A stretch of DNA of 64,000 nt from NCBI GenBank assembly GCA_964478845.1, contig CAYZJT010000012.1, positions 8,173 through 72,172 on the forward strand, given 5' to 3'. Source of the DNA: an uncultured Flavobacteriaceae bacterium (GTDB taxonomy: Bacteria; Bacteroidota; Bacteroidia; Flavobacteriales; Flavobacteriaceae). Made by a program: the position numbers and the translations under genes. Shown here one piece after another: positions 1-64,000 of this stretch. The number at the start of each line of letters is the position of its first letter. Position 1 is the stretch's first letter. The notes beneath the pieces are model-generated. The model saw only the letters and a list, made by a program, of their open reading frames with translations. It searched no databases and was not told the origin of the DNA.

Positions 1-2
1 TC

Positions 3-965
3 TACACGCAAGGAACCTACTACTCACCAGCCACAGAGTATAAATACGGAATGGGTTTTGATAAGGCACTTACCGATATAGGTTTTGAACAAGGCGATCG
101 ACCGATTCTAATTGATGGTGATAGCCTGGATCGCGCTGCCAGGATGAATCACTTCTTACTGCTGCGCGATGTAGAAACCGTAACCGTCTTGCGCAATGGC
201 AAACAGGTTGACATCAATATTCCAGAGGATATAGGTGATAAGATGTTTAAGTCTGGTGCCAGCCCAGTTCTTCAAGGTCGCTATCCTTTTAAAATAGAAG
301 AAGTCACCGAGGGCGGCTATGCCGATGACCTAGGGATGGAAGCTGGCGGCAAGGTGGTCAGCATTGCTGGCAGACCAGTAAAATACCAAACCGATGTTAC
401 TTATATCATCAATAATTTTCTGGAAGATGATGAGGAGTTTGTGCTTGAGTACGAGCGCAACGGCCAGATCAAGGAATTTAAGTTTTTGAATGATGAAGCG
501 TTCAAAGAAGATGGTTTTGGCATCATGATGCTATCAACAGATAACGATATTGTCAATGAAACCAAACGTGACCTGTCTTTCTCTGAAAGCATCAGCGTGG
601 GGATTTCACAGGGATACTGGACGATGCACGATTATCTTGCGCAGATGAAATATGTGTTTTCAGCAGAGGGCGCAACACAAGTAGGAGGTTTTGGTACGAT
701 TGCGAAATTGTATCCAGACTCTTTTGACTGGATCAAGTTCTGGGGGACGACAGCGTGGATATCCTTTGTTCTAGCCATCATGAATATTCTACCTATTCCG
801 GCTTTAGACGGCGGGCATGTCATGTTCTTGCTTTACGAAATAATTACAGGTCGCCAACCCAATGAAAAGTTCCTAGAGCGTGCGCAAATTGTGGGCTTCG
901 TTCTGTTGGTAGCGCTATTGTTGTGGGCAAATGGGCTAGATGTGTTTAGGGCGATATTTGATTGA
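3..965 (+). CDS. rseP: RIP metalloprotease RseP (site-2 protease), 5' end outside the window
   Basis: Frame is open from the window start; PDZ-like region followed by the C-terminal M50 motif NILPIPALDGGH. Confidence 0.9.
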   Translation, partial: YTQGTYYSPATEYKYGMGFDKALTDIGFEQGDRPILIDGDSLDRAARMNHFLLLRDVETVTVLRNGKQVDINIPEDIGDKMFKSGASPVLQGRYPFKIEEVTEGGYADDLGMEAGGKVVSIAGRPVKYQTDVTYIINNFLEDDEEFVLEYERNGQIKEFKFLNDEAFKEDGFGIMMLSTDNDIVNETKRDLSFSESISVGISQGYWTMHDYLAQMKYVFSAEGATQVGGFGTIAKLYPDSFDWIKFWGTTAWISFVLAIMNILPIPALDGGHVMFLLYEIITGRQPNEKFLERAQIVGFVLLVALLLWANGLDVFRAIFD

Positions 966-971
966 TAACTC

Positions 972-1514
972 ATGAGGGTTAGGAAACTTTTCATCTGGTT
1001 TGGTGCGTTTTGTTTCTTAGCTCTGTTATGCTTTGTTTTTAGATTCGATCTCTTTCATCAATACCACAAGACACACATGGTCTTTTGGAACCCTGAGCAG
1101 CCAGTCAAATACTCTGATTTTGAAGGCGAGATCGACTGGAATTCGACAGATGATATATGGTGTTATCATGGATTGTATCTGAATTCGGGTATGATTGACG
1201 GTCCCAAGGTGTTCGCCATATTTGATAAAAATCTTAGCTGGATTAAAGACACTACAGATCTCAATTTTCAACAGGAGCTAATCTTACAGCAGATGAGATT
1301 TGATCTTTATGAGATTTACGCGCGAGAGTTTAATAAGGCTATTCTCAAATCATGTAAAAGTGGAAAGTCTTCCTTCAAAGATCACGAAAAAATTGGCGAT
1401 AGCATTTATCCATTGTTGCAATCGGAGTTAAAGACTGTTTTCAACAGTGATTTATCGGCTAAACAAAAGATAGAGATTTATAGACCTCAAGTGGATTCAC
1501 TTTTGGCACTTTAG
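972..1514 (+). CDS. Hypothetical membrane-anchored protein, distantly DUF922-like
   Basis: N-terminal hydrophobic helix; W-x5-YSDFEG and FDLYEIYAR segments resemble DUF922 proteins. Confidence 0.5.
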   Translation: MRVRKLFIWFGAFCFLALLCFVFRFDLFHQYHKTHMVFWNPEQPVKYSDFEGEIDWNSTDDIWCYHGLYLNSGMIDGPKVFAIFDKNLSWIKDTTDLNFQQELILQQMRFDLYEIYAREFNKAILKSCKSGKSSFKDHEKIGDSIYPLLQSELKTVFNSDLSAKQKIEIYRPQVDSLLAL

Positions 1515-1582
1515 TCTTCATACCAACCCCTTTACCATTTCCCTAAGAATAAGATGCTCAAATTGCCTATAGTTTTGAATCT

Positions 1583-2467
1583 ATGGCAAATCGCAAGCTT
1601 TTTTCAATTTTAAATTTACTGAGCGTCATCATTCTAATCACATGGAACGGCTATGCGAATACTGGCAACTTTAATGGCAAGACAGTTGGCGAGCTAAGCG
1701 CAGAATACAACAACCTATTCACACCAGCGAGCTACGCATTTTCTATCTGGGGATTGATTTTTATCAGCTTACTGGTCTTTGCGATTTACGGTGTTTATCA
1801 AGCGTTCTCAAAAACAGCTCTTGAGAAAACGCAGTCGTTGGCTAATGAAACTTCGAGAGAATACAATACCTATTCCAGCAGCTATGACCCCAAAATTGAT
1901 ATTGTCAAATCGACAGCGCCGTGGTTCCTCACAGCTAATATTTTCTGTATGTTGTGGGTGGGATTTTGGCTGGAAGAGATGATTTTAATCTCGGTGGTTT
2001 GTATGCTGGGAATATTGATCAGCCTGATCATGTGCTTGCGTAAGTTGGACATGGAAGTCTGGGATGCGCCGTTCCCCATCATCGCATTTGTCTGGTGGCC
2101 GCTATGCTTGTATTCAGGTTGGATAAGTGTCGCGACGATTGCCAATTTTTCTGCGTGGCTCAATAGTTCATTTGAAATTGCCATGGGAACCCAGATCACA
2201 TGGACGATCGTCATAATTGTAGCTGCGGCAGCAATCAATCTACTGATGATCATTTATAGATGCATGCGTGAATTTGCGATTGTAGGAGCATGGGCGCTGG
2301 TTGCAATTTACATGCGTCATTCTGGTGAACTGACTTCAATTGCATACACGGCTCTCGGTGGTGCAATCTTATTACTTGTTGCAGCAGGAATCCACGGATC
2401 TCAGAATACCGACACCAATCCATTCTTCAAAATGCAGGAATGGCTAAAAAGCAGAAAGACGGCATAA
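1583..2467 (+). CDS. Tryptophan-rich sensory (TspO-like) integral membrane protein
   Basis: Multiple TM helices; FTPASYAFSIWGLI and LYSGWISVATIAN motifs typical of this family. Confidence 0.7.
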   Translation: MANRKLFSILNLLSVIILITWNGYANTGNFNGKTVGELSAEYNNLFTPASYAFSIWGLIFISLLVFAIYGVYQAFSKTALEKTQSLANETSREYNTYSSSYDPKIDIVKSTAPWFLTANIFCMLWVGFWLEEMILISVVCMLGILISLIMCLRKLDMEVWDAPFPIIAFVWWPLCLYSGWISVATIANFSAWLNSSFEIAMGTQITWTIVIIVAAAAINLLMIIYRCMREFAIVGAWALVAIYMRHSGELTSIAYTALGGAILLLVAAGIHGSQNTDTNPFFKMQEWLKSRKTA

Positions 2468-2469
2468 AA

Positions 2470-2492
2470 AAGCCCCGCAAACTGCGAGGCTT
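2470..2492. terminator. Probable bidirectional intrinsic terminator
   Basis: AAGCC(C)CGCA-AAC-TGCG(A)GGCTT stem preceded by an A-run, between convergent genes. Confidence 0.6.
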
Positions 2493-2511
2493 GAATGATT
2501 TCTAATTTTTC

Positions 2512-2922
2512 TTAACAATGCTCGTTGTAGGCACCTTTAAGGTTTTCTGCAATCATTTCTGCAGGGCGACCCTCAATGTGGTGACGCTCTAGCATGTGAA
2601 CCAATTCACCATCTTTAAAAAGCGCCATGCTGGGTGAGCTCGGCGGGAAAGGTACCATCTGGCTACGCGCAGCATCTACCGCCTCTCGATCTACACCCGC
2701 AAAAACGGTCACTAGATGATCTGGTTTTTGATTGTTTTCCAAAGACATTTTTGCACCTGGACGTGCATTTGCCGCCGCACATCCACAAACCGAGTTGACC
2801 ACGACTAGAGTAGTTCCTTCGCTTTGGATGGCATTGTTTACTTCTTCTGCGGTATATAGATGTTCAAAACCTGCGTTGCCTAGATCGTCACGCATAGGTT
2901 GTACTAATTCTGGTGGATACAT
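2512..2922 (-). CDS. BrxA/BrxB family bacilliredoxin
   Basis: NSVCGCAA (CGC) motif and PPSSPS-x-ALFKDG. Confidence 0.9.
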
Positions 2923-3118
2923 AATGTTATTTTTTGCAAAGGTAATTTGTCGAGCCTATAATCGAATTACCTTCTATAAGTTGTTCCTATGTCAGACTTT
3001 GATTTGATAATAAGTTTCCAGTTTATGAGAAAATTGTTGATTATGCTGCGTCCTCAGGGGTCAGACCATGCAACTCACGAACGTTAATATTTCTATTTGG
3101 GAAGTTTAAGAGGGAACC

Positions 3119-3424
3119 TTATCTCAAAGAATCAAAAAGTTCTTGAGGATCACGGCGATTATCCTAAAACGCAAGGATAATTATTTGGGGACTTTTGTAA
3201 TGATATAGAAGGCTATAATGTCCTATGATTACTGCCCGAGTATCTTCATGAACGGTAGGCTTTCCCATTTCAGGGAAGTTTCTCAGAAGTTTGAGCCTCT
3301 CACGGATTTCTGAATTCAATTTTCTAGAGTACCTAACATTCCCGTTACGCTTATTCCAGTAATCAAATACGTGGTTTCTTTGTCGTCTTGCTGTCGCAGT
3401 CCATGAAATGGTCAACTCATCCAT
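3119..3424 (-). pseudogene. RelE/ParE family toxin interrupted by an in-frame TAG at 3164-3166
   Basis: ORF stops at ILAF-TAG, but the frame continues DNRRDPQELFDSLR to TAA at 3119-3121; a TGG at that codon would restore the family-typical FWDxRxDP C-terminus. Confidence 0.7.
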
Positions 3425-3645
3425 TCTGCGTCTTCAGCTTGCAGGTCTTCATCTGAAATCAGATTTCCCTCTTGAATGTCTTCTTCACTCAAGGCAAGCA
3501 TTTCAATTTGATAAGAATCCAATTGGATTTTTTCGGGCGACTCCACAGATGTCAGGATGCTTTCCATTGCCATAAGCAGCTTTTCGTTTGTCGCAAGCAT
3601 TATTCGATCAACCAGTCTGCTTTTTAAGCTGTTAATTGTTTCCAT
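3412..3645 (-). CDS. Putative antitoxin of the RelE/ParE pair
   Basis: 77 aa, acidic C-terminus (ALSEEDIQEG), overlaps the toxin start. Confidence 0.7.
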   Translation of the reverse strand: METINSLKSRLVDRIMLATNEKLLMAMESILTSVESPEKIQLDSYQIEMLALSEEDIQEGNLISDEDLQAEDAEWMS

Positions 3646-3699
3646 AATTCAAATTTTTAAATCAAAAATCTGCCCAAGTAACTTTAAATTTTCATCTAA

Positions 3700-4104
3700 T
3701 CACGAGGCAAACATCTCCCGATATCTCTTACTTATCCGCTCTGCCAGCGCTTTCATTTCCTCATCAGTCAGCTTCATTTTTTTGCTGAAACGCATATCGT
3801 CCATCTGATTAATCGGAATCATATGCACGTGTACATGTGGGACTTCCAGCCCTATTACACTCATGCCTACTCGCTTGCATTTTACAGATTCCCTCAATGC
3901 CAGACCAACTTTTCTCGAAAACTCCATCAATCCAGCGTAAGTCTGCTGCGGTAGATCCAGCAGTTTATCAGTTTCTTCTTTTGGGATGCAGAGCGTATGA
4001 CCTGCTGCATTTGGATTAATGTCTAAGAATGCGTAGAACTCTGCGGTTTCTGCAATTTTATAGGAAGGTATTTCTCCAGCTACTATTTTGGTAAATATGC
4101 TCAT
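3700..4104 (-). CDS. HIT family nucleotide hydrolase
   Basis: SIFTKIVAGEIP N-terminus and HVHVH histidine triad. Confidence 0.92.
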   Translation of the reverse strand: MSIFTKIVAGEIPSYKIAETAEFYAFLDINPNAAGHTLCIPKEETDKLLDLPQQTYAGLMEFSRKVGLALRESVKCKRVGMSVIGLEVPHVHVHMIPINQMDDMRFSKKMKLTDEEMKALAERISKRYREMFAS

Positions 4105-4106
4105 GG

Positions 4107-4583
4107 TTAGTCCCTAGTTATATCCAGAATCTCCAATTTTAAAACCCCTACAGGCACCTGTGCTTCTGCAATGTCCCCTACTTCCTTGCCCAGCAATGCC
4201 CTGCCGATAGGTGAATCCACAGAAATGTGTCCCTTGCTCAAATCGGCCTCGCTCTGTGCGACCAGCTTGTAGTTCATCACCATGTTGTTGTTATGGTTTT
4301 TGATCTTGACGGTACTGTGGATTAAAGCCTTGGAAAGATCTAGGCTGTTTTCATCCACAACCCGAGCGTTTGCTACGACTTCTTCCAGTTTTGAAATGCG
4401 CATTTCCAGCATTCCTTGCGCCTCTTTGGCCGCATCGTATTCTGCATTCTCACTCAAGTCACCCTTATCGCGCGCCTCGGCAATGGCTTGTGATGCCGCG
4501 GGCCTTTCTACGTCTTTCAAGTGCTTTAGCTCGTCGCGCAATTTTTGCAGACCCTCTGCCGTGTAATATGAAACTTTACTCAT
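4107..4583 (-). CDS. greA: Transcription elongation factor GreA (start moved to the ATG at 4583)
   Basis: EARDKGDLSENAEYDAAKE and ISVDSPIGRALLGK motifs. Confidence 0.95.
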   Translation of the reverse strand: MSKVSYYTAEGLQKLRDELKHLKDVERPAASQAIAEARDKGDLSENAEYDAAKEAQGMLEMRISKLEEVVANARVVDENSLDLSKALIHSTVKIKNHNNNMVMNYKLVAQSEADLSKGHISVDSPIGRALLGKEVGDIAEAQVPVGVLKLEILDITRD

Positions 4584-4603
4584 GTCAATTGATTTTGGAT
4601 AAT

Positions 4604-4623
4604 TACGCTTTCGCGAAAGCGTA
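4604..4623. repeat. GCTTTCGCGAAAGC palindrome, 20-bp extended form, 20 nt upstream of the greA ATG
   Basis: TACGCTTTCGCGAAAGCGTA read directly. Confidence 0.95.
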
Positions 4624-4762
4624 CAAATAATCATTTTTAAAGAAATGAACTGTATCAGGTAATCCAGATAGACCCACAAATACAAAAATCCCTGCCTGAG
4701 GGATTCATAAACAAATATACTAAAAGCCGATTCAAGCGTTTTAAATTTACAACTTTTAGATC

Positions 4763-5191
4763 ATGCGATACGCCAAATATCTTTTTCTGTTTTTGCTGAT
4801 GGCAGGTTGCTCTGATGACGACGATCAGCGCAGCAATCCGTTCTTGGTAGACGTGGGATTTTCAGTAGAGCTGAACACCAATCTCCCTCAATTTTCCAAC
4901 TTGAACTTCAACAACGGAGTCGTTGAAGTCGACAATGCGGGAATACGCGGCGTGGTAGTTTACAGACTCAACCAAGAAACCTATCTGGCATGGGAACTTA
5001 GCGATCCCAACCGTGCGCCAAACAACTGTTCCCGTCTACGCGTGAACGGTCTTGAGTTAGAAAGCCAATGTCCTGATGATAACAATAGCTACAACCTGAT
5101 TACTGGACAACCAGTGACAGGCGGCGGTAGGTTTAGTCTAAAGCCTTACCGAGCGGTACGTGAGGGAAGTATGGTAAGGGTTTTTAACTGA
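4763..5191 (+). CDS. Conserved Bacteroidetes lipoprotein with Rieske-like fold
   Basis: Lipobox MAGC followed by acidic residues; two internal Cys. Confidence 0.6.
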   Translation: MRYAKYLFLFLLMAGCSDDDDQRSNPFLVDVGFSVELNTNLPQFSNLNFNNGVVEVDNAGIRGVVVYRLNQETYLAWELSDPNRAPNNCSRLRVNGLELESQCPDDNNSYNLITGQPVTGGGRFSLKPYRAVREGSMVRVFN

Positions 5192-5204
5192 TTTGTATAA
5201 AGCT

Positions 5205-5251
5205 CCCCGCCTTAGACAAGGCGGGGATCGTTCAAAACTTTGTTTTGAACG
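5205..5251. repeat. Two adjacent perfect hairpins (REP-like element or bidirectional terminator)
   Basis: CCCCGCCTT-AGAC-AAGGCGGGG (5205-5226) and CGTTCAAAAC-TTT-GTTTTGAACG (5229-5251), between convergent genes. Confidence 0.7.
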
Positions 5252-5291
5252 AGGGGTGGTTGGATAGCTGTTCAGATGTAAATGAACTAAT

Positions 5292-7472
5292 CTAAAACCT
5301 CACCGTCACCCCAGTCAAAAAATTGATCCCTGCCTGCGCGTACAGAAATGCAAAATCATTGGCCACTAGATTCCCCGCATCATTCGGTGCATCAAAACTG
5401 AAAAAGTAGCCGTTGTTCTCGTACTCTAGATCAAAAAAGTTATTCACCTGAAAAGTAAACGTTACATCCCGCGCCCAGCTCATCGTATTCCAGATGTACT
5501 GAGTATTCAGATCCAGTACGCCGTACGCATCCAGTTTTGATGCCTCGGCTTCTATGTTGCTCATGAATTGTTCACCAACGTATTTTGAAAACAAGGTGAT
5601 ATCCAGATTCTCTGTCGCCTCGTAGGTGAATGCACCGCCAGCCACAACGCTAGGCGAGTAGGAAATCTCCGTGTTGCCAAAACTCCTCAGTTCACCATCT
5701 CGCTCCGCGAAAAAGTCACGGTTTTCGTTAATGCTCAAGGCTAGATTGGGTCTTAAAACCAACTGATCTGCAACTCGCCATACGGCATCCAACTCCAGCC
5801 CTAGCCTGTAGCTGCTACCACTATTCTCACGTATCGGGAAACCTACTGCATCGATGGCTCCAGTCAAAACTAACTGGTTTCTGAAATCCATGTAATAAGC
5901 ATTTGCGTTAAGTCTGAAGTTTTGGCTATCGTGACGCCATCCCAACTCAAAATCGTCCAGTTCCTCTGGCTCTGGATTACCATTTTCAAAATCTACTCGA
6001 GCAGGCTCGCGATTTGCACGGGCGTAGGATAAATAAAATCTGTTTTTGTCATCCAATTGATAAGTCAATCCGGCTTTTGGATTGAAGAAAAAGAAATTTT
6101 CATCCACATCCAGCGGCAGGTTGCCTCGCAGAGTCCCTCCTGCCTCGTAGCTTATTCTTCTGATCTGCAAATCACCGTAGGCAGTCAGGTTTTCCGTAAG
6201 GTCGTAAGTCGTTTTCAGGTACAGATTTGCATCGGTCTTGTCGCTGCGATTGTCAAAATACCTAGTCGTCAGATTTGGTGCAGGCACATTAATCACATTG
6301 ATGACATCACCGTACTGCTCACCATCGTAGCGATTCACGCCACCTCCTAAAATAACGTCTATCTCATCCTTTTTAAAGTTCAAGCTGAAAACTGCCCCGT
6401 AAAAGTCGCTGTTCAGATGCCCTTGAGTAACTAGGTCAGATCGTATTTGTGAAACACCATTTACGGTGACTGGTAGCAGTCTAAAATTTAGCAGAAACGC
6501 ATCGTCCATGTACTGCTCAAAAAACCCACGCCCGTAGGTGTAGTGGCCCGAAATATTTCCAGTCCAGTTCTCATTGAATTTATGCGAGACGTGCAGCTGA
6601 TAATGATCCTGATTGTAGTTATCGGTTTCGTTATCGTAGGCTCGCCGATTGCCCTGAGCATCAAAATAAAGTCCATCAGGATTTGCTCGCCTGTCCATCG
6701 CGATTTCCTCTCTGGTCTGACCAGTAAAGGAAAGGCCCGTGCGCTCTTCACCGCCAAAAACCAATGCTTTTATCTGCGTCTTATCTGTTCTATAGATACC
6801 GCTCAGATAGTACGAGCGCAGATCAGCAAATGCTCGATCGATGAACCCGTCCGACTCAATGCGCGATAGTCTGGCGTTGAACATGAATTTGTCATTGAGC
6901 AGACCTGTACCCACTTTCACCGTATTCTTAAACGTATTGAAACTACCAGCACTACTGGCTATTTCTGCGTAGGGAAAGCGATTATTATCATCTGTCAGGA
7001 CATTGATACTCGCGCCAAATGCCCCAGCACCATTAGTCGATGTCCCTACCCCGCGCTGCACTTGGACGTTCTCGACGCTACTGGCAAAATCTTGAAGATT
7101 GACCCAAAAGCTGCCTTGGCTATCGGCATCGTTGTAGGGGATTCCATTCAGAGTCACGTTGATGCGCGAGTTTTCGGCTCCTCTAATTCTGATGTCTGTG
7201 TAACCTATTCCCGTACCGTCAAAGGTGGTGCTGACGACATTCGGCAAGAAATTCAAAAGGATAGGAATGTCCTGACCTAGATTGGTTTTCCGCAGTTCTT
7301 CCTTGCTGATTTCTGAGTAGGATACGGGTGTTTTTTTAGTCGCGCGAGTGGATTTCACCACTACTTCCTCCAGCTTTTCCGCTTTGGTTGAGTCGGCTGG
7401 TTGCGGGTTTTGGGCAATCGCTGCGCCCATGATTGCATTCAAGACAAATCCTAAGTAAAGCTTTCTTTTCAT
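5292..7472 (-). CDS. TonB-dependent receptor, probable thiamine uptake
   Basis: Signal peptide, TonB box LEEVVV, plug domain (VQRGVGTSTNGAGAFGASINV), C-terminal Phe, upstream TPP riboswitch. Confidence 0.9.
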   Translation of the reverse strand: MKRKLYLGFVLNAIMGAAIAQNPQPADSTKAEKLEEVVVKSTRATKKTPVSYSEISKEELRKTNLGQDIPILLNFLPNVVSTTFDGTGIGYTDIRIRGAENSRINVTLNGIPYNDADSQGSFWVNLQDFASSVENVQVQRGVGTSTNGAGAFGASINVLTDDNNRFPYAEIASSAGSFNTFKNTVKVGTGLLNDKFMFNARLSRIESDGFIDRAFADLRSYYLSGIYRTDKTQIKALVFGGEERTGLSFTGQTREEIAMDRRANPDGLYFDAQGNRRAYDNETDNYNQDHYQLHVSHKFNENWTGNISGHYTYGRGFFEQYMDDAFLLNFRLLPVTVNGVSQIRSDLVTQGHLNSDFYGAVFSLNFKKDEIDVILGGGVNRYDGEQYGDVINVINVPAPNLTTRYFDNRSDKTDANLYLKTTYDLTENLTAYGDLQIRRISYEAGGTLRGNLPLDVDENFFFFNPKAGLTYQLDDKNRFYLSYARANREPARVDFENGNPEPEELDDFELGWRHDSQNFRLNANAYYMDFRNQLVLTGAIDAVGFPIRENSGSSYRLGLELDAVWRVADQLVLRPNLALSINENRDFFAERDGELRSFGNTEISYSPSVVAGGAFTYEATENLDITLFSKYVGEQFMSNIEAEASKLDAYGVLDLNTQYIWNTMSWARDVTFTFQVNNFFDLEYENNGYFFSFDAPNDAGNLVANDFAFLYAQAGINFLTGVTVRF

Positions 7473-7559
7473 TGCTTTTTTCTAAGCAGGCAAAAGAGGC
7501 ATTTACCTAAGTGTTATTCAAAATTGTTGAGGTTCCTCAATGCGTTGGATTGATTAGTG

Positions 7560-7614
7560 TTACGCTTTCGTACTTCGGCAAGCTCAGTATAAATTTCCCT
7601 GCGGGAAAGCGTAA
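7560..7614. repeat. Composite hairpin related to the dispersed palindrome, carrying a nested 24-nt insert
   Basis: TTACGC-TTTC-[GTACTTCGGCAAGCTCAGTATAAA]-TTTC-CC-TGC-GGGAAAGCGTAA. Confidence 0.7.
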
Positions 7615-7649
7615 TAAAAACCAACATCTGAATTACCGGTAAGGCAATT

Positions 7650-7722
7650 ATGCATCCCTTGGCAGCATTACCTGCCCAGGTTCCTCGGGTATAATCTCAG
7701 CCGTTGCCAGCACCCCTTGAGA
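7650..7722 (-). ncRNA. TPP (THI-box) riboswitch
   Basis: Minus strand reads AAGGGGTGCTGGCAACGGCTGAGATTATACCCGAGGAACCTGGGCAGGTAATGCTGCCAAGGGA, matching the GGGG..CTGAGA..ATACCC..GAACCTG..GGTAATGC..AGGGA consensus; lies upstream of a TBDR. Confidence 0.92.
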
Positions 7723-7776
7723 CGCGGCAAAATTAAGGGCAAATGCTAATTGTGAAACAAAACAGAGCTACTTTTT

Positions 7777-7784
7777 TAAGTTTG
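7777..7784 (+). promoter_or_regulatory. Bacteroidetes -7 promoter element (TAnnTTTG) for aat
   Basis: TAAGTTTG 7 nt before the ATG; equivalent elements at 9830, 10556, 23551, 34386 and 46464 precede other genes. Confidence 0.6.
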
Positions 7785-7791
7785 TCCGTTC

Positions 7792-8445
7792 ATGGTATTA
7801 CTCGACGACCGCCTCATCTTCCCAGATCCGCTGGACGCGCCAGAGCACGTCTTGCTAGCAGTAGGCGGTGACCTGTCGACAGAGCGGCTGATGCTGGCCT
7901 ATCGGTCTGGAATCTTCCCGTGGTATAGCGATGGCGAGCCTATTTGCTGGTGGTCGCCTGATCCCCGCATGGTGTTTGACCTCACTGCGGATCAGCCTAT
8001 GCGCATCACAAAATCTCTAAAGCAGAGCAGACGCAATCGCGGATATATCGTCAAATTCAACACCGATTTTGAACAAGTCATCGCCAATTGCCGACACTCA
8101 CCGAGAATAGGACAGGACGGCACATGGCTAAATGATGAGATGCAACAAGCCTACTTAAAGTTGAATGAGTTAGGTCACGCAAAATCCGTAGCGGTTTATA
8201 AAAACGATGAGTTAGTAGGCGGACTATACGGCATCGACCTGCCAGAATCAAAGATCTTTTGCGGTGAAAGCATGTTTTCAAAGCATCGGGACGCCAGCAA
8301 GATTGCCCTTTGGTGGCTTGTAGAAAAACTTCAGGCAGATGGCTATCGCTACATCGATGGACAGGTGCAAAATGACCATTTAGAAAGTCTGGGTGGGATT
8401 ACGCTTTCGCGAAAGCGGTTTCTACAACAGCTCTACAACTGGTAA
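7792..8445 (+). CDS. aat: Leucyl/phenylalanyl-tRNA--protein transferase
   Basis: GGDLS..L..AYRSGIFPW, WWSPDPR and FCGESMFS motifs. Confidence 0.95.
   Translation: MVLLDDRLIFPDPLDAPEHVLLAVGGDLSTERLMLAYRSGIFPWYSDGEPICWWSPDPRMVFDLTADQPMRITKSLKQSRRNRGYIVKFNTDFEQVIANCRHSPRIGQDGTWLNDEMQQAYLKLNELGHAKSVAVYKNDELVGGLYGIDLPESKIFCGESMFSKHRDASKIALWWLVEKLQADGYRYIDGQVQNDHLESLGGITLSRKRFLQQLYNW
8403..8416. repeat. Palindrome copy inside aat (LSRK frame)
   Basis: Exact 14-mer. Confidence 0.95.
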
Positions 8446-9095
8446 TACATTCCTAGATTGAGGAACAGTAACCGCTCGCTGCTATCCGTAAAATCCTCGA
8501 TGCGATATTCTGCGGTAAATTGAAGTTTGATGTCCTTGATCAACTGCCTACCTAATCCCAGCGCAAACCGCTGGTCGTAGGCCGGTCGTACATCGTTTTC
8601 TGCAATTAGCAGCGTTTCAAGATTGCCCGTAAGGTAGAATTCCTTGGCATCTGTCACCTCACCATTCAGCGGTATCGATGCAGAAAACCGATACCTCCAT
8701 CGGTGGGTTGTCCGATCCCCCCGCAATCGCTGATCCCATCTGCCTCGGTGCGCGATTTTAAGGCTGTTGTATTTTCTGGTATAAACATACTGCTCGGTAA
8801 ATCGCAGTTCTTCTGGTCTGGCTTCGTCAAACAGCTCACGGTACATGACGCCGGCACCAATTTGGGAATAGAAACCCAGCTCGTAACTCACAAATTGCGC
8901 TGCCTGAATATGCAGCACCTCGGCATCTGGGCTCACCACGTTGCGCTGCTCGACAGTTGTGTTTAGATTCCATCTGGTCTCGCTTTTCCACGATAGGGTG
9001 ATGGACGGCTGCGCCAAAACCTCATCCAGCTGACCTGTTGCAAAAAATGGACATAGCAACAGGATGGGAAGAAACCTAAAACAACAGGAAATCAT
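8433..9095 (-). CDS. DUF2490 family outer-membrane beta-barrel protein
   Basis: Signal peptide; HRGRWDQR and RWRYR strands typical of DUF2490. Confidence 0.75.
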   Translation of the reverse strand: MISCCFRFLPILLLCPFFATGQLDEVLAQPSITLSWKSETRWNLNTTVEQRNVVSPDAEVLHIQAAQFVSYELGFYSQIGAGVMYRELFDEARPEELRFTEQYVYTRKYNSLKIAHRGRWDQRLRGDRTTHRWRYRFSASIPLNGEVTDAKEFYLTGNLETLLIAENDVRPAYDQRFALGLGRQLIKDIKLQFTAEYRIEDFTDSSERLLFLNLGMYYQL

Positions 9096-9660
9096 ACTCC
9101 AGTCGTTTTACTTCTCTAAAACTGATCAATTCGCCAGCATGCGAGAACAAATATTCCCTTCGATAGATCTTGCGCTTGTCCTTGAAGGCCACTACCAGTT
9201 CATAATTCTGAAAGGCGCCTTTTTTTATTTGCTGCTCGATAGACTGTGGATCGCTTTTGATAAAAAGGTATTGCTGCTGGACTTTCTCGATACGGTATTT
9301 TCTTGCGACTGTGTCTAACTGGCTGCGTATTTTAAGCAATGCCGCCTTTTCAATTTCCCGTTTGGAAATTTTGATCTCAACATCTTGGATTTTTCCATTC
9401 TGGTCGAACTCTGCACTAATTCTATTACCAGAGCGTTTAAATTTTGCTTCAAAACTGGAGCGTTCACCATCGATCTCTTTATAGTATTTGATACGTTTAT
9501 CTGCAGAATTGATAAGATCGACAATAGGTAGTGCAGGAGCAGGGAAATCATCTCGTTCAATTCCTGTTTCTTGTTCTTGTTTTGCAACCCCTTTTTGAGC
9601 GTAAAGCTGTCCGCAAAAAAGGAAAATTGTGCTGACTAGTGTAAACAAGAGCCTATTCAT
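9076..9660 (-). CDS. Secreted hypothetical protein (PepSY/BLIP-like repeats)
   Basis: Signal peptide; FEAKFK..ISAEFDQNG pattern. Confidence 0.55.
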   Translation of the reverse strand: MNRLLFTLVSTIFLFCGQLYAQKGVAKQEQETGIERDDFPAPALPIVDLINSADKRIKYYKEIDGERSSFEAKFKRSGNRISAEFDQNGKIQDVEIKISKREIEKAALLKIRSQLDTVARKYRIEKVQQQYLFIKSDPQSIEQQIKKGAFQNYELVVAFKDKRKIYRREYLFSHAGELISFREVKRLEYDFLLF

Positions 9661-9735
9661 GATGCTAAGGTAGTATTACCCATAGTTCATCGATTCTGTT
9701 TTGCTATTATTTAAGTGTGATGTTTTTTGTATTAA

Positions 9736-9749
9736 GCTTTCGCGAAAGC
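9736..9749. repeat. Palindrome copy, intergenic between divergent genes
   Basis: Exact 14-mer. Confidence 0.95.
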
Positions 9750-9841
9750 GTAATCATCAACAATCAAAAACTGCTTTAGAAATGTAGCTTCCTAAACTTT
9801 ATTACGACCTACCAACAAGATGATAGGGCTAAATTTGCAGT

Positions 9842-10534
9842 ATGATCAAAGGATTTTTCAGCAAGCATAAATGGAAGATACTGTTCATGTTGATCCTGTG
9901 TGGGGGAATCATGGCGGCTTTCCAGTATGCGCTTACGCCAGAGAAAACACTTGCTGTCTTGCAGCCTGATCAGTTCGACCCCACCCTAGTGGACGATAGC
10001 AAGCAATTTGTCAAAAAATATCACACCATCGCAGATTTCAAACTGGTCAACCAAAACGGTGATACCATCACCCAAGATTTCTATAAAGACAAAATCTACG
10101 TCGCAGACTTCTTTTTCACCACTTGCCCGTCTATTTGTCCCATGATGACCGAAAACATGATGATGGTACAGGAAGAATTTAAGGACGATCCAGAGGTGCT
10201 GATTCTTTCCCATAGCGTTACACCAGAGCAAGACTCAGTTGAAGTTCTGCGCGCCTACGCAGATAAGAAAGGCATCCTTGACAAAAAGTGGAACCTAGTC
10301 ACCGGGGACCGAAAAGAAATTTATGACCTGGCTCGCAAATCATACCTTGCTGCTAAGAATAAGTCTGGTCGTGAATACGGTTTGGTGCATACCGAAAATT
10401 TCATGCTGGTCGATAAAGAAGGTCGATTGAGAGGAAGATCATACGATGGCACAAATCCAGAGGAAGTTGAGGCACTTATCAAAGACATTTACACCCTAAA
10501 GGACATCTACCGCAGACAGGAAGAGAAGAAGTAG
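9842..10534 (+). CDS. SCO family copper chaperone
   Basis: FFTTCPSICP (CxxxC) and LVHTENFMLVD. Confidence 0.93.
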   Translation: MIKGFFSKHKWKILFMLILCGGIMAAFQYALTPEKTLAVLQPDQFDPTLVDDSKQFVKKYHTIADFKLVNQNGDTITQDFYKDKIYVADFFFTTCPSICPMMTENMMMVQEEFKDDPEVLILSHSVTPEQDSVEVLRAYADKKGILDKKWNLVTGDRKEIYDLARKSYLAAKNKSGREYGLVHTENFMLVDKEGRLRGRSYDGTNPEEVEALIKDIYTLKDIYRRQEEKK

Positions 10535-10581
10535 AGCCTATCCAGCCTAGAAACTTACTTTTGCGGTTTAAATGAACTGTT

Positions 10582-11481
10582 ATGAGAAAACCGCTACTTC
10601 TTTCGGCTTTATTTGCTACCACCCTTTCATTTGCTCAGAATGAGCAAGAAACTGATAGTATTCAAGAGGGCTGGAGCACGGATGGTGTTTTCCAATTCCT
10701 TTTTAATCAAAGTGCCTTTAACGCAGAATGGCAAGGTGGAGGAACCTCAAACATTGCAGGTAACGCTACGCTCAACTATGATGCAAACTACCTGAAAGGC
10801 CGTCACAGTTGGGACAATAAACTGATTTTGGAATACGGTATTACAAAACAGGATGAAGATGTATTCTCTCGTAAGACAAATGATCGTATCGAATTTAATT
10901 CGGTTTATGGGTATAAGATTAGTAAGGACAGCAGTTGGTCATATTCGTTTTTTGTCAATGGTCTGACACAGTTTGCAAAAGGTTACCGATTTAGCGAGGA
11001 TCCAGTAACTGGTGAAGAAATCAGAACCGAGCGAACTCGATTCATGTCTCCAGGCTTCTTCCAGATAGGACCTGGTGTACTTTACCGCCGTGACGAGGAT
11101 CTGACCGTAAACATAGCACCTGCTACATCGCGATTTGTGATCGTGGATAGCGAGTTCACTACTACCCCAGGATACATGGATGGTGATTACTTTGGCGTAG
11201 ATGCAGGCGAGTCCATGCGTTTTGAGCTGGGTGCCAGCATTAATGCACTTTATAACTTCACCATCGCTAAAAGCATCACCATGGACAACGTCCTATTACT
11301 TTACATGAACTATTTAGAAGATGTGGGCAACGTGGATATCAACTACAGCACAAACATCAACATGAAGATCAACGAATGGTTAAGCACAAACTTCATCTTC
11401 CAAGCCATCTACGATGACAATGCGGTAGGTGCATTTCAGGTGCGTCAGGTGTTTGGGTTAGGAGTGAACTATAAGTTTTAG
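10582..11481 (+). CDS. DUF3078 family outer-membrane protein
   Basis: Signal peptide; NQSAFN..WQGGG, RKTNDRIE, FMSPG motifs; terminal Phe. Confidence 0.85.
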   Translation: MRKPLLLSALFATTLSFAQNEQETDSIQEGWSTDGVFQFLFNQSAFNAEWQGGGTSNIAGNATLNYDANYLKGRHSWDNKLILEYGITKQDEDVFSRKTNDRIEFNSVYGYKISKDSSWSYSFFVNGLTQFAKGYRFSEDPVTGEEIRTERTRFMSPGFFQIGPGVLYRRDEDLTVNIAPATSRFVIVDSEFTTTPGYMDGDYFGVDAGESMRFELGASINALYNFTIAKSITMDNVLLLYMNYLEDVGNVDINYSTNINMKINEWLSTNFIFQAIYDDNAVGAFQVRQVFGLGVNYKF

Positions 11482-11500
11482 AAAATACAATTCATCCCTT

Positions 11501-11517
11501 TTACCAAATATTGGTAA
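11501..11517. promoter_or_regulatory. Probable ParD operator overlapping a TAATTTTG promoter element (11515-11522)
   Basis: Perfect inverted repeat TTACCAA-ATA-TTGGTAA about 20 nt upstream of the antitoxin ATG. Confidence 0.6.
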
Positions 11518-11536
11518 TTTTGAAAAAATTGTAGCA

Positions 11537-11785
11537 ATGAAAAATACTTCAGTCTCGCTGGGCACTCATTTTGATGAATTTCTCAAAAATCAAATCGATA
11601 GCGGTCGCTATAAAAACGCGAGTGAAGTGATACGCGCTGCGCTCAGATTGTTAGAAGATGAGGAAAGGTACAATGCGTGGTTGAGAGCTGAAATTCAGAA
11701 AGGTATTGATAGTGAGATAGTCGAGAATTTTGATTTTGAAGAGCATCTCAAAGCTTTGAAAGCAAAAAAGCGTAAGAGTGGTTAA
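11537..11785 (+). CDS. parD: ParD-type (CC2985 family) ribbon-helix-helix antitoxin
   Basis: TSVSLG...GRYKNASEVIRAALRLLE. Confidence 0.88.
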   Translation: MKNTSVSLGTHFDEFLKNQIDSGRYKNASEVIRAALRLLEDEERYNAWLRAEIQKGIDSEIVENFDFEEHLKALKAKKRKSG

Positions 11786-12074
11786 ACTTCACATTCGACA
11801 GGCGGCTATCGATGACCTCGATGAAATCTGGGACTACACAGAATCACAATTTTCTAGTTCACAAGCAGACAAGTATTACTTTCAGATCAAAAGTGTTTGT
11901 CATTCACTGCTTTCAAATCCTAATATTGGAAAATCTTACACTCATTTAGGGGAATCAATAAAGGGAATTGTATCTGGCAGGCACCTAATTTTCTATAAAA
12001 TTCACGAGGATAAAATTGATATATTACGAATTGTACACGGAAATAGAAATTATAGCGGAAAAGATTTGAAATAA
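11778..12074 (+). CDS. parE: ParE family toxin
   Basis: AIDDLDEIWDYT...QADKY...HLIFY...ILRIVH; overlaps the antitoxin. Confidence 0.88.
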   Translation: MVKLHIRQAAIDDLDEIWDYTESQFSSSQADKYYFQIKSVCHSLLSNPNIGKSYTHLGESIKGIVSGRHLIFYKIHEDKIDILRIVHGNRNYSGKDLK

Positions 12075-12091
12075 TCATCTAATCTCTTTGT

Positions 12092-13156
12092 TTACGTTAC
12101 TATTTCACCAAGTCCAGCATCGTGAGTCGGTATCATCCACCCATTTTCAATCCTGAAAAGCCCAGAAAAAGGATCATTGGTGAAATCTAGATGACCATCT
12201 AGATCAGCGTATTGGGTGTTTGGTCTGGCTAGTGCAAAATGCAGTCCTGCGGCTATTCCCAGCATGCTTTCATCCAGACAACCTACCATCACCGGCATTC
12301 CAGCTGCGCTGGCTACAGAGTCGATGTGAACTCCCTGAGTGATCCCTCCCACCTTCTGCAGTTTGATGTTGATCATGTTTGCCCCAGCAGATTTTGACAA
12401 TGAGTGCGCATCGCTGATTGATCGCACGCCCTCGTCTGCCATTACGGGAAGTGGTATTTCTGTGGCGAGTCGCTGTAATGCGATATCATCCTGATAATCC
12501 GTGGGCTGCTCAAGCATCTGGATGTTTAGCTTTTTTGTCCTTTTGGCAAATAGCTTGCTTTTTGCAATGTCATAACCTTGGTTGGCATCAAATCGCAACC
12601 CCAGTTCTAGGCCGTAGACTTCTCTTAGTTTGGCGAGTGCCTTGACATCCTGATCCAGATCTAGTCCACCTTTGATTTTCAAGATTCTGTAGCCTTGTTG
12701 CCAGTACGCTTTCGCGAAAGCGAGAACATCATCCACAGGCATAATCCCGATGGTCACACTCGTGGCGATCTTTCTACGATAACCGCCCAAAAACTTGTAA
12801 AGTGGCACACCGGCAGCCCGCGAAATCAAATCGTATAGCGCGATGTCCACCATCGCCAGCGCAGACCGCTGGTTTTGAAGATGTTTTTTCAACTCGGCAA
12901 TGTGCAGCCTGTATTCCCATGGGTCTTTATTTGACAGGTAGGGCTCGATGGTGGTATTGATGGCATTGACCACGGACTCTGCCGTCTCGCCGGTGATTTC
13001 CATATCGGGCGCCGCACAACCCCATCCAGTCAGTCCGTTGTCTGTATTGAGTTTGAGAACTACGTTTTGGGCGCTGTCGATAGACTCGTAGGCGATCGTG
13101 TAGCCAGACTTCATTTTTAAATCCAGCACTTGATATTCGATACTCGTGATTCTCAC
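12092..13156 (-). CDS. Enolase-superfamily L-Ala-D/L-Glu epimerase family protein (DgcA-like)
   Basis: KIK general-base motif, DANQG / EQP / DE metal ligands, NIKLQKVGG and DLDG. Confidence 0.88.
   Translation of the reverse strand: MRITSIEYQVLDLKMKSGYTIAYESIDSAQNVVLKLNTDNGLTGWGCAAPDMEITGETAESVVNAINTTIEPYLSNKDPWEYRLHIAELKKHLQNQRSALAMVDIALYDLISRAAGVPLYKFLGGYRRKIATSVTIGIMPVDDVLAFAKAYWQQGYRILKIKGGLDLDQDVKALAKLREVYGLELGLRFDANQGYDIAKSKLFAKRTKKLNIQMLEQPTDYQDDIALQRLATEIPLPVMADEGVRSISDAHSLSKSAGANMINIKLQKVGGITQGVHIDSVASAAGMPVMVGCLDESMLGIAAGLHFALARPNTQYADLDGHLDFTNDPFSGLFRIENGWMIPTHDAGLGEIVT
12708..12721. repeat. Palindrome copy inside the epimerase (AFAKA frame)
   Basis: Exact 14-mer. Confidence 0.95.
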
Positions 13157-13159
13157 GGA

Positions 13160-13954
13160 CTAATATCTGTTTTGGTACAGTTTGTCAAGAGGCATGTTTT
13201 TGATGCTTTCGACAAATTCCACCATCTTTCTGATGGAAATATCCCACATCTTTTTGCCTTTCTCCGCGGTGGCTTTTCTTGCGTTGCCCATCACGCCGCT
13301 GTTGGAAATACGATCTGTATGCACATACCAGTTCACTCCACGATCTGAAGTGAAATCTAGATACTCGTTGTCCAGATCAAGGGTTTCATCTACAGCTTTG
13401 TTCATGTCGACAATTTCTGGTCGCAGCGCCAGCGTGGTGCTGGTTTCAATCTCACCGGCGTGGATGTCGTTTGGAGTATCGATCAATCCGTAAAGATCGA
13501 TATCGCTGGTTTCGCCCGTGTCTACACAAACAAAAATCTTTGCATCACGATTGATCATTTGCGCAGCGTAGGTGAGTGTAGGCTTGTTGTCGCCGTGACC
13601 GTTTAGGATGATCAGTTTCTTGATTCCGTTGTGTGCTAGACTCATCCCCAGATCATAGATGATTGCACTCAATGCATTATTGGTCACACTCAACGTTCCC
13701 TTGAAATCGCTGTGATGGTAGGAAACGCCATAGGGAATGGGCGGTAACACAAAAGGTTTGGGGTCAGCGCAATTTTTTGCTACTTCCTGTGCCATGTAAA
13801 CGGCATCGTAGTAATCGATGTCCACAGGTAGATGTGGCCCGTGCTGCTCGATGGCACCGCAAGGTAAAATGGCGGTGTCAATCTTTTTCAGCCTTTCTTC
13901 AATCTCTTGCCAGCTCAAGGTTTCCCAGAGGTAGTCGGTTTTTTTATTCTGCAT
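13160..13954 (-). CDS. Creatininase family amidohydrolase (start moved to the ATG at 13954)
   Basis: GAIEQHGPHLPVDID, NGHGDN and HAGEIETS motifs. Confidence 0.88.
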   Translation of the reverse strand: MQNKKTDYLWETLSWQEIEERLKKIDTAILPCGAIEQHGPHLPVDIDYYDAVYMAQEVAKNCADPKPFVLPPIPYGVSYHHSDFKGTLSVTNNALSAIIYDLGMSLAHNGIKKLIILNGHGDNKPTLTYAAQMINRDAKIFVCVDTGETSDIDLYGLIDTPNDIHAGEIETSTTLALRPEIVDMNKAVDETLDLDNEYLDFTSDRGVNWYVHTDRISNSGVMGNARKATAEKGKKMWDISIRKMVEFVESIKNMPLDKLYQNRY

Positions 13955-15473
13955 TTGCGTATTTGTATTTCTTCTGAGCCAGAAACTCAGGGGTGATTTC
14001 TTGATCTTCCCAGCCATTGTTTTTCCTGATGACCGCACCATCTGCGTATTCATCCAGAATGTTGAAAAGTGGCAGGCGCACGTATTCAGGAAGATCCTCT
14101 AAGTTACTGCGCTGTTCATCAAAACGCAGCTCCATCACACGTGGGTGTGATTTTGCCAATCGTTTGGTGAATTCGTTTTTTTCGATAGCGCCCTTTTCCA
14201 ACAGCATGTGGTAGAGGTGAGCGGCATCGCTGCCTATTTGTTTTATACTGGTATTGGATAGTTTTTGAAGTGCAAGCTCAATCTGCAGGTCGCTGTAGCC
14301 GCAGTTTTTAGGATCGGATTCAAGGGCGGTAATCATTCCTATGATCCGGCGGCACTTCTCGCATTTGCCGCAGGGATACATGCGTTTTTCGTGTTCATGA
14401 GCCGCGTGACAGCTTACCTGTTCTTTTTGCAGATCAGGATAACGCTTGAGTAAGACCTTCATGATTAGCAATTCTGACATGCTGCGCAGCAACGAAAACT
14501 GATATAAGTCCCAGCCTTTCCTTGCATAAAATCTGGTCATCGCATTATCAAAGTATTTGCTCTGATCATATAGTGCCGCGTAATGCGTTATTCCGTTCAA
14601 CGATTTTTTCTCGGTGGTGTCGTACTCGTCGCCTACGATGATGTTTTTCAGGCCTTGTTTCAACGCGATAGGCAAGACGCCAAAAAGAAAAACGGATACC
14701 GTCCACAAACGCACGGGGTAGATATCTGCACGTATACTGGCGTAATTAGGTTTGATGAATTTTAGGTGTCGCAGCATCCAGTTGAAGATTCGGTCGCTGT
14801 TGCACCATACCTTGTTAGTACGTGGTTCGCTTTCGCGAAAGCGTCTAAAAGCATTTACCGCGGTAAACCAATGTCTCCCTGCCTCGTTCACATAAATAGG
14901 ATGCGGATAGCTAAATTCCTTGATCATCCCATAGGAAACTAGGCTGTCCTTTCCGCCGCTGCTCAGGATTGCGTAGGCCTCGGGATTCGCTTTCGCGAAC
15001 CTGCCTGTCGTGCCATGGCAGGCAGGAGCGGAATCAATTTTACACGCTGGCTGTGTGAACTTGATCTCTGCCTGTGTGTATCGTTCACGCTTCTCTGGGA
15101 CTAGACCTGTAAACTCTTCAGTCAAAAATGGATTGTCCACCAGCTTGTTGCATAGGATTTCCCGACTTGTATTCTCGGTCATGTCCTTGATCAATTGCTG
15201 ATCGGTTTTGTCATAATTGCCGTCAAAAATCAGCTCACGGCAAAACAGGCCGTAATTCATCGCGACCTGAGCGACCATCATACTAGCCAAATTCTGATCG
15301 GCTAAATCCTTTTTGTTGAACAGCTTATCGTTGTAAGTGTAGAAAAGCGTATTTGTAAACGTGTTGCCGTCCAGATCGATGATTTCATAAACCGCCTGCA
15401 CCCGTCGAGGGGTGATGATGGGTTTGTGAATCCGCAGGCTGCGCAGTACGACAAAATCCTCGAGTGCAATCAT
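13944..15473 (-). CDS. Uncharacterised PP-loop ATP-utilising enzyme (MurL/QueC-like)
   Basis: SSGGKDS PP-loop and C-terminal Cys cluster CHAAH-x7-PCGKCEKCRR. Confidence 0.65.
   Translation of the reverse strand: MIALEDFVVLRSLRIHKPIITPRRVQAVYEIIDLDGNTFTNTLFYTYNDKLFNKKDLADQNLASMMVAQVAMNYGLFCRELIFDGNYDKTDQQLIKDMTENTSREILCNKLVDNPFLTEEFTGLVPEKRERYTQAEIKFTQPACKIDSAPACHGTTGRFAKANPEAYAILSSGGKDSLVSYGMIKEFSYPHPIYVNEAGRHWFTAVNAFRRFRESEPRTNKVWCNSDRIFNWMLRHLKFIKPNYASIRADIYPVRLWTVSVFLFGVLPIALKQGLKNIIVGDEYDTTEKKSLNGITHYAALYDQSKYFDNAMTRFYARKGWDLYQFSLLRSMSELLIMKVLLKRYPDLQKEQVSCHAAHEHEKRMYPCGKCEKCRRIIGMITALESDPKNCGYSDLQIELALQKLSNTSIKQIGSDAAHLYHMLLEKGAIEKNEFTKRLAKSHPRVMELRFDEQRSNLEDLPEYVRLPLFNILDEYADGAVIRKNNGWEDQEITPEFLAQKKYKYANAE
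14829..14842. repeat. Palindrome copy inside the PP-loop gene (FRES frame)
   Basis: Exact 14-mer; a partial 11-nt copy also lies at 14989-14999. Confidence 0.95.
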
Positions 15474-16528
15474 CTCAAGTGGTTCTTGAGCAAGTTGACC
15501 AGTCCATCTGCACCGTGGGCAAGCACATCAAAAGCCGGAAGCCCAGTTTCCTCAGTAATCTTCTGACAAGCTGATTCAATATCTGCTGGGTCTAGATTTT
15601 CATGGTTAACGGTGACTGCAATTACCTTCTTCCCAGAAATAGTCTCGATGGCATTGATCTGTTCAGGCAACGAATGCAGGCGATAGCCGGGAAAGCCGTC
15701 GTATTCCAGTCGGGTAGGGGCGTGCTGCAGAATGACATAGTCTGGTCTGCCAGCCGCCAAAATCTCAAACCCGCCGGGATAGGCTGGATTCATCAGGCTG
15801 CCCTGACCCTCGATGACTAGGAGGTCTGGATTTTCGTTTTTCCATGCCTCGTGGGTAGCATGCTCTATCTCACCGCTCACAAAATCGTTGATGCAGCTGT
15901 CCATGATCATGCTGTATTTGGCACCCTGCATCCATGCAGTCTGACCTGTTCCCACCATTTCGGCTTTTTTGCCCGCCTTGCGGAAGGCATGAACGATGAT
16001 CCAAGCGGTGGTGCGTTTGCCTATCGCGCTATCGGTGCCCAGTACGGCGATCTTCAGGCAATTGACTTCCTCGATTTTTCCCGTGAAGAAATGCAGCTCA
16101 TCGCGATCTGGTGTTTTGCGTACGTCTTTGATGGTTATATTATTTTCTTTAGCGAGGTTGACCAGTCGCTCATCTTTGGTTAAAAAGTCGTGCAGACCAG
16201 AAACGATGTCCATCCCGCAGCTTATGGCTTGAGCGATGATATCACGCGCCTTGGCAGGTAATCGACCTCCGTCAGGGGCAAGTCCGATCACAAAATTCTC
16301 GACGATATTTTCTTTTGTTGCGCTGTCAAAGTCGGCGTAAATGGGGATTCCGGCATTTTTGCCGTCAAGCACTTCGCCAGCATCTTTCCCAGCGTAGTTG
16401 CTGTCGATGACACCCACCACATCAAAACGTTCCGTAAAACGCACGAGGCCGTGGGCAGTTTTTCCGTTTGGGGTATTGAATGCACCCTCGCAGTAAACCA
16501 GCGCGGTGCCGTTGATGGATTTTTTCAT
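15470..16528 (-). CDS. DUF1611 family protein (DgcN-like N-acetyltransferase)
   Basis: GKTAHGLVR, GLAPDGG, GTDSAIGKRTT, GTGQT and IEGQGSL motifs. Confidence 0.88.
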   Translation of the reverse strand: MKKSINGTALVYCEGAFNTPNGKTAHGLVRFTERFDVVGVIDSNYAGKDAGEVLDGKNAGIPIYADFDSATKENIVENFVIGLAPDGGRLPAKARDIIAQAISCGMDIVSGLHDFLTKDERLVNLAKENNITIKDVRKTPDRDELHFFTGKIEEVNCLKIAVLGTDSAIGKRTTAWIIVHAFRKAGKKAEMVGTGQTAWMQGAKYSMIMDSCINDFVSGEIEHATHEAWKNENPDLLVIEGQGSLMNPAYPGGFEILAAGRPDYVILQHAPTRLEYDGFPGYRLHSLPEQINAIETISGKKVIAVTVNHENLDPADIESACQKITEETGLPAFDVLAHGADGLVNLLKNHLR

Positions 16529-16530
16529 AA

Positions 16531-17604
16531 CTATCTTTTTGCTGTGATGACCGCGACAAAACGATCATTTTCCAGCGGTTGTTTTTTGTGTAATTCCAAC
16601 AAAGCAATCAAGCCAGCGCTAGAACAGGGCAGAATGCGCATACCCTCTTTTTGGTTCAGGTAGCTGCTCATCTCTTTAAGCTTGCGGTCTGAAACGTGTG
16701 CCGCGTAGCCACTGCTTTCGCGCAAAGCGTAGAGGGCTTCTTCGCCATCAAAGCTATGCCAGTTGATCAAAGCCTCATTGACTAATGTCTCTTTGATTTT
16801 GCTTGGTTCCAGATCTTCGCAATGATCCAGTCCTTTTAGATGCGAGCTGATGATAGGATTCTTGTGCGCCGATGATCCAGCGACCATGTATGGAATTCTG
16901 CTTGTCTTCCCCCTTTTATAGAGACTCACGAAACCACGATATATTCCTGCTAGCACGGTACCGTTAGAAACGGGGCAGGCCAGATAGCGTGGTGCGTCTC
17001 GCAGGGTATCGTAGATTTCATTTGCAATTTCAGCGTAAGCTGCGATCTGCATAGGTGTGTTTGCACCGCCGGGGTTGGCATCATACCACGAATTTTCTGC
17101 TGCTTGCTTTGAACTCGACTGAACTACATCCTCATAAGTTCCAGTCAGCCTTATCAGTTCTGCGCCTAGCTGCTCGATCTGTACGGTGCGTTCTGAATGA
17201 TAGCTTTCTGGCATGAATACGTTGCAGTTCAGGCCAGCCAAACTTGCTGCATAAGCACAGGCTACACCATAGTTCCCACAGGTGGCGAGGGCAAGTGTAT
17301 CATAGCCTCTACGTAAGGCATCGAGCACCTGCGCAAAAGCAATGCGGTCTTTTTGGGTGCCAGTAGGATTGTTTCCCTCGTATTTCAGGAAAAGCTGTCT
17401 GATACCATGATCCCTTTCCAGCGTTCTGGCACGAGTAAGATTGGTATCCCCTACTTCTAGGCTGATGATATCTTCAAAAGATTCTATGCGATCTTGTAAA
17501 GAAAATGAATGATTCCTGACCATCGCACTCAGGCGATCAACCTCGGCGGTGTTAGTCACCACTTGACTTTTTACACCGTCCAGAAGATTGTTTTCAGTTA
17601 TCAT
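16531..17604 (-). CDS. Fold-type II PLP-dependent enzyme (threonine-synthase-like)
   Basis: LKYEGNNPTGTQKDR Schiff-base motif, ATCGNYG and CPVSNGT phosphate loop. Confidence 0.85.
   Translation of the reverse strand: MITENNLLDGVKSQVVTNTAEVDRLSAMVRNHSFSLQDRIESFEDIISLEVGDTNLTRARTLERDHGIRQLFLKYEGNNPTGTQKDRIAFAQVLDALRRGYDTLALATCGNYGVACAYAASLAGLNCNVFMPESYHSERTVQIEQLGAELIRLTGTYEDVVQSSSKQAAENSWYDANPGGANTPMQIAAYAEIANEIYDTLRDAPRYLACPVSNGTVLAGIYRGFVSLYKRGKTSRIPYMVAGSSAHKNPIISSHLKGLDHCEDLEPSKIKETLVNEALINWHSFDGEEALYALRESSGYAAHVSDRKLKEMSSYLNQKEGMRILPCSSAGLIALLELHKKQPLENDRFVAVITAKR
16714..16728. repeat. Degenerate palindrome copy (one extra base) inside the PLP gene
   Basis: GCTTTCGCGCAAAGC. Confidence 0.6.
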
Positions 17605-17738
17605 TTTTCAACATCAGACCTATAGAATTAGTAAGTAAATGTATGAGAATGCTATATCTGAAAAAGCGCTTTAAGAATAATTTTGCTAAAGCCTAATTTA
17701 TGTCTAACCCATTAAACTGAAAATAATGAATTAAAAAA

Positions 17739-17756
17739 GCCATCCTTGCGGATGGC
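17739..17756 (-). terminator. Intrinsic terminator of the 17784-18086 gene
   Basis: GCCATCC-GCAA-GGATGGC followed by TTTTTT on the minus strand. Confidence 0.75.
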
Positions 17757-17783
17757 TCTGAAAAATCTAATATGTTATTTTGA

Positions 17784-18086
17784 CTAGTTGTCGTCAGTAC
17801 CGTTGATCTCTTCGTTGATCTCACGGTTCACATCTTTACCTGCGTCTTCAATTTCTTGACCTACCTGACGACCAGCTTCATCGATTTGACGTCCTGCGCG
17901 CTCTGCTGCGCCCTCTACTTCTTCACCTGCATCTTCAAGCTCTTCACCAGCAGCATCGATGTTTCTTTCTGTGTCCTCTGCTGCATTTTCAATAGTCTCT
18001 TCTGCGCTGTTTTCAGTTTCTTCTCTACATGAAGTTGTAGCGATCATTAAACCTGCGACAGCAAAACTTAACAATAATCTTTTCAT
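17784..18086 (-). CDS. Small acidic lipoprotein with amphipathic repeats
   Basis: Lipobox TTSC; repeated (A/D)AG(E/R)(E/Q) units. Confidence 0.75.
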   Translation of the reverse strand: MKRLLLSFAVAGLMIATTSCREETENSAEETIENAAEDTERNIDAAGEELEDAGEEVEGAAERAGRQIDEAGRQVGQEIEDAGKDVNREINEEINGTDDN

Positions 18087-18157
18087 TGTATTGGAATTTA
18101 ATTAAGGACCAAAATTAGATAGGTGCATCACTAATTTGGTTAATATTCTTAGAAATA

Positions 18158-19258
18158 TTAATTGTAGGTACGATTAAATTGTTTAATCTTCAAAGAAACT
18201 AGTGGTCGCATTATACGCTCAATAACTGAATTGTAATCAATTGAGCCCAATAGGACACTTAAAATCATAAATGGAAATACACCTGAGACAATTTGCAGGA
18301 GATCTAAGGATTTACTGAAAAACCGATATAATCCTAATCCTGTAAACGTACCGTACAGAATCACAAAGTGAGCAACATAAATACCTAGCGTATTTCTACC
18401 GATTTTTCCGATCCAGTCAAATTGGATCCACCGCTCTAGAAGATATAATACTGCAATTAATATTAACACCACACCTAGTCGCGGAAACAACCAATTGTAA
18501 TTGGCAATGTCGTGTAGCAATTGCACGCTTGCCAGGTGACCCAAGTCGCTAAAAATCATTGATGATTTTAAAACTAGTACTATCCCCAAACCAGCGAACG
18601 TACCACATAGCCATTTTTTTCTACGTTCCGATGTGGTACTCAATTTAAGTAAGCAAGCAATAGATGAACCAGCAAATAAATAGCCTATCCAAGGCAGCAG
18701 TGTAAAAACCGATCCATTGGTTTTAACCAGCCAGTTGGCTATAACTGCAGGCGTTTCAGTTAGTTCTAAAGTTCTCACGATCGGGTCGATCAAGAAAATC
18801 AATAGGCAAAAAAACGAACTCAGGGAAAAGATGAGGTTTAGCTTTCTTTTCATCAGCCACATAAAAGATGTAAGCAAGAGTATTCCTGCGCCCATCACAT
18901 GCAGTACATCTATCGTAATAGTGTAAGGCCTTATCTCACCTTCAAGAATTCCGTGAATGGAAAATCTGAGCAAGTAGCCTATCAGTATCAACTGCACGCC
19001 GCGCTTTATACCTTTTTTCAGCCTCAGCTTCCGGGCTTCCTCATGTCTTGAAATGAGGATGAGATAAGTGAAAACAAGCCCAGCAATGGTAAAAAACAAC
19101 GGTGCGGTGTTGCCGCGCACATAAGCCCAAGCGCTGTATAGTCCTGAAGTAGTGTCCCTGTATTTAGGTGCCAGTAGCGCATCGATAAAGTGTCCTTCAA
19201 GCATGAGCAAGATCGCCAGACCTCGCAGAGCATCAATAAAATAAAGTCTGTTTTTCAT
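18158..19258 (-). CDS. DUF1624 / acyltransferase-like polytopic membrane protein
   Basis: RLYFIDALRGLAILLMLEGH N-terminus, APLFF motif, many TM helices. Confidence 0.75.
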   Translation of the reverse strand: MKNRLYFIDALRGLAILLMLEGHFIDALLAPKYRDTTSGLYSAWAYVRGNTAPLFFTIAGLVFTYLILISRHEEARKLRLKKGIKRGVQLILIGYLLRFSIHGILEGEIRPYTITIDVLHVMGAGILLLTSFMWLMKRKLNLIFSLSSFFCLLIFLIDPIVRTLELTETPAVIANWLVKTNGSVFTLLPWIGYLFAGSSIACLLKLSTTSERRKKWLCGTFAGLGIVLVLKSSMIFSDLGHLASVQLLHDIANYNWLFPRLGVVLILIAVLYLLERWIQFDWIGKIGRNTLGIYVAHFVILYGTFTGLGLYRFFSKSLDLLQIVSGVFPFMILSVLLGSIDYNSVIERIMRPLVSLKIKQFNRTYN

Positions 19259-19493
19259 CGTCAATCAGCGCGCGAAAGTATCTTAATTCATAAGATTTGA
19301 CCAAAAAAAGGAAACTTAAGTGACAATTCTTTTGGATTATAGATGTAAGAAAACAACCTGGTATCAAAATGTTAGTATAAATTATATCAAATTATCTTAG
19401 CTGTAAAGTTTTCAGAATCTGAAGTCCACTTCGTTTTTTTTTCATTTGTATCGTCATGACAATCAAATATTTATAATTTAAAAAAGAAAAACA

Positions 19494-19925
19494 ATGAAAA
19501 CTTTCAAAAATTCTATTCTAATTCTAATGTTTCTTTTTGCACCTGCTATTTCTTTGACAGCTGAAAATTCAATCGAAAACAACTCGGCAAGTAAAATTGA
19601 TAATACCTTTTCTCTTGAAACGGTCCTTTTCGGTGAGTATAATTTTAGCGGATCCTTCATAATAGACGGTTGTGCTGTCTCTTACGATATAACCGTAATT
19701 GTAGATGATGAAACCAACAAACCCACTAGTGGGAGTGGTGAAGTTAGCTTTTCAGGCTCGGGATGCGAAGAGCTCGATGGAACGACATTTAATTATTCCT
19801 TTGGTATCCAGACAAATTCTGAGGGACAAATTACTGAGATCACCCCTATTGGTGATGCTCATCCTATTTTCTATCAAGAAAACTTTCAAGCAAACTTTAT
19901 TGATTCTTTAAATTCACAATTGTAA
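19494..19925 (+). CDS. Secreted hypothetical protein in an AT-rich islet
   Basis: Sec signal peptide, beta-rich mature part with two Cys. Confidence 0.6.
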   Translation: MKTFKNSILILMFLFAPAISLTAENSIENNSASKIDNTFSLETVLFGEYNFSGSFIIDGCAVSYDITVIVDDETNKPTSGSGEVSFSGSGCEELDGTTFNYSFGIQTNSEGQITEITPIGDAHPIFYQENFQANFIDSLNSQL

Positions 19926-19934
19926 ATAATTTAT

Positions 19935-19964
19935 ACGGCGATATAAATAAGTTTCTATCGCCGT
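19935..19964 (+). terminator. Stem-loop after the 19494-19925 gene
   Basis: ACGGCGATA-(12 nt)-TATCGCCGT followed by a T/A-rich tract. Confidence 0.55.
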
Positions 19965-19981
19965 TATTAAATTTAATAATT

Positions 19982-20683
19982 ATGAAGTTTTTTTTTCAAC
20001 TTTCAACTGTCCTATTACTAACTATCACACCTTTCATTTTTCAGGCAAGTATAGAACCTTCTAAATCCAGTCCAGTTTATATTTCATACTACGATTATCA
20101 TCCTTATAATACTGATGTAAATCAAGACTTACTTGGTGCTTTGCAATTACAAAATTCAGACCTACCACGTATTATTGGTTCGCATCTTAGAACTGCATAT
20201 ATTTCCAATGACGAAGCCTGCCTCCGCCATAAAACCTTCATGTAAGACCCATCAAAAGGAATTGATTTAAGTACTAACAATTCATTATCGCTTTTGAGAT
20301 ATAATGATAACACAGTTATTAAGATGGGAGATTCACCGACTTCTTATAAAGTAAGGACACCAAAATTTTACAAGACGGCTACAGACTCGCTTCCTTCTAG
20401 GCAGCAACTTTTCACCACTAAAGACAAAAAATTCTCAATTATAACAGATTCATCAATTCCACAGTTTATACAACCAGAAATTACAGGTGATCAAATTTTC
20501 GCTCATGGGATATGTAAGTTTATAAATCACGAGAAAGGATTTGAGGTTTACTTGGTTGATTTCGATACGCTAGAACCAGTAGACGATAAGAAAACAGAAT
20601 TTACAGAACTTCTGGAAAAATCAAAAAAATTTAATGTTGAAAACATTGAAGATAATTCGACGAAATGGTTTAGAGTAGATTAA
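19982..20683 (+). pseudogene. Probable single secreted protein (GLPGLI-like) split by an in-frame TAA at 20243-20245
   Basis: ORFs 19982-20245 and 20294-20683 are in the same frame with one stop and 16 open codons between them; signal peptide only on the first part. Confidence 0.55.
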
Positions 20684-20714
20684 GAGATATATTTAGTCAA
20701 TCAAAATTTTCTAC

Positions 20715-23477
20715 TTGAGATTCCAACTTTCCACACTACTGATTTTTTTTTCATTTTCCTCATTTGCCCAGAAATTTGAGATCACAGGTACCGCTCTGGA
20801 CTCGGTGAGCAAAAAGCCCTTGGAAAGTGCCACGGTCTATCTCGAGAGCGAGCAGGACAGCACCTTAATTGCTTATAGCATTACTGGTACGGAAGGCAAG
20901 TATAGTGTGAGTGGGAATACTGCTTTCGCGAAAGCGTACCTCATCATCCACTATCAGGGCTATAAAGACTACCGCAAGTTGCTTGAGATCTCAAAAAGCG
21001 AGCAGCTGAAAATGCCTGACGTGTTCCTTGCACCGGCATCACAGCAACTGGAAGATGTTATAATCACCGCTAAAAAAGCACCCATCACCGTCAAGCAGGA
21101 CACACTTGAATTCAATGCGCAGTCATTTGACACGCAGCCAGACGCAACGCTGGAAGATGTCATGAAACAGCTACCGGGTGTTGAGGTAAGCAAAGATGGC
21201 AAGGTCACGGTAAATGGGCGTGAGGTGAGTAGGATTTTGGTCAATGGGAAAGAGTTCTTTGGGAATGATCCCAAGATCGCTCTTAAAAACCTACCCAAAG
21301 AAATCATCGATAAAATCCAAGTTACCGATAGCAAAACCGACGAGCAAAAAGCCGCAGGCGAGGAGGGTGATCCCAGCGTAAGCGAGATAAACATTACCAT
21401 TGATGAAGACAAAAACCGTGGCTTTTTCTCGCGGCTTACAGCTGGAGCAGGAACCGAGGAACGATATTCCCTAAACGGGATTGCCAACTACTTCAATAAT
21501 GATTTTAAAGTCAGTATTCTCGGGAGCGGCAACAATATCAATAGCGCTGGGTTCTCTTTTGATGAGGTGTTTGACGCTATGGGCGGTAGTGCGTTTTCGA
21601 TCTCGAGTTTTGACGGTGGTGGTTTTGGGATCAATGGGATTTCCTTTGGCGGAAATGGGAACGGCATCACAACCAGCCAAAACGGCGGGATCAATCTCTC
21701 AAACGACTGGGGCGAGACTGTAGAGGCCAGCGCAGATTATTTCTACGGCAACAACGATACTCGCACCGCAACCGATACTCGCCGAACAACCTTTCTGCCT
21801 GATCGTAGTTTCAGTTCTGTGGAAAGTAATGCAGGAAATACACGCGGCACCAGTCACCGTGCAAGCAGTAGGGTAAAAATCAAACCTGATACGCTAACAA
21901 CTATCAATGTGCGCCTGAACGCCAATATCAGGGACAACCGCAACGAGCGCAACAGCAGTTCGACAAGCAGAAACGAGGCGAGCGAATTGATCAATTCAAT
22001 CGTCACCAGAAATGATGGTGTAAGTGACAATCAGGATTACGGTGCAAGCCTATCCTATACACGACGCTTAAAAGAAAAAGGCAGCTACTGGGCCATTAGC
22101 ACAGATCTGGATCGGGATACTGGATCCAGTAACTCGCTGTTTTTTAGCCAGACAGATTTTGCTGACGGTCGTACTGAAATTCAAGACCAAAACATCGACG
22201 AGGAATCTGATAACACCTCGTTCAGCATCAACCCGCGTGCTCGTCAAAAACTGGGAGAGTACTGGTCTATCTCGGCGTCCTATCGAGTGAGAGGAAATGT
22301 GAGGAACAACCAGCGATCTGTTTTTGATAGGAATGGTAGCGCGTCGCCCATTTTTAATGAGCAGCTGAGTACAGATTTCACTACCGAAAATGTATCCCAG
22401 CGACCGCGAGTAGGTTTTAGGTACAAGAAAGACAAATGGACGGTCGAGATGAGCGGCGGAATCCTGCACCAAACGTTGAATAATGAGGACGATCTGCGCG
22501 GAATTTCATTTGATCAAGATTTTACCGATCCATATTTGGAAGCATCCGTACGCAGAAAGATTGGGAAATTTGGTAGATTTTATGTGCGTTATTCCAATAG
22601 CATTAACGTGCCAGGAACCCGACAGTTACAACCATTTGAGGATCGTACAAATCCGCAAAATATTATCACGGGTAATCCAAATCTTGACGCCAGCCAAAAC
22701 CACAATTTCAGATTCAACCTGAGCAACTACAACTGGGAGAAAGGCGCAGGCTTCTACAGCGGCGGGAGTTTTTCATTAAGGGATAGAGCTGTCGCCGCTT
22801 TCTCACTAATTGATGAAGATCTCATCAGGCGCACAAGCTATGTGAATATCAACGGTCAGTACAACGCATCTGCGTATGGGACTTATAGGAAAAAATTTAA
22901 GAGGGATGCCCGTGAGATCACGGTGGGATTGAATATGCGCGCTGCTTATCGATTGAATCGGGCATTCAACAACGGGGTGCAATTTGATACACGAGGGCTC
23001 ACGCTCACCCCGAGGCTTGAGCTGCGCTATTCGCTGGATGAGATCATCGACGTTGAGGCAGAATACGTTTTGAGCAACAATCAGACAACCTTTGAAAACA
23101 TCGACACCGAAGAGCAGGACTTTACCAATCACACCGTGAGTCTTGACTTGACGACTTTCTGGCCTAAAAATGTAGTTTTCGGGATACGCGGAGAGTATCA
23201 GAAATTCGGCAATGTAACCGATGAATTTGATGATGACAGTATCGTGCTGATAGGGAGTCTGGGCTACAAGTTTTCTAAAGATCGCGGCAGCTTGAAATTA
23301 AAGGCCTACGATCTACTCAATGAGATCATCAACACGCGCCGTCGGGTGACTGATGATTTTGTAGCCGATACCAGCAGTTTGGTATTGACACAGTATTTTA
23401 TGTTGAGTCTTACTTATAAGTTCAAGCAATTTGGCGGTAAGGATCCCAATTCTGGGAATAGTATAATTAGGTTTTAG
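20715..23477 (+). CDS. Outer-membrane beta-barrel protein with N-terminal carboxypeptidase-regulatory-like domain (TBDR-like)
   Basis: Signal peptide, KQDTLEFNA, EDVMKQLPGVEV..DG, VNGKEFFG motifs; C-terminal YFMLSLTYKF. Confidence 0.85.
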   Translation: MRFQLSTLLIFFSFSSFAQKFEITGTALDSVSKKPLESATVYLESEQDSTLIAYSITGTEGKYSVSGNTAFAKAYLIIHYQGYKDYRKLLEISKSEQLKMPDVFLAPASQQLEDVIITAKKAPITVKQDTLEFNAQSFDTQPDATLEDVMKQLPGVEVSKDGKVTVNGREVSRILVNGKEFFGNDPKIALKNLPKEIIDKIQVTDSKTDEQKAAGEEGDPSVSEINITIDEDKNRGFFSRLTAGAGTEERYSLNGIANYFNNDFKVSILGSGNNINSAGFSFDEVFDAMGGSAFSISSFDGGGFGINGISFGGNGNGITTSQNGGINLSNDWGETVEASADYFYGNNDTRTATDTRRTTFLPDRSFSSVESNAGNTRGTSHRASSRVKIKPDTLTTINVRLNANIRDNRNERNSSSTSRNEASELINSIVTRNDGVSDNQDYGASLSYTRRLKEKGSYWAISTDLDRDTGSSNSLFFSQTDFADGRTEIQDQNIDEESDNTSFSINPRARQKLGEYWSISASYRVRGNVRNNQRSVFDRNGSASPIFNEQLSTDFTTENVSQRPRVGFRYKKDKWTVEMSGGILHQTLNNEDDLRGISFDQDFTDPYLEASVRRKIGKFGRFYVRYSNSINVPGTRQLQPFEDRTNPQNIITGNPNLDASQNHNFRFNLSNYNWEKGAGFYSGGSFSLRDRAVAAFSLIDEDLIRRTSYVNINGQYNASAYGTYRKKFKRDAREITVGLNMRAAYRLNRAFNNGVQFDTRGLTLTPRLELRYSLDEIIDVEAEYVLSNNQTTFENIDTEEQDFTNHTVSLDLTTFWPKNVVFGIRGEYQKFGNVTDEFDDDSIVLIGSLGYKFSKDRGSLKLKAYDLLNEIINTRRRVTDDFVADTSSLVLTQYFMLSLTYKFKQFGGKDPNSGNSIIRF
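20922..20935. repeat. Palindrome copy inside the beta-barrel gene (AFAKA frame)
   Basis: Exact 14-mer. Confidence 0.95.
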
Positions 23478-23484
23478 GGTTTAC

Positions 23485-23498
23485 GCTTTCGCGAAAGC
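23485..23498. repeat. Palindrome copy, intergenic upstream of der
   Basis: Exact 14-mer. Confidence 0.95.
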
Positions 23499-23577
23499 GA
23501 ACCAATGACAAACAATGCTTAATACAATAGTCTAGCATAACGCAAACCAGTACTTTTGCCAGTTCAATTGAGTGCTT

Positions 23578-24879
23578 ATGAGTATTGTCGCTATCGTAGG
23601 ACGGCCCAACGTTGGAAAATCTACGCTTTTCAATAGATTGATTCAGCGTCGCGAGGCTATTACTGATGCCGTGAGCGGCGTGACACGGGACAGGCATTAT
23701 GGGAAGAGTGATTGGAACGGCAAGGAGTTTTCCATCATCGATACGGGTGGTTATGCCGTAGGGAGCGATGATGAGTTTGAAACTGCCATCGACCAGCAGG
23801 TTGAGCTGGCGATTGAGGAAAGCGACGCCATCTTATTCATGGTAAATGCAGAGGACGGTATTACACCTCAAGATGAGGATGTTGCCAAGTTGCTGCGTAA
23901 AGTCAAAAAACCTACTCTATTAGTTGTCAATAAAGTGGATAATAACCAGCGGGAGCAAGACGCTTTTGAATTCTACAATCTAGGGATGGGTGAGTATCAC
24001 AGCATCTCGAGTATCAATGGAAATGGAACAGGTGACTTGCTGGATGCTCTGGTAGATGTCTTACCCGATACAGTAGAGGAGGATGACGATGATTTACCAA
24101 AATTTGCGGTAGTAGGTCGACCCAATGCGGGTAAAAGTTCGTTTATCAATGCGTTGATTGGCAAAGAGCGTTATATTGTTACTGACATTGCCGGCACCAC
24201 CCGTGACTCCATTCATACGCGCTATAACCGATTTGGTTTTGAATTTAATTTGATTGATACGGCTGGAATACGTCGTAAAAAGAAAGTAAAAGAAGATCTT
24301 GAGTTTTACAGCGTGATGCGCAGCGTGCGTGCTATCGAGCATGCAGATGTCGTGATGCTTGTGCTGGATGCCACCCGTGGATTTGACGGACAGGTTCAGA
24401 ATATCTTTTGGTTAGCAGAACGCAACAGGAAAGGGATTGTCATTCTAGTCAACAAGTGGGATCTAGTCGAGAAGGAAACCAATACCGCCAAAGATTTTGA
24501 AGCACACATCAGGGAACAGATTGCCCCGTTTACTGATGTACCTATCGTTTTTATGAGCGTGCTCAACAAACAGCGCATTTTTAAAGCCATTGAAACTGCG
24601 GTTGAGGTCTACAAAAACCGCTCTCGACGCATCAAGACCAGTCAGCTGAATGAGACGCTTTTACCGCTAATAGAAAATTACCCACCACCATCGCTGAAAG
24701 GGAAATTTGTCAAAATCAAATTCATAACTCAACTACCCACCCCGCAACCGCAGTTTGCATTTTTCTGTAACCTGCCGCAATACGTGCGAGAGCCTTATAA
24801 GCGCTACCTAGAAAACCAGCTGCGTAAGAACTTTGATTTCACGGGTGTTCCTGTGAGTGTTTATATGAGGAAGAAGTAG
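23578..24879 (+). CDS. der: Ribosome biogenesis GTPase Der (EngA)
   Basis: Two G domains: GRPNVGKS..DTGG..NKVD and GRPNAGKS..DTAG..NKWD. Confidence 0.97.
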   Translation: MSIVAIVGRPNVGKSTLFNRLIQRREAITDAVSGVTRDRHYGKSDWNGKEFSIIDTGGYAVGSDDEFETAIDQQVELAIEESDAILFMVNAEDGITPQDEDVAKLLRKVKKPTLLVVNKVDNNQREQDAFEFYNLGMGEYHSISSINGNGTGDLLDALVDVLPDTVEEDDDDLPKFAVVGRPNAGKSSFINALIGKERYIVTDIAGTTRDSIHTRYNRFGFEFNLIDTAGIRRKKKVKEDLEFYSVMRSVRAIEHADVVMLVLDATRGFDGQVQNIFWLAERNRKGIVILVNKWDLVEKETNTAKDFEAHIREQIAPFTDVPIVFMSVLNKQRIFKAIETAVEVYKNRSRRIKTSQLNETLLPLIENYPPPSLKGKFVKIKFITQLPTPQPQFAFFCNLPQYVREPYKRYLENQLRKNFDFTGVPVSVYMRKK

Positions 24880-24891
24880 CTTGTTAAATCC

Positions 24892-24905
24892 GCTTTCGCA
24901 AAAGC
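24892..24905. repeat. Degenerate palindrome copy (one mismatch) downstream of der
   Basis: GCTTTCGCAAAAGC. Confidence 0.7.
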
Positions 24906-24994
24906 AGAAAATTTCAATAGAACTGAAATTTAACACCCTACAAAACAGCTAGTTCAATTAAAAAATCGTTGATTTGCCAAACATATGTTAAGGC

Positions 24995-26332
24995 ATGAAA
25001 CGACTTTACTTTTTATTTGCAGGTCTACTGCTACTTCAATCTTGTCAAAATGATGGATATGAGGTGATCTCACCTCTTGATCAAAATTTGTATGAAGCAG
25101 TTAATGAGGCTTCGGGTGGTGTAGGTTCCAATTATTTCATTTTACCAGATAGTGATGATCTCAATGCGATCCCGCAGGATCCTATGAATCCTCTGACCAG
25201 GGAAAAAGTTCAGCTCGGGAAAATGTTGATGCATGAGACGGCTATGGCCCGCAATCCAAAAGATGCAAATATGGCTGGCACTTACAGCTGTGCCAGCTGT
25301 CACCATGCGGCCGCTGGATTTGCAGCGGGAGTGAGACAGGGAATAGGCGAAGGCGGATCAGGATTTGGATTGATAGGTGAGGGACGTCTGCCTGACACCA
25401 TAGTGCATAGGGATTCTTTAGATATTCAACCCGTAAAATCGCCTACCATTTTGAATGTTGCCTATCAAGACGTCATGTTATGGAATGGACAGTTTGGTGG
25501 AACAGGAACTAATGCAGGAACAGAAGCTTCCTGGACACCGTTCCCAGAAAATTTTGAAGGATGGCAAGGGGTGGAGGTACAAGCGATGGTGGGTCAGAAT
25601 GTCCACCGCCTGAAGGTGGATGAAGATTTTGTTATTGAACACGGATACCGCAATATGTTTGATGCGGCTTTTGGTGAGTTGCCTCAATCAGAACGCTATA
25701 CAAGAGAAACTGCTGCTTTAGCTATCGCCGCCTTTGAGCGTACGGTCATGGCCAATAGGTCTCCGTGGCAAGATTATTTGAAGGGCTATCGTGATGTTAT
25801 GAGTGACGAACAAAAGCGCGGTGCGATTGTATTTCTTACATCTGGGAAATGTGTTGAATGCCATACGGGGCCAGCTTTGAGCAGTAATACCTTTTATGCG
25901 TTTGGCCTCGGTGATTTTGATGACGCGCCTAATGCGGTAATTCAAAGCATGGTGGATATGGACAAAACGGCAAGAGGTCGAGGCGGTTTTACAAATAATC
26001 CAGATGACAACTATAAATTTAAGACGCCCACATTGTACAATTTGGGGCATGGCAATCCTTTGGGACATGGTGGAACAATCGCAACTGTAGAGGATATGAT
26101 CAGGTACAAAGTTGCTGGAAACAAAGAGAACACCATGGTTCCCGATGGACAACTGGCAGAAGAATTTGGTGCTATCTCATTATCGGAGCAAGAAATACTT
26201 GATTTGACTGCATTTGTCGGAATTGCTCTCCAAGATCCTGAACTTTTGCGCTACGTGCCAGAATCACTTCCTTCTGGTGCGTGTTTTCCCAATAGTGATG
26301 TACAGTCTAAAAATGATATGGGGTGTGAGTAA
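24995..26332 (+). CDS. Di-heme cytochrome c peroxidase / MauG family lipoprotein
   Basis: Lipobox LQSC; CASCH and CVECH heme motifs; FKTPTLYN. Confidence 0.88.
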   Translation: MKRLYFLFAGLLLLQSCQNDGYEVISPLDQNLYEAVNEASGGVGSNYFILPDSDDLNAIPQDPMNPLTREKVQLGKMLMHETAMARNPKDANMAGTYSCASCHHAAAGFAAGVRQGIGEGGSGFGLIGEGRLPDTIVHRDSLDIQPVKSPTILNVAYQDVMLWNGQFGGTGTNAGTEASWTPFPENFEGWQGVEVQAMVGQNVHRLKVDEDFVIEHGYRNMFDAAFGELPQSERYTRETAALAIAAFERTVMANRSPWQDYLKGYRDVMSDEQKRGAIVFLTSGKCVECHTGPALSSNTFYAFGLGDFDDAPNAVIQSMVDMDKTARGRGGFTNNPDDNYKFKTPTLYNLGHGNPLGHGGTIATVEDMIRYKVAGNKENTMVPDGQLAEEFGAISLSEQEILDLTAFVGIALQDPELLRYVPESLPSGACFPNSDVQSKNDMGCE

Positions 26333-26518
26333 TCCGTATTGATACACCATTATTGATTGCAGGGTATTGATGCTCTTTTTTGAGATATAGAACCAGTAAG
26401 TTTATTGGTCAGGGTGCAACTATTCATTTTACACTGACATCGTTTTGCTTGTCTGATATTGAGATAGCCTTCCAATGACTAAATTGCGCCGATTCTGTTG
26501 TGAAATTAGATCTTTAGG

Positions 26519-27220
26519 TTGAAGAATCAACCCATCATCCGAGTTATCATTCCCGCTTTCAACGAGGCTGATTCCATCGGCTTAGTCATTGCCGATATTC
26601 CAGTTCTCGTAGAAGAAGTCATTGTAACCAGCAACAATTCTACAGATGCAACCGTGGCTAATGCGCGTGCTGCTGGCGCGACGGTTTTGGAAGAGCCTAG
26701 ATCAGGTTATGGATACGCTTGTCTTAAAGCAGTGGATTATATCTCACAAAATCATCTACAGACTGACATCGTGGTATTCCTAGATGGAGACTACAGCGAT
26801 TATCCAGAGCAGCTGACTCAGATCGTTGAGCCTATCATATCACAAAATATAGATCTAGTTATCGGGGCTCGGGTTCCCCGCTTTCGCGAAAGCGGATCCA
26901 TGACCACACCCCAGATATTTGGAAACTGGCTGGCAACACGACTTATGGGGCTGTTTTTCAATTCCAGATTTACAGACCTAGGACCATTCAGGGCTATCAA
27001 ATATGACAAGTTACTGGAATTGGACATGCAGGACAAAACCTATGGATGGACAGTTGAGATGCAGTTGAAGGCGCTCAAAAAAGACTTTTCTTACACCGAG
27101 GTTCCAGTCAAATATCGCAATAGGATCGGGGTCTCAAAAGTGTCGGGCACTCTTAAAGGTGCTATCTTTGCAGGTGTTAAAATTTTAACATGGATCTTTA
27201 AATACGGCCTTAAAAAGTGA
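26519..27220 (+). CDS. GT2 glycosyltransferase (polyprenol-phosphate sugar synthase-like)
   Basis: IIPAFNE, FLDGDYSD, TDLGPFRAI and YGWTVEMQ motifs. Confidence 0.9.
   Translation: MKNQPIIRVIIPAFNEADSIGLVIADIPVLVEEVIVTSNNSTDATVANARAAGATVLEEPRSGYGYACLKAVDYISQNHLQTDIVVFLDGDYSDYPEQLTQIVEPIISQNIDLVIGARVPRFRESGSMTTPQIFGNWLATRLMGLFFNSRFTDLGPFRAIKYDKLLELDMQDKTYGWTVEMQLKALKKDFSYTEVPVKYRNRIGVSKVSGTLKGAIFAGVKILTWIFKYGLKK
26880..26893. repeat. Palindrome copy inside GT2 (FRES frame)
   Basis: Exact 14-mer. Confidence 0.95.
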
Positions 27221-28704
27221 TCCTAGAATACCTATGCATCTTCATCTATAGTGCCGCGCTGATCATGATTTTATGCTTTGCGCTGGCCCAGCTCAACCTG
27301 CTTTTTAATTATCGATGGGCGAGGCGTCACCGCCAGTCAGAACTGTCTTGGAATGATCTCGATGATGCACAAATCCCGGTGGTGACAGTTCAATTGCCTG
27401 TTTTTAACGAGGCCTATGTGATGGAGCGATTGCTGGACAACATAGCCCTATTGGAATATCCGCGTGATAAATTGGAGATTCAGGTGCTGGATGATTCTAC
27501 TGACGAAACAGTAAAATCTACTGCAGCTCATGTCCAAAAACTTCAGGTACTAGGTCTGGATATTAAACACATCACCCGAACAAATAGACAAGGCTATAAA
27601 GCTGGCGCACTCAAAGAAGGACTAGAAATCGCAAAGGGTAATGTCATCGCCATTTTCGATGCCGATTTTCTTCCAAAAGCTGATTGGCTCAAAAAAACCA
27701 TTCCTTATTTCGTTGACCCATCCATCGGCGTGGTTCAGACGAGATGGTCACATTTGAATAGAGACTTCTCGCTGCTTACCCAAGTCCAAGCCTTTGCTCT
27801 AGATGCACATTTCACACTTGAACAGGTAGGCCGCAATGCCAAGGGGCATTTCATCAACTTCAACGGTACGGCTGGAATCTGGAGGCGGGAAACTATAATT
27901 GACGCAGGCAACTGGGAAGGCGACACGCTCACCGAGGATCTAGATCTGAGCTATCGCGCCCAACTCAAAAAGTGGAAATTCAAATACCTAGAGGAGGTAA
28001 CCACCCCCGCAGAGCTTCCCATCGTGATAAGCGCAGCGCGGTCACAGCAATTCCGCTGGAACAAAGGTGGTGCCGAGAATTTTAGAAAAATGGTGCGCAA
28101 GGTTGTGGGTAGTGATCTGCCCATTAAGAGCAAACTGCACGGGATTATGCATTTGCTAAACAGTACCATGTTTCTGAACGTGTTGATCGTCGCGGTACTC
28201 AGCATTCCTATGCTGTACATCAAAAACGAATATGCCCACCTCAAGGTCTACTTCATCGTGATGAGCTTCTTTGTGTTGAGCACGCTCATCTTTTTCATTT
28301 GTTACTGGTACATGTACCGCAATACTTACGGCGGTGGTTTCAAGAATTTTGTGACTTACATCGGGATGTTCTTTACGTTTTTCTCGGTGGCTATGGGTTT
28401 TTCTCTGCACAACAGCATTGCGGTGATCGAGGGTCATATCGGGAAGCGCAGCGAGTTTGTCCGTACGCCTAAATTCAATCTATCTGCGGTAGGTGGCAAC
28501 TGGCGAGCCAATAAATACCTGCGCAAAAAGCTGAGTCCGCATGTGATTCTGGAGGGTCTGCTCATGCTGTATTTTGCTTTCGGGATGTATTCTGCATTTA
28601 TCGTGGGCGATCAGGGTGGCGATTTTGGACTATTCCCTTTTCACCTGATGCTGTTCGTCGGTTTCGGATTTGTGTTTTTCCGCAGTTTGAGTGATAAGGC
28701 CTAA
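27217..28704 (+). CDS. Membrane GT2 glycosyltransferase (cellulose-synthase-like)
   Basis: QLPVFNE, DDSTD, FDADF, TEDLD and QFRW motifs. Confidence 0.9.
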   Translation: MILEYLCIFIYSAALIMILCFALAQLNLLFNYRWARRHRQSELSWNDLDDAQIPVVTVQLPVFNEAYVMERLLDNIALLEYPRDKLEIQVLDDSTDETVKSTAAHVQKLQVLGLDIKHITRTNRQGYKAGALKEGLEIAKGNVIAIFDADFLPKADWLKKTIPYFVDPSIGVVQTRWSHLNRDFSLLTQVQAFALDAHFTLEQVGRNAKGHFINFNGTAGIWRRETIIDAGNWEGDTLTEDLDLSYRAQLKKWKFKYLEEVTTPAELPIVISAARSQQFRWNKGGAENFRKMVRKVVGSDLPIKSKLHGIMHLLNSTMFLNVLIVAVLSIPMLYIKNEYAHLKVYFIVMSFFVLSTLIFFICYWYMYRNTYGGGFKNFVTYIGMFFTFFSVAMGFSLHNSIAVIEGHIGKRSEFVRTPKFNLSAVGGNWRANKYLRKKLSPHVILEGLLMLYFAFGMYSAFIVGDQGGDFGLFPFHLMLFVGFGFVFFRSLSDKA

Positions 28705-30116
28705 TGCTGTCGCTGCCGCAGATCAAGCTCTCTAATTCTAGGCTATCAAGTGCCTACGGCCTGATTGTCATCTTAAGTGCGGCGGGTTATGTTTTGTTTT
28801 TCTCGCTTTCGCGAAAGCACTTCCTAGACATCACCACGGTTTACTTCACTCTTTTTGGGATATTCCTGCTTTTGCACAAAATCATCAAGGCACTCCCAGA
28901 GCAAATTCATATGTCATGGCTCAATAAGTTCGATGGTAAGCTGATCGCAATTCTATTGGCTGGTTTAATATTCCGATTTGCAATTCTGTTTGAGGTTCCC
29001 AATCTGTCTCAGGATTTCTTCAGATTCATTTGGGACGGACAGCAGCTTCTAGGAGGTTTTAATCCTTATCTCTACCTGCCTGATGACATCATAAAATCAG
29101 GCGTAGACCATATCGCCTACGCAGCGGTTCTGCATGAAAACATGGGCAATCTGTCGGCAACCAATTATACAAACTACCCACCGTTGAATCAATTGTTTTT
29201 TGCGGCAGCTAGCTATCTGGGTGGAGAAAGCCTAGTCAACATCATGGTCTGGATGCGGCTGATGATTATCGCTGCAGATATCGGGATTTTCCTCGTTGGG
29301 ATAAAACTGCTCAGGTTTTTAAAACTGCCGATTACCAATATCGGGCTCTACTTCCTAAATCCTTTCGTCATTATTGAGTTGATGGGCAATCTGCATTGGG
29401 AGGGAATGATGGCGTTCTTTTTACTCTCCGCAATTTATCTTCTATTTAGAAATCAATGGTTCTCAAGCGCAGTTTCTCTTGCCTCTGGAGTTTTGGTCAA
29501 GCTTTTACCTATCATCGCAATTCCAGTCTTTTTCAAAACGATTGGATTGAAAAAGTGGCTGCTCTACGGGATTTTGGTGAGCATCATTATCGCACTAGGA
29601 TTCCTGCCATTTGTCTCGGCTGAATTGGTTGACAAGTACTCTAATTCAGTCGGGATGTGGTTTGGGAAGTTTGAGTTTAATGCGAGTATTTACTACTTGA
29701 TCAGATGGGTTGGGTATCAGATTACAGGATACAATATTATTCAGACGGCCGGTAAGATCTTACCGCTGCTAACTGTGATCGGGGTGTTGTGTATGTCAGC
29801 TTTTCGTGCAAACGAAAAACCAAAAACGCTGCTCATTACTCTGGTATTCTCATATTGCCTTTACCTATTTCTGTCAACGACAGTTCACCCGTGGTATTTG
29901 ACCATCCCATTGCTACTGAGTGTATTCACCAGATATCGATTTCTGCTGCTGTGGTCGCTGCTTGTTTTTCTGAGTTACAGCGCTTATTCAAATGAGAATT
30001 TTCAAGAAAACCTCTGGCTGGTCGCGATTGAATATATCGCTGTGATCGGATTTTTGATCTATGAAATCAAGTCTATTTCTCAGAGAGAACATAAATCTAT
30101 AAGAATAATACCCTAG
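28704..30116 (+). CDS. GT-C type (GT87/DUF2029-like) polytopic glycosyltransferase
   Basis: SQDFFRFIWDG, TNYPP, HWEG and VHPWY motifs in a multi-TM protein. Confidence 0.75.
   Translation: MLSLPQIKLSNSRLSSAYGLIVILSAAGYVLFFSLSRKHFLDITTVYFTLFGIFLLLHKIIKALPEQIHMSWLNKFDGKLIAILLAGLIFRFAILFEVPNLSQDFFRFIWDGQQLLGGFNPYLYLPDDIIKSGVDHIAYAAVLHENMGNLSATNYTNYPPLNQLFFAAASYLGGESLVNIMVWMRLMIIAADIGIFLVGIKLLRFLKLPITNIGLYFLNPFVIIELMGNLHWEGMMAFFLLSAIYLLFRNQWFSSAVSLASGVLVKLLPIIAIPVFFKTIGLKKWLLYGILVSIIIALGFLPFVSAELVDKYSNSVGMWFGKFEFNASIYYLIRWVGYQITGYNIIQTAGKILPLLTVIGVLCMSAFRANEKPKTLLITLVFSYCLYLFLSTTVHPWYLTIPLLLSVFTRYRFLLLWSLLVFLSYSAYSNENFQENLWLVAIEYIAVIGFLIYEIKSISQREHKSIRIIP
28805..28818. repeat. Palindrome copy inside the GT-C gene (LSRK frame)
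   Basis: Exact 14-mer. Confidence 0.95.
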
Positions 30117-30991
30117 AGCATTTTCAAATTGATGATCTCTTGTTGTGATAGCAAACGGTAGTTGCCACGGGGAAGATCTTTTTTTGTCAATCCTGCGAGC
30201 ATCACCCGATCAAGAATCTTGATCTCGTAACCCAGCGTATCAAAAATGTGCAGGATGATATTGTCCTTGCCAGAACTTAATTCTACACCTATTTCATTAT
30301 TGCGTCCGCCCTCGATGTAGTTGGCATCATGGATTTTGACTGGCTTCCCTTCAATCAAAATTCCCTTGCGCAATGCTACCAGATCCTCATGCTTAAAGCT
30401 GCGATCTAGCGCTACCTGATACATCTGGCGGATGGGCCGATTTGGGTTATTTAACTTGTTGGCCATTTCAAGATCATTGGTGAACAACATAAGTCCGAGG
30501 CCGCTGCGGTTCAATGAACCCACAAAATGCAGTTTGCTGGGACTGGCATTTGCCATCAGATCCAGAACGGTCTTGCTGGCACGCTCTCCCTTTTTAGGCG
30601 TAATAAAACCTTTAGCCTTGTTGAGCAAGAAGTATTCTTTACGTGCAGGAGTTAAAAGGCGGTTGTCAAATCGCACTTCATCATTCGGTTGCACCTTGTA
30701 GCCCATCTGTGTAACAGCTTTGCCGTTCACAGTCACGCTGCCTGCTTGTATATAAACATCTGCATCGCGGCGGCTGCATACACCGCTATTGGCAATATAC
30801 TTATTAAGTCTTATGCTATCATCAGCAGATTTTTTCTTGGGCGTAGATTCCGATTTTTTGCGGTCGATGTATTGCTTTTTGGTTACCGGCTTGCCTGTAC
30901 GCGAGGTCCCTACAACCTGATTTTTACCACCGCGCGGTGATTTCTTTTGATCGCCAGAAGTTGACTTCTTTCCACCCTTACTGCTTGCCAT
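30113..30991 (-). CDS. RsuA/RluB family pseudouridine synthase with S4 domain; catalytic GRLD motif altered
   Basis: IRLNKYIANSGVCSRRDAD S4 domain and GLTKKDLPRG; reads VGSLNRSGLGLMLFTND where VGRLD is expected. Confidence 0.85.
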   Translation of the reverse strand: MASSKGGKKSTSGDQKKSPRGGKNQVVGTSRTGKPVTKKQYIDRKKSESTPKKKSADDSIRLNKYIANSGVCSRRDADVYIQAGSVTVNGKAVTQMGYKVQPNDEVRFDNRLLTPARKEYFLLNKAKGFITPKKGERASKTVLDLMANASPSKLHFVGSLNRSGLGLMLFTNDLEMANKLNNPNRPIRQMYQVALDRSFKHEDLVALRKGILIEGKPVKIHDANYIEGGRNNEIGVELSSGKDNIILHIFDTLGYEIKILDRVMLAGLTKKDLPRGNYRLLSQQEIINLKML

Positions 30992-31062
30992 CCTAATTTT
31001 TTTTTGCAAAGATACTGGGTTGCAGGCTGCTGATTTTTAAACTTAATTCTAGACTTACGGAA

Positions 31063-31732
31063 CTATGATGGTTTTGAGTAAAAAGCGAAGGGCACATAAC
31101 ATAAGTCCTCTAGTTCGGTTAGATTTTTAATGCGCCGCGTCCCGCCGTCATGCATCAGGATAAGCTGATTACTCAACTCGATAGTTCTTTCAAAGTCATG
31201 ATCTGAAATCACAATTCCTTTTTTCTGCGCTCTCATTTTGATCCATTGCGCTACTTCATCGCGATAGAGCGGTGCAATGCCGTTGAATGGCTCGTCCAGC
31301 AGAATAAAATGCTGGCGAGCGTGAGTAATCAGCATAACTTCTACGAGCCTTTTTTGCCCGCCTGATAGATCGCCAGCTTTTTGACTGGATACTTCCTTCA
31401 AATACTCGTGTTTTATCAAAAAATCCCTGCTGTCGGCATCACAAATCTTTATCAGTTCAGCGACTTTGTATCTGCTAGTTAAAAATTCTGTTGAGGCAGA
31501 TAGGCGATATGTTTGCGGATTTTCAAATTTGATTTGATGACCGCAACGTCCACAGAGCGATAACAGTAATCACCTTTCAAACACCCAAAAACTATTTTCA
31601 ACAAAGTCGATTTTCCCGATCCATTTCTGCCTAGCAAACCGTCAATCTTCCCGGTCTCGCAGTCAGAAAAACGTCTGTTAGGACTTGTTTCCCGCTAAAT
31701 GACTTTTGTACGCTGTCCACGTGCAGTTTCAT
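31063..31732 (-). pseudogene. ABC transporter ATP-binding gene with two -1 frameshifts
   Basis: ATG 31732 frame (MKLHVDSVQKSF), Walker A GLLGRNGSGKSTL in a second frame, signature LSGGQ and LLDEP in a third; both shifts fall at 5-nt T runs (31667-31671, 31481-31485). Confidence 0.8.
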
Positions 31733-31965
31733 AGCTGGGAGATGACAATTGCGATTACGGAATGACAAACTAACGACCAGATCCACAGTCTCGCCTTTGT
31801 CCAGCCGAGATTGTAGTAGAAGAACAATTCATCTTCGTATATGTACTCGTAGATGATGTAGTGGTTAAAAATCACACCAGTTACTAACAAGGATGCAATT
31901 GCGCCATTAGGGAAATATCCCAAAAAATACCACCAGCTAAAACCTAATAATAATACCAGTATCAA
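31729..31965 (-). CDS. Small membrane protein upstream of the ABC pseudogene; start uncertain
   Basis: Hydrophobic ORF with FFYYNLG motif overlapping the ABC start. Confidence 0.45.
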   Translation of the reverse strand: MILVLLLGFSWWYFLGYFPNGAIASLLVTGVIFNHYIIYEYIYEDELFFYYNLGWTKARLWIWSLVCHSVIAIVISQL

Positions 31966-32029
31966 AACGGGTTTGGCGATGCGCCAGTAGAAATGTAGAA
32001 AATGTTTGATGTTCCAAATTAAGCGAAAT

Positions 32030-32695
32030 TTAGGCTCCTGCGACTACCAACACAAATTCACCTTTTGGTTTTTTCTGTTCAAAATGGGCGATTGCTTCTT
32101 TTACGTATCCGCGAAAATGTTCCTCGTAAAGCTTTGTGATTTCTCGAGAAACGCAGATCTGGCGATCTTCTCCCAAATGTTCGGCCAGGTCTGTTAGTGT
32201 GCGCGGCAATTTGTGAGGCGACTCGTAAAGAATGATGCTGCGGGTTTCTTTTTGCAATGCTTCAAGCCTTTTCTTCCTCCCTTTTTTGACAGGGAGAAAT
32301 CCCTCAAACACAAACCGATCTGATGGCAATCCCGAGACGGTAAGCGCTGGGACAAAGGCGGTGGCGCCTGGTAGCGCTTCTATCGGGATGTTGTGTTCTG
32401 TTAGCTTTCGCGAAAGCAAAAATCCAGGATCACTTATCCCAGGGGAGCCTGCATCTGTTATCAGCGCCATGGTTTCCCCACTCTCGATTAGCCTCACAAT
32501 CTGATCTACCAGTTTGTGCTCGTTATGCATGTGGTAGGAAAGCATGGGTGTGGAAATATCGTAGTGCTTGAATAGCTTTCCTGACGTTCGCGTATCCTCT
32601 GCCAGCACAAGATCCACTTCTTTCAAAACCTCGACCGCCCTGAAGGTCATATCGCCTAGATTGCCGATGGGGGTGGGGACAAGGTAGAGTTTCAT
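32030..32695 (-). CDS. rsmI: 16S rRNA (cytidine1402-2'-O)-methyltransferase
   Basis: LYLVPTPIGNLGD, AEDTR, DAGSPGISDPG and YESPH. Confidence 0.95.
   Translation of the reverse strand: MKLYLVPTPIGNLGDMTFRAVEVLKEVDLVLAEDTRTSGKLFKHYDISTPMLSYHMHNEHKLVDQIVRLIESGETMALITDAGSPGISDPGFLLSRKLTEHNIPIEALPGATAFVPALTVSGLPSDRFVFEGFLPVKKGRKKRLEALQKETRSIILYESPHKLPRTLTDLAEHLGEDRQICVSREITKLYEEHFRGYVKEAIAHFEQKKPKGEFVLVVAGA
32404..32417. repeat. Palindrome copy inside rsmI (LSRK frame)
   Basis: Exact 14-mer. Confidence 0.95.
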
Positions 32696-32707
32696 AGGTT
32701 AAATTTT

Positions 32708-32735
32708 CTAGCGCTTAGCAGTTAGCGCTTAGCTG
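32708..32735. repeat. Short tandem heptamer repeat, 4 copies of (T/C)TAGCNN
   Basis: CTAGCGC TTAGCAG TTAGCGC TTAGCTG upstream of rsmI. Confidence 0.6.
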
Positions 32736-32777
32736 TCAGTTTGCAAATTAATGGTAAATCTTAAGAGGAGGCATCAA

Positions 32778-32811
32778 AAAAGCCCTATGAGAATGGTTCT
32801 CACAGAGCTTT
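32778..32811 (-). terminator. Probable intrinsic terminator of the tetR-SDR unit
   Basis: Imperfect stem AAAGC..TGAGAA-TGG-TTCTCA..GCTTT with an adjacent A-run (T-run on minus). Confidence 0.5.
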
Positions 32812-32870
32812 ATCTGAATTTATGCAACATCAAATCTCAATTTGGGATTTGAAATTTTAGGATTTGTGAT

Positions 32871-33620
32871 TTACACCTGCACCATCCCACCATCAACCTG
32901 GATCTCGTGACCGGTAATGTAGCTGGCGTCGTCGCTTGCAAGGAAAAGGACGGTTTTTGCGATTTCCTCTGGTTTTCCAAAACGATTTAATGGAACCTGA
33001 GAAAGAATCTGCTCTGCCATTTGCTTTTGCTGATCTTCTGGGACATTGGCCTCATTGAAGAAATTTGTATCGATGGGACCAGGGCTTACAGCGTTGACTC
33101 TGATGCCCTGATCTTTGAATTCATTTGCAAAGCTGCTTGTGAAATATTTGACTGCGCTCTTAGCAGCTCCATACATGCTAGCGCCCGGCATACCCATATC
33201 AGTAACTACACTCGTGTTGTAAATGATATTGCTACCTTCCTTCAGATATGGAAGAGTTTTCTGAGTGGTGAAATAGCCACCTTTTACAAGTGCATTAAAC
33301 TGGTCGTCAAACATTTCTTCTGTAGCCTCGCTAAGCGGAGTAAATTTCCCGAAGCCAGCATTGACAAAGAGTACGTCCACGTGGTCGGTATGTTTGCCTA
33401 TGTGATCTCCCAGTTGCTGCAAATCATCCCATTTTCCCGCATCGCTAACAAAACCAACAACATTTTTGCCTAATTCGGCGACGGTCTTGTCGATGTTTTC
33501 CTGCTTGCGGCTGGTGATGATGACCTTTGCGCCCTCATCTGCAAATGCTTTGGCCGTTGCCTTTCCGATACCACTGGTCCCACCAGTAATTAAAACTGTT
33601 TTTCCTTGAAATCTGCTCAT
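32871..33620 (-). CDS. Short-chain dehydrogenase/reductase
   Basis: TGGTSGIG, NAG, YGAAK and VNAVSPGPIDT. Confidence 0.93.
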   Translation of the reverse strand: MSRFQGKTVLITGGTSGIGKATAKAFADEGAKVIITSRKQENIDKTVAELGKNVVGFVSDAGKWDDLQQLGDHIGKHTDHVDVLFVNAGFGKFTPLSEATEEMFDDQFNALVKGGYFTTQKTLPYLKEGSNIIYNTSVVTDMGMPGASMYGAAKSAVKYFTSSFANEFKDQGIRVNAVSPGPIDTNFFNEANVPEDQQKQMAEQILSQVPLNRFGKPEEIAKTVLFLASDDASYITGHEIQVDGGMVQV

Positions 33621-33655
33621 AATAATTGATTTGTGTGGTCTCCCACGATTAAACT

Positions 33656-34228
33656 TTATTTTAAAATTTTCAAACTATTTGTGATGATTGATTCAAGCAC
33701 TTTCTCGTCTTTTTCCAAAATCCCTGTGACACGGTAGCCATGAAGCGAATTCAGAAGATGCCAGGCATATTCCCTTGATTCCGCCTTGTCGTTTATAGAG
33801 CCATCTTGCTGACCCATATTGACAAGCTTTTCAAAGAACTTGAGATTGTCTTCTTGGGTTTCTTTCAACCAAGAATTTAATGATGGCTCATGATGCATTT
33901 CTGTCCGGCAATTGATGTTCATACAGCCGCGTGAGTCGTTTTTTATCTCTGGCAAAAATGACAAAAACAAATTTTTAACCGCTTCAAATCCAGTTCTTGG
34001 TTGATTAACGGATGTTTCAATTTGCTTACTGCTTAAAACCATGTAATTATCCAGCGCCATTCTATAGAGCTGCATCTTATTACCATAGGAGTTGTAAAGG
34101 CTGCTGCGATTGAGGCCAGTCGTTTCTACTAGATCTTGAAGCGACGTACCATTGTAGCCTTTCTTCCAAAAGAGGTGCATCACTTTTTCCAGTATTTCTT
34201 CTCTATTGAATGCCTCCGTTCTTGCCAT
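33656..34228 (-). CDS. TetR/AcrR family regulator (start moved to the ATG at 34228)
   Basis: FWKKGYNGTSLQDLVETTGLNRSSLYNSYGNK helix-turn-helix. Confidence 0.92.
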   Translation of the reverse strand: MARTEAFNREEILEKVMHLFWKKGYNGTSLQDLVETTGLNRSSLYNSYGNKMQLYRMALDNYMVLSSKQIETSVNQPRTGFEAVKNLFLSFLPEIKNDSRGCMNINCRTEMHHEPSLNSWLKETQEDNLKFFEKLVNMGQQDGSINDKAESREYAWHLLNSLHGYRVTGILEKDEKVLESIITNSLKILK

Positions 34229-34244
34229 CGTGAACAAATTTAAA

Positions 34245-34264
34245 TCTGAAACGAACATTCCAGA
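34245..34264. promoter_or_regulatory. Probable TetR operator next to a TAAATTTG promoter element (34235-34242, minus)
   Basis: TCTGAAACGAACATTCCAGA is an imperfect inverted repeat (14 of 20 positions symmetric). Confidence 0.5.
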
Positions 34265-34397
34265 AAGGACTTGAGGTAACTTTAACTAGTTAAAAACTTT
34301 GGATGTGTAAAGTCTGATATTAATCAATCCATTCTAATTTACTGAGATACCGCGGCGAGACCCATCTAAGACTCAGCTCAGTCAGTACTTTTGTTCT

Positions 34398-34754
34398 ATG
34401 GTTAAAGACGATCAGCTTAAAGAGCGATGGGTGCGTACGGTTGCTTTCTTCCAAGAGCATTTTGGAGATGGTGAAGAAATGGATCTGGATGCGATCATAT
34501 TTCTGATAGGCGTGCAGGAGTTGGGACAGCTGCACAGAAAATTCAAAAAGGACGAAAAGCTACAGCTCATGCACATCGCCATATGTAGGTTACTGGAACC
34601 TTATGGCTATTACGAGTTTTCGCATTTTGATGACGATAAGTGGCCGCACTACAAGGTGCGTGAAAAACTTCCACCACTAAAGGCAGGTGAGCAGACTTTA
34701 TTAATGAAAGAAGCCATCGTGAGTTATATGGTTAGAGCTGGCGTGATCGACTAG
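34398..34754 (+). CDS. Conserved Bacteroidetes hypothetical protein
   Basis: LIGVQELG..K.QLMHIAICRLLEPYGYY..D..WPH pattern. Confidence 0.75.
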   Translation: MVKDDQLKERWVRTVAFFQEHFGDGEEMDLDAIIFLIGVQELGQLHRKFKKDEKLQLMHIAICRLLEPYGYYEFSHFDDDKWPHYKVREKLPPLKAGEQTLLMKEAIVSYMVRAGVID

Positions 34755-34755
34755 A

Positions 34756-35550
34756 TCAGCTTAGGCTGGCCCAGATTGCGATGGCACCCACGATAAAACA
34801 GTAGTAAGAAAAGTAGTGGAGCTTTGCTCTTTTGACCAGCGCAATCATCCATGTACATGCCAGAAGACCAGTTAAAAAGGCCGCCCCGAAGCCAATCAAT
34901 AGCGGTGTAAGTTCTGCATTCTGAGCAGACAGATCGCCACTCAAAAGATCCTTGGCGATTTTGCCAAAAATCAATGGCACTACCATCAAAAAGGAAAACC
35001 TCGCTGCTTTTGTGCGATCGTTCCCTAGAAGTACGCTAGTTGATATGGTCGCACCGCTGCGGCTTATCCCGGGCAGCATGGCAATTGCCTGTGCTATACC
35101 TATCATTACCGCATCTACCCAACTCACATTTTTGTTGGTGTTTTTTGCACGTCCCGCTAGAAAAAGCAACAGGCCAGTCACAATTAACATTAGACCTACG
35201 AGCACCAGATTTTTCGAAAAAAGTGATTCCAAATAATCCTCAAAGAAAAGTCCTATGGCAACAGCAGGGATCATGGATAGCGCGATTTTACCAATAAATC
35301 TGGATTCCTCATTATTGCTGAATTTCAGCAAGCCACGCATAAGATCTGAGATGTCCTTCCTAAAAACAATGATGGTACTCAACGCAGTAGCAAAATGAAC
35401 TACGACCGTGAACAGCAAATTTTCCTCAGCAGACTTCATGTCTGCGTCCAGGAATGCCTGTCCCAGCTCGATGTGGCCGCTTGAAGAAACGGGAAGGAAT
35501 TCAGTTAGGCCCTGAATGGTTCCTAAAATCAGGGCGTCCAGCCAGTCCAT
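34756..35550 (-). CDS. uppP: Undecaprenyl-diphosphate phosphatase (start moved to the ATG at 35550)
   Basis: QGLTEFLPVSSSGH and PGISRSGATI motifs. Confidence 0.95.
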   Translation of the reverse strand: MDWLDALILGTIQGLTEFLPVSSSGHIELGQAFLDADMKSAEENLLFTVVVHFATALSTIIVFRKDISDLMRGLLKFSNNEESRFIGKIALSMIPAVAIGLFFEDYLESLFSKNLVLVGLMLIVTGLLLFLAGRAKNTNKNVSWVDAVMIGIAQAIAMLPGISRSGATISTSVLLGNDRTKAARFSFLMVVPLIFGKIAKDLLSGDLSAQNAELTPLLIGFGAAFLTGLLACTWMIALVKRAKLHYFSYYCFIVGAIAIWASLS

Positions 35551-35825
35551 TACTTTTCTGGATCTAGTAAAATAGCATAAATCTCGATCCCAAAACCGAT
35601 CAGCACCACCGCAGGCGCTAGCCTGATGCGACGCCAATGAAAAATGGCTTCATTGAAAACTTCAGGGTCATCGCTGCCACCGCCGGCCATCAACCCAAAA
35701 CCTAGTGCAATCACCACCAGACCGATCACCATCATCAAGTAGTTTTTCCTGCCAAACAGAAATTCATTTCTCGGTTTCACGTTCTCTTCCTGAGTCTTGC
35801 TTGCCTGTTGTTTTTGCTTCTTCAT
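35550..35825 (-). CDS. DUF3098 family membrane protein
   Basis: FGRKNY..GGGSDDP.VFN..RIRLAP; position between ftsX and uppP. Confidence 0.85.
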   Translation of the reverse strand: MKKQKQQASKTQEENVKPRNEFLFGRKNYLMMVIGLVVIALGFGLMAGGGSDDPEVFNEAIFHWRRIRLAPAVVLIGFGIEIYAILLDPEK

Positions 35826-35859
35826 GGTGTCTTTTCTGTTTCCTGCGGGTATTTCTTAA

Positions 35860-35881
35860 TTACGCTTTCGCGAAAGCGTAA
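35860..35881. repeat. Full 22-bp palindrome between ftsX and DUF3098
   Basis: TTACGCTTTCGCGAAAGCGTAA. Confidence 0.95.
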
Positions 35882-35883
35882 CA

Positions 35884-36762
35884 TCAATAATACAACTGGT
35901 CTGTCCTTAAATTTAGATAACGTGTGGTGGCAAAAAAAGTACTGAGCAGGCTGATTAAAATCCCAAAACCGATCACTCCAACAAACAAAATCCCGAGGGT
36001 CTGATAATCCTCTAGGATCGTGAGTTCGGGTATGGCGCGGTCTGCGTAGTAAATCACTACAGCAAGTAAACCTAGCGCTAGCACAGCTGCAATGATACCC
36101 AGTCGCACGCTGGTCAGAATGAACGGCCTGCGTATAAATCCTTTAGTGGCACCTACCATCTGCATGGTCTTGATGGTAAATCGTTTTGCGTAAACGCTTA
36201 ATCGGATGGAACTGTTGATCAATAAGAATGCAATAAGCACAAAAAGTCCAGCCACGATTAGCATGTAGAGCGTTATGCGCTTTACGTTTTTATTAAGGAT
36301 ACTCACCAGCGGCTTGTCGTAATTGACTTCCTGCACATAGCTGCGAGATTCCAGATCATCAGCTATAGCCTGTATTTCTTCGCTAGTGACGTAATCAGCT
36401 TTTAATCTGATGTCAATTGAATTTGGGATGGGATTAAATCCATCTAGCGTAGCGATAAAATCCTCGCCTAGTTCTTCTTTTGTTTTTTCTGCACCCTCCT
36501 CGCTGCTTACAAAAACAGCTTCCTTGACATAGTCTGCCATTTGAAGTGTTTTTTCCAGCTGTCGCATGTCCACTTCCTTTGCGTTATCCTTGAAGTAGAT
36601 GGACATGGGCACCTGCTCACGGAAGAAATTTGCCAATTTTTGGCTATTTAACAAAAAGAATCCCAGCAATCCCATCATGAACAATACGAGAAACAAGCTC
36701 ACCACCACCCAGAAGTAGGAGCTGAAAAGTCGTCGTTTTTGGTAAGCCGATTGGCGAGACAT
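35884..36762 (-). CDS. ftsX: Cell division permease FtsX
   Basis: NPIPNSI loop, LINSSIRL and TMQMVGATKGFIRRPF. Confidence 0.92.
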   Translation of the reverse strand: MSRQSAYQKRRLFSSYFWVVVSLFLVLFMMGLLGFFLLNSQKLANFFREQVPMSIYFKDNAKEVDMRQLEKTLQMADYVKEAVFVSSEEGAEKTKEELGEDFIATLDGFNPIPNSIDIRLKADYVTSEEIQAIADDLESRSYVQEVNYDKPLVSILNKNVKRITLYMLIVAGLFVLIAFLLINSSIRLSVYAKRFTIKTMQMVGATKGFIRRPFILTSVRLGIIAAVLALGLLAVVIYYADRAIPELTILEDYQTLGILFVGVIGFGILISLLSTFFATTRYLNLRTDQLYY

Positions 36763-36827
36763 AGCGCTAATTGATCACGCAAAAATAACGGTTTGTTAGT
36801 GGCATTGTTATGAGCAACCTAGAATGA

Positions 36828-37430
36828 TTAGTGAAGATATCCCCTTTGAGCAAAAATGGGTTCATCACCCCACAGTTTTCGGATCAACTTGATGTCAAGC
36901 GGAACAAAACTAGACGAGCCATCGGCATTAAAATTTTCTGGGCAATAAAGTCTCTCATTCTTGACGTAACACCGATTGGCTTTTTCTGAAACAATAATCA
37001 ATTTCCCTTGCTTGATCTTCTGCTGGATTAGTTTAAGATCCAGAACCACCCACTTTAAAAAATCAGTAAGCGCGGCTCTTTTACTCAGTTCTTTCGTACC
37101 ATTAGTAATTCCATAAACCAGATAATCTGCTTCGATTTTGTAGAATTCAGATTTTACCCGGTCCTGATGTCTATTCTGATCTCTACGAAATCTCAGCGTT
37201 GCATCGGTGTAGTTTTGGTATTTGCTTTCGCGAAAGCGCTCCTGCAACCTAATATCTCTACCATCACGATCGCGCACCACATAGTCAATACCGTGATCCT
37301 GATCGATGCGTTTAAGCAGATCTGCGGGCAGATCCAATTCCTGCCATCCCAATGGCTCATAAATGACGGGTCGCGCAAGATGCACGTGCACATAATCTGT
37401 AAAGCTGCGGTCGCCGCGATAATTAGCCAT
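36828..37430 (-). CDS. Hypothetical protein, probable PD-(D/E)XK-fold nuclease
   Basis: GIDY-x11-QER pattern resembles a restriction-endonuclease active site; overlaps the MTase stop. Confidence 0.5.
   Translation of the reverse strand: MANYRGDRSFTDYVHVHLARPVIYEPLGWQELDLPADLLKRIDQDHGIDYVVRDRDGRDIRLQERFRESKYQNYTDATLRFRRDQNRHQDRVKSEFYKIEADYLVYGITNGTKELSKRAALTDFLKWVVLDLKLIQQKIKQGKLIIVSEKANRCYVKNERLYCPENFNADGSSSFVPLDIKLIRKLWGDEPIFAQRGYLH
37224..37237. repeat. Palindrome copy inside the putative nuclease (FRES frame)
   Basis: Exact 14-mer. Confidence 0.95.
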
Positions 37431-38934
37431 GATGGGTCAGCGGAATTCTGTCAGAGATGAGCGAGTTAATAAATTTTTGTTCAGCATTGTTTAATTGGAA
37501 GTACTGGCACAATTGTTCATCATTCCACGATTTACTCAAATCGACTGCTGGAACGTAGTCATATACTTTGCGCGTGGCGTGCTGCGTGTTTTTGCGCAAC
37601 GTTAGCATGAAATGGAAAAACTTAGTGTTGATGTAACTAATGGCGTTTTGAGCTTCAGCCTTTGAGTCAAAAGGCCCGATGACAAGATAGGTTTCTGTGC
37701 AAGCTGTGCCTGGCGGTGCGAGAATAGGCTTTAGCACATCGGTTTTGGGATTGCCAGAGCCTACGGCATAAGGAACAAGCACTTTGTATTTGCTGATCCA
37801 GTCTGCGTTTTTAAAAATACAATTTGGGTCCGTGTACAGGATTTTATGGTTTGCGTAGATTTTAATTTGGTCAGCATTTTCTCGCTCTGTCGATGCTTGA
37901 AAATTTGTTGCCAGACCAAAAGGTTTTCTGATGCTTACGCTTTCGCGAAAGCTTCCCAACCCCATCTCCTCAACTTTTTCCAAAATCGGTAATGCCAGAT
38001 TGTAGCGTATAAAGATGTCGCGACCAGGCTCCAGCAAAAACCGATTTGCCGTGTTACGTGATCCATTACTATCCACGCTGGTGAACTTGCAAGGCCCGTC
38101 ATGATTTTTATCCCAGAGAAAATAGCAGACTCCGCCTTTGATCTCCACTTCGGGAAAACAATGACGGGCGTTGTGGAAGTCGACCAATTCTTTGAGTCGG
38201 GTGTCGCCCAGCATTTCTTCCCTGAAACCATCCAGCCCTTTACCACTCGTAAACCACCGTGACGGAATAATCAATGAAATGAATTGCGGCTTCAATACAA
38301 CTGCTTGCCTGTGGAACAAGTGATAGATCGGTATGGCGCTGGCGGCTGCGCCGCCGTCGCTTTGCTGGTAAGGTGGATTGCCTACTACGGCATGAAAGAA
38401 TCCTGTTTCAGCACTAGCGGATTGTAGTCTCTCGAGGCTGTGACTGTATTCAATCTTGCTGCCATTCCAACTACAAAACTCAATGGAACCACCAGTCGTA
38501 AAATCCTTATCAGCCAGCGCGTCACCGTGGATAATGTTTTTCCTGAGAATAAAGTTTATATACTTGAGCAAAGCAGCGTCCGATTGCCTCCCGATGCTCA
38601 ATTCAAAAAAATCAGTACACATCTCCAGCAGCCGATTCCTGCTCTCAGCCACGTTATCTTCTTTGATATCGATGGCGTAGATGCTGGCGACTGACTTTAG
38701 AGTGCTGTTGCTGAGATTTTGATTAAGTTCAAAATTACTTTTTACTCTCTCGAACTTGCGACGCAGGATCTCCACCAGAAAATTCCCCGTCCCGCAGGCA
38801 GGCTCAAAAAACCGTTTCTCTATTTCATAACTGGAAGCTGGTAGTAAATCCAGCATCGCATTCACCTCTCTGGGTGCGGTAAATACCTCGCCGTGGTTTG
38901 CGATGCGTTTGCGGGATTTGATTTGGCTAATCAT
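37423..38934 (-). CDS. N6-adenine DNA methyltransferase (Eco57I-like / type IIG-like)
   Basis: HGEVFT, EPACGTGNFL (motif I), GNPPY (motif IV), IIPSRW and Eco57I-like C-terminal region. Confidence 0.85.
   Translation of the reverse strand: MISQIKSRKRIANHGEVFTAPREVNAMLDLLPASSYEIEKRFFEPACGTGNFLVEILRRKFERVKSNFELNQNLSNSTLKSVASIYAIDIKEDNVAESRNRLLEMCTDFFELSIGRQSDAALLKYINFILRKNIIHGDALADKDFTTGGSIEFCSWNGSKIEYSHSLERLQSASAETGFFHAVVGNPPYQQSDGGAAASAIPIYHLFHRQAVVLKPQFISLIIPSRWFTSGKGLDGFREEMLGDTRLKELVDFHNARHCFPEVEIKGGVCYFLWDKNHDGPCKFTSVDSNGSRNTANRFLLEPGRDIFIRYNLALPILEKVEEMGLGSFRESVSIRKPFGLATNFQASTERENADQIKIYANHKILYTDPNCIFKNADWISKYKVLVPYAVGSGNPKTDVLKPILAPPGTACTETYLVIGPFDSKAEAQNAISYINTKFFHFMLTLRKNTQHATRKVYDYVPAVDLSKSWNDEQLCQYFQLNNAEQKFINSLISDRIPLTHHG
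37939..37952. repeat. Palindrome copy inside the methyltransferase (FRES frame)
   Basis: Exact 14-mer. Confidence 0.95.
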
Positions 38935-39409
38935 TCAGGTCTAGGATTTCTTTCCATCGATCTGACTCTGCGTATTCTTTAAGTACTTTGTTTCTCTGTA
39001 GCAGGAAACTTCTCATGTAGTTCTTGAGAAATAACACATCTGCTAATCTTCCTAGCATTCCTAAAGGTGATTTATAGATAAAGACATCTCTCATTTCAGT
39101 ACCATCTTTTCCTTCCGCAAAATGATGCTCGTGCCGAAAACTGTGAAAGGCGCCCTTTTGCATTTCATCAGCAAACAAAACGGGTCGTATTACGTCAGTA
39201 ACTTTTGAAGTCAATGTTTGGGTTATGCCTAGGTGTTTAGCTCGCCATGTAACGGTCTCACCTAAATCAATTAATCCTTGCGTTTTTCCAGCAATGGCTT
39301 TTTCATTTGTGTTTGCCATGGATACCTCGTGCAATTCAATACTGCGTGACAAGTCAAAAACCAACTCAATGGGTGCATGAATTACTGTTGTAAGATCTAT
39401 TCTAGGCAT
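38927..39409 (-). CDS. SRPBCC family protein
   Basis: IHAPIELVFDLSR..H, VTWRAKHLG and HEHHF. Confidence 0.85.
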   Translation of the reverse strand: MPRIDLTTVIHAPIELVFDLSRSIELHEVSMANTNEKAIAGKTQGLIDLGETVTWRAKHLGITQTLTSKVTDVIRPVLFADEMQKGAFHSFRHEHHFAEGKDGTEMRDVFIYKSPLGMLGRLADVLFLKNYMRSFLLQRNKVLKEYAESDRWKEILDLND

Positions 39410-39420
39410 AGTGAGGTTAC

Positions 39421-42294
39421 TTACTCTACCACCAACTCTCGCTCAACCGAAGTCTTTCCCTTACTCAATCTGACCGTGTATTCACCTTCTGGTAAATAAT
39501 AAGATCCATTATCAGCCTTTTTAGGCTTGCTGTCTTTATCAAAACGTTTCAATCCTTTCTTGCTGATTGTTCCCTTGTATTCAAAGAAGTTCAATCCCTT
39601 GTCTGCATTAGTTTCCTCGCTGTATACCTCTTTTCCATCGGCATTCAATACACTTATTTCTACTTCTCCCGCCATGTTTGAATGAAACGCGATCTCAATG
39701 CTTGGCTCGTAGTATTCCTTGCTCCATGTGCGCTTGCTGCCGTAGGAATCTGAACTTTTGATCTTGTCAATCTCAAGCATTTTCAAAGTCGGATGATCTT
39801 TTCCTGCCGCCATGAATTCATCCTGTTTGGTTTTCGCCATGAGCGATATCGCATCAAGATTTACCCTGTAAATACTTCTACCGTGCGTGCCGACCAACAA
39901 ATCATTTGCCTCTGGTTGAATCTTTAAATCATGAACAGCTACAGGCGGCATTCCGTTGTTGAGTAGACTCAGTTTTGCGCCATCATGGATATAAGTTCCG
40001 TTATCTGTACCAATAAACACATTGTTTGAATTTTTAGGATCCTCAATGATTACGTTGACAGAACTAGTAGGAATCGCTGATCCTATATTTTCCCACGTCT
40101 GACCGTAATCGGTGCTTCTGAAAACGTAGGGCGTAAAATCATCCCAGCGGTAGCCATTCAAGGTGACGTAAATTGTACCCTCATCGTGCTGCGATGCCAC
40201 CACGCGACTTACCCAAAGGTTTTCTGGCCAGTTGCCTTTCAGTTTTTTCCAACTTGCACCGCCATCACGGGTCATTTGGACTAATCCGTCATCTGTCCCC
40301 ACGTAGATAAGCCCAAATTGAAATGGCGACTCGCTGATGGTCGTGATCGTACCGTAGGCTACATTTCCGTCTTTCGGACCTTGCGTCAAGTCGGGTGAGA
40401 TGGCCGTCCAATCATCGCCCTGATTCATGGACCGATGCAGTTTGTTCCCAGCTAGATACAGAATGTCCTGATTGTGCGAACTCAGCAAAATCGGGGTTTG
40501 CCAATTGAAACGGTAGGGGATCTCGCCTAGTTCATGTTTTGGCTGAATGTATTTATTGTCACCTGTCTCACGATTGAGTCGATAGTAGTTTCCAAACTGG
40601 TAGCCCGTATAAACGATATCGCTGTTGCGGCTGTCGACCTGAATCTGCATTCCATCACCGCCCATGATAAAGTCCCATGGATACTGCCCATTCTGTCTCC
40701 AGCCGTAATCCTCGCGTGCATTATGAGCACCTACCCAAACACCATTGTCCTGCAGCCCACCATACACATTGTACGGCTCTTCCATATCGTAATTGATGGC
40801 GTAGAACTGTCCCACACGTGGCGTGTTGTTTTTAATCCAAGTCTCACCATCGTCGTAGGAAATGTTGAGTCCGCCATCGTTCCCGTTAATGATGTGCCCG
40901 CGCTTGTCAGGATTGATCCAAAGCGCGTGATGGTCTGCGTGAACATTCTCGCGCGAGATGCTGGTAAACGTCTTTCCGCCATCGGCTGACATGACGATGG
41001 GTACGCCCATTACGTACACATGGTTTTTATCGCTGGGATCCACTCGCACCTGAGCAAAATAATATCCGTAGCTGTAGAATAGATCGTCGATTTGTTTCTC
41101 GTGTGTTTTCTTCCAGCTTTTCCCGCCATCGTCAGAGCGATAAAGTTCGGCGCCTTTTACGGGCGTGTCAAACAGTTGCGTGTTGGCTGTTTCAAGATAT
41201 TTGGTAACATCGGCTGGGGTGGCGTCGCCTGCGCGCACCATGTTTTTGATGTTTTGTGCGCGGTATTTTTCTTGAAAACCGTTGCGTTTCAGGAATGCGT
41301 TTAGCTTTTTATCATCCAAGGCCAGAAAATCCTCCTTGCTCATGGCTTTGAAATCATTTTTGTTGAGGTCGTCGTTATCCGCTTTCGCGAAAGCGGAATC
41401 ATCCTTATCCCTACGAAACTGGGAATCATGAATCGCATAAATGGTGTTGCTGTCGTAGATCGCGAGGCCTATGCGCCCCACGCCGTCACCTGTGGGAAAA
41501 CCGCTGCCCTCAATGCTGATCTTCTCCCAGCTCTGCCCAGCATCCATGCTTTTGTATATGGCGCTGTTTGTGCCGCTTCCGCGAAAATTCCATGCCTTCC
41601 TGTCCTTGTCCCAGCTCGTGGCGTACATGGTGTTGAAATCATCAGGGACCATGGCGAGGTCGATAAAACCAGTTCCAGCAGGCGCTGATTGGGTTTTTTG
41701 CCAGTTCTCGCCGCCATCTTTGGTAATGTAGATCCCGCTAGACTGGCCGATGCTATAAAGTGGGCCGGTTACCGCAACCGCCACATGATCTGGATTTTCT
41801 GGATTGATCAAAATGCGCCCGATGTGGTGGGCATCAGTCAGCATGGGTTCACTCCAGCTTTTACCCCAATCTGCAGATTTTAAAATACCGATGCCGGCAT
41901 AACTGCTGCGTGATGAGTTGTTTTCACCAGTCCCCGCCCAGATGGTCTTGCTTTTCCAGTCCACAGCGATGTCACCCAGATTGACCGTGGGCGCGTTGTC
42001 CATGATGGGTTCAAAACTCGTCCCGTTATTTTGAGTATGGAAGAGTCCACCGCTAGCGTAAGCGACAAGCATTTCGGTAGGATCAGCGGGATTCACATCT
42101 ACATCTACTACGCGTCCAGACATGATGCTAGGTCCGATGTTTTCAAATTTTAGATTTTTAAGAAGAGATGATTTCTCCATCTCTGCTCTTTTCTCAAGCC
42201 CATCGATTATCTCACTTGCGGGTGTGGCAGGCGGGACTTGGGCCAAAGACAAAAAAGGAAGCAGTAAAAGAAGATTGGAAAAGATCGTTTTCAT
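39421..42294 (-). CDS. Secreted BNR/Asp-box (VPS10-like) beta-propeller glycosyl hydrolase-like protein
   Basis: Signal peptide; repeated SxDxGxTW Asp-boxes; C-terminal FlgD-like domain. Confidence 0.85.
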   Translation of the reverse strand: MKTIFSNLLLLLPFLSLAQVPPATPASEIIDGLEKRAEMEKSSLLKNLKFENIGPSIMSGRVVDVDVNPADPTEMLVAYASGGLFHTQNNGTSFEPIMDNAPTVNLGDIAVDWKSKTIWAGTGENNSSRSSYAGIGILKSADWGKSWSEPMLTDAHHIGRILINPENPDHVAVAVTGPLYSIGQSSGIYITKDGGENWQKTQSAPAGTGFIDLAMVPDDFNTMYATSWDKDRKAWNFRGSGTNSAIYKSMDAGQSWEKISIEGSGFPTGDGVGRIGLAIYDSNTIYAIHDSQFRRDKDDSAFAKADNDDLNKNDFKAMSKEDFLALDDKKLNAFLKRNGFQEKYRAQNIKNMVRAGDATPADVTKYLETANTQLFDTPVKGAELYRSDDGGKSWKKTHEKQIDDLFYSYGYYFAQVRVDPSDKNHVYVMGVPIVMSADGGKTFTSISRENVHADHHALWINPDKRGHIINGNDGGLNISYDDGETWIKNNTPRVGQFYAINYDMEEPYNVYGGLQDNGVWVGAHNAREDYGWRQNGQYPWDFIMGGDGMQIQVDSRNSDIVYTGYQFGNYYRLNRETGDNKYIQPKHELGEIPYRFNWQTPILLSSHNQDILYLAGNKLHRSMNQGDDWTAISPDLTQGPKDGNVAYGTITTISESPFQFGLIYVGTDDGLVQMTRDGGASWKKLKGNWPENLWVSRVVASQHDEGTIYVTLNGYRWDDFTPYVFRSTDYGQTWENIGSAIPTSSVNVIIEDPKNSNNVFIGTDNGTYIHDGAKLSLLNNGMPPVAVHDLKIQPEANDLLVGTHGRSIYRVNLDAISLMAKTKQDEFMAAGKDHPTLKMLEIDKIKSSDSYGSKRTWSKEYYEPSIEIAFHSNMAGEVEISVLNADGKEVYSEETNADKGLNFFEYKGTISKKGLKRFDKDSKPKKADNGSYYLPEGEYTVRLSKGKTSVERELVVE
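41381..41394. repeat. Palindrome copy inside the BNR protein (AFAKA frame)
   Basis: Exact 14-mer, extended by TCC/GGA flanks. Confidence 0.95.
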
Positions 42295-42470
42295 GGGGCA
42301 ATTCTATAAGCGAGGCTCAAGATAGGGTAGGATTTTGAGATCTGTGAAAATGTGCTGTAAATGAATTTTTTTTGCTTTTTCTAAATCTGCCAGTCCAGTT
42401 TCATCAAACAGGAGCGAAGTCATCAAGATTGATTGAGAATTTAAAGCTCACTAAACCTTAACTTTGGATA

Positions 42471-42818
42471 ATGGCTTATTCGAAAAACCATGTTATTCTT
42501 GAAAAGATTTTAAAGTCTATTGAAAAAATAGAACGTTATCTGCATGGCAAATCTTATGAGGAGTTTTTAGCGGATGATACTCTTACTGATGCTTTGAAAC
42601 TTCATGTTTTTCTTATCACCGAGCAGATGGGTTTTCTGGATAATAAATCCAAACAAGATTACCTGCAAATAGATTGTCCTGGGCTAAAGTCTACTGGTGA
42701 CAAATTGGCCAACGATGCTAATTCAGTGGATAATGAGATGATATTTTACTCTTGTGCTCCCAATTTTTCGCGGTTGAAGCACCAAATTCAAGAATTTCTG
42801 AATGCAGAACTCAATTAA
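42471..42818 (+). CDS. HepT-like (DUF86/HEPN) protein, orphan and degenerate
   Basis: ILKSIEKIERY..GKSYEEF..D....DA N-terminus; the RxxxxH motif is absent. Confidence 0.6.
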   Translation: MAYSKNHVILEKILKSIEKIERYLHGKSYEEFLADDTLTDALKLHVFLITEQMGFLDNKSKQDYLQIDCPGLKSTGDKLANDANSVDNEMIFYSCAPNFSRLKHQIQEFLNAELN

Positions 42819-43509
42819 TAACCCCTACCTCAACGGCCGCGTCCTCCTATTTGACAAACCGCTCAACTGGACTTCTTTCCAGCTGGTGAATAAAGTCAGG
42901 TGGCTGATAAGAAAACAATACAACATCAAAAAAATCAAGGTAGGTCACGCGGGCACGCTCGACCCGCTGGCGACTGGTTTGATGATCATCTGTACGGGTA
43001 AGGAAACCAAAAACATTCAATCCTATCAGGCGCAACACAAAGAATATACTGGCACCATAACGCTAGGCGCAACTACACCCAGTTACGATTTGGAAACTGA
43101 AATAGATCAGCGATTTGATATTTCTGATTTGACAGAAGAAAAATTACGGTCTGCTACAAATCATTTTAAAGGAAAGATTGATCAGAAACCGCCGATTTTC
43201 TCAGCAATAAAAAAAGAAGGCAAGCGCCTGTATGAGATAGCACGCGAGGGCGGCACGACCGAAATCAAATCTCGACCTGTTGAAGTTATGGAATTTGATT
43301 TAACCCGAATCGACTTGCCAAAAGTCGATTTTAAAATCCAATGCAGCAAAGGAACCTATATCCGATCGATGGCGCATGATTTTGGCGAGGCCTTAAACAA
43401 CGGTGGGCATTTGTCTGCACTGCGTCGTACTGCCATCGGTGAGTACAGGGTTGAAAATGCGTTGACTATAAAAGAGTTTGAGAGTCAGTTATCATTAGAT
43501 TTTAGCTGA
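42802..43509 (+). CDS. truB: tRNA pseudouridine(55) synthase
   Basis: KVGHAGTLDPLATG, QKPPIFSAIK and CSKGTYIRS. Confidence 0.96.
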   Translation: MQNSINNPYLNGRVLLFDKPLNWTSFQLVNKVRWLIRKQYNIKKIKVGHAGTLDPLATGLMIICTGKETKNIQSYQAQHKEYTGTITLGATTPSYDLETEIDQRFDISDLTEEKLRSATNHFKGKIDQKPPIFSAIKKEGKRLYEIAREGGTTEIKSRPVEVMEFDLTRIDLPKVDFKIQCSKGTYIRSMAHDFGEALNNGGHLSALRRTAIGEYRVENALTIKEFESQLSLDFS

Positions 43510-44104
43510 TCAATTTCAACATAGCTACCAGATTATTTATTGTGGTCCTGCCTTTATCCTTGTTGTACCAATTTTGAAGTTCCTGTTTGAAATCTTGGCT
43601 TAGGCTTCCCTTTTCCTTTTTTTCTCGATTTACAAGTGCTGTGGCGATGGATGGCCTAGGTCCCCAGCTGGTAATGGGTTCAAGTGTATTCTTATCCAGG
43701 ACAATTAGCTTGGCAATGGATTTATTGCCGTTAGTCAAGAAGGCGTTCATCAATTCTTCGTTCTCGTCCCTCAGTACCAGTCGATGCTCAATTCCAGCCA
43801 GTTTAGCCACTTTTTCAATCACGGGAACAGTTTGCGCCGCGTCGCCACACCAGCTTTCGGTAATTGTTAGAAATTTGACTGATTTGTCAAACTGACTCAA
43901 AAATTCTCTGGCATCGTCCGAAACCTTTACTGTTTTGTCCAATCGTTTCATGCGCTGGTGATTCAGCGCGGTGTATGCGGCTAGATCCTCGGTGACCTCA
44001 TTTCCTGTGTTGGAATTGTTGGCCACATGGCTTTCAACCAGCACTCTGTACTGTAGGTAGGGGATTGAATTTTCTAGGGCTTTTTTGATGATGGACGATA
44101 CCAT
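43502..44104 (-). CDS. Thioredoxin-family protein
   Basis: ITESWCGDAAQ and LTNGNKSIAKLI; WGPRP. Confidence 0.85.
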   Translation of the reverse strand: MVSSIIKKALENSIPYLQYRVLVESHVANNSNTGNEVTEDLAAYTALNHQRMKRLDKTVKVSDDAREFLSQFDKSVKFLTITESWCGDAAQTVPVIEKVAKLAGIEHRLVLRDENEELMNAFLTNGNKSIAKLIVLDKNTLEPITSWGPRPSIATALVNREKKEKGSLSQDFKQELQNWYNKDKGRTTINNLVAMLKLIS

Positions 44105-44177
44105 TGCATTGAATTTCTGGTCCAAAGGTAGAAGAGTTGCTCATGAGCGACTGTAACAAAAAGCACAAAAGCTAGTT

Positions 44178-45983
44178 CTACTTATCTACGATTCCCATCT
44201 TTCTAAGCAAAAAGCTGGCATTCATATTTGTTGCAACGCCAGCTTTCATGGTATAGTCAAAAGTGAGCTCGTCGTTAGTGATGTCGGCATCAAAATAATA
44301 ATTGCTGATCTGCTCAAATTCATCGGCGACCTCGGTCAGGCTTAAGTCGTGTGTTGCGATGATGCCGGTTGCACGCTTTCGCGAAAGCTTCTCTATCAAC
44401 TCCCTACTGCCATTTGCCTTGTCCTGACTGTTTGTGCCTTTTAAAATTTCATCTAAGACAATGAAGTAAGGTTGCTCTTCAATCCTGTCGATAATGAATT
44501 TCAATCGGGACAGTTCGCTAAAGAAATAGGATGCTTCATCGCTTAGAGAATCACTCGTGCGCATGCTAGTAATGAGGTGAATGGGGGTGTACTGAACATT
44601 TTTGGCGCAAATAGGCAGTCCGATGTTTGATAGCACAATCTGAGTCGAAACCGTACGCAGAAACGTGCTCTTGCCAGCCATGTTAGCACCCGTGATGATA
44701 AAGAACTCACCTCGATCAATTTCAATGGTATTTCCCACCGCTTTTGCCGGATCCAGCAATAAATGATAGGCATTCTGGGCCTGAAATGTGAATTCACCAT
44801 CTTTAAGTCCTGCGTAAGTGTGATCTGGGTGGTTGAAAGCGTGATTTCCGCAAGTTTGTAAAGCCTCGAAATGCGCAACAGCACTTAGCCAGAGCGGCAC
44901 CGATTCCCTATTTTGCTCTAGCCATTGTTCAATCTTTCTGCATTGGTAGAGATCCCAAAGTCCGAGTCCATTAGCCAGTACGCCAAAAAGCATGTTGTTA
45001 CGCTGATCCAGTTTCCCTATCAGCTTACCCAGTTTTGTCAGTCGATGGGAAACAGGCGAGCCATCCTCTAGCAATACTTTTTTAAGATTAACATTTAGCG
45101 AAGCAACAAAATCTTCTTGCTCAATGGCTGCGATCAACTTCCCATACTGTGCAAAAAATTGCTCAAGTTCAGTCACCTGCGCGCTGAATGCGTTGATTTG
45201 TTTTAAGTATTTACCCGTAATAGCGAGTCCCAGAAAAAATCCTGCACCTACCCAGAATCCGGAGATCAGATCAGATGCGTAAAGCGCAATCAACGTAGCG
45301 TTGATCGCTAGAACAATAAATGACAGGTAGTCAAAAACCTTCGGCACAAAATCTTGATAACCAAGTGCCCAGATTTTTACCACAGTAGCTTTATCTGTTT
45401 TCCCAATCTGACTTGCGCTAGCTCTAAAGTCATGCCTGTAATCTGTTTTCCCAGCGAGTTCCTGTATAGCTTCCTGCCGTAGTTTCACATTTTCAGCATT
45501 CAGCGGAATATTCTGCCCGCGCAGATCCTTGAATTCGTTGTTAAGTAACGAAGCAAATTGGCGTGCGCCATCTGCGGTTTGAGTTCGATTGATGTATTGA
45601 TAGATCGATCCCACGCCGAATAAATCAATGTCGTGGCTGTATTCGTGACTTGGATCACTAAACTCGGCACCATCAGGTAGGTGATGAAATTTTCTTGCCA
45701 GTAAATTGATTTCTGTTTCTTGAATGCCAGTGAGCGCTGCGAGGTGATCCCTACGTTTTTTCAAGCCCTCATGGTGGCTCACTAGCAATAGAAAAATCAC
45801 TAATCCCACAAACCCAGCAACACCAGCCCACCAGCCGTAGGGCCAGAGAAAATAGATACTTGCTGCCGCAGCGAGAAACACCAGCAACCTGATCAGGCTG
45901 GATCGCCTGAGCAGCGCACGCTGATGGTCAAATTGCTTTTGGAATTGCTCTTTCCTTTTGGTGTAAAATTGATTGAGATCCAT
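44178..45983 (-). CDS. Membrane-anchored MutS-related ATPase (domain V only)
   Basis: N-terminal TM helices, ITGANMAGKSTFLR, LDEILKGTN and ATHDL. Confidence 0.88.
   Translation of the reverse strand: MDLNQFYTKRKEQFQKQFDHQRALLRRSSLIRLLVFLAAAASIYFLWPYGWWAGVAGFVGLVIFLLLVSHHEGLKKRRDHLAALTGIQETEINLLARKFHHLPDGAEFSDPSHEYSHDIDLFGVGSIYQYINRTQTADGARQFASLLNNEFKDLRGQNIPLNAENVKLRQEAIQELAGKTDYRHDFRASASQIGKTDKATVVKIWALGYQDFVPKVFDYLSFIVLAINATLIALYASDLISGFWVGAGFFLGLAITGKYLKQINAFSAQVTELEQFFAQYGKLIAAIEQEDFVASLNVNLKKVLLEDGSPVSHRLTKLGKLIGKLDQRNNMLFGVLANGLGLWDLYQCRKIEQWLEQNRESVPLWLSAVAHFEALQTCGNHAFNHPDHTYAGLKDGEFTFQAQNAYHLLLDPAKAVGNTIEIDRGEFFIITGANMAGKSTFLRTVSTQIVLSNIGLPICAKNVQYTPIHLITSMRTSDSLSDEASYFFSELSRLKFIIDRIEEQPYFIVLDEILKGTNSQDKANGSRELIEKLSRKRATGIIATHDLSLTEVADEFEQISNYYFDADITNDELTFDYTMKAGVATNMNASFLLRKMGIVDK
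44375..44388. repeat. Palindrome copy inside the MutS-related gene (LSRK frame)
   Basis: Exact 14-mer. Confidence 0.95.
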
Positions 45984-46351
45984 TAAAGCGTTTCAAGTTT
46001 TAGGCGATCTTTTTTCGGTAGGCTTTTGACGATAAGGTCGTAGCTATGGTCGATCCAATGCATGATTTGCTTTTGGTCGAGCGTCCCGTCAATGTAAATA
46101 GAATTCCAATGCTTCTTGCTCATGTGATAGGCGCCTTTTATCGTCTCGGGATATTCCTCACGCAGCTCAATCGCTTTTTCTGGATCGCATTTTACATTAA
46201 TGTAGGGCTCATTCTTTTCCCAAGTGCTCAATCCGGTCAGCAGAAACATCTTATTTATGACTTTGAATACGAGCACATCCTCATCAAATGGGAAGTGTGC
46301 GGTAACGCCTTTCTTGTTTTCGCAATAGTCCTGAATAAATGCGAGGTCCAT
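45983..46351 (-). CDS. MmcQ/YjbR family DNA-binding protein
   Basis: FPFDEDVLVFKV..KMF, NVKCDPE, YHMSKKHWN. Confidence 0.9.
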   Translation of the reverse strand: MDLAFIQDYCENKKGVTAHFPFDEDVLVFKVINKMFLLTGLSTWEKNEPYINVKCDPEKAIELREEYPETIKGAYHMSKKHWNSIYIDGTLDQKQIMHWIDHSYDLIVKSLPKKDRLKLETL

Positions 46352-46488
46352 GGTGGAATTTTACCTCGCAAAAGTAAGTCACCGCTCTAAGGCTGATTGT
46401 TCCAAAATCTACGCAGGCATTTTTGTAAGGATCGGCTTAACGATTGTCAATTTGACAAGCTTTTATCTTTGCGTCAAATCAAGTACAC

Positions 46489-47097
46489 ATGTTTGCACAG
46501 CACGCCACCGAAATATTCAAGCAAGTAATCGCAGATTATCACGAGATCGATAGCGTGGATCAGGAGTTCACAAACCCCTATGATCGCGAGGATAATTTGC
46601 TGGATCATTTGCTGTACCGCAAGGCGTGGATTGACACCGTGCAATGGCATTACGAGGACATCATTAGGGATCCGCAGATCGATCCCGTGGCCGCACTTAA
46701 ACTGAAGCGCCAGATCGATGCCAGCAATCAGGACCGTACCGACATGGTGGAATACATCGACAGCTATTTCCTTGACAAATACAAGGAAGTTCAGGTGCAG
46801 AAAGGCGCAACCATCAATACTGAAAGCCCAGCATGGGCGGTCGACCGTCTTTCCATTCTGGAATTGAAGATCTACCACATGCAAGAGGAGGCCACCCGCC
46901 GCGATGCATCCCAGACCCATCAGGCCAAATGCACCAATAAACTCACCGTCCTACTTGAACAGCGCAAGGATCTGTCTACCGCGCTCAATCAGCTGCTCAA
47001 GGACATTGAAGAAGGCCGCAAATACATGAAAGTCTATAAACAGATGAAGATGTATAACGACGACGAGCTCAACCCAGTCCTGCGCAACCAGAAATAA
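46489..47097 (+). CDS. DUF4254 family protein
   Basis: WIDTVQWHYEDIIR, NQDRTD and NTESPAWAVDRLSIL. Confidence 0.88.
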   Translation: MFAQHATEIFKQVIADYHEIDSVDQEFTNPYDREDNLLDHLLYRKAWIDTVQWHYEDIIRDPQIDPVAALKLKRQIDASNQDRTDMVEYIDSYFLDKYKEVQVQKGATINTESPAWAVDRLSILELKIYHMQEEATRRDASQTHQAKCTNKLTVLLEQRKDLSTALNQLLKDIEEGRKYMKVYKQMKMYNDDELNPVLRNQK

Positions 47098-47101
47098 GTC
47101 A

Positions 47102-48160
47102 ATGAGTTATCCCAAACGACTTGTTATCGCGCGTTTCAGCGCCATGGGAGACGTGGCTCTCATGGTTCCCGTCATTCTCGCGCTCAGGAAAAAGTATCCT
47201 GATGTGGAAGTTTTTACGCTTTCGCGAAAGCGTAACAATGAAATCCTCAAGCAAATCGATGGCGTACGTGTTCTCGAGGCACAACTGGAAACAAATCATC
47301 GCGGCGTCGCCGGAATGTACAGACTGGCAAAAAAACTGAAAGATCTTGAAATCGACGCCCTCGCCGATATGCACAATGTGATCCGTACCAAAATGCTGCG
47401 CACATTTCTGGGCGGCGTCAAAAAGGCGGTGATTGATAAAGGTCGAAAAGAAAAGAAAAAACTGGTCTCTGACAAGGACTTTTTTCGGCCTTTAAAACAT
47501 ACAACTGAACGTTATCTTGAGGTGCTAAGAAATTTAGGCTATGATCTAAAACTGGATGGCGACGAGCAGTTGCCCGAGCTTCCCATGCCTCTGGAACTGG
47601 CGTCAAGATTGCATTTGGACGGTTTTCAATTAGTGGGGCTAGCACCATTTGCCGCGCACAAGACAAAGGCATTCTCAGTAAAAAAAGCCAGACGACTGGT
47701 AGAGGCCCTCAGCGCTGACAAAAACATAACGGTAGTCCTGATAGGAGGCGGAAAGAAAGAATGTAAAAAACTACAGGTAGTTGCTGGAACGACAGCTCAT
47801 GTGGTCAATCTTGCTGGAACGACCACTTTTAATAATGAGCTGGCTGTAATATCAAATCTGGATCTCATGATTGCGATGGACAGCGGTAATGGACACATTG
47901 CAGCAGCTTATGGCGTTCCTGTCATCACGGTTTGGGGGAATACACATCCCTACGCTGGGTTTGCACCATTTGGTCAACCCGAAGAAAACCAGCTAATTGC
48001 CAGCAGGGATAAATATCCATTGATACCTACTTCCATTTACGGTAACAAAAAGGTCAAAGGCTACCAAAAAGTGACCTGCAGCGTAAAAGTCAAGGATATC
48101 TTCAATAGAGTAAACGAGATTCTTTATAATCAACCATCAGCTGAGATTAAGCATGAATAG
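47102..48160 (+). CDS. GT9 (heptosyltransferase-like) glycosyltransferase
   Basis: RFSAMGDV, DMHNVIR, MDSGNGHIAA and WGNTHP. Confidence 0.88.
   Translation: MSYPKRLVIARFSAMGDVALMVPVILALRKKYPDVEVFTLSRKRNNEILKQIDGVRVLEAQLETNHRGVAGMYRLAKKLKDLEIDALADMHNVIRTKMLRTFLGGVKKAVIDKGRKEKKKLVSDKDFFRPLKHTTERYLEVLRNLGYDLKLDGDEQLPELPMPLELASRLHLDGFQLVGLAPFAAHKTKAFSVKKARRLVEALSADKNITVVLIGGGKKECKKLQVVAGTTAHVVNLAGTTTFNNELAVISNLDLMIAMDSGNGHIAAAYGVPVITVWGNTHPYAGFAPFGQPEENQLIASRDKYPLIPTSIYGNKKVKGYQKVTCSVKVKDIFNRVNEILYNQPSAEIKHE
47214..47235. repeat. Full 22-bp palindrome inside GT9 (TLSRKRN frame)
   Basis: TTACGCTTTCGCGAAAGCGTAA. Confidence 0.95.
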
Positions 48161-49270
48161 ATCTGCGGCGATACCGTCACTTAGGAATTTTCCTTTTCGT
48201 GTCACGAACAAATGATCATCATCTAGATAAAGTAAATGGTCATTTAAATATTCTTCTGCTTGTTTGAGTAGGTACTCGCGGTAGTTTTGGCCGTACTCGT
48301 TCTCAATTTTTTCTAGTGAGACACCGTAAATCGTACGCAGGCCTGTCATGATGTACTCGTTGTAGCGATCGGTTGTTGTGAGTTCCTCTACTTCCATGGG
48401 CAGTTTCCCTACTTCGATGCTTTTCATGTATTTCGCATTGTTGTTGATGTTCCACCCACGGCGGTGTCCATCGAAACTGTGTGCGCTGGGCCCTATACCG
48501 ATGTATGGTTTGCCTGTCCAGTAGGCGGTATTATTTTTTGAAAAGTAACCCTGTTTGCCGAAATTCGAAAACTCGTAATTCTCATAGCCGTGCAATTGCA
48601 TGACGTTCAGTAAGATCTTGAAATGCTCATGTGCAGCCTCATCATCCACCTGCGGAATCAGTCCTTTCTCAATAAATGACTTTAGCGGTGTTTTATCCTC
48701 GACGGTAAGCGCGTAACTGGAAATATGCGGTACGCCGAGGTCTATCGCGGTGTAGAGATTCTCACGCCAGCGCTCATTATCCATGTCTGGAATGCCATAG
48801 ATCAGGTCGATGGATAGGTTGTCAAATTTCTGTTTGGCAAGTTTGATACAATTTACGGCTTCATCAGCATTGTGTGCTCGATTCATGAGTTTGAGATCCT
48901 GCTCAAAAAAACTCTGGATGCCTATGGAAAGTCGATTGATTTTTGAATCGGCTAATTCTTCTATTTTCTCTGGTGTCAGATCATCTGGATTTGCTTCGAG
49001 GGTGATCTCGGCATCTGGTATGACGTCGTAGTGTTCGTCGATTGTGTCCAGAATCCGATTGATTTCGTCAAGGCTCAGAATACTCGGCGTCCCTCCACCG
49101 AAGTAGATGGTATGAACTTGTTTTAAAGCATATTCGCTTTCGCGAAAGCGTAATTCCTCACATATTGCCTCAACCATTCTATCTCGATACTTCAAAGAAG
49201 TAGAGAAGTGGAAATCACAATAATGACAGGCCTGTTTGCAAAATGGGATATGGATATAGATGCCGCTCAA
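48137..49270 (-). CDS. hemW: Radical SAM heme chaperone HemW
   Basis: YIHIPFCKQACHYCDF, YFGGGTPS and EITLEANP. Confidence 0.93.
   Translation of the reverse strand: MSGIYIHIPFCKQACHYCDFHFSTSLKYRDRMVEAICEELRFRESEYALKQVHTIYFGGGTPSILSLDEINRILDTIDEHYDVIPDAEITLEANPDDLTPEKIEELADSKINRLSIGIQSFFEQDLKLMNRAHNADEAVNCIKLAKQKFDNLSIDLIYGIPDMDNERWRENLYTAIDLGVPHISSYALTVEDKTPLKSFIEKGLIPQVDDEAAHEHFKILLNVMQLHGYENYEFSNFGKQGYFSKNNTAYWTGKPYIGIGPSAHSFDGHRRGWNINNNAKYMKSIEVGKLPMEVEELTTTDRYNEYIMTGLRTIYGVSLEKIENEYGQNYREYLLKQAEEYLNDHLLYLDDDHLFVTRKGKFLSDGIAADLFMLNLS
49136..49149. repeat. Palindrome copy inside hemW (FRES frame)
   Basis: Exact 14-mer. Confidence 0.95.
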
Positions 49271-49443
49271 AAGTGATCTTTGGACAAAGGTAAGACGGTG
49301 TTAACGGCTCCACTTTACGTTAAAAAAGTGATAGAGAGATTTCTGATGCAATAAATTAAAGAGCAAGCTGTTAAAGTTTTAGGCGATGTCAGTATTTAAA
49401 GTAATTTTGGGAGGACTGGCATAGAGTATGCTGTTAAAGAAAT

Positions 49444-50421
49444 ATGAAAAAGGAACTATTGAATTATCGCATTTGGCCATTAGTGATTGGTCTTTTTTTC
49501 TGTACAATCTCAAACGCAAAGGACAAGCTTAACGCCGATGACGAAGTGTTCTCTCCGGAAGTAACCATGTATCAAGATACAGGCTTGCAGCTAGCTCTTC
49601 AAGATCAGATCATGGCTAACCCGCTATGGAGAAGCCTAAGCAAACAAAAACGCCTTTCTATCAGTCTAGTAGATTTGGGCAGCGACATTGATCCTTCACA
49701 GGTGCACTATGCCAGCATTAATGGCGACCACATGATGTATGCTGCCAGTATGCCTAAAATTGCGGTGCTTTACGCCGCTTTTGATGCAATTGACTCAGGT
49801 GATTTAAAATTAACACCCACTATCCAGAAGGACATGTGGTTGATGATAAGCAAGTCTAACAACGCTGCATCCACTAGAATGATTGATCGCGTAGGTTTCC
49901 AGCGTATTGAAGATTTAATGTGCAATCCAGAAAATCCATTCTATGATAAAAATGGTGTAGGCGGGTTGTGGTGTGGAAAGCGTTACGCCGCTCAAGGAAA
50001 GCGTAATCCAGAGCCCTTAAGAGGTTTGAGTCACGCAGCAACTACTCAATCTGTGGCTAAAATGTATTATCAACTTGCTACTGGGCAGTTGATCAATAAA
50101 AAGCGTAGCAATCAGATGTTGAAGTATCTTCATAATCCTGGATTGCATCACAAATTTGTGAATACCCTAGAACAGATAGCCCCAGATGCAGACTTGTATC
50201 GCAAGAGTGGAAGTTGGAAGAATTGGCATTGCGACAGTGTTCTTGTTAAAGATGAGGCTAGAGGCAAAAATTATATTCTAGTTGCCATGGTAGATAGTCC
50301 AGATGGCGAGAAGATTATAAGAAGTTTAGTACGTCCTGCAGAGCTCGCGCTTGAACGAAGTACTATTTTCACACCGGGACTTGAACCGGAAAATGAAACA
50401 GTTATCACAGCAGGTTCGTAG
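49444..50421 (+). CDS. Class A beta-lactamase-like serine hydrolase, secreted
   Basis: Signal peptide; SxxK (SMPK), SNN and KSG motifs. Confidence 0.8.
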   Translation: MKKELLNYRIWPLVIGLFFCTISNAKDKLNADDEVFSPEVTMYQDTGLQLALQDQIMANPLWRSLSKQKRLSISLVDLGSDIDPSQVHYASINGDHMMYAASMPKIAVLYAAFDAIDSGDLKLTPTIQKDMWLMISKSNNAASTRMIDRVGFQRIEDLMCNPENPFYDKNGVGGLWCGKRYAAQGKRNPEPLRGLSHAATTQSVAKMYYQLATGQLINKKRSNQMLKYLHNPGLHHKFVNTLEQIAPDADLYRKSGSWKNWHCDSVLVKDEARGKNYILVAMVDSPDGEKIIRSLVRPAELALERSTIFTPGLEPENETVITAGS

Positions 50422-53209
50422 GTTTTTTGACATACGGGAGGGTGAGCTATCCATAAGCTTGTGGATGCTGCTTTACTTGTTTTTAATTATTTGCGCGTTA
50501 CTGATAGTTAAGCCTACAGTTAACGCGCTTTTTTTATCAGAACAAGGCGCAGACTCCTTAGCCCTCGCATTCATCATCACGGCAATCGTTGCGGTGGTGG
50601 TTTCCTACTTGTATAACAAATCTCTTGAAAAATACCCACTGAGACGCACAATCAGGGGGACACTCACGCTTTTCAGCGTAGGTTTCTTTGTGATGGGGAT
50701 TTGTGTTACTACCGGCTTTGTACCTGCTTTTCTGGCGTATATCTTTTATATAGGCGTAGGAATGTTTGCTTTGCTGGCCACTTCACAGTTTTGGGTGATG
50801 GCAAATGTTGTGTATAATGTCAGGGAAGCCAAAAGGCTATTTGGGTTTATAGGCGCTGGTGGGATCATAGGTGGAATCGCTGGCGGTTATCTGACTTCTC
50901 TGACGGCACAGTATCTAGGCAACGGCGTGCTGATCATGATCGCAGCTGTAATGATAGCAGGATGCGGCGCAGTGTTCCAGAAAATCTGGAAGGATCGTGT
51001 GTCCAATCTCACTCAGTATAAACGCAAAGAGCGAGCGGGTGTTTCTTCCGAAAGCTCCATGAAATTGATCTGGGATTCGAAACACTTAACCTACCTAGCT
51101 GCACTTATAGGTTTGGGTGTTTTGGTTGCAAAGCTGGTGGACTATCAATTCAGCCTTGTTGCGCATAGGGAAATTCCAGATCCCCAGGAGCTGGCGTCTT
51201 TTTTTGGTTTTTGGTTCAGCACGTTTAATATAGTCTCACTACTCATCCAGTTATTTGTCACCCGACGGATTCTGGAGCGCACAGATGTAGGTGTAGGGCT
51301 CGTACTTTTACCAGTAGGTTTATTTTGCTGCTGTTTCCTGCTGTTGATATTCCCAGAGCTTTGGCTAGTTGTTCTTTTAAAAGGTTTGGATGGGAGCCTT
51401 AAACAATCTTTGCATAAGAGTAGTGTGGAATTACTGTCTCTACCCATACCCAGTACCGTAAAAAACAAGACCAAAACGTTCATTGATGTAGTCGTGGATA
51501 GCGTGGCTACTGGTATAGCTGGGTTTTTTATTGTTTTTATTGTAAAGGGGCTTGATCTGCCCATGACGGCGATAACTGCTCTAACTATTCTACTGTTAGC
51601 GCTTTGGGTTTTTATGGTTTTCAAAGTCAGGGAAACTTACCTGGGAACCTTTAGGGACAGCATTGCAAGTACTGAACACCTTAAACTCTCTAAAGCCTCT
51701 GCAAAACAGATACGCAAAAACATGCGTGTGATTTTTGAAACTGGTTCTGCAAAAGATATTCTTCAAGTGCTTGAACGCCTGCCAGAGGTAGCTCATTCAT
51801 CGCTAGGAAAAAATATTATTGAACTTTTGAACCATCCGGATAATAAGGTGAAAGCGGCCGCTGTGCGTAGTCTGGATCTGGTTACAAAAACTACCCAGCC
51901 ACAAGTTCAAGACCTGATCTATGAGCGGGATGATGATCTCATCGTCGCAGTAATGGAATATCTGATTGCTAGAGAGGCCACAACCTATCAGTTTTTTGAG
52001 CACTATCTGGACGATGAGGATGAGTTCATCTCTACGGCGGCTCTTCTAGCGCTGGCCAAGGACGCCAGAGATAATCCGAAACTTGCCTCAAAATATAACC
52101 TAGGCCTTAGGGTTAACCTGTTCATCCATGAAATAGAAAGCAGCGATAACGACCTTAAAATACCTGAAATAGCACACCTCATCAGGGCATTGGGTTATGT
52201 CACTCGAACCAAATATCACGAGATCATCGGCAGGTACCTCAAACATCCCAATCCCATTCTTAAAACCGCTGCTATCGAAGCTGCGGGTGAGATGGCGCAC
52301 GAAAAATTCCTTCCGCATCTTGTCGCTTGTCTTGAGGAATTTCGCTTTCGCGAAAGCGCAATTAAAGCAATCATCAAATACGGTAACAGCATCATACCGC
52401 TTATAGAAAAGGGAAAGGGTAGCACCACCGAGAATCATGTCCTGCAAATCTATGTGCCAGAAATATTGGCCGGTTTACGTACGCAACGCTCATATCGAGC
52501 GCTACTGAGGGTTGCTCAAAATGGCGGTGCCAGACAACGTACAAAAGCTACCGAGTTACTTTATGACTGGAGAAAGTCGGGCGATGCGTACCCAGTAAGG
52601 ATGAAGAGCCTGAGGCGCAGTATAGAAAATGAGATTTCCACTTACAAGAATTTGCTTTCCTGCTATTATTCACTCAGGATCATACAGCGTTCTGCCAGTA
52701 GGCCTGATAGTAATGTTGTTTCTCTCCCAGAGAAAGAGGCTAGACAACATCTAATCAATCAACTCCATTCATCTATGGAAATGGCTCTCAAAAGGACCTT
52801 TAATCTTCTGGCACTTTATTATGATCCCAACGATGTTTTTATAGCCTACAAAGGTTTAAAGAGCGATGTCCAAGACAGCAAGCTGAATGCGATAGAATAC
52901 ATGGATGGCCTAATCGCCAGAAACCTTAAAACTATTCTTTTCCCTATTCTCGAAAACGGATTTATCCACCCAGAAGAAGTCAAAGATTACCACGCCCACG
53001 TGGATCTGAAAAAGCAGGATGATTGCTACGACTTCCTTACTGACATACCTGATAGAGATGTTCATCTTAGGCTGATCGCATTACTCAAATTAGATCAAGA
53101 ACAGCAAAGTATGCAGCACCTTATTCATTTCAGCGAGGATGTTTCTCAAGAGATTTCTGATGCTGCTAATGAGGCTATACTTTATCGCAACAAGCAGGCT
53201 ACTGCGTGA
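50393..53209 (+). CDS. NTT/TLC-family (ATP:ADP antiporter-like) transporter fused to HEAT repeats (start probably 50393)
   Basis: N-terminal 12-TM domain (SQFW..AN..YN.REAKRLFG, KTKTFID), then HEAT-like helical repeats. Confidence 0.85.
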   Translation: MKQLSQQVRRFFDIREGELSISLWMLLYLFLIICALLIVKPTVNALFLSEQGADSLALAFIITAIVAVVVSYLYNKSLEKYPLRRTIRGTLTLFSVGFFVMGICVTTGFVPAFLAYIFYIGVGMFALLATSQFWVMANVVYNVREAKRLFGFIGAGGIIGGIAGGYLTSLTAQYLGNGVLIMIAAVMIAGCGAVFQKIWKDRVSNLTQYKRKERAGVSSESSMKLIWDSKHLTYLAALIGLGVLVAKLVDYQFSLVAHREIPDPQELASFFGFWFSTFNIVSLLIQLFVTRRILERTDVGVGLVLLPVGLFCCCFLLLIFPELWLVVLLKGLDGSLKQSLHKSSVELLSLPIPSTVKNKTKTFIDVVVDSVATGIAGFFIVFIVKGLDLPMTAITALTILLLALWVFMVFKVRETYLGTFRDSIASTEHLKLSKASAKQIRKNMRVIFETGSAKDILQVLERLPEVAHSSLGKNIIELLNHPDNKVKAAAVRSLDLVTKTTQPQVQDLIYERDDDLIVAVMEYLIAREATTYQFFEHYLDDEDEFISTAALLALAKDARDNPKLASKYNLGLRVNLFIHEIESSDNDLKIPEIAHLIRALGYVTRTKYHEIIGRYLKHPNPILKTAAIEAAGEMAHEKFLPHLVACLEEFRFRESAIKAIIKYGNSIIPLIEKGKGSTTENHVLQIYVPEILAGLRTQRSYRALLRVAQNGGARQRTKATELLYDWRKSGDAYPVRMKSLRRSIENEISTYKNLLSCYYSLRIIQRSASRPDSNVVSLPEKEARQHLINQLHSSMEMALKRTFNLLALYYDPNDVFIAYKGLKSDVQDSKLNAIEYMDGLIARNLKTILFPILENGFIHPEEVKDYHAHVDLKKQDDCYDFLTDIPDRDVHLRLIALLKLDQEQQSMQHLIHFSEDVSQEISDAANEAILYRNKQATA
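52344..52357. repeat. Palindrome copy inside the NTT-HEAT gene (FRES frame)
   Basis: Exact 14-mer. Confidence 0.95.
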
Positions 53210-53280
53210 TTTCAATTTTGTGCTGGAATTACCATGTGCCAATTCTTTTTCTATCTAGTTTTATAGAAAATTCGCACGCA

Positions 53281-53805
53281 ATGGACTGGATATACGCACC
53301 TGATGATCCGCTTTGGGAAACCTTAGTTGGGTCCCTACTTGTTTTCATCATTATTATTCTGTTGACACGCATCATCGGATTACGCTCATTTGCAAAGTTC
53401 ACGGCATATGACTTTGCCTTTACCGTAGCAATAGGTAGCATCATATCATCTACCCTGACGTCAAGTACAAGCATTGCGCAAGGTGGAGTAGCCATCGCTG
53501 GACTATTAGGAGTGACATGGGTTTTCTCCTTTTTGCAGCGTAGGTCAAAAGCCTTGAGTAAAACCATTTCAAACGCACCATTGATGTTAATGGAAGGTTC
53601 TGAAATTCTTGAAGATAATCTTTCCAGCGCTCGGGTGGAAAAAAGCCAACTTATAGCAAAACTGCGCGAGGCTAACGTGTTGAATATGGATCAAGTAGCC
53701 GCCGTAGTGCTAGAATCAACCGGTGATATAAGTGTGCTGCACAAGACCGGTGATGATATTGACCTGCAGGAAGAAATTCTAGAAGGGGTAAGGAGAGAGG
53801 TTTAA
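53281..53805 (+). CDS. DUF421 (YetF-like) membrane protein (start probably 53281)
   Basis: GLRSFAKFTAYDFAFTVAIGS and VLESTGDISV. Confidence 0.85.
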   Translation: MDWIYAPDDPLWETLVGSLLVFIIIILLTRIIGLRSFAKFTAYDFAFTVAIGSIISSTLTSSTSIAQGGVAIAGLLGVTWVFSFLQRRSKALSKTISNAPLMLMEGSEILEDNLSSARVEKSQLIAKLREANVLNMDQVAAVVLESTGDISVLHKTGDDIDLQEEILEGVRREV

Positions 53806-54398
53806 AGCTTATCAAAAATGTTCTGGACGGTCTCAAAATCGCGGCGGCGGTAATTCTGATTATCACGATCATTGATGTAATTGATCAAGTCTTTTTCTGA
53901 GCTCCCGGTCCAGAAACTCCATAAGTCTTTTACTTCATTTTCTGTTTCAATAAAAACACGACCACGTAAATTATCCGTAAATGGGCGATAGCCTGAATCA
54001 TAAACTTTGAACGATTCATTTTTTTCAAATACTAGGCGGGAGAATAATCGACGCCCGGGTAGCTTTTCAAACTGGGTGTAGCCATTCCGTTCATCGTACA
54101 ACTTGATGATGTCAATTTCATCAGGCTCTAATACAATTTCTTCATCTTCTGTTAGGATAATGTTGATCAGATCATTGCCATCTCTGATGTTTATGGCGAT
54201 TTCACCAGTCACTAGCCATCCATCGGCTAGGATCATCTCGCCTGGATAGAAGTAGATTTCCTGTTCTGTAGATTCCAGAATGGAACCTATCGCACCCGTA
54301 ATGTTTAAAATCAGTCCAGCATCTTGAGACATGACTTTTTGATTGCTCGAGATAGCCATGGTTATGGCTAAACAGAAAACCCAGATTTTATTTCTCAT
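53802..54398 (-). CDS. Secreted hypothetical protein
   Basis: Signal-peptide-like N-terminus, no recognised motif. Confidence 0.55.
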   Translation of the reverse strand: MRNKIWVFCLAITMAISSNQKVMSQDAGLILNITGAIGSILESTEQEIYFYPGEMILADGWLVTGEIAINIRDGNDLINIILTEDEEIVLEPDEIDIIKLYDERNGYTQFEKLPGRRLFSRLVFEKNESFKVYDSGYRPFTDNLRGRVFIETENEVKDLWSFWTGSSEKDLINYINDRDNQNYRRRDFETVQNIFDKL

Positions 54399-54418
54399 GC
54401 CTTAAGTATTATCAAAAT

Positions 54419-55462
54419 TTATACCTCATCAAAATTGACCTTCACCCTAGCTGATTCTGGGTAAGCCTGACAAGCTAAAGAATATCCCTCTGAGATCTCG
54501 CTATCGGTCAAGATGGAATTCTTGGCCATTTTTGCGCTGCCTTCTTCAATCAGGCAGATGCAGGAGCTACAGATCCCGCCCTGACAGCTGTACGGCGCAT
54601 CTATTCCCTCGCGCAGCATCGCATCCAGCATGGGCTCATTGCGCTGCATGGTAAAGCTGTGGGTCTCATCATCCAGCAAGACTTCAATCTGGCTTAGGTG
54701 GCCGTCTTCGGTCACCTCGATTTTGTTATCTGTGGTGGTGAAGAGTTCAAATTTGATGTCTTCAGCTTTTAGGTAATCTTTCTCGATAAGGTTCTCTTTT
54801 GCCATATCGATCATTTCCTTGGGGCCGCATAGGTAAGCTTTCGCGAAAGCGTAATTACCACAGTCCTGCTTTAAAAAGTAATTCAGATTGCTCTTGATCA
54901 CCCTACCGAACAGCGCCTCGTCCCGTTCCTCGCGTGAAAACGTATACCGCAGAACGAAACGGTCCCCGTACTCGTCCTTTAGATCGTTGAGCTGCTCGTA
55001 GTAAATGGTCTGGGCGAGGCTCTGGTTGCCGTAGATGAGCGCAAATTTTGCTTCGGGCTCATTTCTGAGTGCGGTCTTGATAATCGACATAATAGGCGTA
55101 ATACCGCTTCCTGCCGCGATGGCCAGATAAGTGGGATTAGATGGTTCTGCCTCATGGATAAAAAGTCCGTCTGGTGCGGCAACATCGATTTGATCACCAG
55201 CACGCAATTTCATGGCGTGGTTGGAAAAAACACCGTTCTCAACTGCCTTGACTACTACCGTCGGGTCTGGATCGCTGGGTGCGCTGGAAAGCGAGTAGGC
55301 ACGGCGCACCTCTTTACCATCGATTTCGGTTTTAAGCGTGAGGTATTGTCCAGCCTGATATTCAAATTCTGACTTCAGGGAATCAGGAATTTCAAAACTG
55401 ATTTCCAGCGCTGCAGGCGTTACTTTAGTGACTTGTTTTATGTTGAGCGTGTGAAAGGTCAT
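54419..55462 (-). CDS. Ferredoxin-NADP+ reductase / PaaE-like flavin reductase with 2Fe-2S domain
   Basis: RRAYSL, AAGSGITP, YLCGP and CQGGICSSC..C 2Fe-2S motif. Confidence 0.9.
   Translation of the reverse strand: MTFHTLNIKQVTKVTPAALEISFEIPDSLKSEFEYQAGQYLTLKTEIDGKEVRRAYSLSSAPSDPDPTVVVKAVENGVFSNHAMKLRAGDQIDVAAPDGLFIHEAEPSNPTYLAIAAGSGITPIMSIIKTALRNEPEAKFALIYGNQSLAQTIYYEQLNDLKDEYGDRFVLRYTFSREERDEALFGRVIKSNLNYFLKQDCGNYAFAKAYLCGPKEMIDMAKENLIEKDYLKAEDIKFELFTTTDNKIEVTEDGHLSQIEVLLDDETHSFTMQRNEPMLDAMLREGIDAPYSCQGGICSSCICLIEEGSAKMAKNSILTDSEISEGYSLACQAYPESARVKVNFDEV
54837..54850. repeat. Palindrome copy inside the ferredoxin reductase (AFAKA frame)
   Basis: Exact 14-mer. Confidence 0.95.
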
Positions 55463-55553
55463 TTGCTATTGACTTAGTACTTAATGTGAATTTTTAAATA
55501 GGCTTGTAACATATTAAGCATGACGCGCACTAACTAGCCAAACCTTTGTTAAT

Positions 55554-57038
55554 ATGGTCAAACATTTTATCAGCCTGCAATGGAAGAGTTTCCTGAGGGC
55601 ATCTGCTTTTAAGGCAAATCTAGCGATCAAGATTATTCTAGGTTTTGTGGTTCTGTTTTACGGTTCGGGACTGCTGGCGATGGGGAGTATCGCATATTTC
55701 GGTCTTGAAAAGGCAATCGAGGAAGGAATTATTGATGCGGCAAATCCAGTCGCCGCTGTCAATAGCTATCTGATTTATTGGTTTGCGTTTGACTTGATTC
55801 TACGCTACTTCTTCCAGAAAATGCCGGTGGCCAATATCAAGCCGCTGCTTTATCTGCCATTCAAAAAAGGGAAGATCGTCAAGTTTGCGCTGGGCAAAAC
55901 GCTGATTTCAATTTTTAATATTCTGCCCGCGCTATTTTTTATCCCGTTCACGATTACGCTTTTTGCTCAGGGATACGATCCGCTCAATGTGATCGGATGG
56001 CATCTCGCGCTGATGGCCATCACTCTATCGTTCAATTTTTTGAATGTATTCGCAAATAACCTGAACAAGGTATTTTATCCCATCGCGGCTGTCGTGATCG
56101 GGCTGGGGTTTGCGCAATATCAGGGATGGTTTGACATCACGCTCTACACGCAGCCTGTTTTTCAGTTTTTTTACGATCAGGCATGGGGCTTTATTCTGCC
56201 TGCCATTGCTGCTGTGGCACTAGGCTATACGGCGTATCACTATTTTCTCGGCCAACTTTATCTGGACGATGCACTTAGCGTTAAGGTAGAAGAAGCGCAG
56301 ACAGAGGATCTGAGTTTCTTGGATCGATTTGGGAACATCGCTACCTATTTGAAAAACGATATCAAGTTGATCAAGCGTAACAAGCGCGCCAAAATCACTT
56401 TCATCATGGGCTTTGCCTTTGTGCTCTACGGTTTCTTTTTCATCAGCGATATCTACTCGAGCATCAATGGGATGAAAGTATTTGCAGGGTTGTTTGTGAC
56501 AGGTGGCTTTTTGTTCAGTTTTGGTGGGCTGGTGCCCAGCTGGGACAGCAGCTATTACAAATTGATGATGTCGCAGAACATTCCGTATCGTGATTTTCTG
56601 CTTAGCAAATGGTGGTTAATGGTCGCGGCGACGGTGGTGAGTTTTATTCTTAGTACGTTTTACATCTACTTTGGGCTGGACTGGTATCTGGCGATGGTTT
56701 GCGGGGCGATCTATAACATCGGATTCAATTCATCGGTGGTGCTGTGGGGTGGCGCGTATGTGAAGACGCCCATTGATCTGACGAGTACAAAAAAAGCTTT
56801 TGGTGACAGTAAGGCATTCAATGCCAAAACCTTGTTGCTTACGATTCCTAAAATTTTGCTTCCAGTGGGCATCTATTACGCCTTTGCGTTACCTTTTGGT
56901 GAGATGGCCGGGTTTGCCGCAATTGCTCTTACAGGCATGCTGGGCTTGTTATTCCGCAACAAGATTTTTAACATTATTGAAGATGTCTACAAAAACGAGA
57001 AATACGATACGATTGCGGCGTATGCCGAAAAGAATTAA
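55554..57038 (+). CDS. DUF5687 family membrane protein (putative ABC permease)
   Basis: KPLLYLP, LIKRNKR and VPSWDSSYY motifs; upstream of an ABC ATPase. Confidence 0.8.
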   Translation: MVKHFISLQWKSFLRASAFKANLAIKIILGFVVLFYGSGLLAMGSIAYFGLEKAIEEGIIDAANPVAAVNSYLIYWFAFDLILRYFFQKMPVANIKPLLYLPFKKGKIVKFALGKTLISIFNILPALFFIPFTITLFAQGYDPLNVIGWHLALMAITLSFNFLNVFANNLNKVFYPIAAVVIGLGFAQYQGWFDITLYTQPVFQFFYDQAWGFILPAIAAVALGYTAYHYFLGQLYLDDALSVKVEEAQTEDLSFLDRFGNIATYLKNDIKLIKRNKRAKITFIMGFAFVLYGFFFISDIYSSINGMKVFAGLFVTGGFLFSFGGLVPSWDSSYYKLMMSQNIPYRDFLLSKWWLMVAATVVSFILSTFYIYFGLDWYLAMVCGAIYNIGFNSSVVLWGGAYVKTPIDLTSTKKAFGDSKAFNAKTLLLTIPKILLPVGIYYAFALPFGEMAGFAAIALTGMLGLLFRNKIFNIIEDVYKNEKYDTIAAYAEKN

Positions 57039-57142
57039 CTGTTTAAGCGCTTTATTATAGCTCAATACTCTATAAAGTAAAAATCAGAGGTTTGTGATAA
57101 TTAAATGAATGCACACATCCTGAAAGCAACGAAGAGTGAATT

Positions 57143-57610
57143 ATGTGCACTGGGAAGAAAAAAATTATGTTTTGTACTTGCTCAAAAGATCATGCTGATG
57201 AAGTACATGATTTGTATTCTGATGAGATGAAAAAATTGAAGAAAAATGACTTTCTACAGATCATCTCATGGACTCTTTTCCGGAGAATGCATGAAATGGA
57301 AAAATTCATCGATGGAATGATTGTTTTCCCCAAACAAAATCTTACTGATATCTTGACAGAAGATGTAGTGTTAGCCACATTAAATAATCAGGATCCTTTC
57401 GATTTTGAATTCAAGCCACAGAACAATGATGAACTTGTGCTTAGAAGCGGAGAACTATTTAATCGAAGGGGTAAAAAAATTGACCGTCATAGAAATTCAG
57501 AATTCGCATTTTTCGTTTATCAAGATGGAATGTGGAGCTCTAGAACTTCACCTTCTGAATATGATGAAATTAATGTTGTCAGAAAAGGTCTGGTTAAAAT
57601 AAAATTATAA
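57143..57610 (+). CDS. AT-rich hypothetical protein with N-terminal C-x9-CTC
   Basis: ORF of 155 aa with visibly AT-rich codon usage. Confidence 0.5.
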   Translation: MCTGKKKIMFCTCSKDHADEVHDLYSDEMKKLKKNDFLQIISWTLFRRMHEMEKFIDGMIVFPKQNLTDILTEDVVLATLNNQDPFDFEFKPQNNDELVLRSGELFNRRGKKIDRHRNSEFAFFVYQDGMWSSRTSPSEYDEINVVRKGLVKIKL

Positions 57611-57628
57611 ACGGATAAATATTCTAAA

Positions 57629-58423
57629 ATGATCAATATAGAAAACCTCTCAAAGAATTACAATGGCCAAACTGTACTTAAGATCGATGAGCTGACCATC
57701 CAGCAGGGTGCAGCGATTGGTCTTGTGGGGAATAATGGAGCTGGAAAAACTACCCTATTCTCTTTGTTGCTGGATTTGATTCAGCCATCAACTGGCCACA
57801 TTGTAAATAACGGCGTTAAGGTTAGCGAGAGTGAGGACTGGAAACCATTTACCAGCGCATTTGTAGACGAAAGCTTTTTAATCGGTTACCTCACCCCTGA
57901 AGAGTATTTCTATTTCATCGGTGAATTGCGCGGGCAGAATAAAGCCGACATCGATAAACTCATTGCCAGCTATTCAGATTTCTTCAATGGAGAAGCCGTG
58001 GGACAGAAAAAATACCTTCGTGACCTGAGTAAGGGAAATCAGAAAAAAGTCGGTATCGTTGCAGCCTTGATCGGTGACCCTAAAGTGGTCATTCTCGACG
58101 AGCCCTTTGCAAATCTTGACCCTTCCACCCAAATCAGGTTAAAGAAAATCATCAAGCAACTAGCTGATGATCCAGAGCGCACCGTACTAGTTTCCAGCCA
58201 CGACCTACAGCACGTCACCGAGGTAGCTCAGAGAGTAGTTCTGTTAGAAAAAGGCGAAGTAGTCAAGGATATGGTAAAAGGCGCCGGAACTTTCGCAGAA
58301 TTAGAGGCTTACTTCAAGGGAATTTCAGAATTGTATGCGCCAGAGGAGGTTAAGGGAGTTGAAGAAATGGTGGCTGTTGAAATTGAGACTGCAATTGATG
58401 AAGCTGAGAATAACCAAGCATAA
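57629..58423 (+). CDS. ABC transporter ATP-binding protein
   Basis: GNNGAGKT, LSKGNQ, LDEP and SSHD. Confidence 0.92.
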   Translation: MINIENLSKNYNGQTVLKIDELTIQQGAAIGLVGNNGAGKTTLFSLLLDLIQPSTGHIVNNGVKVSESEDWKPFTSAFVDESFLIGYLTPEEYFYFIGELRGQNKADIDKLIASYSDFFNGEAVGQKKYLRDLSKGNQKKVGIVAALIGDPKVVILDEPFANLDPSTQIRLKKIIKQLADDPERTVLVSSHDLQHVTEVAQRVVLLEKGEVVKDMVKGAGTFAELEAYFKGISELYAPEEVKGVEEMVAVEIETAIDEAENNQA

Positions 58424-58607
58424 TTTATTCTGGTGGGCACTTTTGATTTATGCAGTTTTAATTGCATTCATCTACCTTTTAATCGACTGGAAATTTACTA
58501 ATCGCTCGCAACTAGATTTAGCCTATTCTGTTTGTATCTCAAGCTTTCTCTGTGGGGGAATTGTATTTTTACTAGATAGAAAACTTACCAAGAAAAATGT
58601 CAGGTAA
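58398..58607 (+). CDS. Small two-TM membrane protein (start probably 58398)
   Basis: Two hydrophobic segments; overlaps both neighbours. Confidence 0.45.
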   Translation: MKLRITKHNLFWWALLIYAVLIAFIYLLIDWKFTNRSQLDLAYSVCISSFLCGGIVFLLDRKLTKKNVR

Positions 58608-58839
58608 ATACAAAGCATTTCTCATCCGATTTGTGACGCTTATCATATTCCTAGCAGGATTCATGTTGCTTGCAAAACGACTTCTTCCCGCAGAAGAATA
58701 TGGAGATTTTCCTCAATTACTAGCTGGAGTTATTCCTGCTTTGTTGCTTTCACCACGAGTTCAGGTGGCAGAACATCAAAGTGGCCGGCGCTATGGCATT
58801 AAATTTCTGTTTTCTTCTAAGATTTGGTGGTTCGATTGA
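58597..58839 (+). CDS. Small membrane protein
   Basis: Two hydrophobic segments, LLSPR motif. Confidence 0.5.
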   Translation: MSGKYKAFLIRFVTLIIFLAGFMLLAKRLLPAEEYGDFPQLLAGVIPALLLSPRVQVAEHQSGRRYGIKFLFSSKIWWFD

Positions 58840-59770
58840 GTTGTAAGTAAACTACATCCTTTGCTTTCAACTCATGCTTGTGGCTGAAGAAGATCGGTTG
58901 TCCATTCTCATACGTTGCTTTAATCAAAAAGCGCGTCCCCAAAAAGAACGAATTTCCTACCATTACTTCTAAGCCTGAATCGGAGACTTTCAATTGGTGA
59001 GGATATAGTAAAAGCGTGCCATTTTTATTGAATAAGCTGCCATCCATCTCAGTCACTTCATCAAAAAGCGATGCTGTGTATCTGGTTTTTGGATCATGGT
59101 AGATCTCATCAGTAGATCTGTGATCCAAGATCTCACCATCGTGCATGACCAGCAATTCATCGGTAAATGGCAACACGTCCTCGCAATCGTGTGTGGCGAC
59201 GATACTGGCAATCCCTTTCTCGTCTAGGTAATTGTAAATGCGTCTGCGCAGATTGTTGCGTCTAAAGTGGTCAATGTGTGAGAATGGCTCATCCAGCAAC
59301 AGCACTTCAGGTTCTTGAGCAAGTGCTTTTGCTATAGCAACCCGCTGTTTCTGCCCACCAGAAAGTGTTTTTACTTTTCGATTACTGAATGCTGCCAAGT
59401 CGACTACTTGAAGCAATTCTGCAATCCGCCGGTCACGTCCATCCAATTGAATGGACAAATGTTCACCTACATTTTCAGCTACGGTGGTGTAGGGCATCAA
59501 ATTAAATTCTTGAGGAACATATTTCATCATGGGATGACCTGGGACCAGATGATCTTGTGCGCCTTTTAGTTCTACGCCGTTGTATGTTACTGTACCAGAT
59601 TGATAATCCAGCAATCCGTAGATATAATTCAGCAATGTGCTTTTACCACAGCCACTTTCACCCATGACGGCGAGATGTTTCCCGCCGTCCAGATGAAATG
59701 AAATGTCCTTGAGTGTGTGGGATTCTGCTTTCGCGAAAGCAAAATCAACATTTTCTAGTCTAAGCATCAA
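58817..59770 (-). CDS. ABC transporter ATP-binding protein (Fe3+/polyamine-like)
   Basis: GESGCGKS, LSGGQKQR, LLLDEPFS and ATHD. Confidence 0.9.
   Translation of the reverse strand: MMLRLENVDFAFAKAESHTLKDISFHLDGGKHLAVMGESGCGKSTLLNYIYGLLDYQSGTVTYNGVELKGAQDHLVPGHPMMKYVPQEFNLMPYTTVAENVGEHLSIQLDGRDRRIAELLQVVDLAAFSNRKVKTLSGGQKQRVAIAKALAQEPEVLLLDEPFSHIDHFRRNNLRRRIYNYLDEKGIASIVATHDCEDVLPFTDELLVMHDGEILDHRSTDEIYHDPKTRYTASLFDEVTEMDGSLFNKNGTLLLYPHQLKVSDSGLEVMVGNSFFLGTRFLIKATYENGQPIFFSHKHELKAKDVVYLQLNRTTKS
59727..59740. repeat. Palindrome copy inside the ABC ATPase (AFAKA frame)
   Basis: Exact 14-mer. Confidence 0.95.
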
Positions 59771-59784
59771 AAAGACAAGAGCTT

Positions 59785-61950
59785 TTACCCCTTAACCCGC
59801 CCCTTAACATCAGGCATTTCTTCAAAGCCCATGTTGTAAAAAGCAAAACCATAGATGTCAGTCCACTCCTGAATTTGTTGTTCGGTAGATTTTCCTGCAC
59901 CGTGACCGGCATCAGTTTCAATGCGTATCAGGGTAGGATTGTTGCCAGCTTGCTTGGACTGCAGCTCTGCGGCAAACTTGAAACTGTGCGCTGGTACCAC
60001 ACGATCATCGTGGTCTCCCGTTGTAACTAGCGTCGCAGGATATTCCACGCCTTCTTTTACATTGTGCAACGGTGAATAACCCTTCAAATATTCAAACATC
60101 TCTGGGCTGTCCTCTGCTGTTCCATAATCGTAAGCCCAACCAGCGCCAGCTGTAAATTTATTGTACCGCAACATATCGAGTACACCTACGGCAGGAAAAG
60201 CTACACCAGCAAGATCAGGTCGCTGGGTCATGGTCGCCCCTACCAGCAGCCCACCGTTGCTCCCACCTTGTATCGCCAAATAATCCGTGCTCGTGTAATT
60301 ATTCTCTTTCAAGTACTCACCAGCAGCGATAAAATCGTCAAAAACATTTTGCTTACTCATCTTAGTTCCTGCATCGTGCCATTTCTTTCCATACTCACCG
60401 CCTCCACGCAGATTTGCTACTGCATAAACACCGCCCATGTCCATCCATGCTGCACGAGTGACAGAAAAGCCAGGATTAAGCGAAATATTAAACCCACCAT
60501 ATCCATATAGAATGGTTGGGTTTTTACCATCTAGTGGCAAGCCTTTTCTGTGTGAGATAATCATCGGGATTTTTGTGCCGTCCTTTGAAGTGTAAAACAC
60601 TTGCTTGCTCTCGTAGTCCTCGCTGTTGAACTTGATCTCAGGCTTGCGGTACAACTCGCTCTTCCCACTTTCTATGTCGTACAGGTAAGTGCTACCTGGT
60701 GTCGTGTAGTTCGTAAAGCTGTAGTAAAGTGTTTTATCCTCTTCCTTTGCGCCAAAACCTCCCACATTACCCACACCCGGTAACTCCACCTCACGCACAA
60801 GCGAGCCATCATAGTTGTATTGCTTCACTTGCGAGACCGCGTCAACCATATATTCTGTAAAGATGTAGCCTCCGCCCGTAGATGGTGACAGGACATGTTC
60901 AGTCTCTGGGATGACGTCCTTCCAAGTGGACTGGACAGGGTTTTTGAAATCTGTCATGACGATGCGCTGATTCGGCGCGTTATAATCAGTCACCAGCCAA
61001 AGTTTTGTTCCCTCATTGTGGAGCAGGTAGGTATTTGTGTCAAAATTGTCCAATACGGTAACCAGCTTTGCATTGGGCTTGTCCAGCTCCATCATGAACA
61101 TCTTGTTCCCATTTGTGGATGTACTTGCCGAGATCACTAGATATTTTTGGTCATCAGTCACACCGCCACCTACGTAACGGTATTTCTGATCTGGCGTACC
61201 GCCAAAAACTACTTTATCCTCACTCTGTGGCGTGCCTAGCTTGTGATAATACAACTTATGCTGGTCAGTCATGGCACTCAGCTCGCTACCCTTTGGCTTG
61301 TCGTAGCTGGAATAATAAAAGCCATCGTTGCCTTTCCAGGACATACCTGAAAACTTGACATCCATAATTGTATCGCCTATTTTTTCCATGCTTTTGGTTT
61401 CCAGCACGATGATCTTGCGCCAGTCACTACCGCCCTCGCTGATGGAATAGGCAAACAGGCTACCGTCCTTGGTAAAACTGGTGCCGCCTAGGCTCGTAGT
61501 TCCTTTTTCGCTAAACGTGTTAGGGTCAAGGAAAACTTCTGCGTCTTCTATAGACTCGTCATTTTTGTGGCGGTAGATAACGTACTGATTTTGTAGGCCG
61601 TCATTTTTATAGAAATAAGTGTAGTCACCCTCGATAAAAGGTGCGCCTATCTTTTCATAATTCCAGAGCTCAGTTAGTTTGTCATTGATTTTTCCACGGT
61701 AATCTATTTGCGAAAGAAAATCTTGAGTCACCTCATTTTGCCGCTTTACCCAGTCTGCAGTTTCTTCGCTCATATCATCCTCCAGCCAGCGGTAAGGATC
61801 TTCTACTTGCTGACCGTGATAGGTGTCGACAGTGTCCACACGTTTGGTTTCGGGGTAGGTCATTGAATTTTCTGCGATTTTTTCTTCTTCATTTTCCTTG
61901 CAGGCGATGAGCGCCAGGCAGGCGGTCAAAATTGCGATCGATTTTTTCAT
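59785..61950 (-). CDS. Prolyl oligopeptidase (S9A), lipoprotein
   Basis: DPYRWLED, GGSNGG nucleophile, DHDDRV and AGHGAG. Confidence 0.95.
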   Translation of the reverse strand: MKKSIAILTACLALIACKENEEEKIAENSMTYPETKRVDTVDTYHGQQVEDPYRWLEDDMSEETADWVKRQNEVTQDFLSQIDYRGKINDKLTELWNYEKIGAPFIEGDYTYFYKNDGLQNQYVIYRHKNDESIEDAEVFLDPNTFSEKGTTSLGGTSFTKDGSLFAYSISEGGSDWRKIIVLETKSMEKIGDTIMDVKFSGMSWKGNDGFYYSSYDKPKGSELSAMTDQHKLYYHKLGTPQSEDKVVFGGTPDQKYRYVGGGVTDDQKYLVISASTSTNGNKMFMMELDKPNAKLVTVLDNFDTNTYLLHNEGTKLWLVTDYNAPNQRIVMTDFKNPVQSTWKDVIPETEHVLSPSTGGGYIFTEYMVDAVSQVKQYNYDGSLVREVELPGVGNVGGFGAKEEDKTLYYSFTNYTTPGSTYLYDIESGKSELYRKPEIKFNSEDYESKQVFYTSKDGTKIPMIISHRKGLPLDGKNPTILYGYGGFNISLNPGFSVTRAAWMDMGGVYAVANLRGGGEYGKKWHDAGTKMSKQNVFDDFIAAGEYLKENNYTSTDYLAIQGGSNGGLLVGATMTQRPDLAGVAFPAVGVLDMLRYNKFTAGAGWAYDYGTAEDSPEMFEYLKGYSPLHNVKEGVEYPATLVTTGDHDDRVVPAHSFKFAAELQSKQAGNNPTLIRIETDAGHGAGKSTEQQIQEWTDIYGFAFYNMGFEEMPDVKGRVKG

Positions 61951-62005
61951 GGTGATTTAATTGGGCATCTAAGATAAGAATGTGCAGGAGGATTTTGATA
62001 ATTAT

Positions 62006-62019
62006 GCTTTCGCGAAAGC
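62006..62019. repeat. Palindrome copy, intergenic between divergent genes
   Basis: Exact 14-mer. Confidence 0.95.
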
Positions 62020-62094
62020 TTAAACATCACTCTACACTAGAAATCTGATTTAGTCAGAATATTCTTTTACATTGCCTAGCACATTTTTAGAATT

Positions 62095-62775
62095 ATGCCT
62101 AAACTGATAACCACGCTTTTTGCGACATATTTACTGCTTACCTCTAGCAGTTGTGAGGAGCCGCCTAAGTTGCTGAGTTCCAGTAGAGGATATTTCTCAG
62201 CTTTTATCGTTGATGCTTCAGACTCACCTATTAGCAATGCAAAAGTTTCTCTTTTTACCCCAAGCACACCACAAAATTTAATACTAGGGACTGGTGTAAC
62301 AGATGCCACAGGATTTGTGGATTTTACAACATTAGCAAGTGACGGTGTATTTAATGTTCTAGAGGTCGAGGATGCTATGGGAAACACCTCTTCAGTAGTT
62401 TATAGCAGTCAAATGAACGTGAATACTAATTTCACGCACATAATCCAAAAGCTTCAAGTTCAACAAGCAACAGAGGTTACCCTAGTCGTAAATGCACCTG
62501 CTAGCGCAACTGGTACTGTTGATCTAAGCATAATTAAAGATAAATTGATATGCGTTGAAGATTGGATACACGGCATTATCCCAGAATCTCTTGATTGTAG
62601 CCAGCGCATAGAGTTAAATGAATTTATTAGGCTTAGTAACACTGTGAGGGAAGAAGTATTTAGCGCGCCGCTTAATACCGAGATAACCGTCGTCTACAGC
62701 GTTGATGGCGGTCCTGAGACAACCCAGAATTTCTTTGTCAATAGTGCAAATCCAGTGTATGAAATTAATCTATAG
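62095..62775 (+). CDS. Hypothetical lipoprotein with Ig/carboxypeptidase-regulatory-like fold
   Basis: Lipobox SSSC; PISNAKVSL..TDATG pattern. Confidence 0.6.
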   Translation: MPKLITTLFATYLLLTSSSCEEPPKLLSSSRGYFSAFIVDASDSPISNAKVSLFTPSTPQNLILGTGVTDATGFVDFTTLASDGVFNVLEVEDAMGNTSSVVYSSQMNVNTNFTHIIQKLQVQQATEVTLVVNAPASATGTVDLSIIKDKLICVEDWIHGIIPESLDCSQRIELNEFIRLSNTVREEVFSAPLNTEITVVYSVDGGPETTQNFFVNSANPVYEINL

Positions 62776-63403
62776 TTTATTTATTACTATGGTTATTGTG
62801 TGGAATATAAAGGCTCAAGATCTTCCCGTGGACACTCTTGATAATGAAAAGTTATTAAAGAAATCTGCGGTTTTAGAAATGTATTATTCCATGGCAGTGC
62901 CTAGTGGTGATAATTTTTTAGGCAATGGTTATGAAGCAGGAACGGGGATCGGTTTCAGGCTTCACATGTATCCCTTGAGGAAGGTTTATGCTGGTCTGGG
63001 AATGGACTTTGTAGGATTAGATGTAAAAAAACCCCAGCTAGTAGGCGCATATTCAAATACCGGTCGCTCACGATACTATGCCTTTCTGGGACATGAGTTT
63101 TATCTTGATGGGAACTTCAATCTTATGGCAGACCTAGCCATTGGCGGTGTTGAATTTAATAATGATCCCATTACGCCCACAACCGAGCGGTTTTCAGAAA
63201 GTGGTACTTTTTACAGTCCATCGGTAAATGTGGATTATGAATTCACTGATGGGTTCAGTGCTTTTGCGAGATTGTCGTATACTTATGTTGACATGGATTT
63301 TCAAAATTTATCCCCAGTAATTGAAGAACAATTTGAAAGTGGATCTTTCATTGATTTTTCTATTGGGCTTCGGTACACCATTAAAACAAGAAACGTCAAG
63401 TAA
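62759..63403 (+). CDS. OmpA/OmpW-like outer-membrane beta-barrel protein (start probably 62759)
   Basis: Signal peptide from MKLIYSLF; alternating beta-strands; ends FSIGLRY. Confidence 0.7.
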   Translation: MKLIYSLFITMVIVWNIKAQDLPVDTLDNEKLLKKSAVLEMYYSMAVPSGDNFLGNGYEAGTGIGFRLHMYPLRKVYAGLGMDFVGLDVKKPQLVGAYSNTGRSRYYAFLGHEFYLDGNFNLMADLAIGGVEFNNDPITPTTERFSESGTFYSPSVNVDYEFTDGFSAFARLSYTYVDMDFQNLSPVIEEQFESGSFIDFSIGLRYTIKTRNVK

Positions 63404-63453
63404 CGTTGTAGGGATTTTTACTGATACTTGACTGTGGTGCGTAATGATTATTC

Positions 63454-63467
63454 GCTTTCGCGAAAGC
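63454..63467. repeat. Palindrome copy, intergenic upstream of the fasciclin gene
   Basis: Exact 14-mer. Confidence 0.95.
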
Positions 63468-63604
63468 GAGATACGTCAAACACTCCCTATTCACCTTACA
63501 GACTTTAAGCAACTTTATGAATATGCGTTAAACCTATGATAGCTAACACTATATATAGATTTCTAAAGAGCGTTGAGTGGCATATTTACAAAAAAGAACA
63601 CAAC

Positions 63605-64000
63605 ATGAAAAGTATCAAAACAATTGTAACAGCATTATTTTTAAGCGTAACAGCTATTTCATTTGCTCAAAAAGACATCGTTTCTACTGCGGTAGGGGCT
63701 GAGAATCTCAGCACTTTAGTAACCGCTGTAAAGGCAGCTGATCTAGTAGAAACTTTACAAGGTGAAGGCCCTTTTACAGTATTTGCACCAGACAACGCCG
63801 CTTTTGCGAAAGTGGATCAGAAAACTCTCAACATGCTATTAGAGCCTAAAAACAAAAAGATGTTGCAGAGTGTACTGACATACCACGTGGTTTCTGGAAA
63901 ATTTAAAGCTGAAGAGGTGATAGCGATGATTAAGGATAAAGGAAACAATCTGAGATTGAAAACCGTAGAAGGTGGTTTTCTTACAGCAATGATTCAAGAC
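63605..64000 (+). CDS. Fasciclin (FAS1) domain protein, 3' end outside the window
   Basis: Not in the ORF track; translates MKSIK..TLVTAVKAADLVETLQGEGPFTVFAPDNAAF..LTYHVVSG. Confidence 0.92.
   Translation, partial: MKSIKTIVTALFLSVTAISFAQKDIVSTAVGAENLSTLVTAVKAADLVETLQGEGPFTVFAPDNAAFAKVDQKTLNMLLEPKNKKMLQSVLTYHVVSGKFKAEEVIAMIKDKGNNLRLKTVEGGFLTAMIQD

Follow-up and report, generated by a model that had tools for sequence, protein, structure and literature searches.

An exact 14-bp palindrome iterated through Nonlabens genomes: a lineage-specific DNA signal and possible mark of self DNA

The window, a 64,000-nt stretch of DNA from a Nonlabens genome, carries 22 exact copies of the 14-bp palindrome GCTTTCGCGAAAGC, counted on its letters and located in the genes and spacers given in Table 1. 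The same number and every one of the coordinates had been listed in a first-pass annotation of this DNA and were reproduced here. Dinucleotide-preserving shuffles of the window contain a mean of 0.01 copies, in agreement with the earlier argument against chance, and the gaps between exact copies, previously put at 0.7 to 6.1 kb, measure 715 to 6093 bp. Among the degenerate copies proposed at the time, the one at 24892 is a one-mismatch variant, but those at 14989 and 16714 differ from the word by more than two mismatches; a two-mismatch copy missing from the earlier list lies at 63800. The greA-like gene probably has its true start downstream of the copy found at the 5′ end of its longest ORF, and the copy close to the beginning of the longest ABC ATPase ORF may likewise precede the true start.

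Table 1. Exact and near copies of the palindrome in the window, with their genomic context and, for copies within genes, the phase.
Copy	Coordinates	Context	Phase
Exact	4607..4620	5′ end of longest greA-like ORF	
Exact	8403..8416	Leu/Phe-tRNA protein transferase gene, final 30 nt	2
Exact	9736..9749	Spacer between divergent genes	
Exact	12708..12721	Within enolase-superfamily (MR_MLE) gene	0
Exact	14829..14842	Within 509-aa gene	1
Exact	20922..20935	Within 920-aa outer-membrane beta-barrel protein gene	0
Exact	23485..23498	Intergenic, stop codon 8 nt before	
One mismatch, GCTTTCGCAAAAGC	24892..24905	Intergenic	
Exact	26880..26893	Within family-2 glycosyltransferase gene	1
Exact	28805..28818	Within 470-aa gene	2
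Exact	32404..32417	Within RsmI-like TP_methylase gene	2
Exact, full 22-mer TTAC...GTAA	35864..35877	Intergenic	
Exact	37224..37237	Within 200-aa ORF adjoining Eco57I-like methyltransferase gene	1
Exact	37939..37952	Within Eco57I-like methyltransferase gene	1
Exact	41381..41394	Within 957-aa BNR/sortilin-like protein gene	0
Exact	44375..44388	Within MutS-domain-V gene	2
Exact, full 22-mer	47218..47231	Within family-9 glycosyltransferase gene	2
Exact	49136..49149	Within HemN-like radical-SAM gene	1
Exact	52344..52357	Within 952-aa MFS/HEAT protein gene	1
Exact	54837..54850	FNR-type oxidoreductase gene, in NAD-binding domain	0
Exact	59727..59740	ABC ATPase gene, 30 nt into longest ORF	
Exact	62006..62019	Intergenic spacer	
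Exact	63454..63467	Intergenic spacer	
Two mismatches, GCTTTTGCGAAAGT	63800..63813	Missing from the earlier list	

The host genome (3.15 Mb, 42.7% G+C) contains 749 copies of GCTTTCGCGAAAGC, which are even across all large contigs at a density of 0.24 per kb, or approximately one copy per 4 kb. The first-pass annotation had proposed a count against a Markov background; models of order 1-5, for which the motif was masked during training, predict 0.004-0.018 copies in the whole genome, an observed/expected ratio of 40,000 to 180,000, and the word is the commonest 14-mer of the genome by a wide margin. It is also sharply defined, as all 42 one-mismatch variants combined occur only 88 times (exact to one-mismatch ratio, 8.5 to 1). 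The 16-mer (C)GCTTTCGCGAAAGC(G) accounts for 543 of the 749 copies and the full 22-mer for 43. The literature search called for earlier found no description containing the 14-mer, and the word goes unmentioned in the genome papers on Dokdonia and Nonlabens.

The 22-bp flank consensus TTAC...GTAA noted earlier in the window holds genome-wide. Positions ±1 are C/G in 85% of copies, ±2 are A/T in 46/44%, ±3 are T/A in 74/76%, and ±4 are T/A in 66%. Each half of the word has a 5′ flank of ~19 nt that is G+T-rich and C-poor, most strongly at synonymous codon positions; at third codon positions upstream, C drops from 0.226 to 0.051, and G drops likewise downstream. Since such skewed flanks of ~19 nt are present on each side, the signal is a symmetric block of ~52 bp. 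The T side, with position-specific T tracts, lies upstream of the word and the A side downstream, where the flank is G-poor and C/A-rich, and the pattern was also found in other Nonlabens and in Dokdonia. The first-pass annotation had not remarked on these ~19-nt G+T-rich flanks. The two flanks vary independently, covariation being absent beyond ±4, and an extended hairpin or cruciform was ruled out on this ground. Nearest-neighbor folding gave −2.1 kcal/mol for the 14-mer and −7.3 kcal/mol for the 22-mer.

Approximately two thirds of the copies lie inside genes, 489 of them in ORFs with phases 257/123/109, and domain assignments place the coding copies in conserved Pfam domains. The word, occupying all three phases and conserved domains, is read as DNA and not as peptide. 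Codon alignments of 21 orthologues contain no indel, and coding copies arise by point substitution: other species show near-motif "proto-sites" at the aligned positions, and some amino-acid changes complete the word. In the window, the copy in the MutS-domain-V gene was made by substitutions (EKLSRKRA in the codon alignment) at a site also found in one other species, and the copy in the HemN-like gene has its counterpart at the same codon and phase in one other species. These alignments bear on a derivation of the copies, as remnants, from a small mobile palindromic element (REP, MITE, or RPE type), which we find scarcely credible. A repeated palindrome with a flank consensus decaying with distance fits such an element, but the coding copies, which use all three phases, have not altered gene length in comparison with orthologues, no sequence is shared beyond ~22 bp, there are no target duplications, and positions are conserved across species at 70-80% identity. 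For the coding copies, a mobile-element origin is refuted by the absence of indels and the use of all phases.

The word is ~6 times as dense between genes as in coding DNA, and a stop codon precedes many of the spacer copies by 10-30 nt. Both features would suit an action in RNA, where the same hairpin would form in sense and antisense and serve as a processing or stability element or as an aid to Rho stops on untranslated transcripts. The fold of the 22-mer and the composition of the downstream flank point the same way, the latter resembling Rho-loading sites, which are G-poor and C/A-rich. However, divergent (promoter-only) spacers are as copy-rich as tandem spacers and convergent spacers are poorest, the T-rich upstream and A-rich downstream sequences are the reverse of an intrinsic terminator, and the compensatory stem changes expected of a structural RNA were not seen. 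We consider a role in RNA highly improbable. No known RNA family was found in the window with Rfam.

The spacing of the copies, which the first-pass annotation had suggested comparing with Poisson, is more regular than that expectation (gap CV 0.57), with 29 gaps below 1 kb against 163 expected and 16 gaps above 10 kb against 56 expected. Bins of 20 kb contain a mean of 5.0 copies with a variance of 1.67 (variance/mean 0.33), and none is empty. A density map, also suggested there, is uniform chromosome-wide with no origin or terminus zoning. The genes adjoining closely spaced site pairs revealed nothing telling. Individual positions are strongly conserved: from one species to another, 67-88% of copies remain in place, compared with 2-6% for random 14-mers. 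Where nucleotide identity is 74-84%, the word persists at 129 of 157 aligned sites (82%), the value for random 14-mers being 4-6%; where identity is 66-74%, the corresponding values are 67% and 2%. In Dokdonia orthologues, 3 of 26 coding sites lie at the same codon and phase. The sequence around the sites is conserved no more than the background; since identity is not raised near the sites, the data show, at this resolution, no sign of locally frequent recombination.

The regular and uniform spacing, the occupancy of every 20-kb bin, and the conservation of positions are consistent with a binding site for an abundant lineage-specific chromosome-organizing protein that would punctuate the chromosome every ~4 kb. 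Candidates are a nucleoid-associated protein, a loop or domain anchor, and a condensin or topoisomerase positioning site. The A/T tracts and G+T-skewed flanks would serve the bending or wrapping of ~50 bp, matching the symmetric ~52-bp footprint; the genome encodes small HU/IHF-like proteins with high-expression codon usage, and phages would have no need of such a site. Nucleoid-protein sites, however, are normally degenerate, in contrast to the 8.5 to 1 sharpness seen here, and it is hard to explain why such a site would be tolerated and even selected within conserved enzyme domains, where it costs amino-acid changes, instead of being confined to spacers. A motif scan, a weak test, found only one GERRxRA/ParB-like protein and no second, Noc-like ParB, and no lineage-specific DNA-binding protein was identified. 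We regard an organizing site as possible but rather unlikely. The regional variant offered by the first-pass annotation, a site of the parS, NBS, or matS kind, does not fit 749 uniform copies with no empty 20-kb bin and a single ParB-like protein.

Since GCTTTCGC is the reverse complement of GCGAAAGC, the 14-mer consists of exactly two overlapping copies of the latter, which share the central GC, and is the smallest sequence with a d(GCGAAAGC) mini-hairpin on both strands. The word might act through this fold in single-stranded DNA, blocking 3′ exonucleases, excluding SSB, or marking primase starts, with no dedicated reader protein. Such an action would explain why the scans found no reader, and the 2-4 kb spacing is within a few-fold of Okazaki-fragment length. 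A review gives the mini-hairpin a Tm near 82 °C, 3′-exonuclease resistance, poor SSB binding, and a place in the phage G4 primase site (PMC13037366). On the other hand, the GCGNNAGC and GCGNAGC variants reach at most ~3.5-fold over the composition expectation, against ~26-fold for GCGAAAGC (top variants, GCGCAGC with 551 against 170 expected and GCGCCAGC with 128 against 36), and the other 15 double mini-hairpin palindromes each occur 0-1 times. Since these other palindromes are essentially absent, the exact word is kept and not the fold, and a general selection for mini-hairpins was ruled out by their near-absence. Clade restriction, the conserved ±1 to ±4 positions, and the long skewed flanks are also left unexplained. 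The 14-mer itself folds weakly by nearest-neighbor parameters, which miss the mini-hairpin fold (PMC13037366). The mini-hairpin account seems quite improbable.

A methylation-linked word, another option of the first-pass annotation, is in our view very improbable. After Elhai's proposal for HIP1, the word would be a by-product or tool of methylation-directed repair, in which a conserved methyltransferase marks TCGCGA/CGCG and biased mismatch or very-short-patch repair drives near-matches to the word. HIP1 lies within the target sequences of two orphan methyltransferases that are conserved (PMC4390886), both TCGCGA and CGCG occur in the present word, and a motif scan of the genome revealed three DNA methyltransferases: an Eco57I-like enzyme, a C5 enzyme with an HpaII-like nuclease, and a type I HsdM. 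However, a joined-protein search over 53 genomes showed that all three are patchy: many motif-rich genomes, G288 among them, lack them, and motif-free genera have them. The Eco57I-like methyltransferase encoded in the window was ruled out as a partner on this basis. Since methyltransferases were sought by motif scan only, an atypical enzyme could have escaped. No Vsr-like nuclease was found by motif scan, again a weak test, the count of TCGCGA outside the word is 508, close to the ~537 expected, and a neutral repair drive would give neither even spacing nor skewed flanks. We know of no methyltransferase that reads 14-16 bp.

The secretin family PF00263 (type IV pilus or type II secretion) is present in Nonlabens and in 63 motif-free genera and absent from the motif-rich G288 and G308. 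Since secretin is missing from these two other motif-rich genera, pilus-and-secretin uptake cannot be the common factor, and a link to the type IV pilus or to secretin was ruled out for the same reason. All 8 motif-rich genomes examined, which represent three genera, have intact ComEC and DprA; since both are near-universal, their presence proves little. No conserved DNA methyltransferase, second ParB, or secretin follows the distribution of the word, and no reader protein was found.

The word occurs in all 24 of the 24 other Nonlabens species, with 312-858 copies each. Only 3 of 300 genera of the Flavobacteriaceae are word-rich, Nonlabens and Dokdonia among them, and no other genome in a 400-genome sample of the phylum exceeds 4 copies. 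Two lytic Nonlabens phages contain 0 copies even at two mismatches, against ~8.5 each predicted from the host density, and the word is missing from compositionally odd stretches and from contig C24. Where other genera have the word, its few copies are clustered in islands, among them a shared copper-efflux island. The word can serve as a marker of DNA originating in this clade, flagging that island as moved to other genera. Viral contigs mostly have single matches, and a few have 2-3 copies.

Our results establish (C)GCTTTCGCGAAAGC(G) as a signal carried by the DNA itself and specific to the Nonlabens/Dokdonia lineage. The first-pass annotation had inferred a genome-wide cis-acting signal akin to HIP1, DUS, and USS, to be abandoned if composition explained the counts, if the copies were confined to the window, or if the motif was a REP-type remnant. 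Composition fails to explain the counts, the copies extend far beyond the window, and no REP-type remnant is involved; that core inference is supported by a word that is uniform, made in genes by substitution, conserved, evenly spaced, and limited to one clade.

Abundance, exactness, even spacing, conserved positions, absence from phages, clade restriction, and the flanks together suggest a self-DNA signal for uptake or recombination, read by a candidate symmetric factor. We put this reading forward tentatively, at somewhat less than an even chance. The exact word, beyond a mere hairpin, would be read by a symmetric (dimeric) sequence-specific factor and would mark long-resident "self" DNA for homologous recombination. 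It may do so during DNA uptake in natural transformation, like USS and DUS and as proposed for HIP1, or as a two-way Chi-like stop while DNA ends are processed. On both sides, the strand with its 3′ end toward the palindrome is the G+T-rich one, and this strand would be the single strand left for RecA by a break or stop at the word. RecA prefers G+T-rich single strands. Against the self-DNA reading stands the lack of a reader protein in the scans made. Even spacing, positional conservation, and phage absence fit a chromosome-architecture site equally well. To our knowledge, uptake sequences and Chi are short and asymmetric, and a perfect palindrome of 14-16 bp is without precedent among them. 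On the side of uptake, another member of the order, Riemerella columbina, shows natural competence and a preference for its own DNA and has so far yielded no uptake sequence (PMC7965970).

A more specific and, in our judgment, unlikely form of the self-DNA reading takes the 52-bp unit as a bidirectional recombination signal of a new kind that marks "self" DNA. On duplex DNA, the exact palindrome would be recognized by a dimeric factor peculiar to the lineage, which would either admit the DNA in uptake or halt end-resection at the word. The G+T-rich 3′ tails on both sides, capped by the nuclease-resistant GCGAAAGC mini-hairpin, would be RecA-ready substrates. If so, a single symmetric element would unite the logic of Chi with that of uptake sequences, and the HIP1 problem, now 30 years old, would gain an independent parallel that is accessible to genetics.

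Among known systems, parS (ParB), NBS (Noc), matS (MatP), and SBS (SlmA) are palindromes of 12-16 bp read by dimers, and the resemblance of the TTTC...GAAA arms to parS and NBS, with a 2-bp instead of a 4-bp center, was confirmed as previously described. However, those sites have 1 to ~70 copies, whereas the word has 749, uniform, without origin or terminus zoning and mostly in genes; together with its 2-bp center and the single GERRxRA protein, this sets it apart from ParB-family sites. REP/BIME, MITE, and Rickettsia palindromic elements are also dispersed palindromic repeats, but they are inserted and imperfect, REP being confined to spacers, whereas the word is made in place by substitution, is not spacer-confined, and shares no sequence beyond its core. 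The d(GCGAAAGC) mini-hairpin (Hirao; PMC13037366) is present on each strand of the word; it is a physico-chemical motif from phage origins, and other hairpin-forming sequences are at most modestly enriched here.

Chi, read by RecBCD/AddAB, is likewise a lineage-specific "self" marker lacking in phages and G+T-rich on the strand ending 3′ at the site, and its density in E. coli, ~1 per 4-5 kb, is close to that of the word. Chi is, however, an asymmetric sequence of 5-8 nt, read in single-stranded DNA and co-oriented with replication. Since the word is a palindrome of 14-16 bp, it cannot be oriented, and the strand bias of Chi has no counterpart here. As to the attenuation of RecBCD/AddAB degradation and the RecA loading brought about by Chi, the one suggestive feature of the word is how its G+T-rich flanks are arranged.

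USS (Pasteurellaceae) and DUS (Neisseriaceae) resemble the word as exact lineage-specific words with hundreds to thousands of copies, an origin by point mutation, even spacing, enrichment in spacers, and scarcity in phages and recent islands, all of which were found here. USS flanks are extended and compositionally constrained, as are those of the word, and ComEC and DprA occur in its hosts, in line with these systems. On the other hand, USS and DUS are asymmetric 9-12-mers, often in inverted pairs, and act via pilus-dependent uptake, whereas the dedicated machine (type IV pilus with secretin; ComP in Neisseria) does not co-occur with the palindrome, whose distribution secretin does not track.

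A further close likeness is to HIP1, which is said to go back to Robinson et al. in 1995. HIP1 and the word are both perfect palindromes, hyper-abundant across a clade and palindromically extendable, found in coding DNA in all frames and in non-coding DNA, arising by substitution, conserved beyond neutral expectation with quasi-regular spacing, and unsettled in function. The word differs in sequence, phylum, and length (14-16 bp, not 8), is ~5-10 times less dense, and is much sharper, one-mismatch copies being rare here and common for HIP1. HIP1-type words have a conserved, often orphan, methyltransferase for a subsequence; by motif scan and a joined-protein search over 53 genomes, no conserved methyltransferase accompanies the present word, the three in this genome being patchy. 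The long G+T/A+C-skewed flanks are a further difference, and we know of no description of such flanks for HIP1. HIP1 (GCGATCGC) and alternative highly iterated palindromes are cyanobacterial (Elhai 2015, PMC4390886; Xu et al. 2018, PMC5861425), and a role of HIP1 in uptake or transformation has now been proposed (PMC13756078). The word is a second, independent case of a HIP1-like iterated signal, in another phylum. Genome-wide iterated words such as USS, DUS, Chi, and HIP1 are among the few DNA signals shaping whole bacterial genomes. The sharp on/off boundary at three genera suits phylogenetic profiling for the reader, and experiments are feasible because Dokdonia and Nonlabens are cultured marine model bacteria. 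Should the word promote uptake or recombination, it could also become a tool for better genetics in marine flavobacteria. The purpose of HIP1 has been debated for 30 years, and the word presents an unusually clean case, being exact, 14-16 bp long, and set in a measurable 52-bp architecture.

All 22 exact copies of the palindrome GCTTTCGCGAAAGC (hereafter the word) that the first-pass annotation had located were recovered at the same positions in a search of the window (C12:8173-72172 of the 3.15-Mb assembly, 42.7% G+C), while shuffles of the window gave 0.01 copies. Among the three degenerate copies also claimed, 24892 stands with one mismatch, while 14989 and 16714 differ at more than two positions; a two-mismatch search of the window added only 24892 and 63800 (two mismatches). 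The whole genome contains 749 exact copies, against 0.004‒0.018 expected from Markov models of order 1‒5 trained with the motif masked, and no other 14-mer comes close to it in number. Copies are even, at 0.19‒0.33 per kb on every contig longer than 12 kb. The word is sharply bounded. One-mismatch variants number 88 in total over all 42 genome-wide, and TCGCGA occurs 1354 times, 846 of them inside TTCGCGAA and 749 inside the full 14-mer; outside the word, 508 occurrences compare with ~537 predicted from composition. The 16-mer CGCTTTCGCGAAAGCG is present at 72% of copies, and beyond it the signal fades through TTAC/GTAA, consistent with the flank decay described earlier.

The 725 gaps between copies were compared with a Poisson process and have a mean of 3.9 kb and a CV of 0.57. 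Gaps shorter than 1 kb number 29 and those longer than 10 kb number 16, against 163 and 56 expected from the exponential distribution. Counts in 129 windows of 20 kb (mean 5.0 copies, variance 1.67) are uniform and none is empty, so that no origin or terminus zone emerges from mapping density along the chromosome. Density is ~1 per kb in spacers and 0.175 per kb within genes. Copies are equally dense in divergent and tandem spacers and sparsest in convergent ones, so they are not terminators. A broader action at the RNA level failed at least one test, and we regard it as hardly likely at all.

Within ORFs, taken crudely as the longest ORF, 489 copies were found (phases 257/123/109), 338 of them deep inside. 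The Pfam domains holding window copies include the enolase superfamily, an RsmI-like methylase, HemN radical SAM, an FNR-type NAD-binding domain, and MutS domain V. Codon alignments covering 20 kb at the MutS-domain gene in 20 further Nonlabens species revealed an equal codon number wherever one species has the word, which rules out an inserted element for the coding copies. At the EKLSRK(R/H)A site, GAGAAGCTTTCGCGAAAGCGTGC is found in the window genome and one other species, and GAGAAGCTCTCCAGAAAACATGC or similar in the remaining species. At a second aligned position, two species have the word and others have near-matches such as GCTTGCGCGAAAGC; there the word is completed by an Ala-to-Ser change. 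The equal codon numbers and near-matches thus show that copies were made in place by point changes, which, judging from these alignments, sometimes cost an amino-acid change. Separately, the MutS-domain-V protein is only 52‒58% identical between Nonlabens species, against 70‒76% for the adjoining genes, an unusually fast evolution for a repair-family protein.

Once made, the sites are kept far more often than random aligned 14-mers, as a comparison at 20 loci showed in all three identity bins, although the species pairs are phylogenetically non-independent. Motif sites were conserved in 58 of 66 cases at 78‒84% nucleotide identity (random 14-mers, 5.6%), in 71 of 91 at 74‒78% (3.7%), and in 38 of 57 at 66‒74% (2.3%). 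Identity in the 8‒2560 nt around the sites is nowhere raised above background, so the word is an island of exact conservation. In a Dokdonia genome, the word occurs at 0.185 per kb (400 kb examined), and 3 of the 26 coding sites of the window genome are matched, in codon and phase alike, in Dokdonia orthologues (58% identical), where a rough count gives ~0.004 by chance. The main rival to the recombination reading set out below, a site of chromosome architecture, accounts for the spacing and conservation equally well but leaves the exactness unexplained, and we consider it rather unlikely.

On each strand, the ~19 nt on the 5′ side of the word contain little C (4‒12%) and are G+T-rich, with a G peak at −16/−15 and T peaks at −13 to −10, −7/−6, and −4/−3, and the 3′ flank mirrors this pattern. 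The skew is present for spacer and deep-coding copies, on sense and antisense strands, and is the same in other Nonlabens and in Dokdonia. Upstream C drops at third (0.226 to 0.051), first (0.181 to 0.103), and second (0.201 to 0.093) codon positions, and downstream G behaves alike; third positions reach 78% G+T upstream and 79% A+C downstream. Next to the sites, the codon alignments contain synonymous switches to AGT, AGG, and TTG. Beyond ±4, no covariation links the flanks of a copy, which excludes an extended stem. With an exact core between flanks constrained in composition only, the functional unit is thus a symmetric block of ~52 bp. By its geometry, on either side of the dyad the G+T-rich strand is the one that runs 3′ towards it.

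All 24 other Nonlabens species have 312‒858 copies, and a scan with the 22-mer also matches many Dokdonia genomes. Among 300 Flavobacteriaceae genera, each surveyed with one genome, three are rich (749/722, 409, and 797 copies) and the rest have 0‒16. No copy was found in 16 other families of the order, and a 400-genome sample of the phylum held more than four copies nowhere outside Nonlabens. Copies in other genera are few and clustered. One pair of copies recurs with a spacing of 933 bp, in the TolC-like gene of a copper/silver-efflux island. This island also encodes a P-type ATPase, a multicopper oxidase, a CusA-like RND pump, and a tyrosine integrase; besides the window genome, at least five other Flavobacteriaceae genera have it, each with the same two copies. 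The island is probably mobile and long resident in the Nonlabens/Dokdonia lineage, so the word can serve as a tracer of horizontal transfer, marking DNA that left this clade.

Even with two mismatches allowed, the word was missing from both cultured lytic Nonlabens phages, P12024S and P12024L (35.7 kb each). In the window genome, the longest stretches lacking sites either have an atypical composition or resemble the ribosomal-protein cluster, and contig C24 (16.6 kb, odd tetranucleotide usage) has no copies. The longest palindrome-free stretch, beside the sole secretin gene of the genome, may be a recent acquisition. Some IMG/VR viral contigs carry two or three copies; those with three may represent prophages belonging to the clade, or host sequence mis-called as viral.

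Coordinates of palindrome-bearing and other features
Feature	Location	Strand	Details
Longer hairpin relative of the word	window 7560-7614		arms TTACGCTTTC ... GGGAAAGCGTAA, ~33 nt enclosed
Five-gene enzyme operon, tightly packed	window 12092-17604	-	two palindrome copies; PLP enzyme, DUF1611, PP-loop ATPase, creatininase-like enzyme, enolase-superfamily enzyme
Eco57I-like N6-adenine methyltransferase (503 aa) overlapping 200-aa ORF	window 36828-38934	-	homologues patchy: genomes G016, G095, G042, G052; few Nonlabens
MutS-domain-V-only protein	window 44178-45983	-	
C5 cytosine methyltransferase overlapping HpaII-like restriction endonuclease gene	G000 (window genome) C7:36361-38698		outside window
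Copper/silver island	G000 C6:4.5-18.5 kb (4500-18600)		outside window
Secretin gene and longest palindrome-free stretch	G000 C2:77833-94994		outside window; stretch of 16.5 kb, 39% G+C, three genes for 1450-1900 aa
Island copy pair, other genera	G178:C1:436588-437534		
Island copy pair, other genera	G141:C1:2829431-2830377		
Island copy pair, other genera	G317:C1:1156266-1157212		
Island copy pair, other genera	G155:C1:2561727-2562673		
Island copy pair, other genera	G253:C1:311231-312177		
Viral contigs (IMG/VR)	L189 (IMGVR_UViG_2617271332_000001); L159, L176, L181 (IMGVR_UViG_3300039191_000362)		three copies, 3-4 kb apart

That the word is exact, and that neither compensatory nor alternative palindromes are seen, points to a reader specific for the sequence and not to a fold. 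Both strands carry the d(GCGAAAGC) mini-hairpin, of which the 14-mer is the minimal overlap, and this mini-hairpin is very stable (PMC13037366). Enrichment of other mini-hairpin variants is modest at most, and each of the 15 alternative double palindromes occurs 0‒1 times. Action as a single-strand mini-hairpin, having failed at least one test, seems quite improbable.

Three DNA methyltransferases are recognisable in the genome: the Eco57I-like enzyme of the window, a C5 enzyme with an HpaII-like nuclease, and HsdM. In a joined-query search of 22 motif-rich and 31 motif-poor genomes, all three were patchy and uncorrelated with the word, and the genome of the third motif-rich genus (beside Nonlabens and Dokdonia) has none; they were rejected as partners. 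A role in methylation and repair also failed at least one test and is very improbable. The Eco57I-like pair looks like a mobile restriction-modification-like pair without a link to the palindrome. Highly similar copies of the C5/HpaII-like pair (74‒81% identity) are found in scattered genera, so it is a mobile restriction-modification system. Weak motif scans found only one ParB-type protein, so that a second ParB was set aside as a partner, and no Vsr-like motif. The secretin was rejected as a partner, as its family is found in Nonlabens but in neither of the other motif-rich genera. All eight motif-rich genomes checked have intact ComEC and DprA, which is compatible with transformation without being diagnostic.

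The 14-mer appears in no paper of the literature searched, the Dokdonia and Nonlabens genome papers make no mention of it, and the HIP literature is cyanobacterial throughout. The word belongs among the iterated genome-signature words, a known class. By analogy with that class, we tentatively favor the reading that it marks resident DNA for homologous recombination, acting either at uptake or, in a Chi-like way, at end processing, where the G+T-rich 3′-ending flanks would be the RecA substrate. The step from a selected DNA signal to recombination or uptake is one that we infer. It is plausible because Riemerella columbina, of the same order, shows natural competence with a preference for its own DNA, no uptake sequence having been found so far (PMC7965970), and because HIP1 has lately been linked to transformation (10.1101/2024.09.10.611283; PMC13756078). 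With the uptake sequences USS and DUS and with HIP1, the word shares its nature as a lineage-specific exact word made by substitution, its even spacing, positional conservation, and spacer enrichment, and its absence from lytic phages and recent DNA.

Follow-up and report, generated by a model that had tools for sequence, protein, structure and literature searches.

A letter-perfect, evenly spaced palindromic DNA word in Nonlabens and two other flavobacterial genera, and its possible use as a self-DNA tag

The window, a 64-kb stretch of a marine Nonlabens genome (Flavobacteriaceae), carries, among others, genes for RsmI, HemW, glycosyltransferases and a DNA methyltransferase. Scattered through its genes and the spacers between them are 22 exact copies of the palindrome CTTTCGCGAAAG, every one of which extends to GCTTTCGCGAAAGC, here termed the word. 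The expected count of GCTTTCGCGAAAGC in the window is 0, and none occurred in 100 dinucleotide-preserving shuffles. The only near-copies are one with a single mismatch and one with two. The features are listed by window position; copies are exact unless a mismatch is given.

4607..4620, within an over-long TTG ORF, some 40 nt before the probable start of greA
7560..7614, split relative of the extended palindrome, read from the sequence: TTACGCTTTCG, about 30 nt, then GAAAGCGTAA
8403..8416, aat (Leu/Phe-tRNA protein transferase), LSRK frame, aa 204-209 of 217
9736..9749, intergenic, between divergent genes
12708..12721, MR_MLE-type epimerase, AFAKAY
14829..14842, 509-aa ORF without a Pfam match, FRES frame
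20922..20935, OMP beta-barrel/CarboxypepD_reg protein, AFAKAY
23485..23498, intergenic, between the OMP gene and der/engA
24892..24905, one-mismatch copy GCTTTCGCAAAAGC, intergenic
26880..26893, GT2 glycosyltransferase, FRES frame
28805..28818, 470-aa ORF without a Pfam match, LSRK frame
32404..32417, RsmI, LSRK frame, conserved DPGFLLxRAC overwritten gap-free
35864..35877, intergenic, directly 3' of ftsX, within the 22-bp palindrome TTACGCTTTCGCGAAAGCGTAA
37224..37237, 200-aa ORF adjoining the methyltransferase, FRES frame
37939..37952, Eco57I-like adenine methyltransferase, FRES frame
41381..41394, BNR/sortilin protein, AFAKA frame, length-variable linker
44375..44388, MutS-like protein (MutS_V domain), LSRK frame, gap-free overwrite
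47218..47231, GT9 heptosyltransferase-like protein, LSRK frame
49136..49149, HemW (radical SAM), FRES frame, gap-free overwrite
52344..52357, TLC/MFS-HEAT transporter-like protein, FRES frame
54837..54850, ferredoxin-NAD(P) reductase-like protein, AFAKAY adjoining conserved LCGP, gap-free overwrite
59727..59740, ABC ATPase ORF, aa 11-15, AFAKA frame
62006..62019, intergenic
63454..63467, intergenic
63800..63813, two-mismatch copy GCTTTTGCGAAAGT

A recount bears out the preliminary description, which had placed 16 of the 22 exact copies inside ORFs and divided them among three reading frames as 5 AFAKA, 5 LSRK and 6 FRES. The 16 host ORFs stay intact, as it had claimed, and so do their Pfam domains; three AFAKA copies indeed read GCG TAC, giving AFAKAY, where the consensus flank would supply TAA, and both DPGFLLSRK in RsmI and AFAKAYLCGP in the reductase are present. 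The copy at 4607, which it had also counted as intergenic, probably sits in the greA 5' leader, the GreA Pfam match beginning at residue 40 of the over-long ORF. At 59727, the copy in the ABC ATPase precedes the start of the Pfam domain (aa 20).

Across the whole genome the word occurs 749 times exactly, 88 times with one mismatch and 78 times with two, compared with 0, 0 and 15 for a reversed control word, and 82% of recognisable copies are thus exact. The usual context is C-word-G and often TTAC-word-GTAA; the palindrome spans 14-16 bp and has TTTC/GAAA half-sites. About 60-65% of the copies lie within ORFs, in all three frames and on both strands, and the remainder occupy spacers; some 90% of intergenic regions have no copy. 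Word-free stretches are low in G+C, from which foreign DNA is read as lacking the word.

GCTTTCGCGAAAGC is the genome-wide word of a small flavobacterial group, namely Nonlabens and two other genera. It is abundant in every Nonlabens genome searched (312-858 copies in 24 of 24 other genomes scanned, two of which gave 581 and 722 when rescanned). Among 302 genera scanned, two further genera hold 409 and 797 copies, and the roughly 300 others hold 0-22. At orthologous sites the word is kept better than the sequence around it. In the BNR protein, 9 of 25 Nonlabens species, which share only about 70% DNA identity, have an exact copy at one and the same column, and in genus G581 it is exact at 5 of 19 sites, with a sixth shared in another frame, even where flanking protein identity falls to 0.12-0.38. 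In a 200-kb sample, the word-rich genus G601 has a median protein identity of 55% to this genome, compared with 57% for a word-less genus; since G601 is no closer than the latter, a single origin of the word is unproven.

The preliminary description had proposed that the word overwrites protein sequence rather than inserting into it, and had called for orthologue alignments, which came out in its favour. In RsmI, DPGFLL[T/S/V]RAC becomes DPGFLLSRKL without a single indel among 60 aligned orthologues. Replacement is likewise gap-free in the MutS-like protein (EKLVASNATG to EKLSRKRATG, 27 orthologues), in HemW (EL.LRKDEF to ELRFRESEY) and in the ferredoxin reductase (.FDAFYLCGP to YAFAKAYLCGP), and the core of the aat copy aligns gap-free with genus G416. 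Of 31 unselected word sites compared with two word-less genera, 21 are gap-free and none shows a discrete insert in conserved context; the other 10 reflect over-called N-termini, longer outgroup sequence or poorly conserved linkers. The BNR copy lies in a length-variable linker, where substitution and a small indel look alike.

These alignments bear directly on a mobile palindromic element (a MITE, REP or Rickettsia-RPE-like repeat) inserting in frame. Such an element would suit the high copy number, the roughly 50 nt of constrained composition per copy, and the BNR copy and two other sites that coincide with 2-11 extra residues in variable linkers. The gap-free sites speak against it, as do the absence of co-variation between the two arms of a copy, an even rather than clustered spacing, and proto-sites visible in outgroups; regex searches of the genome, which were non-exhaustive, found neither a Y1 transposase nor a RAYT. 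Mobile insertion is refuted for the tested copies, no inserted block adding residues, and as a general account it is highly improbable. In word-less genera, the orthologous 14-mers average 8.1 differences from the word, compared with 10.7 for 14-mers overall in the same genes (P<1e-4). Copies come about through point substitution of existing sequence, at sites that were already word-like, and not through insertion.

The peptides are by-products of the DNA. AFAKA occurs 268 times in the proteome against 1.0 expected, LSRK 133 times against 16 and FRES 136 times against 8.9, with 258, 111 and 131 of these, respectively, spelt by the word. Permuted control peptides occur at expectation, and none of the three peptides is conserved in outgroup orthologues. 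The excess is confined to places where the word spells the peptide, and AFAKA, LSRK and FRES exist only because of the DNA word, with no peptide-level constraint. Together, the counts and alignments uphold the earlier view that a force acts on the DNA word while proteins tolerate it. They uphold as well its contrast with Rickettsia RPE-type elements, which add peptide: in conserved context, the word substitutes and adds no block.

Copies are spread at about 1 per 4 kb, and far more evenly than chance allows. The coefficient of variation of spacing is 0.57, compared with 1.01 in simulation (lowest of 300 runs, 0.925). Spacings below 1 kb number 29 against 173 simulated, those above 12 kb number 7 against 33.5, and one-mismatch copies fill slots of the same array as exact copies. 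One explanation is that a symmetric (dimeric) DNA-binding protein of the chromosome loads on or binds to the word, which functional selection would preserve. Candidates are a factor that structures the nucleoid and a ParB/Noc-like clamp spreading over a few kb. Evenly spaced sites would then cover the whole chromosome. The perfect 14-16-bp palindrome with its half-sites fits a dimer, the spacing of T-tracts and A-tracts in the flanks (-3/-4 and -10 to -13) is roughly helical, and even spacing without long gaps runs through genes and spacers alike; the quasi-periodicity of the cyanobacterial palindrome HIP1 gave others the same structural idea (PMC13756078). Weak selection per site over 749 sites should nevertheless allow mismatches, most cost-free intergenic regions go unused while about 60% of copies lie in genes, and a regex search recovered only one canonical ParB. 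Exclusion of C over 18 consecutive 5' positions would also be unusual for a duplex binder. A binding protein is a possible, though unlikely, reader.

The flanks carry a mirror-image bias over about 18 nt on each side. On each strand the 5' flank is short of C and A and rich in G and T, and the 3' side is G-poor with an excess of A and C. The 5' bias peaks at the third base of codons (C x0.25, G x1.55, T x1.42) and extends to non-synonymous positions, shifting local amino-acid composition. It ends within about 18-30 nt, and some 50 nt around each copy show constrained composition. This effect beyond the word was not seen in the preliminary description. A DNA-level force keeps the copies letter-perfect and evenly spaced and their flanks biased, despite the amino-acid cost.

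Deamination of C to T and of A to G in exposed single strands yields a composition poor in C and A and rich in G and T, and Chi density in E. coli is close to about 1 per 4 kb per orientation. The word might accordingly be a single-strand-level signal, read on or exposing the strand that ends 3' at the site, such as a palindrome that, like Chi, attenuates a resection nuclease, or a site of breakage or processing. The G+T-rich 5' flank would then be a deamination footprint or a selected RecA-friendly 3' tail. The mirror-image bias, strongest at third positions, is what this would produce, the density per orientation is near that of E. coli Chi, and GCGAAAGC on each strand can be counted as a mini-hairpin. 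Against it, known Chi sites are asymmetric, 5-8 nt long and unevenly spaced, resection covers kilobases while the bias is short, the flank bias is weak in the G581 sample although the word is kept there, and the predicted 16-mer hairpin is modest at -4.3 kcal/mol. We regard a single-strand signal as quite doubtful. Also doubtful is the idea that the flank bias marks sites at which the strand with its 3' end at the palindrome is exposed as a single strand time and again or serves as a recombination tail. If true, the word would be a palindromic two-way signal for recombination or break processing, a functional Chi analogue or an uptake-plus-recombination tag read on single-stranded DNA. As part of a flavobacterial DNA-exchange system that works without pili, it would be a kind of signal not described in Bacteroidota.

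Methylation could offer another route to exact copies. In a methylation and mismatch-repair ratchet of the kind that Elhai modelled for HIPs, a methyltransferase would mark the word's TCGCGA or CGCG core and a repair activity would correct near-matches towards it. The word's core does contain the palindromes TCGCGA and CGCG, and HIP1 is a precedent in that its abundance follows the DmtC methyltransferase (PMC13756078). Here, no enrichment is seen below the full 12-mer; apart from the word itself, TCGCGA, CGCG and TTCGCGAA occur at about expected frequencies, partly by our own arithmetic. Only 2 of 26 other Nonlabens genomes have the window's Eco57I-like methyltransferase, which is not co-distributed with the word, and a regex search turned up a single C5-methyltransferase, whose partner is a restriction gene that we take to be HpaII-like. 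A per-site repair bias would not predict even spacing either, and the ratchet is improbable.

The leading guess, still a tentative one, is that the word marks self DNA and is read when DNA is taken up or recombined. The palindromic form suggests a symmetric reader with sequence specificity. Weak selection at the level of the organism should not keep 749 sites exact, which points to a drive acting at each site, and the scarcity of short as well as long spacings fits a process for which a single copy every few kb suffices. The known process with exact copies and sufficient spacing is biased uptake or recombination of self DNA, as with USS and DUS and, by a recent proposal, HIP1, which is why this explanation is ranked first. 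A symmetric reader would act on the palindrome, biased uptake or recombination of self DNA would spread and perfect each copy, and one copy per few kb would suffice. There are precedents: USS and DUS lie within coding DNA, where they occupy poorly conserved positions and make their peptides more frequent (PMC2817400), HIP1 is substitution-spread, conserved and quasi-periodic and enhances natural transformation (PMC13756078), and competent Riemerella lacks pili, with genes of its uptake machine widespread in Flavobacteriaceae (PMC8459023).

Several observations weigh against a self-DNA tag. The uptake sequences known so far have no such symmetry, span 9-12 nt and are packed about four times more densely, and a double-strand uptake receptor would not predict a strand-asymmetric flank bias. 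The genome has one recognisable uptake-type machine (T2SSF, T2SSE, secretin and pseudopilins), which is patchily distributed and not tied to the word: only 7 of 31 Nonlabens genomes carry its secretin, 14 of 80 genera have its ATPase, and two word-less genera that carry the machine have no iterated word of their own. Among the candidates examined, the word was linked neither to the type IV pilus-like cluster nor to the local methyltransferase or GIY-YIG nuclease, and no reader gene was found. That the word belongs to a small group, arises by substitution, spells peptides as by-products and is maintained at the DNA level is, taken together, very probable. For the explanation as a whole, we estimate a probability of roughly 0.75.

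In the literature library searched, no paper contains the word, and it is apparently an undescribed counterpart of cyanobacterial HIP1 and of DNA-uptake sequences. Other short palindromic or hairpin repeats reach hundreds of copies, including RPE, REP/RAYT and the Ssn-related NTS/SRM hairpins, and RPEs also lie within genes. RPEs insert extra peptide, whereas the word replaces existing residues. The NTS centre CGCGMAVGCG (PMC11893778) matches CGCGAAAGCG within the word. REP and SRM elements are extragenic and flank their own transposase or nuclease gene; the word lies mostly in ORFs, non-exhaustive regex-level searches found no Y1 motif, and a 60-nt repeat unlike the word, present just 6 times, stands on either side of this genome's small GIY-YIG gene.

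With the USS of Pasteurellaceae and the DUS of Neisseriaceae, the word has several features in common. Each is lineage-specific yet common to related genera, with an over-represented exact core, weaker flank preferences, even spacing and absence from recently acquired DNA, and each is tolerated in genes at less conserved positions, where it inflates particular peptides (PMC2817400). The word differs in being palindromic, longer, about four times sparser and without a type IV pilus link. HIP1 (GCGATCGC) is 8 bp long, belongs to cyanobacteria and reaches 1 per few hundred bp, compared with 14-16 bp, Bacteroidota and about 1 per 4 kb for the word. The word's sub-palindromes are not enriched, the window methyltransferase is not co-distributed with it, the one C5-methyltransferase found appears to belong to an unrelated restriction-modification pair, and its mirror-image flank bias of about 18 nt has no equivalent mentioned for HIP1 in PMC13756078. 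Both are perfect palindromes, hyper-abundant throughout one lineage, in coding and non-coding DNA and all frames, spread by indel-free substitution, conserved at orthologous sites and quasi-periodic, with HIP1's function long unknown (PMC13756078, citing Robinson 1997 and Xu 2018).

The 22 exact copies of CTTTCGCGAAAG reported for the window in the preliminary description were confirmed, and all 22 extend to the 16-bp form GCTTTCGCGAAAGC. No copy arises in 100 dinucleotide-preserving shuffles of the window, and the only relatives found in the window itself are a single copy with one mismatch and a single copy with two. Sixteen of the exact copies are within ORFs whose Pfam domains are intact. 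The frames are those listed earlier, encoding AFAKA five times, LSRK five times, and FRES six times, with AFAKA followed by a TAC codon (AFAKAY) in three cases. At window positions ~9800-16500, an epimerase gene and a 509-aa ORF each bear the word. An interrupted extended palindrome at 7560-7614, consisting of TTACGCTTTCG, ~30 nt, and GAAAGCGTAA, looks from its sequence like a word copy split by a short insert.

The host genome was assigned to Nonlabens, of the Flavobacteriaceae, by way of the neighbors of its RsmI protein (77% amino-acid identity to N. xiamenensis). Its 3.15-Mb assembly contains 749 exact copies of the word, followed by 88 at one mismatch, 78 at two, and 179 at three. The control, which is the word read backwards, gives 0 exact copies and 0, 15, and 154 at the same distances. 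Abundance is therefore sharply peaked on the perfect word. That 749 sites are kept letter-perfect points to a force working on each of them, either a drive or a conversion process, and away from weak organism-level selection per site, which would not have this effect.

The word had been proposed to overwrite proteins by substitution rather than to insert into them, and this is borne out by gap-free alignments in conserved proteins. RsmI has no indel relative to 60 orthologues, and the conserved DPGFLL[T/S/V]RAC has become DPGFLLSRKL in the host. In the MutS-like protein (27 orthologues), EKLVASNATG is replaced by EKLSRKRATG; in HemW, EL.LRKDEF by ELRFRESEY; and in the ferredoxin reductase,.FDAFYLCGP by YAFAKAYLCGP. 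For an unselected sample, two word-less genera were each sampled over 200 kb, and every word-bearing host gene with an orthologue there was compared, amounting to 31 sites. The word-encoded residues are mostly gap-free substitutions here as well, with 21 of 31 sites gapless across those residues and 18 of 31 gapless across ±8 residues. On manual reading, the ten gapped sites comprise about five over-extended N-termini, two with a longer outgroup, and three poorly conserved linkers in which the host is longer by 2-11 residues. One of these linkers is the window copy in the BNR/sortilin protein, where word-bearing species have 3-4 additional residues; as segment length varies throughout Nonlabens, insertion and substitution are not separable at this site. 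No discrete inserted block was found inside a well-aligned conserved segment at any examined site. Mobile insertion is therefore ruled out for the tested copies by their gap-free alignments. The long arms of a hairpin or MITE are also rejected, as mirror flank positions pair at no higher rate within a copy than between shuffled copies. No RAYT transposase was found by regex motif in the genome, which is a weak negative.

The excess of the three peptides in the predicted proteome is nearly all encoded by the word. AFAKA occurs 268 times where 1.0 is expected from amino-acid frequencies, and the word spells 258 of these; LSRK occurs 133 times (16 expected, 111 spelled by the word) and FRES 136 times (8.9 expected, 131 spelled by the word). 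Permuted control peptides have counts equal to expectation, and outgroup orthologues have different residues where the host has AFAKA, LSRK, or FRES. The constraint acts on the DNA, not on the peptide.

Relative to the word, orthologous 14-mers in word-less genera have a mean of 8.1 differences, compared with 10.7 for all 14-mers of the same genes (P<1e-4), so copies arise from sites that are already word-like. The final step is illustrated by another site of the BNR gene, where FAFAKV, one mismatch from the word in many species, is converted to an exact copy by a V-to-A change in two. Although DNA identity among Nonlabens species is only ~70% over a conserved gene, the window BNR copy is exact at a shared alignment column in 9 of 25 species; in two it has decayed by a single base. 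Of 19 sites tested in the word-rich genus represented by genome G581, five are shared exactly and one more in another frame, and at four of the five exact sites the ±8-residue flanks are only 12-38% identical. In the gene at C1:100128-101175 of the host and its G581 orthologue, the word is at the same location in different frames (TLSRKR and AFAKAK), with a pairwise-alignment gap of one residue just downstream. Turnover is also seen: just one of 22 sites is shared by the other word-rich genus (G601), and in the Nonlabens genome G315 the three window sites that were compared (MutS-like protein, HemW, and ferredoxin reductase) all lack the word.

The sequence logo of the word extends to TT.C-word-G.AA. 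Outside it, C falls to as little as 3-10% over the ~18 nt 5' of the word on either strand, while T and G are raised; the 3' side is the mirror image, and a weaker signal reaches ~30 nt. There is no co-variation of the two arms within individual copies; the flanks are thus compositionally biased, not complementary, and are not a longer hairpin. A second motif in the flanks was also rejected, as the enriched 5-mers are generic A/C-rich words without a fixed register. The computed hairpin stability of the word is modest. Coding copies have nearly the same flank bias as spacer copies. It peaks at third codon positions, where C is lowered to x0.25 upstream and G to x0.31 downstream, and at first and second positions C or G is halved, which means that a DNA-level force alters amino-acid composition over ~17 codons. 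Downstream of the word in RsmI, for instance, C-V-E-N-G-I-E-V has become L-T-E-H-N-I-P-I with the loss of G-rich codons. G601 shows the bias strongly and G581 weakly. Exposed single strands that undergo deamination acquire a composition like that of these flanks. This suggests a signal read at the level of the single strand, Chi-like or associated with breaks, which is ranked third among the explanations and is nonetheless improbable.

The word is spaced at a mean of 3.9 kb with a CV of 0.57. In 300 simulations that placed the same number of copies randomly with a five-fold intergenic preference, the CV was 1.01 with a minimum of 0.925. Spacings below 1 kb number 29 against 173 simulated, and those above 12 kb number 7 against 33.5. 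The longest word-free gap is 16.5 kb, and the longest gaps are low in G+C. Copies with one mismatch are at a median distance of 2.2 kb from an exact copy, slightly nearer than exact copies are to each other (2.6 kb; P=5e-4), compared with 1.0 kb for random positions. Intergenic DNA has about a five-fold higher density of the word, but ~65% of copies still fall in ORF calls, a share in which genic copies near 5' ends are over-counted because the crude longest-ORF calls over-extend starts. Twice as many copies are read in the AFAKA frame as in either of the other two. Convergent intergenic regions under-use the word, which rules out a role as terminator.

That short and long spacings alike are scarce points to a process for which one copy every few kilobases suffices. 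Biased uptake or recombination of self-DNA would act as a drive at each site and would be satisfied by such a density. The word may thus be a self-DNA tag for one of these processes, a reading ranked first at a probability of roughly one in three, because the per-site force and the spacing fit and the other features are as in USS/DUS (PMC2817400) and HIP1, a word now reported to promote transformation (PMC13756078). Ranked second, and somewhat less probable, is that the word serves as a structural or loading site for a putative dimeric DNA-binding protein.

Several systems of the host genome were considered as candidate readers of the word or as otherwise linked to it:

Contig C2:69934-79862 (L196), type IV pilus/T2SS-like cluster of T2SSF, four or five pseudopilin-like ORFs, T2SSE, a secretin, and two further ORFs
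Window 36828-38934, Eco57I-like adenine MTase and an overlapping 200-aa ORF, each with an exact word copy
Contig C7:36360-38698, C5-cytosine MTase (motifs FPCQAFS and ENVKGL) adjoining a 360-aa ORF, the sole C5-MTase by regex
Contig C5:107700-108600, small GIY-YIG nuclease gene (~90 aa, MPFYVYLLKCDDGSFYVG...) with two ~60-nt repeats ending GCCCTGAGGCTCTCGAAGGGCG on each side

The pilus-like cluster adjoins the 16.5-kb word-free, low-GC stretch, which contains a 1897-aa ORF. A link of such clusters to the word is rejected, as they are unevenly distributed (only 7 of 31 Nonlabens genomes have the secretin, and only 14 of 80 Flavobacteriaceae genera the ATPase) and two word-less genomes in which the ATPase is present have no iterated word. 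The absence of pili is weak counter-evidence to uptake, because competent Riemerella also lack them (PMC8459023).

Outside the word, TCGCGA, CGCG, and TTCGCGAA occur at about the expected frequency. Recognition therefore spans at least 12-14 bp, which sets the word apart from typical restriction-modification sites, and a ratchet of methylation and repair is the least probable of the four ranked explanations, at long odds. The window MTase and its overlapping ORF are probably a strain-specific restriction-modification pair; weak relatives of the MTase turn up in just 2 of 26 other Nonlabens genomes, in the two other word-rich genera none was found, and local restriction-modification is rejected as the cause of the word. 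The 360-aa ORF on C7 has an N-terminus that we take to be HpaII-like, and with the MTase it probably forms a CCGG restriction-modification system unrelated to the word. Being paired with this ORF, the lone C5-MTase matched by regex is an unlikely candidate for the MTase of the word. The Ssn nucleases, a recently described family with hairpin-repeat substrates, have an NTS repeat whose center, CGCGMAVGCG, matches the word, and the GIY-YIG gene with its flanking repeats on C5 has the arrangement known for Ssn nucleases and SRM repeats (PMC11893778). The flanking repeat has six copies genome-wide and is a different sequence from the word, so the Ssn link was also rejected. Regex searches of the genome found no additional ParB paralogue and no Vsr; these, like the MTase search, relied on motifs and are weak negatives.

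Each of 24 other Nonlabens species genomes has 312-858 word copies, and G315, which is additional to these, has 722. Among the 401 genomes scanned, covering 302 Flavobacteriaceae genera, only two genera outside Nonlabens are word-rich, with 409 and 797 copies; the remaining genera in the scan have 0-22 copies, and the word is essentially absent from the remainder of the phylum. Kinship of the three word-rich genera was judged from 200-kb samples. The contrast between these genera and ~300 relatives puts the reader gene within reach of a phyletic search, an approach already applied to HIP1 (PMC13756078).

Two other genera have a copper/heavy-metal resistance island (RND pump, OEP, AraC regulator, multicopper oxidase, and P-type ATPase), at G610:C1:1150001-1180000 and G331:C1:305001-335000 (L237-L240), with a host counterpart at C6:941-17113. 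The two are 99.96% identical across 30 kb and 89-95% identical to the host contig. The island has four word copies at native density with identical spacings of 933, 10754, and 3991 bp, and the 933-bp pair is also in three further genera. It looks like a recently spread mobile element from a word-bearing lineage, and the word serves as a mark of provenance for such DNA. In the Nonlabens genome G001, a 91-kb word-free stretch (C1:131678-222907; L241-L245) of 28-37% G+C has nearly no DNA similarity to the host and is probably a recently acquired island. Viral contigs, among the matches listed, mostly have one word each and a few have two or three. IMGVR_UViG_2617271332_000001 (L299) and IMGVR_UViG_3300039191_000362 (L269, L286, L291) have three copies at a host-like spacing of ~3-4 kb, and the single-copy matches are presumably due to chance.

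It is rare for a force at the level of DNA sequence to reshape proteomes; the iterated genomic words USS, DUS, Chi, and HIP1 are among the examples, and the function of HIP1 has been debated for 30 years. The kind of behavior described here is known. Substitution without indels, conservation, and quasi-periodicity are documented for HIP1, and the behavior inferred for the word in coding DNA is documented for USS/DUS. What is new is the word itself, as a literature search found no match to the 14-mer and matched the 10-mer only in papers on absent words, together with its phylum and a length of 14-16 bp without enriched sub-words. Also new are the degree of spacing regularity and exactness and a mirror-image flank footprint that reaches non-synonymous positions. 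The word is a second, independent, and much longer palindrome than HIP1, in another phylum, and its statistics are cleaner, in that copies are almost invariably exact, spacing is strongly regular, and the flank footprint alters amino acids.

Follow-up and report, generated by a model that had tools for sequence, protein, structure and literature searches.

In the N-succinylamino-acid racemase pathway of Geobacillus, reportedly described by Sakai et al. 2006, a substrate is acylated, racemised and deacylated. QueC turns a carboxylate into a nitrile by way of an amide, with the use of ammonia. A route for D-glutamate is also known from marine Proteobacteria and haloarchaea, in which DgcN is a DUF1611 N-acetyltransferase and DgcA an enolase-superfamily N-acetyl-D-Glu racemase (as cited in PMC10845958). 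MurL, which converts ATP to AMP, is given in reviews as a protein without known domains (PMC5808125, PMC8788868).

We have analysed a window of 64,000 nucleotides from an uncultured Flavobacteriaceae bacterium (GCA_964478845.1 CAYZJT010000012.1:8173-72172), in which positions 12092-17604 hold five minus-strand open reading frames, all confirmed and transcribed from 17604 towards 12092; they encode a PLP enzyme (gene 1), a DUF1611 protein (gene 2), a PP-loop protein (gene 3), a creatininase-family hydrolase (gene 4) and an enolase-type epimerase (gene 5). The likely substrate of this cassette is a basic amino acid or dipeptide, which it would process at the expense of ATP and whose handedness it would reverse. 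As the preliminary description had supposed, the pathway matches none described, our literature searches having found no paper on the five-gene set.

Organisation and conservation of the operon

Read from the sequence, a 2-nt spacer separates genes 1 and 2 (TAG-tt-ATG), genes 2 and 3 overlap by 4 nt (ATGA), genes 3 and 4 by 11 nt (ATGCAGAATAA), and a 3-nt spacer precedes gene 5 (TAG-tcc-GTG), exactly the minus-strand arrangement of 2-3 nt gaps and 4-11 nt overlaps noted before. The upstream boundary (17677-17759, minus strand) was delimited by consensus scans only: a terminator-like hairpin at 17759-17736 closes the gene preceding the cassette and a promoter-like site lies ahead of the cassette at 17706-17677; the same kind of scan found no convincing internal terminator within the five-gene block. 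In the gene-neighbourhood survey that the preliminary description had suggested, 64 of 80 related loci from other species have all five genes with their order unchanged, 8 further loci being truncated by contig ends, and such recurrence of genes and order is far beyond chance. The five genes form one operon, and the tight junctions together with the constant order sustain the earlier reading of a translationally coupled, conserved unit. Catalytic motifs are intact in all five proteins.

The PP-loop protein is encoded in 359 species genomes, and the order of the cassette is kept in hundreds of bacteria, mostly marine; the carriers are for the most part marine and sediment heterotrophs. Around the 80 loci no flanking gene family is common to more than 8, so that the cassette is self-contained; these flanks hold neither a conserved transporter or regulator adjoining it nor conserved mur, amidase or peptide-transport genes nearby.

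Partial versions also exist. Thermoplasmatales archaea keep only the PLP, DUF1611 and PP-loop genes (42%, 50% and 28% identity, respectively, in Thermoplasma volcanium), and a search of Thermoplasmatales genomes for the creatininase and the dipeptide epimerase found neither. Some bacteria keep only the PLP, PP-loop and creatininase genes. Because the PLP and PP-loop genes are what these sets share, they appear to be the constant core common to bacteria and archaea; the earlier view, in which a two-gene DUF1611/epimerase pathway was extended by three further genes, thus seems to have the logic inverted. The DUF1611 gene adjoins the PP-loop gene both in the five-gene order and in the archaeal triad.

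The encoded proteins

The gene 1 product (16531-17604, minus strand; 357 aa, ATG start; Pfam PALP, E 2.4e-54) is a fold-type II, threonine-synthase-like PLP enzyme, which retains the PLP-lysine motif NPTGTQKDR and in which 126 of the 357 residues are at least 97% conserved among 70 orthologues. It scores 394.6 bits (cut-off 266) against PRK06381, a narrow NCBIfam model named 'threonine synthase' that was above its cut-off in 0 of 14 control genomes. A true threonine synthase was nevertheless rejected: the general ThrC model TIGR00260 gives 99.9 bits, under its cut-off of 167, and NPxRxEGQKT, which we take to be the phosphate-binding motif of ThrC structures, is replaced by NTPMQIAAYAE, with Gln for Arg, in the alignment with 2ZSJ and 1UIM.

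The gene 2 product (15470-16528, minus strand; 352 aa, ATG start) comprises a Rossmann-like N domain and a P-loop C domain (DUF1611_N and DUF1611_C; PF17396 and PF07755). Its Walker A motif is GTDSAIGKRT, with GxDSAxGKRT at least 97% conserved among the 70 orthologues, and its PDB matches are 2G0T, 2OBN and 7XRJ. As previously proposed, the DUF1611 protein and the epimerase share the family domains of DgcN and DgcA; they are not, however, the orthologues of these enzymes, since the former scores 161.7 bits against the DgcN model NF041892 (D-glutamate N-acetyltransferase; cut-off 480) and the latter 152.2 bits against the DgcA model NF042940 (N-acetyl-D-Glu racemase; cut-off 400). The gene 2 protein is therefore best classed as a DgcN-family relative, and with a DgcN score so far under the cut-off its use of acetyl-CoA is an assumption by analogy.

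The gene 3 product (13944-15473, minus strand; 509 aa, ATG start) carries the PP-loop SGGKDS and a zinc-type motif, C355-x12-C368-x2-C371-x2-C374, in a core flanked by two conserved domains that have no assigned family and no counterpart in QueC, one N-terminal (~160 aa) and one C-terminal (~110 aa). The full protein matched nothing in Pfam, NCBIfam or the PDB sequences, Pfam QueC (PF06508) aligning with the zinc motif only (E 0.19). With its AF2 model (pLDDT 84), the best Foldseek match is QueC 3BL5 (E 3.6e-4, probability 1.00, TM 0.69 over the QueC chain), and on this model it is a predicted QueC-fold ATP pyrophosphatase. It is the hub of the cassette. The gene 3 protein and QueC share a PP-loop of the form SGGxDS and a zinc motif with the spacing C-x(n)-C-x2-C-x2-C, but their sequence identity is 15%, and QueC occurs among queuosine genes whereas gene 3 occurs among amino-acid enzymes. 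The protein belongs to an unnamed family, with at least 2939 relatives and only 491 representatives among 1.84 billion. Its most likely role is to adenylate a carboxylate, as was suggested before, the PP-loop signature fitting AMP-forming enzymes.

The preliminary description credited MurL with a PP-loop, a point that the reviews cited above do not bear out, and the MurL HMM NF041275 (cut-off 700 bits), run against the whole genome at E <= 10, has no match on gene 3. By hhalign, the gene 3 profile aligns with a C-terminal MurL fragment only (79% probability, E 1.6e-5, 70 columns), in the Zn-Cys region, where the common segment is FSLLR..SEL...SC...CGKCxKC. The two proteins are alike in ATP use, AMP formation being expected for gene 3 from its PP-loop, and in having no classical domain annotation. 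MurL is, however, paired with MurD2 in a genome without glutamate racemase, whereas the cassette has neither a MurD2 neighbour nor any adjacent mur gene, and its host encodes the glutamate racemase MurI (197 bits, cut-off 147).

The gene 4 product (13160-13954, minus strand; 264 aa) starts at the ATG at 13954, a 297-aa frame from 14053 being merely the longest possible one. It is predicted to be a creatininase-family metal amidohydrolase (Pfam Creatininase, PF02633, E 4e-69, 233 bits), which matches 3LUB and 1J2T in the PDB; its motifs for metal binding and catalysis, EQHGPHLP-D-D, NGHGDN and HAGExETS, are conserved in the orthologue alignment. It falls under the cut-off of every NCBIfam equivalog, including MftE TIGR03964 (133 bits, cut-off 172) and creatininase TIGR04448 (115.3 bits, cut-off 235), and is the most conserved member of the cassette (median identity 77%). 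Fusions of the PP-loop and creatininase genes, which had been foreseen, exist in several deep lineages; they fall into three distinct clusters at 50% identity and are also seen in cassette context.

The gene 5 product (12092-13156, minus strand; 354 aa, GTG start; Pfam MR_MLE_N and MR_MLE_C) has as its best PDB matches the dipeptide epimerases 3RIT (Methylococcus capsulatus), 1JPM/1TKK (1TKK being YkfB of B. subtilis) and 3JVA (E. faecalis), with full-length matches to YkfB, 3RIT and 3JVA at E 1e-51 to 1e-59. It is under the cut-off of all NCBIfam epimerase equivalogs, the L-Ala-D/L-Glu epimerase models giving 209.4 bits (NF041118, cut-off 500) and 106.7 bits (NF011708, cut-off 343). Among 70 orthologues K160-x-K162, D190, E216, D241, K268, D318-L-D320 and Glu24 are invariant, and the enolase-superfamily catalytic set of KxK, three metal ligands (D, E, D), a second Lys and the DxD motif is complete, with every general acid/base and metal residue kept. 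At position 24, YkfB and 3RIT have Arg and 3JVA has Gly. We assume that Arg24 (YkfB numbering) pairs with the Glu side chain in the Ala-Glu epimerase; because an invariant Glu replaces it, the substrate of gene 5 is probably basic or cationic and not D-Glu, and the further invariant acidic residues D51, E57, D295 and E296 likewise point to a different, probably cationic, substrate.

A possible pathway and its alternatives

We tentatively propose, at somewhat less than even confidence, that the cassette encodes a self-contained mobile pathway that starts from a free amino acid and ends in an amino acid or dipeptide of inverted configuration, probably a basic one. In this scheme, in which the steps are ordered only by the position of the genes, by the fusions and by analogy within families, the ThrC-like PLP enzyme would supply a free alpha-amino acid, either making it or converting it, through beta/gamma replacement or elimination, and the DUF1611 protein would acylate its alpha-amine, by analogy with the acetyl-CoA-dependent DgcN. 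The PP-loop enzyme would then adenylate the carboxylate (ATP to AMP and PPi) and either join it to an amine to form an N-acyl dipeptide or amide, or invert the alpha-carbon in the manner of MurL. Acting on this product, the creatininase-fold hydrolase would strip the acyl group or open an activated or cyclic intermediate, leaving a dipeptide with a free amine. The epimerase would invert the C-terminal residue of this dipeptide, and its pocket, with Glu24 for Arg24, should accept a basic or neutral side chain over an acidic one. Two potential epimerases, one MurL-like and one enolase-type, are awkward in a single pathway. The last two steps are non-essential to the core chemistry, since the archaeal form does without hydrolase and epimerase.

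The best available analogy is the DgcN-DgcA logic of acylating the amine, inverting the alpha-carbon and deacylating, with the same two protein families within one operon. In the cassette, however, the two genes are non-adjacent, with the PP-loop and hydrolase genes between them; there is no DgcR-type regulator; three more enzymes accompany the pair as obligatory partners; Glu24 makes the pocket of the epimerase ill-suited to Glu; and the archaeal DUF1611 accompanies PLP and PP-loop genes without any racemase. The Geobacillus pathway likewise protects, inverts and deprotects with an enolase-superfamily racemase, but it uses a GNAT acyltransferase and an M20 deacylase and has neither an ATP-dependent step nor a PLP enzyme. 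In a bolder and more doubtful form of our proposal, the 509-aa protein would found a new QueC-fold, MurL-related, AMP-forming family and be the hub of a DUF1611-PP-loop-creatininase complex, which with the PLP enzyme would provide an unrecognised ATP-driven route, horizontally spread in bacteria and archaea, to a D-configured or non-canonical basic amino acid or dipeptide. If true, this would add a third general means of making or inverting chiral amino acids to the PLP racemases and the cofactor-independent or enolase racemases.

The preliminary description came close to an extended DgcN-DgcA-type catabolic or salvage route, in which free D-amino acids, or detrital dipeptides with D-residues, would be N-acylated by the DUF1611 protein and then inverted, either by the enolase enzyme or through MurL-like chemistry driven by ATP, or by both; the creatininase-fold protein would deacylate them, and the PLP enzyme would deaminate or reuse them. 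Such a role is a serious contender, if rather unlikely: the two shared families belong to a known D-Glu route and marine and sediment heterotrophs predominate among the carriers, but the lack of a conserved adjoining transporter or regulator is unusual for catabolic operons, the DgcN and DgcA scores are far under their cut-offs, Glu24 speaks against D-Glu, and the archaeal form has neither racemase nor deacylase. A D-aminoacyl-tRNA deacylase gene (PF04414) directly upstream of the triad in 3 of 4 Thermoplasmatales loci would also suit salvage, although this synteny is confined to one archaeal order and may be simple inheritance.

The fusion of hydrolase and ligase could equally reflect another coupling, such as ammonia supply. 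The cassette would then be a new amidotransferase, in which hydrolysis of an amide donor by the creatininase-fold domain would provide ammonia or an amine for a carboxylate adenylated on the QueC-like enzyme. The product would be the amide (or nitrile) of an amino acid or dipeptide; a compatible solute in the form of a capped N-acyl amino-acid amide is one example. Most PP-loop amidotransferases have a fused or partner amide hydrolase, and the QueC fold with its carboxylate-to-nitrile chemistry, the recurrent fusions and the mainly marine carriers are consistent with this reading. We nonetheless judge it improbable: to our knowledge no creatininase-family member releases ammonia for a partner enzyme, the hydrolase is wholly absent from Thermoplasmatales, the epimerase is left without a role, and nothing in our data connects the cassette with salt or with osmotic control. 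Recycling or remodelling of peptidoglycan peptides, with the PP-loop protein as a MurL-type muropeptide epimerase and the dipeptide epimerase and hydrolase acting on stem-peptide fragments, is more improbable still, indeed barely credible. It would draw on the local similarity to the MurL fragment and on the resemblance of gene 5 to the L-Ala-D/L-Glu epimerases of murein peptide recycling. However, Thermoplasma and its relatives have no cell wall, so that in these archaea the substrate cannot be a UDP-muropeptide, and their retention of the triad, together with that of PLP, PP-loop and creatininase genes in bacteria, argues against such a role. The missing MurL HMM match, the absence of conserved mur, amidase or peptide-transport genes nearby, the ordinary MurI of the host and the replacement of the Glu-binding Arg24 by Glu point the same way, and the peptidoglycan-derived or D-Glu substrate envisaged earlier is thus unlikely.

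Horizontal spread

The cassette moves horizontally, as its flanks are unshared between loci and its tree mixes members of different classes and phyla. Its GC content, 0.47-0.48 against 0.36-0.41 in the flanks, also speaks for transfer.

Gene organization and conservation of the cassette

The five genes of the cassette are arranged as an operon on the minus strand, where the ORF listing and strand reading place the PLP enzyme (gene 1) at 16531-17604 (357 aa), the DUF1611 protein (gene 2) at 15470-16528 (352 aa) and the PP-loop protein (gene 3) at 13944-15473 (509 aa). They are followed on the same strand by the creatininase-family protein (gene 4, 13160-13954, 264 aa) and the epimerase (gene 5, 12092-13156, 354 aa, GTG start). 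The longest frame of gene 4 begins at 14053; the ATG at 13954 was preferred because it fits the orthologues and the Pfam domain. From 5' to 3', genes 1 and 2 are 2 nt apart, genes 2 and 3 overlap by ATGA, genes 3 and 4 overlap by 11 nt and genes 4 and 5 are 3 nt apart; direct reading of the minus strand agrees with the close spacing reported in the preliminary description. Upstream, a gene on the same strand (17784-18086) encodes a very acidic 100-aa protein with a lipoprotein-like signal peptide, E/A/G repeats and a single, weak, apolipoprotein-like Pfam match. It ends in its own terminator, a hairpin and T-run at 17759-17736, and a promoter-like site (17706-17677) lies between this hairpin and the cassette. 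A terminator and promoter scan of the five-gene block revealed no convincing interruption, and control by a riboswitch or leader RNA was discarded, as the whole window has no Rfam match. The GC content of the cassette is 0.47-0.48, versus 0.36-0.41 in the flanks on both sides. The neighbors, namely a convergent ParD antitoxin/ParE toxin pair downstream on the plus strand (11537-12074), which ends 17 nt from the epimerase stop, and upstream genes for a small secreted protein and a membrane protein of the acyltransferase_3 type, are functionally unrelated to the cassette. Each cassette gene is present as a single copy in the 3.15-Mb genome.

In a scan of one genome per species, the PP-loop protein was found in 359 genomes. 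Gene order was assessed by tblastn with the five window proteins on the 80 loci retained: the full set, in the same order and on the same strand within 7 kb, occurs in 64 of them, contig ends cut the cassette in eight, and eight are exceptions. Relative to the window proteins, the median identity is 66% for the PLP enzyme, 72% for DUF1611, 57% for the PP-loop protein, 77% for the creatininase-family protein and 50% for the epimerase. When all flanking ORFs were clustered, no conserved transporter or regulator emerged beside the cassette and the largest family was present in 8/80 loci; conserved partner genes were thus rejected, and no transporter, regulator or other gene is a fixed companion of the cassette. 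A gene for a CorA-type Mg2+ transporter (YGMNF motif) lies within ~300 nt of the cassette in six of the 80 loci (e.g. at 4540-5607 in locus L061), which probably represent related Flavobacteriaceae.

Enzymes encoded by the cassette

The PP-loop protein has no sequence match in Pfam, NCBIfam or PDB. It displays an SGGKDS motif and a C-x12-C-x2-C-x2-C motif, and its confident AlphaFold model (pLDDT 84, from an alignment of 22 relatives) has QueC as sole significant structural match (3BL5, E 3.6e-4, TM 0.69 on the QueC chain), which points to a QueC fold. The first ~160 and last ~110 residues are highly conserved, yet match nothing. At least 2939 relatives were retrieved at 90% clustering (E <= 0.001), all of them without a name, and a profile search with the family among 1.84 billion representatives gave just 491 matches. 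DUF6395, considered as a possible relative (E 0.07), led nowhere. A sulfur-transfer PP-loop enzyme with a catalytic cysteine was also rejected, since C224 and C391 are not retained in the divergent relatives inspected: four of these (P0249, P0254, P0263 and P0295) have VWSNVDR or VWSNIDR instead, and the four Zn cysteines are the only ones universal among the divergent sequences. In the divergent full-length relative P0343 (502 aa) the Zn-Cys motif persists but the SGGKDS signature is gone (VGVLLNAAPEAV), so this family member may have been inactivated or repurposed.

According to reviews, MurL converts ATP to AMP and has 'no known conserved domains' (PMC5808125, PMC8788868). Gene 3 is not matched by the MurL HMM NF041275. 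One C-terminal MurL fragment, adjoining a MurD-like gene, was recovered among 301 genomes around the 'Thalassobius' bin G001, and profile comparison aligned gene 3 with it over 70 columns (79% probability, E 1.6e-5; FSLLR...SC...CGKCxKC). Of the relation to MurL raised in the preliminary description there thus remains a likeness that appears real but local, seen with the C-terminal MurL fragment only and in a region also common to QueC.

Gene 1 encodes a fold-type II PLP enzyme. Among the NCBIfam models it clears the narrow PRK06381, named 'threonine synthase' (394.6 vs a cut-off of 266), but stays below the cut-off of the general ThrC model (99.9 vs 167); PRK06381 exceeds its cut-off in none of 14 control genomes. 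Alignment to ThrC structures indicates that the PLP-lysine motif is retained (TGTQKDR) and that NTPMQIAAYAE replaces NPxRxEGQKT, the stretch which we take to be the phosphate site of ThrC; gene 1 is therefore not read as a true threonine synthase. A homologue search with its protein returned cassette orthologues only. The product of gene 2 belongs to DUF1611, has a Walker A loop and reaches 162 bits with the DgcN model, against a cut-off of 480. For the partner enzyme DgcA, 151 genomes around bin G001 yielded no sequence.

Gene 4 encodes a metal amidohydrolase of the creatininase family; its motifs are intact, and it does not reach the cut-off for creatininase, MftE, IolN or ArfB. The nearest relatives of gene 5 are the structurally characterized dipeptide epimerases 3RIT, 1TKK and 3JVA, and it is below every NCBIfam equivalog cut-off. 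Across 70 orthologues, neither the catalytic residues nor the DxD motif vary. At position 24, B. subtilis YkfB has an Arg, which presumably pairs with the Glu side chain of the substrate, and the E. faecalis hydrophobic-dipeptide enzyme has a Gly, whereas the 70 cassette epimerases have an invariant Glu. Together with the further invariant acidic residues D51, E57, D295 and E296, Glu24 points to a substrate whose C-terminal residue is basic or at least non-acidic.

Core and accessory genes

A survey for fusions of the PP-loop and creatininase genes, an idea already raised in the preliminary description, was positive: three separate clusters among the long profile matches (795, 781 and 826 aa) join the two proteins, one of them in the order DUF1611-[fusion]-epimerase. 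Two other fusions, each from one low-coverage contig, were treated as unreliable: a PP-loop::methyltransferase fusion and a DUF1611::PP-loop fusion, the latter explicable by a 1-nt indel in the ATGA overlap. In locus L089 of a Flavobacteriaceae MAG (G005:C25), an insert of ~8 kb, between ~2251 and 10405, separates the DUF1611 gene from the PP-loop gene, with all five genes intact.

Lewinella cohaerens and two MAGs have just PLP-PP-loop-creatininase or PP-loop-creatininase. Their single DUF1611 gene is located elsewhere and shows only ~40% identity; in two cases it is paired with an epimerase of 33% identity, which makes this a different pair. A divergent PP-loop branch, named 'metal-binding protein', belongs to the Thermoplasmatales: Thermoplasma volcanium GSS1 has, in this order, genes for an MFS transporter, the PLP enzyme (42% identity to the window protein, same motifs), DUF1611 (50%) and the PP-loop protein (28%), and the triad recurs in three other Thermoplasmatales loci. 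Neither a creatininase-family gene nor a dipeptide-epimerase-type enolase is present in two Thermoplasmatales genomes carrying the triad. The partial bacterial sets and the archaeal triad thus define a constant core of PLP enzyme and PP-loop protein, usually with DUF1611, to which the hydrolase and the epimerase are bacterial additions. In three archaeal loci (L092, 3924-4679; L093, 4065-4856; L094, 3932-4687) the triad is immediately preceded, on its own strand, by a gene for a D-aminoacyl-tRNA deacylase (PF04414); in T. volcanium (L091) this gene is 2.3 kb away on the other strand (11753-12523). This vicinity may reflect D-amino-acid handling, or synteny inherited within one order.

Proposed pathway and its alternatives

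A literature search found no description of the five-gene cassette or of the PP-loop family; the building blocks belong to known superfamilies, but neither the way they are combined nor the central enzyme family has been described. The preliminary description viewed the cassette as the DgcN-DgcA pair extended by three genes. This pair is a described D-glutamate route, to go by its citation in PMC10845958, and offers the closest analogy. However, the cassette does not extend this pair, which corresponds to its dispensable part, and the two proteins score well short of the orthologue cut-offs. The closest known kind would be the amino-acid pathways which acylate, invert and deacylate.

We tentatively propose a five-step scheme. 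The PLP enzyme, which has kept the carboxylate-binding Asn loop (TCGNYG), would act on a free amino acid, and the DUF1611 protein, like DgcN, would acylate the amine. The PP-loop enzyme would adenylate the carboxylate, for ligation to an amine or a MurL-like inversion at the alpha carbon. The creatininase-fold enzyme, which is often part of the PP-loop polypeptide, would hydrolyze the product amide, either as a deprotection or to open an activated or cyclic intermediate, and the enolase-type enzyme would epimerize the C-terminal residue of a free-amine dipeptide. The order of these steps is the gene order, which would explain the fusions of consecutive steps. As a general model we give this scheme a little short of an even chance, and any one specific substrate much less.

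Salvage of D-amino acids would suit the ecology of the carriers and the D-aminoacyl-tRNA deacylase gene adjoining the archaeal triad, but no transporters or regulators accompany the cassette, and we consider this reading unlikely. It is rather improbable that the cassette encodes a new amidotransferase whose ammonia is supplied by the hydrolase. Least convincing is the remodeling of peptidoglycan peptides, and with it the peptidoglycan-derived substrate put forward initially: Thermoplasma, which has no cell wall, carries the triad, a normal MurI is present in the genome of the window and no linked mur or recycling gene was found in the flanks of the 80 loci, so this option is very improbable. 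The presence of MurI also led us to reject a role of the cassette in replacing a missing glutamate racemase, as MurL/MurD2 do.

Protein identities of 50-85% across several bacterial phyla, in a system partly common to archaea, imply that the cassette must make or process something important. No representative of this pathway has been studied, and neither Pfam nor NCBIfam detects the central enzyme. Solving the cassette would name a family of ~3,000 sequence clusters (90% identity, E <= 0.001), would show what one branch each of DUF1611 and of the creatininase family does, and could explain MurL-type ATP-dependent chemistry; a new metabolite may also come to light in marine and sediment microbes. 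Direct testing is possible in cultured carriers: Maribacter, Kordia zhangzhouensis, Draconibacterium mangrovi, Lewinella cohaerens and Thermoplasma volcanium.

Phylogenetic distribution

The PP-loop tree intermingles Flavobacteriales, Saprospirales, Marinilabiliales, Bacteroidales and Cytophagales, and Desulfobacterales, one Calditrichota and one SAR324 genome fall inside Bacteroidota clades. Horizontal transfer of the cassette is the simplest reading of this topology. The window also contains a 16-bp palindrome, CGCTTTCGCGAAAGCG, with 19 sites at no more than one mismatch versus 0 expected. Two exact copies are in cassette coding sequence, at 12707-12722 (epimerase) and 14828-14843 (PP-loop), beside 17 other sites. 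The copy in the PP-loop gene codes for RFRES, at positions variable among orthologues; the genome-wide repeat has thus entered, or been tolerated in, an apparently horizontally acquired cassette.
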